Shown: positions 1 through 33,417 of the stretch, one piece after another
Numbering within the stretch: the first letter of the stretch is position 1
How the letters are laid out: the number at the start of each line of letters is the position of its first letter
Assembly: GCA_019408975.1 (NCBI GenBank)
Contig: DXVA01000001.1
Location: 1-33,417 of the forward strand
Direction: 5' to 3'
Source: Lentisphaeria bacterium
GTDB lineage: Bacteria; Verrucomicrobiota; Lentisphaeria; Victivallales; UBA1829
Length of the DNA stretch: 33,417 nucleotides
Position numbers and translations under genes: made by a program
The notes under the pieces: generated by a model
What the model saw: the letters and a program-made list of their open reading frames with translations, nothing else
Told to the model about the DNA's origin: nothing
Databases searched by the model: none

Positions 1-2
1 GA

Positions 3-344
3 TACCCCACTGTTTACGGCACGGCAATTGATTTTTCGGATAAGAAATCTGTGGCGCTGCGGCTTGACGGCAGTGTTGAATTCGGGCATTTTCCTTCCGA
101 TACCTGTTTCGTCATTTCCTGCGACGAATATCCGCAGGACAATCAGATCGTAATCCTGAAAATGCGTTCCGGCGGGATTCTGGTCCGTCTCTTTTTCAAA
201 CAGGAAGAAAATATTCTTCTGAAACCTTTGCACGGGGAAGACGCGGTCTTGCAGTGGCGGCTTTCTGAAAATGCACAGAAGATTCTCTGGATTTTCCCCG
301 TTTCTTCCATTCTTTTCAGGGGCTTGAATCCGGCGGGCTTATGA
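3..344 (+). CDS. 3' end of a gene that begins upstream of the window; hypothetical protein with a LamG/concanavalin-like C-terminal segment (weak)
   Basis: Frame 3 is open from base 3 to TGA 342-344; the listed ORF 51..344 is only its internal-start part. The translation ..VYGTAIDFSDKKSVALRLDGSVEFGHF.. resembles a LamG-type beta-sandwich strand pattern. Hairpin 351-385 follows 7 nt later. No firm family call is possible by eye. Confidence 0.35.
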   Translation, partial: YPTVYGTAIDFSDKKSVALRLDGSVEFGHFPSDTCFVISCDEYPQDNQIVILKMRSGGILVRLFFKQEENILLKPLHGEDAVLQWRLSENAQKILWIFPVSSILFRGLNPAGL

Positions 345-350
345 AAATGA

Positions 351-385
351 AAAACGGCCCGCATGGAATTCACGCGGACCGTTTT
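351..385. terminator. Bidirectional rho-independent terminator between convergent genes
   Basis: AAAACGGCCCGC (351-362) pairs with GCGGACCGTTTT (374-385): 11 bp, one C/A mismatch, 11-nt loop. A T-run follows on the plus strand (TTTT..GTTT) and on the minus strand (TTTTTCATTTTCAT). It sits between the TGA at 342-344 and the aroC stop at 407-409. Confidence 0.5.
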
Positions 386-406
386 CCCGTTTCAGCTGAA
401 AACAGC

Positions 407-1588
407 TTAGATTTTGAGCCATTTTTCGTCAATGCCGGAAACTTTCCAGTAGGCTTCCGCCATATAGATCGCATCCAGGAGAGCACAGCGCGTCATGGCT
501 TCGATGACAGGGTAGATTCTCGGAAGGAGCGTCGGGTCGCGGCGCGTGATCGGAGAAAGAATGACGTCTTTCATCTCTTTGACATTGACCGTGTGCTGGG
601 GAACGGAAACGGTCGGGGTCGGCTTGACGGCACAGCGGAAACGGATGTCTTCCCATGTGGTGATGCCGCCGAGGATGCCGCCCGCATGATTGGTTTTGAA
701 ACGGACCTTGCCGGTTTCCGGATCGACGTAAGCCGCATCGTTGCTCTGGCTGCCGAGCATGTCGGCGACTTCAAAACCTGCGCCGAATTCGATTCCCTTG
801 ATCGCGCCGATGGAGCAGACCGCATGTGCGAGAAGCGCGCTCATCTTGTCGAACACCGGCTCTCCGAGGCCTGCGGGAACTCCGTGTGCGATACATTCAA
901 TGATGCCGCCCGCCGTATCACCGGCACCTTTGATCTTCATGACGTCCTCTTTCATTTTTTCCGCGAGAGCGAGATCGGGGCAGTTGATTTCATTCTTTCT
1001 GTAATTTGCTTTGACTTCCTCATAGGAGAGATCGCGATCGACTTTCAGCCCGTGGGAGGCGATGGTGTAGGCGACAACGTCGATTCCCATCTTTTCGAGA
1101 ATTGCCTTGGCAACGGCGCCGCCTGCAACACGGCTGGCGGTTTCGCGGCCGCTTGCGCGTCCCGCACCGACCCAGTCGGCATGTTCTCCGTATTTTTTGA
1201 AGAATCCGTATTCCGCGTGTCCGGGACGGATTTCATCTTTGTACCCGCGGTACTGGTCGATATGCTCATCCTGAATGTCGTTGTTGGGAATGATCATGCC
1301 GACGGGAGCGCCGGTGGTAAGATCATTTTCCATGACGCCGGAGAAAATGTAGACGCGATCTTTCTCTTTTCTGGGAGAATCAAGCGGGGTCTGACCGGGT
1401 TTGCGTTTGTCCAGTTCCGCCTGAATGAGTTCCGATGTGATCTTGATTCCCGCGGGAACGCCGTCAACGATGGTGATGAGCCCGCCGTAGAGTTCCTGAG
1501 GAATATTGGGGTTTTTCCTGAATCCGCCGGAGTAGGACTCTCCGCTGCAGGTGATTCTGAAGAGTCTGCCGAAAGTGTTGCCGAACAT
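407..1588 (-). CDS. aroC: Chorismate synthase
   Basis: The translation starts MFGNTFGRLFRITCSGESYS and contains ..RPGHAEY.. and ..RASGRETASRVAGGAVA.., all typical chorismate synthase motifs. Start 1588 is preferred over ORF start 1606 because AAGGAA lies 6 nt upstream and the family N-terminus is M-x-G-N-x-F-G. Confidence 0.9.
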   Translation of the reverse strand: MFGNTFGRLFRITCSGESYSGGFRKNPNIPQELYGGLITIVDGVPAGIKITSELIQAELDKRKPGQTPLDSPRKEKDRVYIFSGVMENDLTTGAPVGMIIPNNDIQDEHIDQYRGYKDEIRPGHAEYGFFKKYGEHADWVGAGRASGRETASRVAGGAVAKAILEKMGIDVVAYTIASHGLKVDRDLSYEEVKANYRKNEINCPDLALAEKMKEDVMKIKGAGDTAGGIIECIAHGVPAGLGEPVFDKMSALLAHAVCSIGAIKGIEFGAGFEVADMLGSQSNDAAYVDPETGKVRFKTNHAGGILGGITTWEDIRFRCAVKPTPTVSVPQHTVNVKEMKDVILSPITRRDPTLLPRIYPVIEAMTRCALLDAIYMAEAYWKVSGIDEKWLKI

Positions 1589-1803
1589 AAGAGGTTCCTT
1601 TCTCATTTAAAACGTTGATGGCGTAATATAGCATGATTTGCATCCATGACAAGATGGGAAGCCCGACAAAAACAGTAAGTTTTTATAGTTAAGAGGGCAG
1701 TTGTTTTCTTCAATTGTCTGCCCTGTCGGTTCATCTGCTTTAATACTTCGGGATTCAGGGAAATGACATTACGCTCTTTTCTGTATTTTTCACGGAAGCG
1801 GAG

Positions 1804-1831
1804 TTGCAAATATGGAAAATATTAGTATATT
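1804..1831 (+). promoter_or_regulatory. Candidate sigma70-type promoter for the hypothetical gene and r-protein operon
   Basis: TTGCAA (1804-1809), 16-nt spacer, TATATT (1826-1831), in the AT-rich divergent region between aroC and ORF 1865. Confidence 0.35.
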
Positions 1832-1864
1832 ATATAATTTCGCACGCTGTGCCGGAAGTTTGCA

Positions 1865-2755
1865 ATGGAATTGAAAAACGTTGAAAAGAAGGGCAGAACG
1901 AGCGTTTTTATGTATTATTTACAAAAAAAAAGCACTTTTTTTACGGTTCATCACTGGATTTTCCGGTATGTCCGTATTATATTATGTGCTCTGTTTGCAC
2001 AGTTGTATCTGACAGCAGCCGAGGCTGACCCTAAGAAACAATCGGATACAATGGTGCGGAAGGCTGACCGGAAAACGGTGGATGAGCTGAGAAAAGAGCT
2101 TGCCGCCGTTAAAAGCGAAGCTGAAAAAAAGCTTGCGGATCTGCAGATGGAATTGAAGCTTGCAAGGCAGGAAAATTCCGTGATACGCAAGGAGCTGCTT
2201 GAAACTCTTGATAAATTTTCGATGCAGGCTGAAAAGCTGAAGCGCTATGAAATGAGCGCGGCGGCTGTTGTCGAATCCATGAATCCGACTTATATCGGGA
2301 GCAGGGAGGAGGAGTCAGCCGAGTCACTGAGAACTGTTATGCAAAGCTCAGCTGCGTTAGCGTCGGCAACCGCGTCACTGTGTGATGAAGTTCTGGAATT
2401 GCTCAAGAATTCATCGCTTGACCCTGTTTTGTCCGCTAAGCTGAGATTACGAATCGACAGTCTCAAGAAAGAAGTCCGGAATATCGCCATCCTCAATGTC
2501 TCACCTATGCCACCTGACGGTTTTGCTTCCTGCAGGGTTTTGAATTTGGACGAGAAACTGAACGCGGTTGTTCTATCAGCGGGTTACAGGAACGGAGTCA
2601 GGGCGGGAATGCTGTTGCGGTCTTCGGACGGAAAAATCGTCATGCAGGTGGTTGCACTGAAGAACTTTACGAGTGCGGCTCTGGTGACGAAGGGCAGTAT
2701 CAGATCTGTCGGCATCGGAATGGAGGCATTTGCGACAAGCAATGTTGGCAAGTAA
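1865..2755 (+). CDS. Hypothetical membrane-anchored coiled-coil protein; architecture resembles MreC (weak)
   Basis: GGAAG lies 7 nt upstream of the ATG. It has an N-terminal hydrophobic anchor (WIFRYVRIILCALFAQLYLTAA) and a long heptad-like region (ELRKELAAVKSEAEKKLADLQMELKLARQEN..). The C-terminal segment VLNLDEKLNAVVLSAGYRNGVRAGMLLRSSDGKIVMQVVAL resembles an MreC beta-barrel motif. An alternative start is at 1910. Confidence 0.5.
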   Translation: MELKNVEKKGRTSVFMYYLQKKSTFFTVHHWIFRYVRIILCALFAQLYLTAAEADPKKQSDTMVRKADRKTVDELRKELAAVKSEAEKKLADLQMELKLARQENSVIRKELLETLDKFSMQAEKLKRYEMSAAAVVESMNPTYIGSREEESAESLRTVMQSSAALASATASLCDEVLELLKNSSLDPVLSAKLRLRIDSLKKEVRNIAILNVSPMPPDGFASCRVLNLDEKLNAVVLSAGYRNGVRAGMLLRSSDGKIVMQVVALKNFTSAALVTKGSIRSVGIGMEAFATSNVGK

Positions 2756-2804
2756 ACAAAATCGACATGAAACATAAAACAACATAACAAGCGAGAAAAG
2801 CATT

Positions 2805-3143
2805 ATGGAAGTTCGGGCGATTACAAGATATGTCCGGATATCGCCGTCCAAAGCGGCCGAAATTTCCCGTCTGATCCAGGGGAAAACGGTCACGGAGGCG
2901 CTGGCGATTGTGGAGATTAGTCCGAGAAAGGCCGCAAGGCTGTTTGCCAAGACACTGAAAAGTGCGATTGCAAACGCGGAAAACAGTGACAAGAATCCGA
3001 TGAAAAAGGAAACGCTGAAAGTCAAGAAGGCTGCGGCGGATCCGGGGCCGATGTTGAGGAGATATCGTCCGAAAGCTCGCGGTATGGCGGGAAGAATCAG
3101 AAAACGCATGAGCCACTTTACAGTAGTGCTCACAGACGAATAA
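2805..3143 (+). CDS. rplV: 50S ribosomal protein L22
   Basis: [37 protein letters not shown].. is a canonical L22 N-terminus. Its position before rpsC supports the call. Confidence 0.95.
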
Positions 3144-3159
3144 TAGAAAGGGGCAAGTT

Positions 3160-3849
3160 GTGGGTCAGAAGGTAAATCCTATCGGGCTAAGGTTAGCCCT
3201 GAACAAGAACTGGAGTTCACGCTGGTTCGCCGCCAAGGCGAATTACGGTGATTGGCTCCACGAAGATTTGAAGATTCGTAAATTCATTAAAAAGAACTTC
3301 AATCATGCCGGCATCTCCAAGATCATGATCGAGCGTTACAGCAACAATGTGCGCGTTACGATCCTTGCTGCACGTCCGGGTCTCTTGATCGGACGCAAAG
3401 GTGCGGAGCTCGAAACCTTGAGAGAATCCGTAGCGAAACTGCTGAAAGGTCGCGAAGTGATCCTTGATGTAGTGGAAGTGAAACAGCCGGAAACGAATGC
3501 ACAGCTGGTTGCCGAGAATATCGCCTCCCAGCTTGAGAGACGAATCGGTTTCCGCCGCGCGATGAAGAAAGCCATCCAGACAGCGATGGAACTCGGTGCG
3601 GAAGGCATCAAGATTCAGTGTTCCGGACGTCTCGGCGCCGCCGAGCTCGCGCGCACGGAGCAGTATAAAGAGGGCAGAACCCCTCTGCACACGCTGAAAG
3701 CCAATATCGACTACGGATTCACGGAAGCGAATACGACCGCCGGAAAAATTGGTGTAAAAGTTTGGATTTGTCATAAAGAAGCCATGGAGGATATGCAAAA
3801 TGCCGTTAATGCCAAAAAGAGTAAAGCACAGAAAGGTGCAGCGCGGTAA
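3160..3849 (+). CDS. rpsC: 30S ribosomal protein S3
   Basis: GTG start. [24 protein letters not shown].. plus KH-domain motifs ([12 protein letters not shown]) identify S3. The C-terminal Lys/Ala tail overlaps the rplP start. Confidence 0.95.
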
Positions 3850-4222
3850 CAATGCCGGGCTGTCACAGAGGTGCAATCAGTTAGACTTCGGCGATTTCGG
3901 ACTGCAGACCATGGAACGGTCTCAGCTGACCGCCAACCAGATTGAAGCTGCGCGTGTTGCGATTACCCGCCACATGAAGCGCCGCGGCAAAGTCTGGATC
4001 AGAGTGTTCCCTTACAAGCCCTACACCAAGAAACCCCTGGAAGTCCGTATGGGTAAAGGAAAAGGCGCCGTTGAATACTGGGTGGCTCCGATCAAGCCGG
4101 GCAGAATGCTCTTCGAGATCAGCGGCTGTTCCGAAGCGGTTGCCAAGGAAGCGATGAGCCTTGCAGCTGCCAAACTGCCGATCAAGTGCAAATTCATTAT
4201 CCGTCACGGCATCGTGGCGTAA
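3800..4222 (+). CDS. rplP: 50S ribosomal protein L16
   Basis: [16 protein letters not shown].. and ..[25 protein letters not shown] are L16 motifs. GGAGG at 3786-3790 lies 9 nt upstream of ATG 3800. An alternative start is ATG 3809. Confidence 0.93.
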
Positions 4223-4241
4223 TGAAGTAAGGGTGATGCTC

Positions 4242-4445
4242 ATGAAAATGAAATTGTTCAAAGATATGACGGATGCGGAACTCGACAGCAAGATTGCTGA
4301 GCTGAGAAAAGAGAAATTCAATACTCGCGCTCAGGCAAAATCCGGACAGAACGAGAATCCCGCAAAGATGAAAGGGCTCCGCAAGGATCTTGCAAGAGCT
4401 CTTACGGAAAAGAAAATCAGAAGCGCCGCTCCGGCGAACGCCTGA
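4242..4445 (+). CDS. rpmC: 50S ribosomal protein L29
   Basis: MKMKLFKDMTDAELDSKIAELRKEKFNTRAQ matches the L29 pattern. The listed ORF 4161.. overlaps rplP and is too long. Candidate ATGs are at 4236, 4242 and 4248; 4242 was chosen for its spacing from AAGGGTG. Confidence 0.85.
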   Translation: MKMKLFKDMTDAELDSKIAELRKEKFNTRAQAKSGQNENPAKMKGLRKDLARALTEKKIRSAAPANA

Positions 4446-4490
4446 TTCAACCTCAACTAATAGAAATATTAAGAAAACGGATACTGAGCC

Positions 4491-4772
4491 ATGAACGAGA
4501 TCAGCAGCACTACAAAAAGCGTGCGCGGAAATCGCAAGAGCAGAGTTGGACAGGTGGTAAGCGATGTTCAAAGCAAGACCATTGTCGTTGAAGTAGAGAG
4601 TCGCTCTCCGCACAAAAGATATAAAAAAGTTGTAAAATCACGCAAACGTTATGCCGCGCATGACGAAACAAATCAGGCTAAGGTCGGCGACATGGTCAGA
4701 ATCGGAGAAACCAGGCCCCTCAGCAAGAACAAACGTTGGCGCTTGATTGAAATTATCAGCCACGCCGAATAA
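4491..4772 (+). CDS. rpsQ: 30S ribosomal protein S17
   Basis: ..[66 protein letters not shown] is canonical S17. Confidence 0.95.
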
Positions 4773-4798
4773 GGCCGCTTTCCGAAGGAGATTGAAAC

Positions 4799-5164
4799 AT
4801 GATACAAATGCAGACCAATTTGGAAGTAGCCGACAACTCCGGTGCGAAACGGATCACTGCCATTACCATTCTCGGGCAGAAGAGACGTTACGCCAGGATC
4901 GGCGATATCGTTACTGCCGCTGTGAAGGAAGCAATTCCCGGCGGAGCAGTAAAAAAAGGTGAAGTCGTGAAGGCTGTGATCGTCAGAACCGCTGCGAAAA
5001 TCAGCCGTCCTGATGGTTCCTACCTCAGATTCGATAAGAATTCCGCGGTGATCATCGATAATGAAAAGAACCCGAAAGGAACTCGTATCTTCGGCCCGGT
5101 GGCACGCGAGCTCCGTGAGAAGAACTTCATGAAAATTATATCACTCGCTCCGGAGGTGCTCTGA
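4799..5164 (+). CDS. rplN: 50S ribosomal protein L14
   Basis: [18 protein letters not shown].. and ..[25 protein letters not shown] are canonical L14. Confidence 0.97.
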
Positions 5165-5436
5165 TGTTTTCTGAAAAATGCGCCAAAAAGTATCACGTGA
5201 AAAAGGGTGATGCCGTTGAGGTGATCAGCGGTGAATGGAAGAAGGAAACCGGCAAAATCGTTGCCGTTCTTAAGAAGAAGGACCGTGTAGTCCTCGAGAT
5301 GCAGGACATTCCTCAGGAGAAGCTTGCTGCCAGACTTGGCAAAAAGACGATCAAGAAGAGTGCTGCAAACCCGAAGGGCGGACTCGTAGACCGCGCGGTC
5401 TCCGTCCATGTGTCAAACGTCAGAAAAAAAGACTGA
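5164..5436 (+). CDS. rplX: 50S ribosomal protein L24
   Basis: KOW motif [24 protein letters not shown]. The TGATG junction shares 1 nt with rplN. The position in the spc order supports the call. Confidence 0.9.
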
Positions 5437-5468
5437 CACGAACATACTGAGATCGGAGTAATCGAAAA

Positions 5469-6005
5469 ATGTCTGACATGAAAAAGAAGTACAACGAAGA
5501 AGTTGTACCGGCCCTCACGAAATCGCAGGGCTACAAAAACGTAATGCAAGTGCCGAAACTGAAGAAGATAGTCATCAGCATGGGCATTGGCACCAAAATG
5601 GAAAAAGATGCTTTCACGGAAGCCAGGAACATTCTTACGGCAATTGCCGGACAGCTTCCCGTTGTTACGAAAGCCAGAAAAAACGTAGCGAACTTCAAAC
5701 TCAGAGCCGGTATGCCCGTCGGCCTCATGGTCACGCTCAGAGGCAATATCATGTATGAGTTCCTCGACCGCCTTGTCCACAACGCGCTTCCCCGCGTCAG
5801 AGACTTCCGCGGCATTCCGAAAAAGGGATTCGACCACGTCGGCAACTACAATCTGGGTATGCCCGATGTGTCCGTCTTTACTGAAGTGGATCTTGACAAG
5901 CTCAAATATCCGCTCGGACTCAATATCACAATGGTTACCAGCGCGAAGACTGATGCAGAGGCCAAAGAGCTCCTTTCTCTGCTGGAAGTCCCGTTCGCTC
6001 GTTAA
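5469..6005 (+). CDS. rplE: 50S ribosomal protein L5
   Basis: ..YKNVMQVPKLKKIVISMGIG.. and ..GNYNLGMPDVSVFTEVD.. are canonical L5. Confidence 0.95.
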   Translation: MSDMKKKYNEEVVPALTKSQGYKNVMQVPKLKKIVISMGIGTKMEKDAFTEARNILTAIAGQLPVVTKARKNVANFKLRAGMPVGLMVTLRGNIMYEFLDRLVHNALPRVRDFRGIPKKGFDHVGNYNLGMPDVSVFTEVDLDKLKYPLGLNITMVTSAKTDAEAKELLSLLEVPFAR

Positions 6006-6020
6006 TAGGAGATTCATAAT

Positions 6021-6206
6021 ATGGCTAAGAAAAGTCTTATTGCCAAGCAGAAACGCCCTGCGAAGTTCTCTTCCAGAGCTTATAATCGCTGCCAGGCATG
6101 CGGTAGGCCGAGAGCTTATATACGTAAATTCAAACTTTGCAGAATCTGCTTCAGAGAAATGGCCCTCAGCGGTCAGATCCCCGGAGTGGTGAAGGCAAGC
6201 TGGTAA
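6021..6206 (+). CDS. rpsN: 30S ribosomal protein S14, short zinc-binding (type Z) form
   Basis: 61 aa with [20 protein letters not shown] (CxxC...CxxC) and the ending ..GVVKASW. Confidence 0.95.
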
Positions 6207-6226
6207 CAGAAGGAAGGTTGCACAAA

Positions 6227-6619
6227 ATGAGCATGCAGGATCCTATATCTGATATGTTGACGCGCCTTCGCAACGGCTCCATGGCTATGCAGAAGGAAGT
6301 TGCCATCCCCTCTTCCAAACTCAAGGTTGCCATTGCAAAGGTCCTTGAAGAAGAAGGGTACATCAAAGGTTTCCGTGTCGACGGAGATGTCAAGAAGACT
6401 CTGTTCGTCGAAATGAAATATTTCCAGCGCCGCTCCGTCGTCGAGGGCCTTGAAAGAGTTTCCAAGCCTTCTTGCAGACTTTACTGCGGAAGCAAGGACA
6501 TTCCGAAAGTGAAAGACGGACTTGGCATCGCCATTCTCTCCACTCCGAAGGGGATTCTCAGCGGCAGAAATGCCGAAAAACAAAACGTCGGCGGAGAAAT
6601 TCTCTGCTACGTTTGGTAA
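6227..6619 (+). CDS. rpsH: 30S ribosomal protein S8
   Basis: MSMQDPISDMLTRLRNGSMA.. is a canonical S8 N-terminus. GAAGGAAGG lies upstream. The listed ORF start 6137 would overlap rpsN. Confidence 0.95.
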   Translation: MSMQDPISDMLTRLRNGSMAMQKEVAIPSSKLKVAIAKVLEEEGYIKGFRVDGDVKKTLFVEMKYFQRRSVVEGLERVSKPSCRLYCGSKDIPKVKDGLGIAILSTPKGILSGRNAEKQNVGGEILCYVW

Positions 6620-6637
6620 TAACGCGAGGTCATAGAA

Positions 6638-7174
6638 ATGTCACGTATCGGCGTAAAACCCATTACAATCCCGGCGGGTGTGAAAGTTACGGTCAATGGT
6701 CAGGATGTTGCCGTCGAAGGCAAACTTGGCAAACTTGCTTATACTCTCCCCGCGAATATCGCAGCAGTCGTGGAAGGCTCGGAAGTCAAGGTGTCCCGTA
6801 AAGAGGATACCGATGAGCTGAAAGCCATGCACGGCCTGGCACGCAGCCTTGTCAAAAACATGGTGGTCGGTGTCAGCGAAGGCTATAAGAAAGAGCTCCA
6901 GATCGTCGGCGTCGGTTACAAAGCCACACTGGCTGGGACGAAGCTCACTCTGAACCTCGGTTATTCCCACGCAATCGTTTATGATGTCCCGGCAGGACTC
7001 AAGCTCACCGTCACGGACGGAGTGAAGATCCTGATCGAGGGTGCTGACAAGCAGCTCGTCGGTGAGGCCGCCGCCCGCATCAGAAAATTCAAGAAGCCGG
7101 AGCCCTACAAAGGCAAAGGCGTCAGATACTCTGATGAACATGTTGTCATCAAGCCTGGCAAAACCAATGCGTAA
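6638..7174 (+). CDS. rplF: 50S ribosomal protein L6
   Basis: MSRIGVKPITIPAGVKVTVNGQDVAVEG.. and ..PEPYKGKGVRY are canonical L6. Confidence 0.95.
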   Translation: MSRIGVKPITIPAGVKVTVNGQDVAVEGKLGKLAYTLPANIAAVVEGSEVKVSRKEDTDELKAMHGLARSLVKNMVVGVSEGYKKELQIVGVGYKATLAGTKLTLNLGYSHAIVYDVPAGLKLTVTDGVKILIEGADKQLVGEAAARIRKFKKPEPYKGKGVRYSDEHVVIKPGKTNA

Positions 7175-7196
7175 TAGCTGAAAGAGATAGTGTATT

Positions 7197-7556
7197 ATGT
7201 ATAAGACATCAAAAGAAAAAAGAGTCAGACGCCACCTGAGACTTCGCAATAAGATACAGGGCACGGCGGCAAGACCGCGTCTCTCGGTTAGTATTACTGC
7301 GAATAATATGTATGTTCAGTTCATTGACGACGATGCGGGCGTCACCCTTGCATCCATGTCAACGCTTTCCGAGGCTTTCAAAGTTCTCAATCTGAAGAGA
7401 AACGTCGAAGCCGCCAGGGCACTGGGCAAACTCGCTGCTGAAAAAGCCAAGGAAGCCGGAATCACGACAGTTGTTTTCGACCGCGGCGGATTTCAGTATC
7501 ACGGCAAAGTCAAAGCGCTGGCCGAGGCTGCGCGCGAAGTCGGATTAATCTTCTGA
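7197..7556 (+). CDS. rplR: 50S ribosomal protein L18
   Basis: ..RRHLRLRNKIQGTAARPRLSV.. and ..VVFDRGGFQYHGKVKALAEAAREVGL are canonical L18. Confidence 0.95.
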   Translation: MYKTSKEKRVRRHLRLRNKIQGTAARPRLSVSITANNMYVQFIDDDAGVTLASMSTLSEAFKVLNLKRNVEAARALGKLAAEKAKEAGITTVVFDRGGFQYHGKVKALAEAAREVGLIF

Positions 7557-7566
7557 GGAGCAACAA

Positions 7567-8109
7567 ATGGCTATTGAAAAAGAAATCAAAGGAAAAGAGA
7601 CTGCTCCCGCCGAGGAACAGGCTCTCGTTACCTACCAGACCGCTGAAAACAGCGAGTATGGTGAAATTGTTCTGAGCATCAACCGCTGCTCCAAAGTCGT
7701 CAAGGGCGGCCGTAACTTCAGTTTCGGCGCTCTGGTCGTCGTCGGCGATAAGAACGGCAAGGTCGGCTACGGATACGGCAAGGCAAACGAAGTTTCCGAT
7801 GCTATCAGAAAAGGCGGCGAGGCCGCCAAGAAGAATATGATCTCCGTTCCCCGCAGAGGACTGACGGTTCCCCACTCTGTGACCGCGAAATACAGCGGTT
7901 CCAGCGTTCTGATCCGTCCGGCTTCCGAAGGAACAGGCATGATCGCCGGCGGCACCATGCGTGCCGTTCTCAGCCTTGCGGGCGTCGTTGACGTTCTGAC
8001 AAAATCCCTGGGTTCCAGCAATCCGTCCAACGTTGTGAAAGCGACGTTCAAGGCGATCAAGATGATGCAGTCCAAGGAACAGGTTCTTGAGAAACTTGGT
8101 AAAATCTAA
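7567..8109 (+). CDS. rpsE: 30S ribosomal protein S5
   Basis: ..INRCSKVVKGGRNFSFGALVVVGDKNGKVGYGYGKANEV.. is canonical S5. Confidence 0.95.
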   Translation: MAIEKEIKGKETAPAEEQALVTYQTAENSEYGEIVLSINRCSKVVKGGRNFSFGALVVVGDKNGKVGYGYGKANEVSDAIRKGGEAAKKNMISVPRRGLTVPHSVTAKYSGSSVLIRPASEGTGMIAGGTMRAVLSLAGVVDVLTKSLGSSNPSNVVKATFKAIKMMQSKEQVLEKLGKI

Positions 8110-8131
8110 TATCTAAATCGGGAATATTACA

Positions 8132-8581
8132 ATGAGACTTCATGAATTAGCACCGACACCCGGTTCCAAGAAGCGCAGAATGCGCGTCGGAAGAGGCGAC
8201 GGTTCAGGTTGGGGCGGAACAGCCGGACGCGGCCATAAAGGCCAGCGTTCCCGTTCCGGAGCTTCCATCAGACATCACTTTGAAGGCGGTCAGACTCCGA
8301 CATTCAGACGTCTGCCGAAAGTCGGATTCAAGAGCGGCGTCAAGACAATTTTCAACGTTGTCAACCTTGCCGCGATTGAAAAGGCTTTTGAAGCAGGTGC
8401 CGAAGTGGACGAGACTTCTCTCAGAATGAAAGGCGTCCTCGGCAAAGCCAAGGCTCCCCTGAAGATTCTGGCGGAAGGCGAGATCACAAAAGCAGTCAAA
8501 GTCAAAGCGAACTACTTCTCTGCCGCTGCCAAAGAGAAAATCGAAAAGGCCGGCGGTTCCTGCGAAGTCGTAGCTCTTTAA
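8132..8581 (+). CDS. rplO: 50S ribosomal protein L15
   Basis: MRLHELAPTPGSKKRRMRVGRGDGSGWGGTAGRGHKGQRSRSG is canonical L15. It follows rpsE after only 22 nt, so no rpmD lies between them. Confidence 0.95.
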   Translation: MRLHELAPTPGSKKRRMRVGRGDGSGWGGTAGRGHKGQRSRSGASIRHHFEGGQTPTFRRLPKVGFKSGVKTIFNVVNLAAIEKAFEAGAEVDETSLRMKGVLGKAKAPLKILAEGEITKAVKVKANYFSAAAKEKIEKAGGSCEVVAL

Positions 8582-8618
8582 ACTTGTCAATGGCGCGAGG
8601 CGCCGGGAAAGAGGATAA

Positions 8619-9983
8619 ATGTTTTCAGCATTTATAAATTCGTTCAAGATAAAAGAACTTAGAACTCGTATTTTATTCACGGCCGGAATCCTGATACTTT
8701 GCCGTGTCGCTGCCAACATTCCCTGTCCCGGCGTTGATACGGCCAATCTCGACAAGTATTTTACCAAGCTGGGTTCGGAGTCCGCCACCGGGCAGTTCCT
8801 CGGAATGTTCGATCTGTTCAGCGGCGGCGCTCTCCAGCATTTTGCCATCGGTGCGCTGGGTATCATGCCGTACATCTCGGCATCGATCATCATGCAGCTC
8901 CTTACTCCGGTGGTGCCTTCTCTGGAAAAACTCCAGCGTGAAGGCGAAGTCGGGCGCGGCAAGATCAATCAATATACCCGTTACCTGACGATCGTGATCT
9001 GTCTGGTTCAGGGTGCGATGGCGGCGGTTGCCATGACCAATCCCACAAGGCTTGGGCTCCCCGCTCCCACGCTTCCACTGGTTTCCAATGCCGGAGCCGG
9101 ATTCATCATCATGTCCATGATCATTCTTACTGCCGGAACCATGGTTCTGGTATGGCTTGGCGAGAGAATCACGGAAAACGGTATCGGCAACGGTGTGTCG
9201 ATCATCATCACGGCGAACATCATCGAGCGTCTTCCGCAGTCGCTGATGGCTCTCTTTGAGATGATGAACAGCGGTTTCTCCGCTTCCGGCACAAGATTCC
9301 GTCTGGTTCACCTCCTGCTTCTTTTCGTTATTTTTGCGGCAGTTACCGCGCTGACGGTCCTGTTGACGCAGGGGCAGAGGCGTGTGCCGATTCAGATGGC
9401 GAAGCGTATCGTAGGCAACAAAATGAGCGGCGGAACGACTTACATGCCGTTGAAGGTCAACTTCCCCGGCGTTATGCCGATCATCTTTGCAGGCGCGATT
9501 CTGATTTTCCCTCCTGTGCTTTTCCAGATGATCCCGAATGAGACGGTCCGTTCTTTTGCGGTCTATTTCCAGCATGACAGCTATTCCTATATGACGATCT
9601 ACGGTTTGCTGATTCTGGCGTTTTCCTACTTCTGGGTTGCCAATATGTTCAACCCCGTCCAGATATCCGACAATCTGAAGAAAGAAGGGGCTTACATCCC
9701 CGGCATCCGTCCCGGAAAGCCGACTGCGGACTTTTTGGATTCCACAATGACGAAGGTGACTTTTGCGGGTGCGATCTTCCTGACTGCGCTGGCGGTCTTT
9801 CCGATGCTGCTTACGAAGTGGCTCAAGATCCCTTATCAGATTGCCTCTTTCTTCGGAGGGACAAGTCTTCTGATTATCGTCGGTGTGACGATTGATACAT
9901 TGAGCCAGATGGAATCCCATCTTGTGATGAGAAACTATGACGGTTTCCTCCAGAGGGGGCGGATCAAGAGCAGACGAGGCTGA
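8619..9983 (+). CDS. secY: Preprotein translocase subunit SecY
   Basis: ..LRTRILFTAGILILCRVAANIPCPGVD.., ..ALGIMPYISASIIMQLL.. and ten hydrophobic segments identify SecY. The position after rplO supports the call. Confidence 0.97.
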   Translation: MFSAFINSFKIKELRTRILFTAGILILCRVAANIPCPGVDTANLDKYFTKLGSESATGQFLGMFDLFSGGALQHFAIGALGIMPYISASIIMQLLTPVVPSLEKLQREGEVGRGKINQYTRYLTIVICLVQGAMAAVAMTNPTRLGLPAPTLPLVSNAGAGFIIMSMIILTAGTMVLVWLGERITENGIGNGVSIIITANIIERLPQSLMALFEMMNSGFSASGTRFRLVHLLLLFVIFAAVTALTVLLTQGQRRVPIQMAKRIVGNKMSGGTTYMPLKVNFPGVMPIIFAGAILIFPPVLFQMIPNETVRSFAVYFQHDSYSYMTIYGLLILAFSYFWVANMFNPVQISDNLKKEGAYIPGIRPGKPTADFLDSTMTKVTFAGAIFLTALAVFPMLLTKWLKIPYQIASFFGGTSLLIIVGVTIDTLSQMESHLVMRNYDGFLQRGRIKSRRG

Positions 9984-10011
9984 ATGCCTGATAAATAAGA
10001 GTGTAATCGAA

Positions 10012-10044
10012 AGACCGGAATCAACATCCGGTCTTTTTGTATTT
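10012..10044 (+). terminator. Rho-independent terminator of the r-protein/secY operon
   Basis: AGACCGGA (10012-10019), 7-nt loop, TCCGGTCT (10027-10034): a perfect 8-bp stem followed by TTTTTGTATTT, 29 nt after the secY stop. Confidence 0.85.
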
Positions 10045-10056
10045 CTTAATGAACAA

Positions 10057-10174
10057 CCCCGGTGCAGAGCACGCGGGGTATCGGGGATTTCGCCTGCGGT
10101 GACCAGCTTATTCCGCTGGACCGAAGCAGGACTGAAAGTCCTGCACGAAGCATTTTTGCGATGCAGAGCATCGC
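10057..10174 (+). other. Cluster of stable hairpins (possible structured RNA or REP-like elements)
   Basis: Four hairpins: 10057-10078 (CCCCGGTGC-AGA-GCACGCGGGG, 9 bp with 1 bulge); 10103-10119 (CCAGC/GCTGG); 10126-10144 (GCAGGAC-TGAAA-GTCCTGC, perfect 7 bp); 10158-10174 (GCGATGC-AGA-GCATCGC, perfect 7 bp). The first and last share the apex TGCAGAGCA. Confidence 0.3.
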
Positions 10175-10217
10175 ACTATGAAACCAATTTTTTTTAATAA
10201 AATGATAAAGGTTGGTC

Positions 10218-10310
10218 ATGAAGCAGATTATTCTTGGGACGGACTGGTGGACGGATTGCGATGATGCAGTCGCGGTGCGGTTGCTGGCAAATTTTCACCG
10301 GACGCGGCAG
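10218..10310 (+). pseudogene. Possible truncated remnant of a nucleoside-hydrolase-like (IUNH-fold) gene
   Basis: MKQIILGTDWWTDCDDAVAVRLLANFHR resembles the N-terminal aspartate-cluster motif (D..D.DDA.A) of inosine-uridine nucleoside hydrolase-like proteins. The rest of the 97-aa ORF (10212..10505) is Arg-rich, unrecognisable, and runs into the next gene. Confidence 0.3.
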
Positions 10311-10459
10311 ATTCAGTTTCGTTATCAAGACACGCCCGGACTCGTGGTACGCCGCCGAGATCGACAGACGGCTGTAACGTTTTTTCGGCTACGCGGAAAT
10401 GCCTGTCATGACTTATGGCGGCAAATATTGTCGAAGAAGTTTTTTCATCGGAGCTTATT

Positions 10460-11155
10460 ATGGCAGATATCGAAAGACACAGTGAACTGCCGCATATCGC
10501 GGTGATCGTCCCTCCCGGAACCTTTGCATATTCCGCGCCGCGTGTTACGCGCTATTTCAATGCCCTGAGGCGCGGCGGAGCGCTGCCCTTTGCGCTTCCT
10601 CTGACACAGGACGGGGAACTGCTTGCCGTTCTGCTTGCCGGGGCGGACGGGCTGCTGATTTCCGGCGGCATTGACATTGACCCTGAATTGTATGGGGGAA
10701 AACGGGACAGGCAGACCAGTTATGAACCGGAATTTGACCTGTATGAGAAATCCGTTTTCCATGCCGCGCTCCGGAGCGGAATGCCGGTTTTTGGAATCTG
10801 CCGGGGGCTTCAGATCATGAATGTATCCTACGGGGGAACGCTGTTGCCCGATCTTGCGGGGCACCGGGACGGCGTCATGCATCCTTTAACAGTCGTATCG
10901 GAGAGACTTGCGGAAATCCTGGGGGGAAGGGATGTCGCAGTCAACAGCTTTCATCATCAGGCGGTGGATCGTCTTGGAGAGGGATTCCGGGTTGCCGCCA
11001 TGAGTGACGATGGATATATTGAAGCGATTGAATATGAGGGTGATTCATTTGCCGTCGGGGTGCAATGGCATCCGGAGCGAATGGGGGATGCCGGGACTCT
11101 GGCGTTTTTCCGCGAGTTTACCGGACAATGTATTGAATATAGAAACCGGCAGTAA
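10460..11155 (+). CDS. Peptidase C26 / gamma-glutamyl-gamma-aminobutyrate hydrolase family (class I glutamine amidotransferase-like)
   Basis: GGIDIDPELYG, the nucleophile motif FGICRGLQIMNV, HHQAV, and the His-Glu motif GVQWHPE. Start 10460 (MADIERHSELPHIAVI) follows GGAG; the listed start 10415 is less likely. Confidence 0.85.
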   Translation: MADIERHSELPHIAVIVPPGTFAYSAPRVTRYFNALRRGGALPFALPLTQDGELLAVLLAGADGLLISGGIDIDPELYGGKRDRQTSYEPEFDLYEKSVFHAALRSGMPVFGICRGLQIMNVSYGGTLLPDLAGHRDGVMHPLTVVSERLAEILGGRDVAVNSFHHQAVDRLGEGFRVAAMSDDGYIEAIEYEGDSFAVGVQWHPERMGDAGTLAFFREFTGQCIEYRNRQ

Positions 11156-11183
11156 AGTGCAGTATGCCAAAAAAGGAGTGGGT

Positions 11184-12254
11184 ATGAGCGAGTATAAAGA
11201 GTTGTTGTATCGCCTGATCGAGTGCCGTCCTGTGACGGCGGATGTCTCCGCTGTAAATAAGGCGGAGAATGTGATGCGGGAGTTTCTGGAAGCACATGGG
11301 CTCCATTGCACGATGGAAGTGATTGACGGGAGACAGACCCTTTATGCGTCCACACGTCCGGGGAAGGTGCAGGATGTACTTTTGAATGCGCATCTGGATG
11401 TGGTTCCAGCCAATCATGAGAGTCAGTTCATGCCTTATGAAAAAGAAGGCTGGCTTTATGCACGCGGCGCGGGCGACTGCCTGGGCAATGCTGTCTGCAT
11501 TGCGCGCTTCCTCTGTGAGAATAAGGATGCATTCCGTATCGGGGCGGTTTTCACCAGTGATGAAGAGACCGGCGGAGAGACGACGCATGGAATGGTGGAG
11601 CGCGGCTACGGTGCGGCAAAAGCGGCGCTGGTGCTGGATCATGGAGGAGATTACAGCATTACATATGCGCAAAAAGGAATCCTGGTTCTGAAAGTGACCG
11701 CCCGGAGCCACGGCGGACATTCTTCCGCGCCGTGGGCTTTCATAAATCCGGTTGATATGCTGACGGATGCCTATCAGCAGCTGCGCAAAGCCTGGGTCAA
11801 TCCGATTTCGGAGGAAGACTGGAGAAATTCGATGGCTCCGTGTGTAATTTCCGGCGGGGATGCCGAGAACCGGATCCCGGATACCGCTGAAATGATCCTG
11901 AATTTCCGCTATGTCGCGGATGAGGATTATCAGAAAATCATCGATCTCGTGAAAACCACGGGGCTTGAGGTTTCTGTTTTGAGAACCTGCTCTCCGGTTT
12001 CAAACGACATCAATGCACCTGCCTTGCTGCTGCTTCAGCAGGCTTTTCAGGGTGTTCTGGCGCGTCCGGTGAAATTTACAAGAATGTGCGGCGCCACGGA
12101 CGCACGGCATTTGAGGGCGCTTGATATTCCTGTTGCAATCATCGGCACTGAGGGAACCGGAGCGCATTCGGCTGAGGAGAAACTCAAGCTGGACTCAATC
12201 GACATCTGTCAGAAGATATTAAAGGAATACATGACGCTTCTGAATTCGATTTGA
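11184..12254 (+). CDS. M20 family metallopeptidase (ArgE/DapE/ACY1-like)
   Basis: NAHLDVVPA, FTSDEETGGE and GGHSSAPW are M20 metal-ligand motifs. AAAAGGAG lies 7 nt upstream of ATG 11184. The listed ORF start 11004 overlaps the previous gene. Confidence 0.8.
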   Translation: MSEYKELLYRLIECRPVTADVSAVNKAENVMREFLEAHGLHCTMEVIDGRQTLYASTRPGKVQDVLLNAHLDVVPANHESQFMPYEKEGWLYARGAGDCLGNAVCIARFLCENKDAFRIGAVFTSDEETGGETTHGMVERGYGAAKAALVLDHGGDYSITYAQKGILVLKVTARSHGGHSSAPWAFINPVDMLTDAYQQLRKAWVNPISEEDWRNSMAPCVISGGDAENRIPDTAEMILNFRYVADEDYQKIIDLVKTTGLEVSVLRTCSPVSNDINAPALLLLQQAFQGVLARPVKFTRMCGATDARHLRALDIPVAIIGTEGTGAHSAEEKLKLDSIDICQKILKEYMTLLNSI

Positions 12255-12271
12255 GAGGATGGGCGTCTTTG

Positions 12272-13330
12272 TCAGCAGCTTTCCCGCCGGATCAGCCGAA
12301 GTGTCCCGGACAGATGGAAATTGCGGAATGAATCGCGGTCCAGCGCTTCACTGAAGCGGCGCAGGCAGAGACGTCCGTTCTGGTCGTTGCAAAGATCAAT
12401 GACGGTCAATGCCGGATGCAGCTGTTCGGTGGCAGGCAGGTTGTCCACCCCGGTAACGGCGACTGTATCCGGCACGCGCAGTCCGAGCATACGTTCCAAC
12501 GTCTGAACCGCTTCCATCGCGATGGTGCTGACTGTGCAGCTGAACACATCGAACGAACCGGCAAGTTCGCGCAGTTCCTCCAGGTTTTCGTTCCCATAGC
12601 CATGCCAGTTCCTGGAATCGGCGGAGATGCCGTGTTTACGGCATTCCTCCGCGAGAAGACGGGTGCGGTTGTCCGAGATGGGGAAATTGCCGCCGAGGAT
12701 CAGGACACGCCGGAACCCGCGCCGGGCGTAGTATTCCGCCAGCAAAGCCGCGATTTGCGTTTCATCATGGTAGACCGTGGAGCAGCCGGCAGGTGTTTTT
12801 CCGTAAATATTGGGTCCGTAGAACAGACAGGGCAGTTTCTGCCGCCGTAGCTCCTCCTGCGCCCGGAGCAGATTGTCATGTCCCCGGAAGAAGATTACAC
12901 CGGCCGCTTCGGGGTAGATCATTTTCACGTTGTCGAGATTGTGAAAGAAATCATCCAGCTTGACGAGCGCGGGCTCGCAGGAGAGATCGGCTGTAACCGA
13001 TTCATCCAGAGCCCCCAGGAGAAAGTCGAAATAATCATCCCGCTTCCACGTGTGCAGTTCACCGTAACCGGGGACGATCAGAATCCGTCCTTTGCGGCTG
13101 CGTGGCGAGACGAATGTGCCTTGTCCGTGGCGGCGGTAGATGATCTTTTCCGCAACCAGGTTATTCAATGCCTTGCGCACCGTGCCGACGCTGAGGTTGT
13201 ATTCCTGTGCCAGCTGCGACTCGGACGGCAGCCGGTCGTGCCGTTTCAGGCGGTGTTCGGAGATATAGCGTTTTACTTCATTCTCCAGTTTGCGGTAGAC
13301 TGGCAGCTGTTCCCAAAGTTTCCGGTCCAT
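12272..13330 (-). CDS. AraR-type chimeric regulator: GntR-family winged-HTH fused to a LacI/PBP1-type sugar-sensor domain
   Basis: The N-terminus LPSESQLAQEYNLSVGTVRKALNNLVAEKIIYRRHGQGTFV is a GntR wHTH. The rest resembles a LacI-type periplasmic-binding fold (..VLILGG.., ..VPDTVAVTGVDN..). Start 13330 follows AGGAAAGG; the listed start is 13363. It is divergent from the prepilin-like/lyase operon. Confidence 0.8.
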   Translation of the reverse strand: MDRKLWEQLPVYRKLENEVKRYISEHRLKRHDRLPSESQLAQEYNLSVGTVRKALNNLVAEKIIYRRHGQGTFVSPRSRKGRILIVPGYGELHTWKRDDYFDFLLGALDESVTADLSCEPALVKLDDFFHNLDNVKMIYPEAAGVIFFRGHDNLLRAQEELRRQKLPCLFYGPNIYGKTPAGCSTVYHDETQIAALLAEYYARRGFRRVLILGGNFPISDNRTRLLAEECRKHGISADSRNWHGYGNENLEELRELAGSFDVFSCTVSTIAMEAVQTLERMLGLRVPDTVAVTGVDNLPATEQLHPALTVIDLCNDQNGRLCLRRFSEALDRDSFRNFHLSGTLRLIRRESC

Positions 13331-13424
13331 AAATGCCTTTCCTGTTTTGTGGAAAGATAGCACTCCTGTAACGAAGTTGCCAGTTCAAAATATGATTTTT
13401 TCGGCTTTTTTCAAGGTTTGCCTC

Positions 13425-13452
13425 TTGACAAAACCGCATTTGTATTTATAAT
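13425..13452 (+). promoter_or_regulatory. Near-consensus sigma70 promoter facing the prepilin-like/heparinase-like operon
   Basis: TTGACA (13425-13430), 16-nt spacer, TATAAT (13447-13452). The predicted TSS near 13459 leaves a leader of about 535 nt before GTG 13995. Confidence 0.55.
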
Positions 13453-13684
13453 ATTGAACTATACTCCTATATAGAAGTTGAGAATGTAATGAAAACGAAT
13501 GGAACAGGAAAGGGAGAAAAATGAAGCGGAACTCGGATTGGAGCGGGCTGCAAAACATGAAAGGCTGTCCGGAGTATCCGGACAGGATGAAACTGCGGGA
13601 TTGCGTACAGAACAGAATGCCGGTCTTTATGGAAGACAGTGGCGCAGTGGAAGATCTGCTCTGCGGACGTCTGAGCAGCAGTGT

Positions 13685-13810
13685 TTCTTTCTTCATTCAA
13701 TTGTTAAATTGTTCTAATGTTCGCTTGTTCAAATGTTTCCCGGTGCCCTGTTTTTCTGTTCCTGCTTCGAGGGTGAAAATAAGATTTTTCACTCTGATAG
13801 AGCTCTTCAT
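13685..13810 (+). repeat. Copy 1 of a duplicated 5' module (leader plus first ~12 codons of a prepilin-like gene), decayed
   Basis: 13685-13730 is identical over 46 bp to 13889-13934. The homology resumes at ..TTCGAGGGTGAAAATAAGATTTTTCACTCTGATAGAGCT.., which encodes [11 protein letters not shown] and then diverges (FMRKSCK..). Confidence 0.9.
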
Positions 13811-13888
13811 GAGGAAAAGCTGTAAAATTGGTATTTCATTCCGGTATCAGGATAGTACAGGACGCTGCTATTCCCCTGATTTTGCTTC

Positions 13889-14032
13889 TTCTTTCTTCAT
13901 TCAATTGTTAAATTGTTCTAATGTTCGCTTGTTCGATTGTTTTCCCGTTCCTTCTTCCTTCCGTGTCCCTTGCTCGATATTCTTACTTCGCAGGGTGAAA
14001 ACAAGAATTTTCACCCTGATAGAGCTTCTCAT
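13889..14032 (+). repeat. Copy 2 of the duplicated 5' module, attached to the intact prepilin-like gene
   Basis: The 46-bp perfect core 13889-13934 lies 204 bp downstream of copy 1. It is followed by a pyrimidine-rich stretch and CGCAGGGTGAAAACAAGAATTTTCACCCTGATAGAGCT, encoding [11 protein letters not shown]. The module is 18 nt longer than copy 1. Confidence 0.9.
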
Positions 14033-14735
14033 TGTGATTTCTATCATCGCGATTCTTGCGGCAATGCTGCTGCCTGCCTTGAATAAAGCCAGAGAAACGG
14101 CACGTTCGATTTCCTGCACTAATAATCTTTCCCAGGTCGGTAAAGCCCAGCACATGTATTCCAGCGATTATCAGGAGTGGATTGTGCCTATGGTGCAGGG
14201 AAATTATTACTGGCATCACCGACTTTCCGGAATAGATGACAACGGCGTCAGAATATCGGTTTTCAGCAACTATGGAATTACGTTCAGGGGACGTACCAGA
14301 ACGGAAGGAACTCTGGTGTGTCCATCCGAGACCGTGCCGTTTTCCGATAAAGCGGAGTCCGGGTTCCGTTTTTCTCATTATGGGGCAAATGCCTGTGCAT
14401 TGGGGTATTCCGGCTTTTTTTCCTCCGGCAGCAAATATTATTCCCGTAAAATTTCGGCAATTGTCCAGCCGACGATTGCGATATTTGCCGGAGACAACGT
14501 GAGACGCACCGATCCCATTATCAATTGGGCGCAGTTTTTCGCCTATCGTCATGGCAGCCCTGATTCTAGGACCAGCATGGCTGCCGTCGTGGGGACAGAT
14601 ATTCCTTTCGGGAAAGGACGCGCCAATTCCGTGTATTTTGACGGTCATGCGGCTCCCCGAACCTTTCTTGAACAGAAAGCGGAGAATTATGATCTGACTG
14701 CGGGAATTGATATCAATAAGGGGGTGGCATTATGA
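13995..14735 (+). CDS. Prepilin-type N-terminal domain protein of the PVC DUF1559 / H-X9-DG paralog family (module A)
   Basis: (V/M)[33 protein letters not shown] is a type IV pilin-like N-terminal helix with Glu at +5. The C-terminal ..YRHG..(insertion)..[10 protein letters not shown] is a variant of H-X9-DG. A GTG start at 13995 is proposed by analogy with paralog B. The ORF is open back to ATG 13809 and ATG 13521 (AGGGAG SD), so a gene finder may call 13521..14735. Confidence 0.75.
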
Positions 14736-16888
14736 AAAAGGAATTTCTAGCCGGACTTCTGCTTCTTGCAATGTGTTCCGTTTCAGCCGACTGGACGGAA
14801 AAAATCCGTGCCGATCATCCGCGGCTGTACATCAACCGGGAGATGGTTCCGCAGATGAGGCGGCATGCCGGACATTACCATGTGCTGGTGGAGAAGATGA
14901 AACGTGAGACGGATACGCTGCCGATGCCGCCGGAACTGAAATTCCATTCCGGGCGTTTTGAGCTGTCCGGCGGACGGGTGAAGTACAAAGCTCCTTATAT
15001 TGTCGGCACTCAGCTGGTGGAGCGGAACGGCGCGCAGGAGGCTGTCAAAGCCGCAACGCTTTATTGGCTGACCGGAAAGCATGACTATGCGGTGAAGGGG
15101 ATCGCATACCTCAAAATGGCGCTGGATTTCTTTGAATGGTGCCATCGGCATCATACCATGGTTGAATGGGAAGCAAGACAATATATTAACGCGATTGTGG
15201 CTTATGACTGGCTTTATCCGGAAATGACGCCGGAGGAGCGGAAGGATTTCGGCACCCGATGGCTGAAGCATGTTCAGGCGGTTCAGGGGAAAATAGACTA
15301 TCGGCGCTGTAACGGAGATTACAGAGACGGCAATTACGGTGTCGGCAGTTACTCCTGGCTGACAGGCCTGGCAATGTTCCGGGACGGTTATGACGATGTC
15401 GCAGCGGAGCGTCTGCTGCGTTCCGGTTATGAGAACAATCTTAAAATGATGGATTTCCGCGATCGGGTATCGGCGGGTACCGGATTGCTGGGGGCTGCCA
15501 CTCAGAGCTACTCATTCGGAGCTTATCCTTTCATGACCTTTCATTTTCTGCATACATGGAAAAGTGCCACGGGGGAGGATATTGCAGGACGCTGGAACCA
15601 GATGCGGCATTATGCGGACTGGTTCGGCTGGATGAAGATTCCGAAAGACGGCATTCTGCATACCTATGGCATCGGAGATATGCCCCATGCCACCAATTTC
15701 CTGATGACCTTTCCGATGTTCACTCATATGGCGCAGTGCATTCATTTCTACCCGGAAACGGCGGAACAGGCTTACAGGCTGATCGGTATGCTGCCGGAAA
15801 AACAGCGGAGGTTTCATGACGGTTTTCCGTTTCTGCCGCTGATCCTGACCGGTTTCAACCCGGAACTGCCGCAGAAGACAGCGGAGCCTGCACCGTCTGG
15901 AAATGCCGCGTATTTCCCGGGGTTCGGTCTGGCGATCATGCGTTCCGGCGAACGGCAGTCGGATACCCACGCATTATTCCGGACCGGTGCACTGTATGGA
16001 AACCACCAGCATTACGACGAGAGCCATTTCATCATCTTCAAACATGACTTTCTGGCTCTGGATTCGGGAAGCCGGACGCAGAACATGCACCATTGCTATT
16101 ATGCGCCTCAGAGCGTGGCTCACAATACGATTCTGATTCACCGGGCGGGCGAGCCTGCCGCACCGTTCTGGAAGCCGTGGGGCAGCAGTGCGGAGACCAG
16201 TTCGGAAAAGGTGTTCAGCCACGGCGGGCAATACCGCACCGTCGGAGCGAAAAACCTGGCTTTTGCCGATTACCGCGATTATGTTTATGCCGCCAATGAT
16301 GCGACAGCGGTATATCGCGCGGACAAATGCCGCGAAGCAATACGCCAGTTTGTTTACATCCGCCCTGATTATTTTATCGTGTTCGACCGGGTGACTTCGG
16401 TAAAACCGGAACAGCGCAAGGAATATCTGCTGCATATGCAGAATCGTCCGCAGGAGATCGCACCGGGGCTTTACCGGATGGATAGCGGCAAAGGGAGACT
16501 GTTCCAGAAGACTTTATATCCGGTTCAACCGAAAATTACCATGATCGGCGGTGCCGGCAGACAGTTTTGGGCGTCGGGACGGAATTGGCCGCTGCCGCAG
16601 GGGGAAAAGGCGTTTGAGAATCCGAATTATTACGGTCAGTGGCGCTTGGAGATCAGCGATGGCAAACCGGCGGCGGAATCCCGTTTCCTGCATCTGCTCC
16701 AGGCAGCCGATACCGGAACGCCGGATATGGCGGCATCTGAACTGCTGGAAACTCCCGGAACGATCGGTGTGAGATTCGCCGATCGTTCCGGACGGAGCTG
16801 GGAGGTGCGTTTCAACCGCTCCGGCCCGGTTGGGGGGAGGATCACCGGGCGGGAAGGCAGCCGACTTCTGTTTGACCGGGCGCTTTGA
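14732..16888 (+). CDS. Heparinase II/III-like polysaccharide lyase, secreted
   Basis: Signal peptide [22 protein letters not shown]-terminal [11 protein letters not shown].. is an alginate-lyase/heparinase N-domain pattern. [35 protein letters not shown] is the Hepar_II_III motif. The ATGA overlap with the prepilin-like gene at 14732-14735 indicates translational coupling. Confidence 0.85.
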
Positions 16889-16910
16889 AAATGACGGAGA
16901 GGATTTTGAT

Positions 16911-17951
16911 ATGAATTTTGAACCGATGACGATTTCCGGATTGGAGCCCCGTCCGGAATGGTGGCGGGTGCGTCCCGCCGAAATTACCGAAACATGTGAG
17001 GCTGTCCGGCGGGGGCGGCATCAGGTGATTGCGCGAACGCCCGGCGGATATCCGGTTCATGCGGTATTTTACGGCGATTTTTCCGAGCCGGCTCCGCAGA
17101 CCAACTGGTCGGCGGGGTCTGCCGCCGGCGTCGACTGCTACTTTCGCCGGGCAGGAATGCCGCAGACGGTTGTCTGGTGTGCCGGAATCCACGGTGCGGA
17201 GGCGGAAGGCGTGGCGTTTGCCGTGAACCTGATCGAACTGCTGGAACACGGGAGGGACCTGCTCGGGCGGCGGCATGACCGTTTGCTGGAGATGCTGGAC
17301 AGCTATCGTCTGGTGATTCTGCCGTGTGTGAATATGGACGGGCGCGCGATTTCGCCGGATCATCTGCGCGGAGTTCCCTACGAGGTGTTCCGGCGGGCGT
17401 CCCAGGGCGTCTGGCCGGACGGCTCCCTGATCGGCTGGCTTGGCAGCAAGGAGTATTTCCCGCTGCCGCTGGACCGTGTTTCATATCCCGGCGGATATCC
17501 CAATTCGGAGGGGTTCAACATCATGCACGATGCCTGTCCGGGGCATATTCGCACGGCGGAGGCGCGTGCTCTTTTGCAGCTGGCGGAGCATTATGCGGTG
17601 GATTTCCTGCTGAATGCGCATTCCTGTGAGGGAGAGCCGTTTCTGCTGCCTCCTTCGGAGTTTGATTACAGAAGCCATGTCGCACGCGGGCTGGATGCCT
17701 GCCGCATGGTCAATCGGGCATTGTATGACGCCGGTTTGCGCCGTACTCCGCCTTCGGAGCCTGCCGCCGGGCACGGCGTGAACCTGAACAACCTGGTCGC
17801 GCTGGCATCCGGGGGACTGGCTATGACTCTTGAGTGTTCCGTCTGGGGGGAACTTTCTTTTGAACAGTTGCTCGACGTGAATTTCCTGACGTTTGAAACA
17901 CTGTTGGAATCGGGACTGAAGGTGCCGTTCGTCAACCGCCATGCACTGTAA
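16911..17951 (+). CDS. M14-family zinc carboxypeptidase-like protein, no signal peptide
   Basis: IHGAEAEG (HxxE), LPCVNMDGR, LLNAHS (second His) and MTLECS (catalytic Glu context). GGAGAGG lies 8 nt upstream of ATG 16911. The listed ORF start 16830 overlaps the lyase gene. Confidence 0.6.
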   Translation: MNFEPMTISGLEPRPEWWRVRPAEITETCEAVRRGRHQVIARTPGGYPVHAVFYGDFSEPAPQTNWSAGSAAGVDCYFRRAGMPQTVVWCAGIHGAEAEGVAFAVNLIELLEHGRDLLGRRHDRLLEMLDSYRLVILPCVNMDGRAISPDHLRGVPYEVFRRASQGVWPDGSLIGWLGSKEYFPLPLDRVSYPGGYPNSEGFNIMHDACPGHIRTAEARALLQLAEHYAVDFLLNAHSCEGEPFLLPPSEFDYRSHVARGLDACRMVNRALYDAGLRRTPPSEPAAGHGVNLNNLVALASGGLAMTLECSVWGELSFEQLLDVNFLTFETLLESGLKVPFVNRHAL

Positions 17952-17990
17952 CTGCGCAGAACGGGAGCTCTCGGGCATCCGGGAAAGATG

Positions 17991-18029
17991 GAAAAGACTC
18001 TGTGCGAAACCGGTTGCCGCCGTCTTTTC
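17991..18029. terminator. Possible bidirectional terminator hairpin in a 76-bp convergent gap
   Basis: GAAAAGAC (17991-17998) pairs with GTCTTTTC (18022-18029) around a 23-nt loop that contains the AACCGGTT palindrome. The hairpin overlaps the stop of the minus-strand membrane-protein gene. The long loop makes it weak. Confidence 0.25.
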
Positions 18030-18810
18030 AGAAACCGTTTTTGAGCTCCTCCCTCGTGAACTCCCCGACTTCATCCGGGCCGTGTGCATAGCAGAACAGC
18101 GCGGCGATATAGACTTTCCGGGCGGTGAGAACCAGACCGGTAAAGATGAGCGCCGCCGCTGCCGCCGCCGGAATCAGGCACATCACGGCGTGTTTTATCG
18201 TGCCTGGGGGAAGGTCGCGGGCAAATTGCAGTGCGAGAAGAGGGAGTGCCGCCGTGAAAAGGCAGGAAAGGATAAGCAGAACGATCAAGCCTTTGAAACC
18301 TCCTTCGGGATGCCAGATATGTTCAACGGTTGCTGCCGCCCGTTCATGGATGACGGACGGTTCTTCCGCCTCTTCATCGCATAGGATTGTCGGGACGGCG
18401 AACACGTTTCCTTTGCCCGGAAACATCCAGCCCTTGAGTGCCCATTTGAGGAGCGCTTTCCTTTTGATGAATGCAAAGAGAAGTCCGCGTTTGATCAGAA
18501 TTTGATCATCCCCGAAGCCGCGGATCATTTCACTGTAGAAAATTCCTGTCAGAAATACGGAAATGAGCCTGTAAACGGGAATGCCTGCGAAAAGGAGCAG
18601 GAAAAGCCGAACGGCGGCAATGACGGTCTCCCCGGTTGTGATGGAATCCCATGGCTGCGACAGCAGTCTCTGCACCGTGCCTGCCGCGAGACACCAGAGC
18701 AAAAGACAGAAGACTGTCACCGGCACCAGAAGATTCAGCAGCCTGCGGTTCTTTTTCAGGACGCGCAGGGACTTGATGAAGATGCTCCATTCGAGACGCA
18801 GACGATTCAT
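18028..18810 (-). CDS. Hypothetical polytopic membrane protein
   Basis: At least four long hydrophobic segments (LLVPVTVFCLLLWCLAAG, VIAAVRLFLLLFAGIPVY, GLIVLLILSCLFTAALPLLAL, CLIPAAAAAALIFTGLVL). The ATG lies 2 nt after the GH20 stop, with GAGG inside the GH20 3' end, which indicates coupling. Confidence 0.6.
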   Translation of the reverse strand: MNRLRLEWSIFIKSLRVLKKNRRLLNLLVPVTVFCLLLWCLAAGTVQRLLSQPWDSITTGETVIAAVRLFLLLFAGIPVYRLISVFLTGIFYSEMIRGFGDDQILIKRGLLFAFIKRKALLKWALKGWMFPGKGNVFAVPTILCDEEAEEPSVIHERAAATVEHIWHPEGGFKGLIVLLILSCLFTAALPLLALQFARDLPPGTIKHAVMCLIPAAAAAALIFTGLVLTARKVYIAALFCYAHGPDEVGEFTREELKNGF

Positions 18811-18812
18811 TT

Positions 18813-20249
18813 TTACCTCATGCGGATATTTTCTTTCAGGAAGTCATGATAACCGGCAGCTTTAAGCAGTTCCTTCCTGCGCAGGAAACCGTGCCAGTCT
18901 TTCTTTCCGGCAGGGCTCCACGCACATTCGGAATAGGCGGCAAGACGCGGCAGGAGTTTCTGCATGACGCGCCATTCGGGAATGGTTTCCGTCCAGAGAC
19001 AGGCTTCCGGCCCGAGGATCGTGTCTTTGAGTCTGTCCTCCCAGATGACATACGGGTCCGCCATATAGATGCCCCTTTCGGAGAGTTCGAACATCCATGT
19101 TTCAAACGGTTCGCTGAGGTTTGCCGGATAATCGAAATAAAATGAATTATGCACGGAGTAAACGACCTTGTTTCCATTCGGACCCACGCGGAGCGGTTCA
19201 CGGATGTCCAGCCAGGACTGGATGATCGTATCCGCGGGATAGGTCTGACCGGAACAGGTGCCCCAGAGCATGGGCGTGCGCCCCTGTTCGACGATGAAGC
19301 GTGTCATATCGACCATGAAGCTGTTTTCCAGTTCGCGCATGCTCCTGAATCCGCCTGCCTGCATTGCCGCTTTGCAGCGCGGGCAGTTCTCCCAGTGCAT
19401 CGTTTCCGCCTCGTCGCCGCCGAGATGGATGATCGGGCTGCCGGGAAAGACGGAGAGCAGTTCCATGAAAATCTTTTTCAGGAATACTTTTGTTTCGGGA
19501 TTGCCGAGGCAGAATTCCTTTCCCGGAGCGGCTGGATCGCAGGCATACTGCGGATAGGCGGCAAGGAGCCCGCGGGAGTGTCCAGGAATGTCGATTTCCG
19601 GTATGACCCGGATGTTGTGCCCGGCTGCAAATTCCGCCACCTCGCGGAGATCGTCGAGCGTATATTGCCCCGGAGAGAGCGTTGCCAGATTCGAGAGTTT
19701 CGGAACGAGATCGGAGGCGATGCGCCAGCCTTGTCCGTCCGTCAGGTGCCAGTGGAACGTATTCAGGCGGAAGTGCGCCATCAGGCGGATCACTGCCTTG
19801 ACCGTTTCTTTGCTTTGGAAATGCCTTGCGCTGTCCAGCATGAATCCGCGCCATCCGAAACGCGGTTCGTCGCTGACCGTGCCGCAGTTCAGGGCCGCCC
19901 CCGCTGGACCTTTGATCAGCGATGCAATGAGCATTTGCGAGAATGCCGCAAACGCATAGAATAATCCGGCTTTTCCGCCGCCTTCGATGAGAACGGCGGA
20001 CGGATCGATCCGCATTGCCCATGCTTCTTCCCCGAGTTTGGAGTTCCGCTTCAGGACAAGATCGGCGTCCGGGTCGGGAGACGGCATGATCCGCAAACCG
20101 AAGAATGCGGCGGTCCGCATGATTTCATCGGAAAACATTTGCAGTTCTTCCGGCACATGGAATGTTTTCAATTCGGAAACGGGCATGGCTCCGTCGTGTT
20201 TCCGTATGGCGTAAGGTATGGGAAGAATGGCATCGAAAGTATTGAACAT
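18813..20249 (-). CDS. GH20 beta-N-acetylhexosaminidase, apparently cytoplasmic
   Basis: RFGWRGFMLDSARHF, LNTFHWHLTDGQGWR, VIPEIDIPGHS and IHLGGDEA (catalytic D-E pair). No N-terminal hydrophobic signal peptide. Confidence 0.9.
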   Translation of the reverse strand: MFNTFDAILPIPYAIRKHDGAMPVSELKTFHVPEELQMFSDEIMRTAAFFGLRIMPSPDPDADLVLKRNSKLGEEAWAMRIDPSAVLIEGGGKAGLFYAFAAFSQMLIASLIKGPAGAALNCGTVSDEPRFGWRGFMLDSARHFQSKETVKAVIRLMAHFRLNTFHWHLTDGQGWRIASDLVPKLSNLATLSPGQYTLDDLREVAEFAAGHNIRVIPEIDIPGHSRGLLAAYPQYACDPAAPGKEFCLGNPETKVFLKKIFMELLSVFPGSPIIHLGGDEAETMHWENCPRCKAAMQAGGFRSMRELENSFMVDMTRFIVEQGRTPMLWGTCSGQTYPADTIIQSWLDIREPLRVGPNGNKVVYSVHNSFYFDYPANLSEPFETWMFELSERGIYMADPYVIWEDRLKDTILGPEACLWTETIPEWRVMQKLLPRLAAYSECAWSPAGKKDWHGFLRRKELLKAAGYHDFLKENIRMR

Positions 20250-20279
20250 TTGCAGGATTCCTTTATTTGTCTGATGTGG

Positions 20280-20307
20280 ATTATAACCCTTTTTCCGGAT
20301 AAATCAA
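20280..20307 (-). promoter_or_regulatory. Candidate promoter of the GH20/membrane-protein operon
   Basis: On the minus strand: TTGATT (20307-20302), 16-nt spacer, TATAAT (20285-20280), about 30 nt upstream of ATG 20249. Confidence 0.4.
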
Positions 20308-20341
20308 TGGTAAAAAAATAAAAAAAATGTTTTTGCCCCCC

Positions 20342-20369
20342 TTGACAACAGCGGAAAAACTCGTATGAT
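20342..20369 (+). promoter_or_regulatory. Candidate promoter of the zinc-ribbon gene pair
   Basis: TTGACA (20342-20347), 16-nt spacer, TATGAT (20364-20369), preceded by a C-run. Confidence 0.5.
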
Positions 20370-20385
20370 TGTACTAATAAGCGGA

Positions 20386-20414
20386 TTATTGTTTCTCGGG
20401 TGAAAAAACAATAA
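20386..20414. promoter_or_regulatory. 9-bp perfect inverted repeat in the leader of the zinc-ribbon operon (operator or leader hairpin)
   Basis: TTATTGTTT (20386-20394), 11 nt, AAACAATAA (20406-20414). It lies about +10 to +38 relative to the predicted TSS and 24 nt upstream of ATG 20438. Confidence 0.35.
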
Positions 20415-20437
20415 ACAAATAAAGATGGGAAAAGCCT

Positions 20438-21016
20438 ATGGAATGTCCTCTCTGCAAGACAGATCTGGAGGTCACGTTCGACTATGGTGGGTTGGTCGTC
20501 CAGTGCCCTGTGTGTTCCGACTATTTCAAAATTCCTTCGGTCAAGGAGTGCCCGCGGTGTCTGAAGCGGAGCTTCGTGAAGCGAGATGTCTGCGAGGAGT
20601 GCGGTTATGACTTCGCCGCCGTTGAGGAACTGATCGAAAAAGGCGGGGAGGATGTGGACGGGAAACTGTCTCTGAAACAGCGTTTTGCGGTTTTTCTATG
20701 GGATGCGTGCCCTGGATTGTTTTCGGCAGGGCCGCTGGTGGCGTTTTTCCTTTCTCTGGCATTTCTTGCCATTGCGGGGGTCGTGGGGGTGATGATGTTT
20801 CTTGCGGGGGTCATCTTCACCGCAGGCGGGGTGCTGATCGCCGGGCTGGTAGTCTATCTTCACGGTGTCGCGGCGCTTTGCCTTGGGGAGGTCTGCGGTT
20901 TGAAGACAGAGTTTGAGAATCTGAACGGCGCATCGTGGGAGGCGTTTTCCATTCTCGGTTTCGCGCCTGTGGTTCTCGGTTTCATCGCGCTCGGCGCCGC
21001 CAGATACTTCATGTAA
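20438..21016 (+). CDS. Hypothetical membrane protein with two N-terminal zinc ribbons
   Basis: CPLC..(15)..CPVC and CPRC..(11)..CEEC, followed by 3-4 Gly/Ala-rich hydrophobic helices. The first ribbon resembles the MJ0042-type finger (M.CP.C......v.CP.C...F.i). Confidence 0.6.
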   Translation: MECPLCKTDLEVTFDYGGLVVQCPVCSDYFKIPSVKECPRCLKRSFVKRDVCEECGYDFAAVEELIEKGGEDVDGKLSLKQRFAVFLWDACPGLFSAGPLVAFFLSLAFLAIAGVVGVMMFLAGVIFTAGGVLIAGLVVYLHGVAALCLGEVCGLKTEFENLNGASWEAFSILGFAPVVLGFIALGAARYFM

Positions 21017-21038
21017 AACACAAAGGGAAGGACTGCCC

Positions 21039-21911
21039 ATGCTGAAATGCCAATGCCCTGAATGCGGAGTGAAAGCGGAACTTGAAAATTCCGCGTCAGA
21101 ACATCAATTCGCGTGCGAGTGCGGAAAGATTTACAGGATACCGCCCGCACCTCCCGCCGGAGATTTCAGAATCTGCCTGAACTGTTCCAAGCTGAACGAA
21201 TACGATGCGGGAATCTGTACCGGATGCAGTTTCAATTTCGTCAACAACAAAAAACATGCTCACAAAGTCAGAACGACCGAAGTTTCGCCGGGGAAGGGGT
21301 ATAGAATCGTAAAAAACGTGTTTCTGCTTCTCCTGCTGGCGGTTGCCGGGGGGCTCGGATACTGGATTTATTCCGCAGTTACGGCGAGTCCCATCGGGGT
21401 TTCGGGCGATGCGCCGCTTGGAACTTTCAAAGAAGGCAAGGATTTCAATTATGCCGTATTCAAACCGGTGAGCATGAAACTGCCTCCGAAGTGGAAGGAT
21501 TACAAGGGATACCAGTTTGTGCGCAAGAACAAGACTCCGCTCGGCGATGCCTTCGACCATGTCTTCCTGCTTGCCGACGCCAGAGGCAGAATTGCTGTGA
21601 TCAAGGGGCATTATACCGAGACCGTTGTTCCTTCCACTCCGGCGGAGAAAACTTTTTTCGAGCGTATCCGCAAAGAATACGGAATGCCGGAAGCGGAAGA
21701 TTTGAAACGAATCGGGGAGGACGGCGGAATGTTCAAACCGACGAAATACGAGGAAAAGTGGGAGAACGGCAGGATTCGCTATGTCCACAACCGGATCGGC
21801 AATCCGGGAACTTTCGGATTGAAAGCCGTCGGCACGATTTTCGTTACTCTGAAAGACAATCCGGTGACTCCGGAAGATCTTTCGGACATGCCCGAAGAAC
21901 GTCCGAAATGA
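21039..21911 (+). CDS. Hypothetical single-pass protein with N-terminal zinc ribbons and a ~170-aa extracytoplasmic domain
   Basis: CPECG..(14)..CECG and CLNC..(12)..CTGC, one TM helix (VFLLLLLAVAGGLGYWIYSAV), then a globular domain. AAGGGAAGGA lies upstream, 22 nt after the previous gene. Confidence 0.6.
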   Translation: MLKCQCPECGVKAELENSASEHQFACECGKIYRIPPAPPAGDFRICLNCSKLNEYDAGICTGCSFNFVNNKKHAHKVRTTEVSPGKGYRIVKNVFLLLLLAVAGGLGYWIYSAVTASPIGVSGDAPLGTFKEGKDFNYAVFKPVSMKLPPKWKDYKGYQFVRKNKTPLGDAFDHVFLLADARGRIAVIKGHYTETVVPSTPAEKTFFERIRKEYGMPEAEDLKRIGEDGGMFKPTKYEEKWENGRIRYVHNRIGNPGTFGLKAVGTIFVTLKDNPVTPEDLSDMPEERPK

Positions 21912-21934
21912 GCCTGCCTTTCCATCAGGGCGGT

Positions 21935-22705
21935 TCATTCTCCTTTCCCGTTGAATGGATAATAATTGCCGGGATAAAGGTAGCGGTTGGGATTTACCGT
22001 TGTTTTTAGTTGTTCTCTCCGAATGGTTGCGACATGGGAATCCATAAAGAAAAGATTCAGGTTCCTGGAGCTGTCATGCCGCAGTTTGAATGCTCCGCTG
22101 AGTCCGAAATCGGCGGAATCCCCTATCCACCCCAGAATAGAAGGATATCTTACCGTTTCATATCGCATATAGAATCTGTCTTCAATGCCGTAGTCGAAAG
22201 CCCCATTGTTGCGTGCCTCATACGTTGTGCTTACCATATAATCGGAAACCGGATGCCATTTTGTGAAACCATGCTCTTTTTCAGTGGGACACAACATAAT
22301 GCCTTTCGGCGGTGTCTTCACATCAAAAGTTTCATATTTCCATGGCAGATAGCCCAGCAGAAAAGTGGGGTTTTTGCCTTTTCCCAGCATATAAAGCCAT
22401 GAATCTGTCGTACTGTATCCGGAACCTCCCGTTTTACGGAACATATTGGAACCTGCACTCCAGCCTTTGTAGTCATTGGCATAGGCAGTGTAGCCATAGC
22501 CTATCTGCTTCAAATTGGTTGAACATAAAACTACATGGCTTTTCTCTTTTGCTTTGTTCAAGGCCGGCAGTAAAAGTGCCGCGAGAATCGCGATGATCGC
22601 AACTACGATGAGAAGCTCTATCAATGTGAAAATCCATGTTTTCACCTGCAATGCCTGGCTTGGCAAACGGGAGGCATTACTCGTCATGACGGAAACTCTG
22701 TTCAT
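21935..22705 (-). CDS. Prepilin-type N-terminal domain protein of the DUF1559 / H-X9-DG paralog family (module B)
   Basis: ..[35 protein letters not shown]; the C-terminal [19 protein letters not shown] is an H-X11-DS variant. ATG 22705 has the strong SD GAGAGGAG. An alternative GTG at 22645 gives a 5-aa leader like module A. Confidence 0.8.
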
Positions 22706-22756
22706 TATTTTTATCTCCTCTCTTTCGTCTGTTATCTTCTGCTTTTATGGAATTGG

Positions 22757-25591
22757 TTATTTTTCGCTCATCAGGAAAACATCTTTATAGAGACCGCCTT
22801 TACCTGCGGCATCAGTGACTTTGACGGTCAGCTGATGTACTCCCGGGCTCATATTTTCCGGAAGTCTGATTATGAACGGTTCCCGCCACAGGGTTGCGGC
22901 ATCGCCCTTATGATGCCCGCCGATGTATTTGCCATCAAGCCAGAGCCAGGCGCGTTCGTCTGCTCCGCCGAAATATAAAGAGTACCGTTTCCCGGATTTT
23001 ATTTCAATTGTTTTTCGATACCACGCCGTGCCGTCAAAAATGTATCCTTGATCCTCCCAGAAATTACCGCTTTTTATCGTATCCCATTTTGAGTCATCCA
23101 GATTGGGTGCAAACCATTTTTCTTTATCGCCGGCCGCTGCAAAATCAGTTTTGAATTTCCACGGATTCAAGATGTTTTCCAGATTGTATTTTTCTTTCAG
23201 GCTGCGGAAAACTGTTGCATTGTCCAGCAGTTGTTTGAATATGGTAAAACGATTGGTTCCATAAAATCCCTCCTTATGCCCTCCGGGAAGAATCTTCTGC
23301 GAAATCAGATGATCCAGCATTTTGCGTATCTCTTTCAGCTGTGATATGATTGAATCGTAACTTTTCTGATCGGGGGAATCATAAAAGTGGTTTGCAGATT
23401 TTATGAAACTGGAATGCAGCTTCAGGTATGCCCAGTATTTCTTCTCTCTTTCCAGGGCGCATAAGATGCGTTTATCGTGTCCGGCTTGCTTCTCTGCCTG
23501 TTTCAGCATATCTTTCATTGTCCGGAGCTGTTCTTCGCTGAACACGGGCACAGTAAGATATCCGTATCTTATATGGGCAGACGGTGCGGCAAGAGTCTGT
23601 TCCAATAGGCTGTAATAGTTTTTCATGAGATTGCCCGCCGGTCCATAGAGTTTATTGAAATAGTCATTCTTCAAAAGCATGTCGTTGAACCAGGGATTCC
23701 ATGCCAGGCGCGCACCGAGATAATGCTGAAAGGCATCTGCTCCGGCCCATCCATCCATAGTTTCTTCACAGATCCCTTGAATATTAAGAAGATTGAGAAA
23801 ACGGAAGTGTTCCGTATGGGACGCAACAGTTCCAAAGGTGGGGGATTCGGAAAAACACGGATTAAGATAGTGGTAGGTATAAACAATAATACGTCCGGAT
23901 ACCAGTTTGTTCCATTCAAGGAGGGCCGGATAATTTGACGCTTCGCAAAATAGAATCCAGACGCCCTCCGCCGGTTTTACCTTCTTCGGAGGTTCTTTTG
24001 TCCATGTATAGGCAAATATCAGAACCGATTTGCCGGGGTTTTTCCCGCGGATTCTGCGTGAAAGCACATTTGCCATATACATCTGCTGGTCTGTCGCTGT
24101 AATGACATTACTGCCGTCGGGACACAATGCGAGGCATTTTTCACACTGGCACCAAAGGCAGAACCCATCTTCCTGCATCAACGGGAAGTAGAATAAATCA
24201 GGATGTTTCCTGAAATATTCAACGGCAATTTCCGACAGCTTATTTATGACTTCCGGGTTTGTATTGCATATCTGTGCTGATTTTGCACGATATTTTCCGG
24301 TTGCTTTATCATAACAGAACCAGGCGGGATGATCTTTGAAATATTTTGAGGGTGGCAAATGCTGGTGATAAAAGCATTGTCCGTGAAGCGGAATGCTGCC
24401 GCCGCGGGTGTCATAAAATGTTTTTATGCTTTCGTCAGCGTTTCCCGTTTTCGGGAGCCTTCCGAGTTCTACATTAAAGCGGTTTTTGATTGTCCAGTCT
24501 GCCATATCCCAGATATGCTGTTTGAATCCTGCTGTTCTGCTGTCTGCGCAATAATGCGGGCGGCGATAGGAAAAGCATGGTGCCTCCGAGTCTTTGAAAA
24601 GCGGGATTTTCAGGTTCGGATTGAAGGGGACGATTTCTCCCCATTCAAATGGTGCAAACCAGCGGATTCCTGCCGCCTTTTCCAGAAAATCATAGACGGC
24701 ATAGAGCAATGCCCGTGGAGAATTGCCAACAATGGAGACCTTTTTCCCGTCGATGCTTTCTGAATGAAAAGCCTCTTCCGGCTTTGCAGGTATGACTTTG
24801 AGTTCGAATGATTTCCCGCCGGGGGTATTTTTTGAGTTGACGGGAAATATTTTACCTGTTGCCATGCCTAGATATTTTGCCAATTCCCCTGCCGCAAAAA
24901 TTTCTGTTTTTGTTGCATTTTTTCCTATCGTAATGGTAAAGCCGTCCAGAGAAACGGCATCTTTCCTGATTGTTTCCTTAAATGCGTAAGGAACGGATTT
25001 TTCATGTCGGCTGATTGCCGAAAGGTGTTTTCGGATTTCTCCTGTGTCTGAATTTTTGTTGGTGAGTCGTAGATTTCTGAATGCAAATTGTACATTTTCC
25101 CAGGCACAGAAACTGATTGCGTGAAGGGTTCCTTGTGAAGCAAGACTGCTGCTTCCTTTGGTGCCTCTGACAAAATAAAAGAAATGATTCAGGATTGCCG
25201 TTGCTCTGGCGCCGCTTTTTAATTCAAGAGTAACTGTCTTCCATTGAGGCGTGATTGTAAATATTGAATCAAATTGCGCATGATCATGTTTCGACAGGTT
25301 GCGGAATAATGTCAGGCAGAGGTTGTGATTTCTGTTGTCAAGAGACTTGATTTCCAGTTCTATATACTTATAATCGTTCAGCAGATTTCCGGATTTTACA
25401 TCAAACGATATCCAGGCGGATGATTTTCCCTGGGGGGGACACAGTGCCAATTCATATATTCCCTTCCGACATGCATAACGTCCACGCATGTCGTGAGGAC
25501 CTGCTTTTCCCAGTTTGATCATCCCTTCTGACGCATTGCAGAGAAAGATCGTAAATAATAACGTCGCTAATGCCGGTAAGGTTTTTTTCAT
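22757..25591 (-). CDS. Secreted DUF4838-like putative glycoside hydrolase with a C-terminal GH2-type sugar-binding (galactose-binding-like) domain
   Basis: Signal peptide MKKTLPALATLLFTIFLCNA. GNSPRALLYAVYDFLEKAAGIRWFAP matches the DUF4838/GH20b-like hallmark as I remember it. The C-terminal W..I..GNFWEDQGYIFDGTAWYRKTIEI..RYSLYFGGADERAWLWLDGKYIGGH is the GH2 N-terminal-domain pattern. AAAGGAG SD. Confidence 0.7.
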   Translation of the reverse strand: MKKTLPALATLLFTIFLCNASEGMIKLGKAGPHDMRGRYACRKGIYELALCPPQGKSSAWISFDVKSGNLLNDYKYIELEIKSLDNRNHNLCLTLFRNLSKHDHAQFDSIFTITPQWKTVTLELKSGARATAILNHFFYFVRGTKGSSSLASQGTLHAISFCAWENVQFAFRNLRLTNKNSDTGEIRKHLSAISRHEKSVPYAFKETIRKDAVSLDGFTITIGKNATKTEIFAAGELAKYLGMATGKIFPVNSKNTPGGKSFELKVIPAKPEEAFHSESIDGKKVSIVGNSPRALLYAVYDFLEKAAGIRWFAPFEWGEIVPFNPNLKIPLFKDSEAPCFSYRRPHYCADSRTAGFKQHIWDMADWTIKNRFNVELGRLPKTGNADESIKTFYDTRGGSIPLHGQCFYHQHLPPSKYFKDHPAWFCYDKATGKYRAKSAQICNTNPEVINKLSEIAVEYFRKHPDLFYFPLMQEDGFCLWCQCEKCLALCPDGSNVITATDQQMYMANVLSRRIRGKNPGKSVLIFAYTWTKEPPKKVKPAEGVWILFCEASNYPALLEWNKLVSGRIIVYTYHYLNPCFSESPTFGTVASHTEHFRFLNLLNIQGICEETMDGWAGADAFQHYLGARLAWNPWFNDMLLKNDYFNKLYGPAGNLMKNYYSLLEQTLAAPSAHIRYGYLTVPVFSEEQLRTMKDMLKQAEKQAGHDKRILCALEREKKYWAYLKLHSSFIKSANHFYDSPDQKSYDSIISQLKEIRKMLDHLISQKILPGGHKEGFYGTNRFTIFKQLLDNATVFRSLKEKYNLENILNPWKFKTDFAAAGDKEKWFAPNLDDSKWDTIKSGNFWEDQGYIFDGTAWYRKTIEIKSGKRYSLYFGGADERAWLWLDGKYIGGHHKGDAATLWREPFIIRLPENMSPGVHQLTVKVTDAAGKGGLYKDVFLMSEK

Positions 25592-25648
25592 AGATCGGTT
25601 CTCCTTTTCTGATTGTTCTGCTTAGTGGAATTCTGTTGAAACAATAAT

Positions 25649-25670
25649 TAAAAATTCAATAAGTTTGAAT
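25649..25670 (-). terminator. Weak AT-rich hairpin plus T-run after the LacI-type regulator
   Basis: On the minus strand: ATTCAA-ACTTA-TTGAAT followed by TTTTT, 14 nt after the regulator stop. The stem is only 6 bp with a single G-C pair, so at best it is a leaky attenuator. Confidence 0.25.
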
Positions 25671-25683
25671 GATCTCAGTTTTC

Positions 25684-26811
25684 TCATCTGCGATATTCTT
25701 CATAGCTGAGATCCTCCTGAAGCTGCTCCGGCAGAGGAGTGGTGTCATAAAGATGGACTGTTTCCTCATCTTCTTCGATTGTCTGGAACGTGTTGATCCA
25801 TGTCAGGTAGTTTTCTTCCTGGACGGTACAGCCGCAGCTGCGGGCGATCCGCAGTTTCGGTTCGAGAAGAATCTGCTCCCGCGGGAAATCTTTTCCGTGG
25901 ATTATTTTGTCGATCATAATCCGCGCTACCAGCTTGCCGAAGTGTTCCATCGGCTGGATGACGGTCGTGATCGCGGGGGATGTGAATTTGGTGAATGACA
26001 TGCCGTCGAATCCTGTGACGGCGATATCTTCCGGAATCCGGATGCCGTGCCGCTGAAGATAACGGGAAAGTCTGGCGGCGATGAAATCATTGGTACAGAG
26101 GAATGCCGTCAGTTTTTCTTTGATCACGGCATCCCGGAGCCGGCGCATGGAATCTGGATTTTTCAGAACGTGGATCATCCAGCTTTCAGCAGGTTTGATC
26201 CCGTATTCCGCCAGCTTTGCCTTGTAGCCTGCGAGTTTCGGGTCATTCGGGGCAAGGGCGCCGATCAATCCGATGCGGCGATGTCCGTGGACGGTGATCA
26301 GATGCTCTGCAAGCATTTCAGCACCCCTCCGTATATTGATGCCGTATGGTCCGTGATCGCCGGTCATGAGGATCGGCAGGTCATAAGACTTGGACAGGCG
26401 GGCATTGTCGCAGCGCAGAAAGATGATGCCGTCCGCACACCTGCTGGAGAACTGCCGTATCAGAGCGTCCTGATCTTTTTTCGCCTTCTGCATCGGCATG
26501 CTCGTGATGAAAGTTTCAAATCCTTCGGCGTTCAGCGTTCTTACGACACAGTTCAGAAGCTCCGTATTGGGAGCGATCATAAATGACGGCTGCACGATTC
26601 CGATGCTGCGTGACATGCCGCCGCGCAGGGCTACCGCCATGATGTTGGACTGATATCCCATTTCCCGGGCAACCTGCCTGACCAGTGCTTTCGTTTTTTC
26701 CGAAACTTTCGTGGTTCCATGCGAATAGCCGTCCGGTTTGAGCGCCAGAGACACCGCCTGCATCGAGACGTTGCATTTTTCCGCGATATCTTTAAGAGAA
26801 ACTCCCCGCAT
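25684..26811 (-). CDS. LacI-family transcriptional regulator
   Basis: MRGVSLKDIAEKCNVSMQAVSLAL..VSEKTKALVRQVAREMGYQSN is a LacI HTH, followed by a PBP1 sugar-binding fold (SIGIVQP.., ..IGLIGA.., ..AVTGFDG..). AAGGAG lies 6 nt upstream of ATG 26811; the listed start 26988 is unsupported. Confidence 0.85.
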   Translation of the reverse strand: MRGVSLKDIAEKCNVSMQAVSLALKPDGYSHGTTKVSEKTKALVRQVAREMGYQSNIMAVALRGGMSRSIGIVQPSFMIAPNTELLNCVVRTLNAEGFETFITSMPMQKAKKDQDALIRQFSSRCADGIIFLRCDNARLSKSYDLPILMTGDHGPYGINIRRGAEMLAEHLITVHGHRRIGLIGALAPNDPKLAGYKAKLAEYGIKPAESWMIHVLKNPDSMRRLRDAVIKEKLTAFLCTNDFIAARLSRYLQRHGIRIPEDIAVTGFDGMSFTKFTSPAITTVIQPMEHFGKLVARIMIDKIIHGKDFPREQILLEPKLRIARSCGCTVQEENYLTWINTFQTIEEDEETVHLYDTTPLPEQLQEDLSYEEYRR

Positions 26812-26823
26812 GAACAACTCCTT

Positions 26824-26841
26824 AAATTGAACGTTAAATTT
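26824..26841. promoter_or_regulatory. Candidate LacI-type operator (18-bp palindrome with central CG)
   Basis: AAATTGAACGTTAAATTT has 8 of 9 symmetric pairs and centre AACGTT. It lies between the predicted -10 and the ATG of the LacI gene. Confidence 0.35.
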
Positions 26842-26869
26842 ATTATAATCGAAAAATTGGAAAAAACAA
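26842..26869 (-). promoter_or_regulatory. Candidate promoter of the LacI-type regulator
   Basis: On the minus strand: TTGTTT (26869-26864), 16-nt spacer, TATAAT (26847-26842). Confidence 0.4.
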
Positions 26870-27103
26870 GGTCCCTTTCCTGAAAAAATACATTTTTTTT
26901 GAGATCTCTGGGAATATACGCCACTGAGCGGTGAACGGATGCACTCTTTGGAAAACGCGGTTCTTTCTACTGGAATGAGTTGAAACAACTTCGCGCGGAA
27001 CTATGCCGGGGAACATCCGGAATAATTTTTTCTTTTCCGGTTTGCATTTTCATGACGGAAGGATTAAGCTATTGCAGTAACATGGAAAACGGGAGAGCTG
27101 GCG

Positions 27104-27487
27104 ATGAAACCGGGTGATTCTTTTGATTGTCCGCACTGCGGAAGAAATACCTTTTTGAAAAAGGAGACGGTCATGGAGGGGTGGACCAGAAAAGGCGAGG
27201 TCCTGAAATGTGTTTCCTGCGGCGCCGTGATTGAGGAGCTGAAAGAGGAAAAGACCGGGAAAAAAGTCTCTCCTCTGGAAAATGACGCGGCTCTGAAGTT
27301 CAAGAGTCTGCTGGGGGAGGAGTTCGGGAAGAAACCGGAGATCAAGGCTGCGGCGGATGAAAAGAAGTTCTGCCGGGACTGTGCGCACCTGATCGCGCAT
27401 CCGTTCCTGACGCGGTGCATGAAGTTCGCCAAAGATGTCAATCCGATGGATGACTGTCCGTCATTCACCCCGAAAAAAGAGGAGTGA
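27104..27487 (+). CDS. Hypothetical small zinc-ribbon / Cys-cluster protein
   Basis: C9xxC12...C36xxC39 forms a zinc ribbon. The middle is acidic and Lys-rich. The C-terminus carries C90xxC93...C105...C118. GGGAG lies 8 nt upstream. The stop is 3 nt before the TatD-like gene. Confidence 0.6.
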   Translation: MKPGDSFDCPHCGRNTFLKKETVMEGWTRKGEVLKCVSCGAVIEELKEEKTGKKVSPLENDAALKFKSLLGEEFGKKPEIKAAADEKKFCRDCAHLIAHPFLTRCMKFAKDVNPMDDCPSFTPKKEE

Positions 27488-27490
27488 GCC

Positions 27491-28324
27491 ATGATCATTG
27501 AACCGCACATCCATATGTATTCCAGGACGACCGATGATTATCAGGCAATGTTCAGGTCGGGCATCCGCGCCTGTGTCGAGCCCTCTTTTTGGATGGGATG
27601 CAACCGCCGTTACGCAGGAACGTTCTTCGATTATTTTCAGCTGATTCTTGAGTTTGAAACAATTCGCGCGCGCCGTTTCGGCATTGATCATTACGCCGCG
27701 ATTGCCCTGAATCCGAAAGAGGCGGAAGATACGGTGCTGGCAAATGAAGTGATCGACGGGATCGAAGCGTATCTGGATCATCCCCGCTGTGTCGCGCTCG
27801 GAGAGATCGGGCTGAACAATATCACGGAAAACGAGCGTGCGGCATTCGAGCGCCAGCTTGCGATCGCACACCGGAAAAATATGCCCGTCATCATCCATCT
27901 TCCCCATGTGAATAAGGAAAAAGGGATCGAGTGGACTGCGGACGTGATACGGAACGAGGGCATCGACGTGACGAAAGTTCTGATCGACCACAATACGGAG
28001 GCCTGCATGAAACAGGCGCGCGATACCGGATGCTGGACAGGCATGACGGTATATCCGGTCTCGAAGCTGAATCCGCAGCGTGTTTCGGCATTGATCCGCG
28101 AATACGGTTCGGAGCGCATGATCGTGGACGGTTCCGCCGACTGGGGCGTATCCGATCCATTGAGCCTGGTGAAAACCGCCGCGTTCATGAAGCAGGACGG
28201 GCATTCCCTTGAATCTGTCAACAGGATTCTGTTTGACAACCCGAACCGTTTTTATTCCGCCTCTCCGAACTGGAAGCCTGAATTTGACATCCAGCCCCTG
28301 CGGATTGAAGAATTCCAGCGGTGA
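27491..28324 (+). CDS. TatD-family metal-dependent hydrolase
   Basis: IEPHIHMY (HxH), LGEIGLN (bridging Glu), VIIHLPH, LIDHN and VDGSADWG reproduce the TatD/amidohydrolase metal-ligand series. AAGAGGAG SD. Confidence 0.7.
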   Translation: MIIEPHIHMYSRTTDDYQAMFRSGIRACVEPSFWMGCNRRYAGTFFDYFQLILEFETIRARRFGIDHYAAIALNPKEAEDTVLANEVIDGIEAYLDHPRCVALGEIGLNNITENERAAFERQLAIAHRKNMPVIIHLPHVNKEKGIEWTADVIRNEGIDVTKVLIDHNTEACMKQARDTGCWTGMTVYPVSKLNPQRVSALIREYGSERMIVDGSADWGVSDPLSLVKTAAFMKQDGHSLESVNRILFDNPNRFYSASPNWKPEFDIQPLRIEEFQR

Positions 28325-28339
28325 TCCGGTTATCTATAC

Positions 28340-28386
28340 ACAATCCGGCGCAGGCGGGAGAACCATCTGCACCGGATTGTATTTTG
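28340..28386 (+). terminator. Rho-independent terminator after the TatD-like gene
   Basis: ACAATCCGG (28340-28348) pairs with CCGGATTGT (28372-28380), with inner GCAG/CTGC pairs, followed by ATTTTG. Confidence 0.5.
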
Positions 28387-28453
28387 ACGCTCCTGCGGAA
28401 CTTTCTGCCTGTTCAGGTTTTCACTGTCAGCGGTTTCTGAAAACAGGATTGCG

Positions 28454-28782
28454 TCAGATGATTGCGGGATAAATTCTGATTTTCATTCCGCCTGCGTTTT
28501 GGAAGACTCCTTTTGCATCTCCGCTCAGTTCAGGCGTCAGGGTGTATTCTCCCGGAGTGAGCCCCGATGTTTTAGCCGGATACGGAAGGACTGCTTCCCT
28601 GCGGGAGCGGCTTTGAAGTCATATTTCACTTTCCCGTTTCTGTCCCGCAGACGGAACGTAATCCCGTGGTTCCGGATTTCCAGAGGTGAAACATTCAGCT
28701 CGGCAATGGAGGATACGATGTCTCCGGATGCACACTCCAGAACCGGAGATTTGAATTCGACTGCCGCATCGTTGCGCCGCAT
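28454..28782 (-). pseudogene. Frameshifted small beta-sandwich-like ORF directly abutting the beta-helix gene stop
   Basis: On the minus strand, TGA (28785-28783) is followed immediately by ATG 28782. MRRNDAAVEFKSPVLECASGDIV..ITFRLRDRNGKVKYDFKAAPAGKQ then continues plausibly only in the -1 frame (AVLPYPAKTSGLTPGEYTLTPELSGDAKGVFQNAGGMKIRIYPAII*, stop 28456-28454). The listed ORF 28537..28782 ends in an Arg-rich tail. Confidence 0.4.
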
Positions 28783-31758
28783 TCACCGGGTCCGGACGTC
28801 ATACAGGGGATTTTTGCCGACGAGCGCATGAAATTCCTGTCCCCGGCGCGGCAGAAGCCGGACCGGTGCAAGTTCCCGCCCGTCGAAAGTGGGCCTGATC
28901 TCCTCTTCTCCGAAGGCGAGTTTCAGCACGACCTGTTTTCCGTGTTCCGTTTTTCCCAGCGGGCGCGCGGCCTCCTGTCCGGAGAAACGGAATACGAGCG
29001 TCCCGTTTCCCCGCTCCGAGCGGATTGCGGCCCGGAAAACGCCCGCCTGAAGGAATGTGTGCTCTCCCACCCGCTGCGTGATCCGCATGACGAGTTCGAG
29101 TTCCCCCCGGAACGGCGTTTTGAGCGCCAGCGGAATGAGAACCGGGGCATCCTGCCTGTATACACCCCGGACACCGCCGCATTTGTCAACAGTGAAGATC
29201 AGTTCCGGCTTGTAACGGACTCTGCATTGAAACAGGCTCAGTTTCCGTTCGTCGATTCCTCTTCCGGGACCGGCCTGCAGCTCGAACTCCGTTCCGGATG
29301 GGATGGCCCCGATATCGGCAGAAGCGTCCTGCTCCTCCAGCATCAGAGTTCCCTTTCCGATCAGCGGGCTGTTTCCGTTCAGGCGATAGTCTCCGTTTTC
29401 GTAATCCCGGAAGCCGACTTCTCCTGCGGATTTCAGGGTTGCCCCGTTTCCGGCGGAAACGAGGTCTTTGTGCGGGTCGTCCGCGCGTGTGAGGTTCCAG
29501 TTGCGGAAAAATTCAATCAGGCTGCCGCGCCATTCCGGTTTGTAGTGCATCCCGTAAGTCTGGTTCAGATTGTTGAAAAAGCGGAAATTGACGAGTTCCC
29601 GCTTTGCCGGGCCGTAGACCGGCTGGGGCGTCGTGAGCAGATTGTGCTCCGGCTGGAGAATCGTGTTGTTGAACACCAGGAATCCGGGATCGGGAACCGT
29701 GACGGCCCGTTTGGAGATTCGCGATTCCTGTTCTGCGGTCGTTGTACTTCCCATGTGGGGATAGGTCCAGTTCTGCCCGCTTGCGCCGAGCTTGAAGACT
29801 CCCAGGGACCCGCCGAGTGCTTTCCGGAGCGGCGCCAGCGCCGGAGTTTCCGTGAACAGATTCCGGTAGATGAAGACCGGGCCCGGCCATGGGGTTCCGC
29901 ACAACGGCTGCCAGGAGACCGCTTCGACGTTGTCCTCGAACAGATTGCCGTACACACGGACATCCGCCGCGTGATTTTCCGTTTCGACGGCGTTGTCCAC
30001 GATCCGGCGGAAAATGTTGCCGTATACGCGCAGATGTTTCGCCCTGTCGACACACCAGCTGGAAAAGCCTTCGAAGGAGTCCTCCACGATGCAGTCCCGC
30101 ACGTGCCAGTCGGACCGGACACCGCCGATGATTCCTGTTTCATAGCATTTGAACGGTCTCCGCATGTAATCCGTGTTTTTTCCTTTGTAGCCCCAGAAGT
30201 AAAAACGGAATTTTTCGGCGGTTTCGGTTCCGTGATGCTGCCTGATGATCCGGTTCGTTTCCTGAAACACAGGGAACTGGTCGTAGACGCAGTTTTCCAC
30301 GAATACGCCGCTTCCGCCGGCTACTCCGAAGCGGCATCCCTTGAAGCGGCAGTTCCGCACGACGAGCCGTTCGCCCCGGTTTCCGACCCCGGCCATGGCG
30401 GGTGTTTCAAACGTGATGCCGTCGATGATGATGTGCGCTTTTCCCTTGATGTCAATGAACAGGTTGGCATCGCCCGGCTTTGTCAGGTGATGGCCGTTGG
30501 CTCCTTTCGATGCGGGAGGCGCGATGGAGAAAACGTGCCGGTTCGGGTCCGGCGATCCATACATCCCACCGGTGTGCAGGCGGACGTAAAGGCGTTTTGC
30601 CTTTTCGTCGTAGGTGTAGCCGTTGAACGGTCCCGGGTAGCCGTCTTTCAACGTGAAACTGCGGAGCCCGTCCACATCGTAGTATCCGCCGAAAAGATCG
30701 ATCCGTTCATCGTACAGAATACGCGCCGGGTAATGGTCGAACGGAATGCTGTAAATCTGGTGTTCCGCGTCTTCGAGCTTCCAGACAACCTTTTTTTCAC
30801 GCACGGCCCTGTCCGCCGCAGTGAGAACGACGCGGCCGTCTGCCCGGAACGTGACCGGAGCGTTTTCCGTCCCGCCGCGCGAAAGGACGACGTTTTCATA
30901 GTAAACGCCGGGCGCGATGATGACACTGTCGCCGGGATTCACGGAATCCGCCGCTTTCTGGATCGTGGCGAGCGGGCGTTCCGGCGAAAGCCCGTCGTCG
31001 GCGTCGTTTCCGGTTTTGCCGTTTACGTAGCGGGTGGCGGGAGCCGGGGCTGACAATGCGGATTTTCCGCTTTTCTCCGTCGGAAATCTGACCTTGCAGA
31101 GCGATTCGAGCTCCGCATTGTTCAGCGCACGGTCGAAAACGGAGAGCGCGAGAATCCGGGTTCCCGCCGGAGCGAAGAAGCCGCACTTTTTGCTGCTGAA
31201 GCGCCTTCCGCCGATTGAAAGAAACCGTTCCCCGGCGTTCGGCGCGAGCCGCCGGACCGCCGAGGCGTCCGCCCTGCCGTTCCGCAGTAAGACGCCGTCG
31301 CGCACTCGGAACAGATCAAAACGCAGTTCCTCACCGGGGATGAAACGGAGAATATATTCCACTTCGGTCTCCGGCGGCAGTTTCAGAGAGGTGGAGTCCA
31401 AAAAAAGAAAACTGTTTTCCCTGCTGCCGTCGGAAAGGAGCAGGGACGGTCTGCCGCCGTCCGGAGAATACGGCGTTTTCTCCGCGAACCCCGCCTCGTA
31501 TCCGCGCAGTCCGTTTTCCGTGCGGAAACGGGAGATGAGCGCACCCGTCGGCGAATCCGGATACCTCACCCGGACCCGGACTGTCTGCGCTCCGGTGTGC
31601 CGCCAGGGATGGGCGAGCAGTGTTTTTCCGTCCAGTACCGTCGGGATCGTCGTTTTTCCCGCGACGCCCCGTTCGGAGAAGGTTTTTACATTTGTGATTT
31701 CCGCTCCGCGGAGCAGGATGGTGACGAATGCCAGAAACAGCGAAAGATGACATTTCAT
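28783..31758 (-). CDS. Secreted LamG-domain plus right-handed parallel beta-helix protein (putative polysaccharide lyase/hydrolase)
   Basis: Signal peptide MKCHLSLFLAFVTILLRGAEI after AAGGAAA. LSVFDRALNNAELESL is a LamG-type motif. DGLSPERPLATIQKAADSVNPGDSVIIAPGVYYENVVL, then PbH1-like repeats (NCRFKGCRFG.., VRDCIVEDSFEGFS.., VYGNLFEDNVEAVS). The listed ORF start 31926 overlaps the upstream gene. Confidence 0.8.
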   Translation of the reverse strand: MKCHLSLFLAFVTILLRGAEITNVKTFSERGVAGKTTIPTVLDGKTLLAHPWRHTGAQTVRVRVRYPDSPTGALISRFRTENGLRGYEAGFAEKTPYSPDGGRPSLLLSDGSRENSFLFLDSTSLKLPPETEVEYILRFIPGEELRFDLFRVRDGVLLRNGRADASAVRRLAPNAGERFLSIGGRRFSSKKCGFFAPAGTRILALSVFDRALNNAELESLCKVRFPTEKSGKSALSAPAPATRYVNGKTGNDADDGLSPERPLATIQKAADSVNPGDSVIIAPGVYYENVVLSRGGTENAPVTFRADGRVVLTAADRAVREKKVVWKLEDAEHQIYSIPFDHYPARILYDERIDLFGGYYDVDGLRSFTLKDGYPGPFNGYTYDEKAKRLYVRLHTGGMYGSPDPNRHVFSIAPPASKGANGHHLTKPGDANLFIDIKGKAHIIIDGITFETPAMAGVGNRGERLVVRNCRFKGCRFGVAGGSGVFVENCVYDQFPVFQETNRIIRQHHGTETAEKFRFYFWGYKGKNTDYMRRPFKCYETGIIGGVRSDWHVRDCIVEDSFEGFSSWCVDRAKHLRVYGNIFRRIVDNAVETENHAADVRVYGNLFEDNVEAVSWQPLCGTPWPGPVFIYRNLFTETPALAPLRKALGGSLGVFKLGASGQNWTYPHMGSTTTAEQESRISKRAVTVPDPGFLVFNNTILQPEHNLLTTPQPVYGPAKRELVNFRFFNNLNQTYGMHYKPEWRGSLIEFFRNWNLTRADDPHKDLVSAGNGATLKSAGEVGFRDYENGDYRLNGNSPLIGKGTLMLEEQDASADIGAIPSGTEFELQAGPGRGIDERKLSLFQCRVRYKPELIFTVDKCGGVRGVYRQDAPVLIPLALKTPFRGELELVMRITQRVGEHTFLQAGVFRAAIRSERGNGTLVFRFSGQEAARPLGKTEHGKQVVLKLAFGEEEIRPTFDGRELAPVRLLPRRGQEFHALVGKNPLYDVRTR

Positions 31759-31804
31759 AGAATTTTCCTTGTTGTTTTTATTCCCGTGCGCGTCTGGAGA
31801 TTTC

Positions 31805-32626
31805 TCAGTCGTAATCCGCCCAGAAGCTGACATTCCGATTGCTTTGGTTCGATGCAAGGCTGACGGTTGAAATTCTGGTGGAGCCCCAGGATTCCACATG
31901 GCCGTCAACGAATGCGATGTTCGCATAGCTGCCGTGTCTTCGGGCGATGTTGCCCTGATTCATAAGATGCAGCGCCCTGTAATTGTAGGACGTTTCCCCG
32001 TTGTTGCGGACGCAGGAGAAATCGGAAACCAGCACCCGCCACGACGCGCGACGGACATTGCTCATTTTATTGTAGCCGTTGTTGTTGAGCATGGTCAGGC
32101 TGAAACAGAGACGGGCGTTGAAGGAGTAACTGAAATTCGGCATGTTTCCGTCGTTGGGCGCGGTGAATCCTTCGCCGTCGCGTCTTCCCGCCGGACAGAC
32201 TGCGAACGGAGCGACGTCGTGATTCTTTGCCTCGCTGTCGTCGGCGACAATATAATTTTTGCCGTTGTCCACATATGGGAGCAGAGTCTTGTCAAAACGG
32301 CCAGGAGAGACCGGGCCAAAGAAATAGCGCGGTGTGTAGTAGGAGTCCTTCTGGTCGGCGCTGTTGTAGATTTTGCCCCAGCCGTTGAAACAGTCCGCAT
32401 AATTCATCATCGCCAAAGAGAGCGTTTTCAGATTCGACATGCATTGAATACTCTGCGCTTTTTCCCTGGCTTTCGCCAGCGCGGGCAGGAGCAGAGCGGC
32501 AAGTATGGCGATGATTCCGACGACGATGATGAGTTCCAGAATGGTGAAATTCATTCGGAGCCGGTAAAGGGCGGGGATGCGGCGCGGTTGTTGTTCCTGT
32601 TTTTTTTGCGGCATAAGTGAAAGCAT
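31805..32626 (-). CDS. Prepilin-type N-terminal domain protein of the DUF1559 / H-X9-DG paralog family (module C)
   Basis: ..[34 protein letters not shown]; the C-terminal [16 protein letters not shown] is an exact H-X9-DG. ATG 32626 has AAGGAA 7 nt upstream. ATG 32554 (MNFTILEL) is the short-leader alternative. The listed start 32995 runs into the lpxK 3' end and is rejected. Confidence 0.8.
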
Positions 32627-32764
32627 TACGTCATTCCTTGTTTGGGGTTTCTGTTTCGGCGGCAAACCACCTTGTGCACCGGTATTGGTCTCCGTTCCGG
32701 GATAATGGGCGAAGATCGCATCAGAATGAGACTTTTTTGATCTTTCGATCCCCGCTTCTGTTTT

Positions 32765-32792
32765 TATTATAAGTAAAAAGTCCGAAGTGACA
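32765..32792 (-). promoter_or_regulatory. Candidate promoter of the prepilin-like/beta-helix operon
   Basis: On the minus strand: CCCCTC-TTGTCA (32792-32787), 16-nt spacer, TATAAT (32770-32765). Confidence 0.45.
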
Positions 32793-32900
32793 AGAGGGGA
32801 AAAGTCTGTTTTTATCACTTTTTTGGCGAAAATATCAAGATAAACGCGGTGAGACGAAAAAATAATACGGGGAAAACTGATTTGATCTCTGCTTTTCCGT

Positions 32901-33417
32901 TCAGATGAAACAGATTCGTGAAATGCACTGGTCGAAACTCTCCTGTCCGCTGAGGATGTCGATTTCAACCCGCAGAAAGAGAATCTGGATGTCACGCCGG
33001 TCCAGGCGCGGCATGCGCACCGCGTCTTTTTCCGTTGTCATGATGAACTCCGCACCTGCCGCTTTGGCGTCGTTGACGAAGTCGATCATTTCCTGCTGCC
33101 GGTAGCGGTGGTGGTCCGCAAAGTGTTTTTCAAGGACGATCGTTCCGCCGAATTCGCAGAGGAACGCATTGAAGCTTGCCGGATTCGCAATTGCCGAGAT
33201 CGAAGCGATTTTTCTGCCCTTGAGCTCCGAGAGCGGAAGACGGCGCCCTCGGTCGAAGACATCCTCCAGATATTGCGGGCGGTGGCAGCATTCGATGATT
33301 TCCGCACGGTGGTTCTGCCGCCGGAGAAACGCTTTCAGATGGCGCAGTTTTGGAGAGCCGTCCGATTTCGTCAGGAAAATATAGTCGGCGCGCTTGATGT
33401 TCTTGATCGGTTCGCGC
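32901..33417 (-). CDS. lpxK: Tetraacyldisaccharide 4'-kinase, C-terminal part (gene continues beyond the window)
   Basis: The frame is open from 33416 down to stop 32901-32903. ..[10 protein letters not shown].., ..[15 protein letters not shown].., ..[10 protein letters not shown].. and ..[11 protein letters not shown].. match LpxK C-terminal motifs. The listed ORF 32901..33089 is only its last Met-start part. Confidence 0.8.

Follow-up and report, generated by a model that had tools for sequence, protein, structure and literature searches.

Type IV pilins are made with a class 3 signal peptide, a short hydrophilic leader that ends in Gly (or Ala) at position −1, as required by prepilin peptidases. 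Few paralogue families of PVC bacteria are as large as the DUF1559/H-X9-DG proteins, and we know of no function for the family. The genome of Planctopirus limnophila has 68 DUF1559 paralogues, two of which are essential (PMC10632474). Substrates of type II secretion systems (T2SS) can require adjacent, N-terminally anchored, cargo-specific helpers, and the membrane-bound chaperones Lif/LipB and CpaB are small proteins with one N-terminal membrane helix, each encoded beside one exported enzyme (PMC4713064). The GH136 beta-helix glycosidase LnbX depends on LnbY, an all-helical domain encoded by the neighbouring gene (PMC7335108). Lectin-bearing minor pilins of Streptococcus sanguinis combine a pilin scaffold with a variable functional head, so that glycan binding by a pilin has a precedent (PMC9934059), and pili-like, dextran-binding fibres are found in Planctomycetes, PVC-group organisms that handle polysaccharides without SusC/D (PMC5394234). 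In Bacteroidota, polysaccharide utilization loci (PULs) are substrate-inducible clusters of a sugar sensor, exported glycan enzymes and a non-catalytic envelope protein, with SusC and SusD adjacent.

The window analysed here, 33,417 nucleotides long, is a fragment of a gut Lentisphaerota genome; PL denotes a DUF1559/pilin-like gene or protein throughout. In the window, three DUF1559/PL genes each adjoin a gene for a large protein with a signal peptide; these proteins are a heparinase-II-like lyase, a DUF4838 protein and a predicted GH136/GH120-like beta-helix protein. The set includes two sugar-type regulators (cassettes A and B). The features are as follows.

12272–13330, minus strand: regulator of cassette A, with a GntR winged helix (5.7e-18) and a LacI-type sugar-binding Peripla_BP_3 domain (1.9e-15; Pfam), divergent from pilA
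13425–13452, plus strand: sigma-70-like promoter match in the regulator/pilA divergent gap, TTGACA-16-TATAAT, 12/12 consensus (a consensus match only)
13685–14032, plus strand: tandem duplication of ~204 bp of the pilA 5′ region (repeat families D1/D3), copy 1 carrying a truncated PL start
13995–14735, plus strand: pilA (PL-A), PF07596 9.3e-8, 32.9 bits; TIGR02532 20.7 bits; GTG start uncertain
14732–16888, plus strand: heparinase II/III-like polysaccharide lyase, Hepar_II_III_C (Pfam), NCBIfam HepB 4e-32; Sec signal peptide; ATGA overlap with the pilA stop
16911–17951, plus strand: M14-like peptidase-fold protein, third gene of cassette A, Peptidase_M14 8.8e-7 (Pfam); no signal peptide
25684–26811, minus strand: regulator of cassette B, LacI family, LacI and Peripla_BP_3 3.5e-26 (Pfam)
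22757–25591, minus strand: enzB, DUF4838 protein, 3.6e-35 (Pfam), with a C-terminal GH2_N-like jelly roll; Sec signal peptide
21935–22705, minus strand: pilB, pilin-like, TIGR02532 20 bits; positioned after the enzyme
32766–32793, minus strand: promoter-like site upstream of pilC, TTGTCA-16-TATAAT, 11/12 consensus (a consensus match only)
31805–32626, minus strand: pilC, PF07596 2.1e-8, 35.0 bits; exact H-X9-DG
28783–31758, minus strand: enzC, exported, predicted beta-helix glycoside-hydrolase-like protein; AF2 model pLDDT 90.3, with lectin-like beta-sandwiches at both ends

A check of the sequence, with which separate gene calls agreed, bore out all the genes, coordinates and junctions of the original prediction: the stop/start overlap of pilA and the lyase gene lies at 14732–14735, and the gaps between lyase and M14 genes, enzB and pilB, and pilC and enzC are 22, 51 and 46 nt, respectively. 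The domains assigned to the two regulators were found, as was a Sec-type signal peptide at the N-terminus of each of the three enzymes (718-aa lyase, 944-aa DUF4838 protein and 991-aa beta-helix protein). Same-strand adjacency holds in 3/3 cases, compared with 13% of non-PL genes having a large exported same-strand neighbour in related loci. No promoter or terminator matches were found in the PL–enzyme gaps (ATGA overlap, 46-nt gap), and no PL accompanies the cytoplasmic enzymes of the window (GH20, M14). A fourth pair past the window end was considered and rejected, the 264-aa gene that follows a 970-aa LamG protein on the source scaffold not being pilin-like. The claim that the unit lacks SusC/D also stood: positions 10–33 kb encode neither a SusC-like TonB-dependent transporter nor a SusD-like lipoprotein, and Pfam and gene calls gave no transporter genes of any class there. 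No secretion-machine genes were found in the window. Like the Bacteroidota PULs, the locus joins sugar sensors, exported glycan enzymes and a non-catalytic envelope protein in a cluster that may be substrate-inducible. Unlike them, it has neither adjacent SusC and SusD, and is thus not a PUL in the Bacteroidota sense, nor any TonB-dependent or other transporter, and its units are minimal, each a single regulator with a single PL and a single enzyme.

In cassettes A and C, the association of regulator, PL and enzyme is preserved in orthologues of ~40–50% identity, whose flanks are otherwise different, and the divergence of the PL heads keeps pace with that of the enzymes. The pilA orthologues (44–49% identity) sit upstream of orthologues of the lyase, which matches heparinase II in the PDB (2fuq, E 7.6e-24), and the orthologous cassettes L091 and L092 likewise have a GntR/LacI-type regulator beside them. 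The M14 gene is kept with PL and lyase in these two loci, yet is located upstream there, and the PL–lyase adjacency persists despite this relocation. The promoter-like region ahead of pilA is 85% conserved in a relative of 69% identity (L089); the ~204-bp duplication is missing in strain L082, and the long 5′ region of pilA had no match in Rfam. The candidate GTG start at 13995 has no Shine–Dalgarno sequence, and an alternative 404-aa call starting at 13521 is probably a calling artefact because its extra N-terminus is not conserved in orthologues. In cassette C, pilC shares 42–44% identity with the PLs preceding enzC orthologues (L093/L094). The best Foldseek matches of the enzC model were GH120 XylC (3.8e-11), GH136 lacto-N-biosidases (1e-10 to 7e-8) and GH87, suggesting a GH136/GH120-like fold; sequence likeness to LnbX is marginal.

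Cassette B departs from this arrangement. A LacI gene likewise leads the orthologous cassettes L096 and L098, and the C-terminus of enzB matches sialate O-acetylesterase/GH2 sugar-binding domains in the PDB. The enzB orthologues are all arranged LacI, PL, enzyme, whereas pair B has the uncommon order of enzyme then PL. PilB, whose start codon is uncertain (ATG 22705 or GTG 22645), gave no match to PF07596 at E ≤ 0.01, and its match to the PLs of L096–L098 is limited to the N-terminal 56–59 aa. Judged from these alignments, the head of PilB is not orthologous to those of the PLs preceding DUF4838 orthologues, and pair B is atypical rather than canonical. The reading of the small proteins as substrate-specific partners of their neighbours was thus upheld as genetic linkage, through adjacency, regulators and the conserved cassettes A and C, and failed for pair B as a canonical partner pair.

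The linkage is not peculiar to the window. By an ORF caller and a signal-peptide rule that are both crude, a sample of 80 related loci with 124 PL genes was counted as a proxy for the adjacency test attached to the original prediction, and adjacency lay far above chance: a large exported protein is directly downstream of 47 of 119 PL genes (39%) and of 69 of 679 other genes (10%, p = 9e-14). Directly upstream, such a protein was found for 10/109 PL genes. Signal peptides occur in 87% of the large proteins directly following a PL versus 43% of the remaining large proteins of these loci. The downstream exported proteins mostly belong to carbohydrate-binding (CBM), glycoside hydrolase and polysaccharide lyase families (CBM9, LamG, heparinase-like, GH42, DUF4838, GH5, GH123, PL8 and similar). 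A LacI, GntR-PBP or AraC regulator is directly upstream of 32/109 PL genes (29%) versus 37/673 other genes (5.5%, p = 2e-12), and database gene calls with Pfam gave the same cassette architecture in 11 independent loci. The pairing of PL with an exported enzyme thus generalises well beyond chance. The original prediction had presented the unit as a PVC analogue of a PUL, which is too broad because the pattern, strong in Lentisphaerota, is weak in the few Verrucomicrobiota and Planctomycetota loci sampled; the cassette appears to be mainly a Lentisphaerota trait that accompanies loss of the canonical Gly(−1) cleavage residue. We found no earlier description of a regulator–PL–enzyme cassette in the literature on DUF1559, H-X9-DG and prepilin/pseudopilin for Lentisphaerae, Kiritimatiella, Victivallis and Verrucomicrobia.

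The partnership has limits. PL and enzyme were duplicated as one unit in L023/L027 and L064; at larger evolutionary distance heads and enzymes are swapped, so that related enzymes have unrelated heads, as in L033 and L062, and related heads have unrelated enzymes. Strict PL–enzyme co-evolution was examined over 60 pairs, and a universal lock-and-key relation was rejected because the Mann–Whitney test was not significant and the signal came only from a few unit duplications and orthologues. No docking module shared across the partner enzymes was found, for 38 of 105 large exported proteins the surrounding gene run contains no PL, and many PLs stand alone.

The PL proteins are pilin-like in their N-terminal part. 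The motif FT(L/I)(I/L)EL, a hydrophobic helix and LLPAL are present in all three, as predicted, with the hydrophobic tract of ~21 residues typical of pilins. Across 108 PLs, F1, T2, E5 and P22 do not vary. TIGR02532 matches PilA and PilB above its cut-off, with an alignment that begins only at model position 4; PilA and PilC exceed the gathering cut-off of PF07596 (DUF1559, SBP_bac_10; 23.3 bits). HMM matches to GspG, PilA, ComGC and GspH models span the first 30–60 residues. The AF2 model of PilA (pLDDT 93.4) predicts a helix at 8–58 (51 residues) followed by a compact head, and PLs are predicted to have a single hydrophobic N-terminal helix and a soluble, periplasmic C-terminal head. Only the helix part of PilA resembles solved pilins. 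The C-terminal H...DG-type motif held in part, being an exact H-X9-DG in PilC, H-X29-DG in PilA and H-X11-DS in PilB; the suggested model TIGR04294 matches 0/3 PLs of the window and 34/102 PilA homologues at E ≤ 1.

The PLs thus share with the T2SS pseudopilins (GspG–K) and type IV pilins an FTLIEL...P22 helix and, in the model, a lollipop shape. They differ from both in lacking Gly/Ala(−1) and in a modelled head of ~190 residues without a fold match in the PDB, lectins included. Residue −1 is Ile in PilA and PilB and Asn in PilC, whose mature F1 is preceded by MN, at 32554; G/A occurs at −1 in only 37/115 related PLs, and the non-G/A PLs, 79/115, are those found in cassettes. Because Gly/Ala(−1) is missing, cleavage and polymerisation of PLs are put forward as proposals. 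Pseudopilins number about five per genome and are encoded in the machine operon, whereas PLs have >7,600 homologues in the protein collection and are encoded beside individual cargo genes. A search with the head only against 1.84 billion representatives gave 426 matches, all of pilin-like architecture, and no PL–enzyme fusions were found among the 150 best head homologues, so that the Rosetta-stone fusion idea was rejected.

Considering these results, we propose that each PL is a dedicated envelope partner of the neighbouring exported enzyme, acting as a cargo-dedicated subunit of a T2SS-like type-IV-filament machine, and that regulator, PL and enzyme form a sugar-inducible cassette; we give this reading a probability of roughly 0.4. 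It builds on gene order, enrichment, conservation and co-divergence of pairs, export signals, the pilin-like N-terminus and the predicted lollipop model, and it would entail co-transcription, processing, filament incorporation, head–enzyme contact and secretion. When a sugar appears, the cytoplasmic LacI/GntR-type sensor would free the cassette, and PL and enzyme would be produced jointly, in pair A with translational coupling through the ATGA overlap. Sec would carry the enzyme into the periplasm, the PL would insert by means of its invariant pilin helix (F1, E5, P22) and then enter a shared T2SS-like type-IV-filament machine, and the variable head would handle the co-made enzyme for passage through an outer-membrane channel or retention at the cell surface. 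T2SS E/F ATPase and platform genes are present in some related loci. Against this proposal stand the lack of a common docking module, the swaps of heads and enzymes, a PilB not orthologous to the PL that usually accompanies DUF4838, exported proteins without a PL, the missing Gly/Ala(−1), the absence of PL–enzyme fusions and a window without secretion-machine genes.

The same locus could be read as encoding a pilin for glycan capture, in which a lectin-like head on a retractable fibre binds the polysaccharide cut by the enzyme and draws it up to, or into, the periplasm, replacing capture of the SusC/D type. In planctomycetes, dextran attaches to pili-like fibres and is seemingly internalised (PMC5394234), the modular S. 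sanguinis minor pilins carry lectin modules (PMC9934059), the cassettes and the entire 10–33 kb region have no transporter or SusC/D genes, the cassette regulators are sugar sensors, and head sequences vary widely on top of a scaffold that is conserved. The S. sanguinis pilins are few, are encoded in the pilus operon without paired enzymes and have recognisable lectin folds, and the dextran-binding fibres have yet to be linked to DUF1559. Enzymes that are homologous and presumably act on similar substrates are found with unrelated heads (L033 vs L062), no structure in the PDB, lectins included, matches the modelled head, and the tie to signal peptides and the fixed PL-then-enzyme order suit a protein partner at least equally. 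We regard capture as unlikely.

Further down, the PL could be a private chaperone that stays uncleaved in the inner membrane, consistent with the non-Gly/Ala residue of the cassette PLs, and whose head, on the periplasmic side, helps the neighbouring enzyme to fold or to stay stable, with no filament. PLs fit three of four criteria of a T2SS chaperone, namely an adjacent gene, an N-terminal transmembrane segment and a periplasmic C-terminal domain (PMC4713064), and resemble Lif/LipB and CpaB in being small and probably co-expressed with one exported enzyme. By analogy, enzC, whose modelled fold is GH136/GH120-like, may depend on pilC as LnbX depends on lnbY (PMC7335108), and co-divergence of heads and enzymes in pairs A and C fits this as well. 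PLs nevertheless have no kinship in sequence or fold with Lif/LipB or CpaB, form one very large family for many unrelated enzymes and carry a pilin-type helix that LnbY does not have. A simple anchor would not hold F1, E5 and P22 invariant, and ~30 residues near-identical, over thousands of paralogues, a pattern that points to helix–helix packing or to interaction with machinery that handles pilins, and we regard the chaperone as improbable. Equally improbable is that PLs serve the envelope in general, for example in a generic fibre, and head sugar-induced operons by chance or through recombination at conserved 5′ ends: long-range modularity, PLs standing alone, exported enzymes without PL, and truncated PL 5′ fragments and 82% DNA identity among PL 5′ ends, both signs of frequent recombination, point that way, but the asymmetry of 47 downstream versus 10 upstream neighbours, partners that are almost always exported, and head–enzyme co-divergence over 40–50% identity despite different flanks and changes of gene order speak against it.

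Taking the proposal of a cargo-dedicated filament subunit further, we offer, with considerable doubt, a pilin-based mode of glycan degradation without SusC/D in Lentisphaerota, in which one shared machine would accept hundreds of interchangeable PL subunits, each specific to an enzyme and with its own sugar sensor, so that diet would reprogram the composition of the filament and hence the enzymes secreted or displayed, the Gly(−1) rule having been dropped. The recurrence of the regulator–PL–enzyme unit across the phylum is the first concrete clue to the role of the expanded PL family. Being statistically robust and evolutionarily conserved, the cassette gives one-to-one predictions linking PL, enzyme and sugar, and Victivallis vadensis, a human-gut isolate of the group, is cultivable. 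Should PL and enzyme prove to be physical partners, this would explain in a new way how type II secretion-like machines select cargo and would represent a new type of glycan-utilisation locus.

Across related genomes, PL genes (pilin-like, DUF1559-type) occupied a characteristic neighbourhood. A scan with a PL alignment, taking one genome per species, yielded 80 loci (L001-L080; 1.2 Mb) with 124 PL genes. With ORFs called in-house and signal peptides assigned by a simple rule, the gene right after a PL gene encoded a protein of at least 500 aa with a signal peptide in 47 of 119 cases, compared to 69 of 679 for non-PL genes (p=9e-14), and the gene right before it did so in 10 of 109, supporting the original prediction that PL genes adjoin exported enzymes more often than chance allows. 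Signal peptides were carried by 87% of the large proteins directly 3' of a PL gene and by 43% of the remaining large proteins encoded in these loci (OR 8.8, p=2e-8), and local HMMs placed a sugar-type regulator directly before a PL gene in 32/109 cases compared to 37/673 (OR 7.7, p=2e-12). Glycan families dominated the Pfam assignments of 65 downstream neighbours (CBM9 x9, LamG x5, Hepar_II_III_C x4, GH42 x4, DUF4838 x3, GH5 x3, CBM4_9 x3, GH123, PL8, GH106, GH130 and GH127), and sugar-type regulators were found among 81 upstream neighbours (Peripla_BP_3 x21, GntR x14, LacI x9, AraC x7), whereas 108 non-adjacent control genes from the same loci showed no pattern of this kind. The most frequent run patterns were oPE and PE. 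Considering these neighbour statistics and Pfam assignments, the modal unit is a regulator, a PL and an exported glycan-active protein, in that order.

The window spans the initial 33.4 kb of a scaffold (50.9 kb) from a human-gut metagenome, with Victivallales/Lentisphaerota MAGs and Victivallis vadensis as nearest relatives. The gene and junction positions of its three predicted PL-enzyme pairs were all confirmed:

1-12.2 kb: ribosomal-protein/SecY operon and two peptidase genes; the three cassettes fill the rest
Cassette A, upstream and divergent: regulator with GntR domain and LacI-type sensor
13995-14735: pilA, its end overlapping the gene of a 718-aa lyase via ATGA
16911-17951: M14-like protein, starting 22 nt past the lyase, without signal peptide or own PL
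18813-20249: GH20 hexosaminidase, without signal peptide or own PL
Cassette B, opposite strand to A: LacI regulator, 944-aa DUF4838 protein (enzB), 51 nt, pilB
Cassette C: pilC, 46 nt, 991-aa protein (enzC)

All three enzymes carry N-terminal Sec-type signal peptides, as predicted. The cassette A lyase matched heparinase II (PDB 2fuq, E 7.6e-24; NCBIfam HepB, 4e-32). The AF2 model of enzC (pLDDT 90.3) is a beta-helix with a lectin-like sandwich at each end, closest in fold to GH120 XylC, GH136 lacto-N-biosidases and GH87. Consensus matches indicated promoter-like sites upstream of pilA (12/12) and pilC (11/12); the PL-enzyme gaps of the window held neither promoter nor terminator matches, which is compatible with co-transcription but no proof of it. 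Three small zinc-ribbon proteins lie between the cassettes (20438-21016, 21039-21911 and 27104-27487), two with hydrophobic C-terminal regions. Upstream of pilC, lpxK (32901-33417 and beyond) is interrupted by an N run, a scaffold gap; further assemblies of this organism (locus L086, 7700-8860) carry an unbroken gene (391 aa), and the break is an assembly artefact, not biology.

In cassette A orthologues (identity: PL 44-49%, lyase 49-50%, M14 48-51%), the divergent GntR-type regulator, M14, PL and lyase stay together amid otherwise unrelated flanks, and although M14 is relocated (after the lyase versus before the PL), the PL still adjoins the lyase. All enzC orthologues (39-46% identity) lie in same-strand sets of regulator, PL and enzyme, spaced 2-41 nt apart, and full-length pilC orthologues (42-44% identity) stand beside them in loci L093 and L094. 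L094 (GCA_964609825.1 contig, 82-95 kb) contains three such cassettes in a row, each with its own PBP-type regulator and PL, the enzymes being GH39-like, beta-helix, and LamG plus CBM9. The three enzB orthologues examined (37-43% identity) all show the order LacI, PL, DUF4838, whereas the window has LacI, DUF4838, pilB, and the pilB head (the variable part following the N-terminal pilin-type helix) is unrelated to the PLs preceding those orthologues, so that pair B is a rearranged or replaced partnership. The prediction of one design used three times thus holds for the conserved cassettes A and C but not for B. Among 60 pairs compared, PL and enzyme were in some cases duplicated as a unit, and related enzymes with unrelated heads, and the reverse, also occurred; PL-enzyme pairings are modular over long times.

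The 5' region of pilA is duplicated in tandem (~204 bp, 13685-14032; copies 13685-13810 and 13889-14032), the first copy comprising a truncated PL start followed by unrelated sequence. The duplication is missing in L082, a locus from another strain with an identical lyase; V. vadensis and other MAGs (L023, L060, L069) also have truncated FTLIEL fragments just 5' of complete PL genes, and pilA and pilB share 82% DNA identity over their first 102 nt. Together these suggest that conserved PL 5' ends act as recombination joints reshuffling cassettes. The start codons of pilA and pilB are uncertain. The putative pilA GTG start is buried in an 11-bp hairpin (CAGGGTGAAAA-N6-TTTTCACCCTG, 13991-14018, dG -16.2 kcal/mol), repeated in the truncated copy (13769-13796, -14.1) and weaker in pilB (22623-22649, minus strand, -8.2), which may reflect translation control or be a by-product of K..IFT codons. 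Since the frame 5' of pilA (13521-13994) is open for 158 codons, beginning at an ATG preceded by a strong Shine-Dalgarno sequence, public gene callers give a 404-aa protein; its N-terminal extension is not conserved in orthologues, and the PL is thus probably translated without it.

Full-length PL searches, driven by the N-terminus, returned >7,600 homologues, and a head-only search gave 426 cluster representatives, all with the same pilin-like layout and none fused to an enzyme. DUF1559 was matched above threshold by pilA and pilC, and the prepilin N-terminal model by pilA and pilB. F1, T2, E5 and P22 were invariant in 108 PLs, in which a Cys pair (99%) and the motif R-H-x4-N-x4-D-G-H (77-94%) were conserved within an otherwise hypervariable head; in mature pilC these are C36, C118, H205, N210, D215, G216 and H217, and they could form a disulfide together with a metal or structural site. 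Of the C-terminal H...DG motif predicted for all three window PLs, the exact H-X9-DG form is present in pilC but not in pilA or pilB. The pilA AF2 model (pLDDT 93.4) combines a helix of 51 residues with a compact head; solved pilins resemble it in the helix only, and the head had no PDB match. Canonical Gly/Ala at -1 (the residue before mature F1) is absent from all three and present in only 37 of 115 PLs from L001-L080. PLs lacking it are essentially of the Lentisphaerota type, the type found in cassettes, and more of them adjoined an exported enzyme (34/75 versus 8/35 Gly/Ala PLs) or a regulator (29/73 versus 2/32). Examples from Verrucomicrobiota, Planctomycetota and Omnitrophota keep Gly. 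Lentisphaerota leaders are very short and basic (e.g. MKK, MKKS, MN) with nearly any residue at -1, implying either that the prepilin peptidase acting on these PLs has altered specificity or that they are not cleaved.

The component families (pilin-like DUF1559, LacI/GntR regulators, CAZyme-like proteins) are already known, and expansion of DUF1559 without an assigned function is documented (PMC10632474, PMC4807772); our literature search found no paper on the regulator-PL-enzyme cassette or on Gly(-1) loss. The cassette does not qualify as a PUL of the SusC/D kind, and its PLs differ from a canonical pseudopilin set. That the pilin helix is invariant speaks for PLs engaging pilin-handling machinery, and the near-exclusive tie to exported proteins, the fixed PL-first order together with translational coupling in pair A, and the parallel divergence of head and enzyme within pairs A and C argue for a per-enzyme role in the envelope. 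We tentatively favour, at a probability of about 0.4, a PL that would serve as a T2SS-like filament subunit dedicated to its cargo. A glycan-capture pilin is rather unlikely, though planctomycete fibres bind dextran (PMC5394234), lectin pilins offer a precedent (PMC9934059), and genes for transporters (SusC/D, TonB-dependent, ABC, MFS or any other class) are absent near the cassettes (10000-33417). An uncleaved, membrane-anchored private chaperone would accord with the missing Gly(-1) and has precedents in T2SS chaperones (PMC4713064) and, for GH136-like enzymes, LnbX/LnbY (PMC7335108); we consider it improbable. That PL and enzyme are co-regulated without any partnership seems similarly doubtful. 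As a T2SS-like filament subunit, each PL would export or display the enzyme made alongside it.

Follow-up and report, generated by a model that had tools for sequence, protein, structure and literature searches.

The tandem module in the window (by which we mean the whole stretch of DNA that was analysed, 33,417 nt) is a 5′-truncated copy followed by a full copy, about 1.6 copies together, of a lineage-specific interspersed repeat of ~222 nt. Judged from sequence matches, over a hundred pilin-like gene families carry this unit in a lineage of Lentisphaeria from bird and human gut, and the unit appears to spread between genes by recombination. We consider it probable that the repeat has spread by gene conversion and is tolerated within a translated, probably cleaved-off leader, its terminal hairpin having a role at the RNA level. 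In the searchable literature on Lentisphaerae and Victivallis pilins, on repeats and on DUF1559/H-X9-DG proteins we did not find a description of this feature.

The duplicated module and its host gene

The module lies within a long ORF behind a single promoter-like site, and two further genes of the same paralog family are found on the opposite strand. The features of the window are:

13425..13452, plus strand: sigma-70-like promoter, TTGACA-16-TATAAT, 12/12 matches; heads the transcript with the long ORF
13521..14735, plus strand: ORF of 404 aa, made up of a unique 55-aa N-terminus, a partial unit, a full unit and a mature DUF1559 prepilin-like protein
13685..13808, plus strand: unit copy 1, 5′-truncated (nhmmer, profile positions 120-263), with a relic FTLIEL-F end at 13788-13808
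13685..13730, plus strand: 46-mer copy 1, belonging to the core with TGTT every 8 nt
13770..13795, plus strand: hairpin 1, AGGGTGAAAA-TAAGAT-TTTTCACTCT, weakened, with one G.U pair, −11.6 kcal/mol
13809..14030, plus strand: unit copy 2, full length, 222 nt, from ATGAGGAAAAG.. to its own FTLIELL codons at 14010-14030 (nhmmer)
13889..13934, plus strand: 46-mer copy 2, with one substitution in the sister strain L001
13991..14018, plus strand: hairpin 2, CAGGGTGAAAA-CAAGAA-TTTTCACCCTG, −16.2 kcal/mol, enclosing a GTG at 13995-13997 and Phe-Thr-Leu codons
14010..14735, plus strand: mature DUF1559 (SBP_bac_10) / N_methyl prepilin-like part, running to the stop (Pfam and codon bias)
21935..22705, minus strand: paralog B, without the unit; it has only the last ~55 nt, including a GTGAAAA..TTTTCAC hairpin (22597-22651)
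31805..32554, minus strand: paralog C (MN followed by FTILEL..), with a DUF1559 domain and without the unit

The 46-mer (TTCTTTCTTCATTCAATTGTTAAATTGTTCTAATGTTCGCTTGTTC) has two sites, 13685-13730 and 13889-13934, which are 204 nt apart and show 0 mismatches, just as the earlier note on this DNA had described, and similarity around it reaches 68 nt at 90% identity at that offset. Elsewhere in the window there is no further copy, even when 3 mismatches are allowed (0 are expected by chance). The second duplicated block (GGTGAAAA..CTGATAGAGCT) is likewise present twice in the window, at a spacing of 222 nt, and the AGGGTGAAAA..GATAGAGCT block matches over 41 nt at 88% identity with the same offset of 222. 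Both offsets are divisible by 3, and a single ORF spans both copies; its ATG has AAGGGAG ahead of it, and an identical ORF is called in the sister strain (P0002). The module had also been called promoter-proximal, a description that does not agree with the promoter scan, in which no promoter-like site lies inside the repeat units and the sole sigma-70-like one is that upstream at 13425-13452.

The sister strain L001 (GCA_964308635.1), an independent assembly, has the two-copy structure too. Misassembly as the source of the two copies is excluded by this identical structure, and with it the collapsed or misassembled repeat that had been named earlier as what might undo the duplication. The window and L001 differ at 10 positions in the 348-nt repeat region (2.9%) and at 7 in the remaining 703 nt of the gene. 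The 46-mer of copy 2 contains one of these 10 (13910 A>G), and because of this substitution the perfect identity of the 46-mer is not maintained.

Across the family the 46-mer stretch varies and is not the best conserved part of the unit. The core of copy 1 is closest to that of copy 2 (100% over 46 nt, versus 89-95% for other units), whereas its 3′ part is of a different subfamily (the L019/L002 type, at 88-92%), and copy 1 is therefore a mosaic. The 46-bp identity had been ascribed either to strong selection on a nucleic-acid signal or to recent conversion. Selection is not supported, given the variation of the stretch across the family. Conversion is, and the explanation that fits the identity best is a short tract of local conversion, or a partial duplication, between neighbouring copies.

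The relic FTLIEL at the end of copy 1 bears out the suggestion of an orphan N-terminal module there. We also considered copy 1 as a broken gene and rejected this, since the '..MRKSCK..'-type continuation after its FTLIEL is the conserved beginning of the next unit.

The window protein scores 32.9 bits against PF07596 (DUF1559, SBP_bac_10; cut-off 23.3), and this domain places it among the DUF1559 / H-X9-DG prepilin-like proteins; source databases label its homologs as prepilin-type or H-X9-DG proteins. It also has an N-terminal methylation-type motif (FTLIELL and a hydrophobic helix), scoring 19.7 bits against PF07963 (E = 6e-4), just under the cut-off of 21.2, and codons 1-24 of its mature part show a strong third-position bias. 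The Gly at −1 that defines class III signal peptides is absent, the residue being Ile in the window and I/V/N/S elsewhere. Classical prepilin peptidases need this Gly, and processing of the family is thus putative.

Anatomy and distribution of the repeat unit

From 5′ to 3′, the unit consists of a conserved block (ATGAGGAAAAGTTGTAAAAGTGGTATTTCATTCCGG), a variable G-rich stretch, a TGTT core, a CU-rich tract, a 12-bp hairpin and FTLIELL codons. The 46-mer is located inside the core, in which TGTT recurs every 8 nt, and the 35-nt 5′ block is very well conserved across the family. In the consensus fold of the whole unit the only structures are the terminal hairpin, a 7-bp pairing of one end with the other and a small GGAC/GUCC stem. 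A second self-complementary repeat, of ~290 nt, is nested in some unit arrays.

Unit boundaries were set from a pair of empty and filled alleles (L024 and L015, respectively). The insertion point is exact, between codon 7 (..FTLIELL) and codon 8 (IVIAII..) of prepilin-like genes, such that a carrier gene reads native start and leader, FTLIELL, n units (59-residue segment) and then IVIAIIAIL... Between one and four tandem units per gene stand ahead of many different DUF1559 prepilin-like genes, and every nhmmer unit match sits immediately before the N-terminus of a paralog. What had been taken for a local duplication of one gene's 5′ end is instead part of a family-wide repeat.

A protein search with the translated leader alone gave 743 matches, and almost all of the 120 listed among these 743 proteins contain from two to four FTLIEL motifs, usually at a distance of 73-75 aa. 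When 1.84 billion representative proteins were searched exhaustively, the unit turned up in 144 clusters; these counts cover unit carriers among the paralogs, the loci having mostly been reached via unit-bearing proteins or patterns. At the DNA level, a 34-nt pattern from the unit has 12 exact sites in genome contigs, all in one MAG of Lentisphaeria UBA11452, and a related pattern matched 28 metagenome contigs, many of them from human gut. Viral contigs gave 0 matches to the unit pattern. Sequencing runs containing the window sequence (Logan contigs) are bird, chicken, manure, wastewater and gut metagenomes; the contigs end at the repeat, and depth piles up there.

A pattern for other insert families with a shared 5′ end (MRKSCK / VSKTCQ) recovered only the present unit family from the metagenome collection. 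In L023, a contig from another Lentisphaerae lineage, an unrelated insert lies at the same codon, between two FTLIELL motifs. This different insert is a pointer to a recurrent phenomenon beyond one lineage, and the idea of a wider family of inserts at the FTLIELL codon comes from this one contig.

Reading frame and hairpin

Pairwise differences among units are 0.262, 0.219 and 0.282 at codon positions 1, 2 and 3, respectively. The corresponding values are 0.125, 0.028 and 0.425 for mature codons 8-24 and 0.012, 0 and 0.224 for the FTLIELL codons. Judged by these values, the pattern of the mature codons is that of a selected protein, whereas that of the units is flat and non-coding-like. The sequence TTCTTACTTCG is common to two unit subfamilies but is read as VLTS in one and as FLLR in the other via a +1/−1 indel pair (a compensated frameshift). 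The spacing of TGTT is 8 nt in 163 of 264 successive spacings (45 units) and, as 8 is not a multiple of 3, this period has no codon origin.

The frame of the units is nonetheless kept open. Length is divisible by 3 in 44 of 45 distinct DNA-defined units, which fall into 11 length classes (132, 192, 204, 207, 210, 216, 219, 222, 225, 288 and 489 nt). Frame 0 is free of stops in 44 of the 45, while frames 1 and 2 contain stops in all 45, and the open frame is also seen for units found by an ORF-blind DNA pattern. In some live genes GGG or GCG stands where the putative GTG start would be, which means that translation must come in from further upstream, and several native starts overlap the end of the preceding gene by 4 nt in the called gene coordinates. 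From these patterns we infer that ribosomes initiate at the native ATG and read through the units, and that the unit peptide itself is not under selection.

The open frame might instead mean that the unit encodes a functional pro-domain, e.g. a chaperone-like or regulatory N-terminal extension, and five Cys do recur in it. We find this scarcely credible, as the differences are flat across codon positions, the compensated frameshifts alter the peptide while keeping the nucleotides, the 8-nt periodicity is not a multiple of 3 and the unit has no Pfam match. The unit is also dispensable in near-identical orthologs.

The last 28 nt of the unit fold as a 12-bp stem, (C/G)AGGGTGAAAA(T/C) .. (A/G)TTTTCACCCT(G/C), the 3′ arm of which is made of the Ile-Phe-Thr-Leu codons. 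Pairing holds in 90.3% of cells among 30 distinct copies, and in three of the pairs both partners have changed (CG/GC, UA/CG, and GC/AU by way of a GU intermediate). For covariation the hairpin scores 0.107, compared with 0.071 ± 0.009 when shuffled (0 of 500 shuffles reach 0.107), which is moderate evidence because the copies are mutually related and this inflates covariation. Mean hairpin stability is −14.4 kcal/mol beside live genes and −9.7 kcal/mol in internal relic copies (p = 0.004). In L023, the same codons are covered by a perfect hairpin of 10 bp in the insert and by one of 8 bp in the native leader. Rfam 15 gave no match to the whole window at gathering score, and a search of 13300-14200 by E-value returned chance-level matches only (E about 5).

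These results suggest that the hairpin has an RNA-level role in the translation of the live gene. Beside the live gene the hairpin is probably kept by selection at the RNA level, and would then occlude or couple translation.

A further step would be to regard the entire unit as a selected cis-regulatory RNA leader that paralogs have recruited, its tandem copies being by-products. The start-occluding hairpin and the CU-rich, TGTT-phased tract, a putative binding site for a protein or the ribosome, would in that case place >100 genes under one control. We think this rather unlikely. The compensatory hairpin pairs and the covariation above shuffled controls argue for it, but kinship of the sequences inflates covariation and the FTL codons hold the 3′ arm of the hairpin constant in any case. 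Good conservation of the 35-nt 5′ block and the family-wide 8-nt phasing of TGTT are also in its favour, although the youth of the copies may equally account for conservation. The greater stability of the hairpin beside live genes than in internal copies, and the formation of hairpins over the same codons by both the unrelated insert and the native leader of L023, are likewise consistent with a regulatory leader. Against these points stand the lack of an Rfam match and the existence of 98%-identical orthologs with and without the unit and of distant orthologs without it, which indicate that the unit is dispensable. Against mere tolerance of the unit, the conserved 5′ block, the TGTT array and the hairpin covariation could mean a selected regulatory element.

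Spread between paralogs and comparison with known systems

Units are 96-99% identical between paralogs of the same genome whose mature domains are only 18-32% identical. The alleles L015 (filled) and L024 (empty) have upstream flanks that are 99.4% identical, share the native leader and belong to orthologs 98% identical to each other, and L015 holds exactly 225 extra nt relative to L024, at the junction between ..GAGCTGCTC and ATCGTG. The empty state, in which ..TTCACATTGATAGAGCTGCTC runs directly into ATCGTGATT, is found in L024 and in clusters P0371 (29 members) and P0373 (120 members). Orthologs at a greater distance (66% and 51% identical) are also empty, which makes insertion the derived state.

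Between the FTLIELL codons of the L015 unit and the native set, 4 of 21 positions are different. Since the two copies of these codons diverge to this extent between flanks that are 99.4% identical, target-site duplication is absent at L015/L024. Five further differences lie in the ~45 nt past the FTLIELL codons, followed by ~2 in the next ~290 nt, and the ~45-nt cluster is a co-conversion tract from a donor paralog.

Copy number changes as well, through recombination of one unit with another. A 210-nt indel with 66-nt direct repeats at its borders separates L019 from L022, and L013 has one chimeric unit in the place where L008 has two. Some mature genes lie behind differing upstream regions, namely L025 (compared with L015/L024), the reciprocal pair L029/L051 and P0007; these differences may be real 5′ swaps, or they may be assembly chimeras of low-coverage metagenome contigs. 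Recombination between the conserved N-terminal segments of paralogs, as the earlier note had proposed, is supported by the pair of empty and filled alleles with its co-conversion tract, by the 210-nt indel between direct repeats and by the mosaic copies.

Under the reading we prefer, i.e. spread by gene conversion, units would move among the conserved N-terminal codons of paralogs by gene conversion or template switching that relies on homology or microhomology, with no transposase of their own. Conversion would find its homology in the conserved N-terminal codons (~70 nt) on one side and in the short FTLIELL match on the other. The homology on the left is ~12-21 nt, which is short for RecA-type recombination. 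Insertion would leave the native start, the leader and the first FTLIELL upstream as a decaying relic and give the mature gene a fresh N-terminus. The host would tolerate the unit since translation from the native start passes through it and the long leader is then cut off at the last FTLIELL; alternatively, the leader might be bypassed from the internal GTG where that codon is present.

A non-autonomous transposon (MITE) would offer a different route, in which a transposase acting in trans, guided by the hairpin or the ends, would direct the unit to the FTLIELL codons. The unit is indeed small, interspersed, near-identical between loci and hairpin-bearing, and its ends form a short inverted repeat, ATGAGGA ... 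TCCTCAT, the 3′ member of which overlaps Leu-Leu-Ile/Met codons. The self-complementary repeat nested in some arrays would also suit such an element. However, the inverted ends measure just 7 nt, no transposase adjoins any unit locus examined, no viral contig carries the unit and, at the site of insertion, target-site duplication is lacking while ~45 nt beyond the unit are co-converted. We therefore regard a MITE as quite improbable.

Still less probable, in our judgment, is local tandem duplication of a promoter-proximal region by shufflon-like, site-specific cassette exchange, the process to which the earlier note had likened the module. The perfect 46-mer shared by the adjacent copies is in its favour, and so are the several mature genes with different 5′ architectures across assemblies (L025 vs L015/L024; L029/L051), but the contigs with 5′ swaps may be assembly chimeras. 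The unit stands ahead of >100 other gene families and has no promoter, the copies are direct rather than inverted, and a Pfam scan of 14 window ORFs found no recombinase domain.

Spread of the unit by conversion would amount to a transposase-free route for repeat DNA to spread inside genes; its landing pad would be the near-identical N-terminal codons of a huge paralog family, and its hiding place the disposable leader. It is possible, and we raise it only tentatively, that cleaved prepilin leaders are a general safe harbour for selfish or regulatory in-frame DNA that brings spare cleavage-site codons and is copied between paralogs by homology. Such DNA would be silent because the peptidase removes its product (a 'protein-level intron'), and it would create hot spots at which the 5′ regions of pseudopilin genes, with their promoters and operon contexts, are exchanged from one locus to another.

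Gene callers give genes of this kind bogus-looking N-termini of 80-250 aa with two or more 'N_methyl' motifs, and the repeat fragments metagenome assemblies, and probably makes chimeras, in a lineage of Lentisphaeria common in bird and human gut. If the hairpin and the TGTT array are functional, >100 pseudopilin genes linked to glycan utilisation would share one post-transcriptional handle, and if the 5′ swaps are real, the unit would drive regulatory reshuffling. The unit also makes testable the maximum length of a prepilin-type leader that can be processed, in a family without the canonical Gly at −1.

Among known systems, class III (type IV prepilin) signal peptides (PF07963) resemble the present proteins in having FTLIELL at the live N-terminus ahead of a hydrophobic helix; the insert occupies the segment that would be cleaved off as leader. 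Known leaders, however, are about 5-30 aa long and end in Gly, whereas those predicted here are 80-250 aa long, contain relic cleavage motifs and have no Gly at −1. The shufflon (Rci, sfx sites, pilV) likewise concerns pilin-type genes and recombination at repeated short sequences, but there C-terminal segments are inverted between inverted 19-bp sites by a tyrosine recombinase; the repeats of the unit are direct and N-terminal, and no recombinase was found among the 14 window ORFs scanned. MITEs, Correia/NEMIS, ERIC and REP/BIME elements fall in the same size range as the unit, likewise occur in many near-identical copies and also have a stable hairpin. The unit differs from them in that it lacks a target-site duplication, has inverted ends of 7 nt and is always intragenic and in frame, and in that its spread appears to depend on homology.

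In Neisseria pilE/pilS there is non-reciprocal copying between pilin-type paralogs via conserved segments, as seems to be the case here. In that system the mature variable region is exchanged and the antigen changed, whereas here a leader insert of non-coding-like sequence spreads among genes that are elsewhere ~20% identical.

A further comparison is with the Rickettsia palindromic elements (RPE), reportedly described by Ogata and colleagues in 2000. Like the unit, RPEs are short interspersed repeats that lie in frame inside coding genes and are translated or tolerated without selection on the peptide. RPEs are palindromic throughout and occur in many unrelated genes, whereas in the unit only the terminal 28 nt form a hairpin and all copies stand before DUF1559 N-termini. 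The unit is further set apart by its one exact codon position, its restriction to one paralog family, the copy of the target motif that it carries and its marks of gene conversion. By analogy, then, the unit seems most like a combination of the two, with Rickettsia palindromic elements joined to gene conversion between pilin paralogs as the closest working likeness.

Genomic setting of the DUF1559 paralogs and an orphan N-terminus

The DUF1559 paralogs, both the three in the window (13521-14735, 21935-22705 and 31805-32554) and those at the related loci L002-L009, belong to small operons that also encode GntR/LacI-type regulators and enzymes acting on glycans (heparinase II/III-like, GH20, GH42, GH123, DUF4838 and sialidase-like), and their cleavage motifs have no Gly at position -1. 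A short orphan N-terminus lies in the window between two such genes:

22757-25591, DUF4838 enzyme gene, one flank of the orphan
25607-25669, minus strand, short orphan prepilin-like N-terminus, ATG..MRKLRSFKLIEFLIIVSTEFH followed by a stop after 21 codons
25684-26988, LacI-type regulator gene, the other flank

This orphan looks like a remnant of the 5' end of another paralog.

Possible exchanges of 5' ends and altered alleles

Contigs L029 and L051, compared with L002/L034 and L012/L030, appear to be reciprocal chimeras, in which the upstream region of one paralog leads through a near-identical unit into the mature gene of the other, and conversely. L025 and L015 carry one mature gene and its downstream flank, which in L025 are preceded by another upstream gene and another leader (MQRRS). 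Either recombination at the unit really produced these arrangements, or they are chimeras created in assembly. The contig of the 'empty' allele, L024, is also missing ~3.3 kb that is present in L015 (L015:1478-4792); the missing segment starts inside the mature gene, resulting in the chimeric protein P0376. A deletion would account for its absence, as would a join made during assembly.

Among the 28 units found by pattern, two (L039:198-600 and L046:7-400) run into unrelated sequence after ..SSFF, with stops in L039. These units are either disrupted copies or parts of chimeric contigs.

A different insert occurs in another Lentisphaerae-type contig (L023:551-880, protein P0237), where one FTLIELL motif is separated from another by ~57 amino acids. 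Over its first ~40 nt the insert is similar to the 5' block of the unit (VSKTCQTG vs MRKSCKSG), and its 3' end is a perfect hairpin, TCGATCAGCG-TTCA-CGCTGATCGA, spanning the FTLIE codons.

Repeats within units and unit arrays

In protein P0005 (JGI), a 60-nt core sub-unit occurs as five tandem repeats within one unit (residues ~40-140), indicating that the TGTT-phased core itself grows by slippage.

Some unit arrays also contain a second in-frame repeat of ~290 nt (L008:10101-10390 and L013:1864-2153), encoding the peptide ..KNITQRISLNLNSELCHDENxFQDFAERVPRHDFVSNAEICRNS... Pieces of it are found upstream of the first units at several loci, and partial minus-strand matches occur in L007, L012, L016-L019 and L022. 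The repeat is similar to its reverse complement (E=1.6e-8) and is therefore palindromic and MITE-like.
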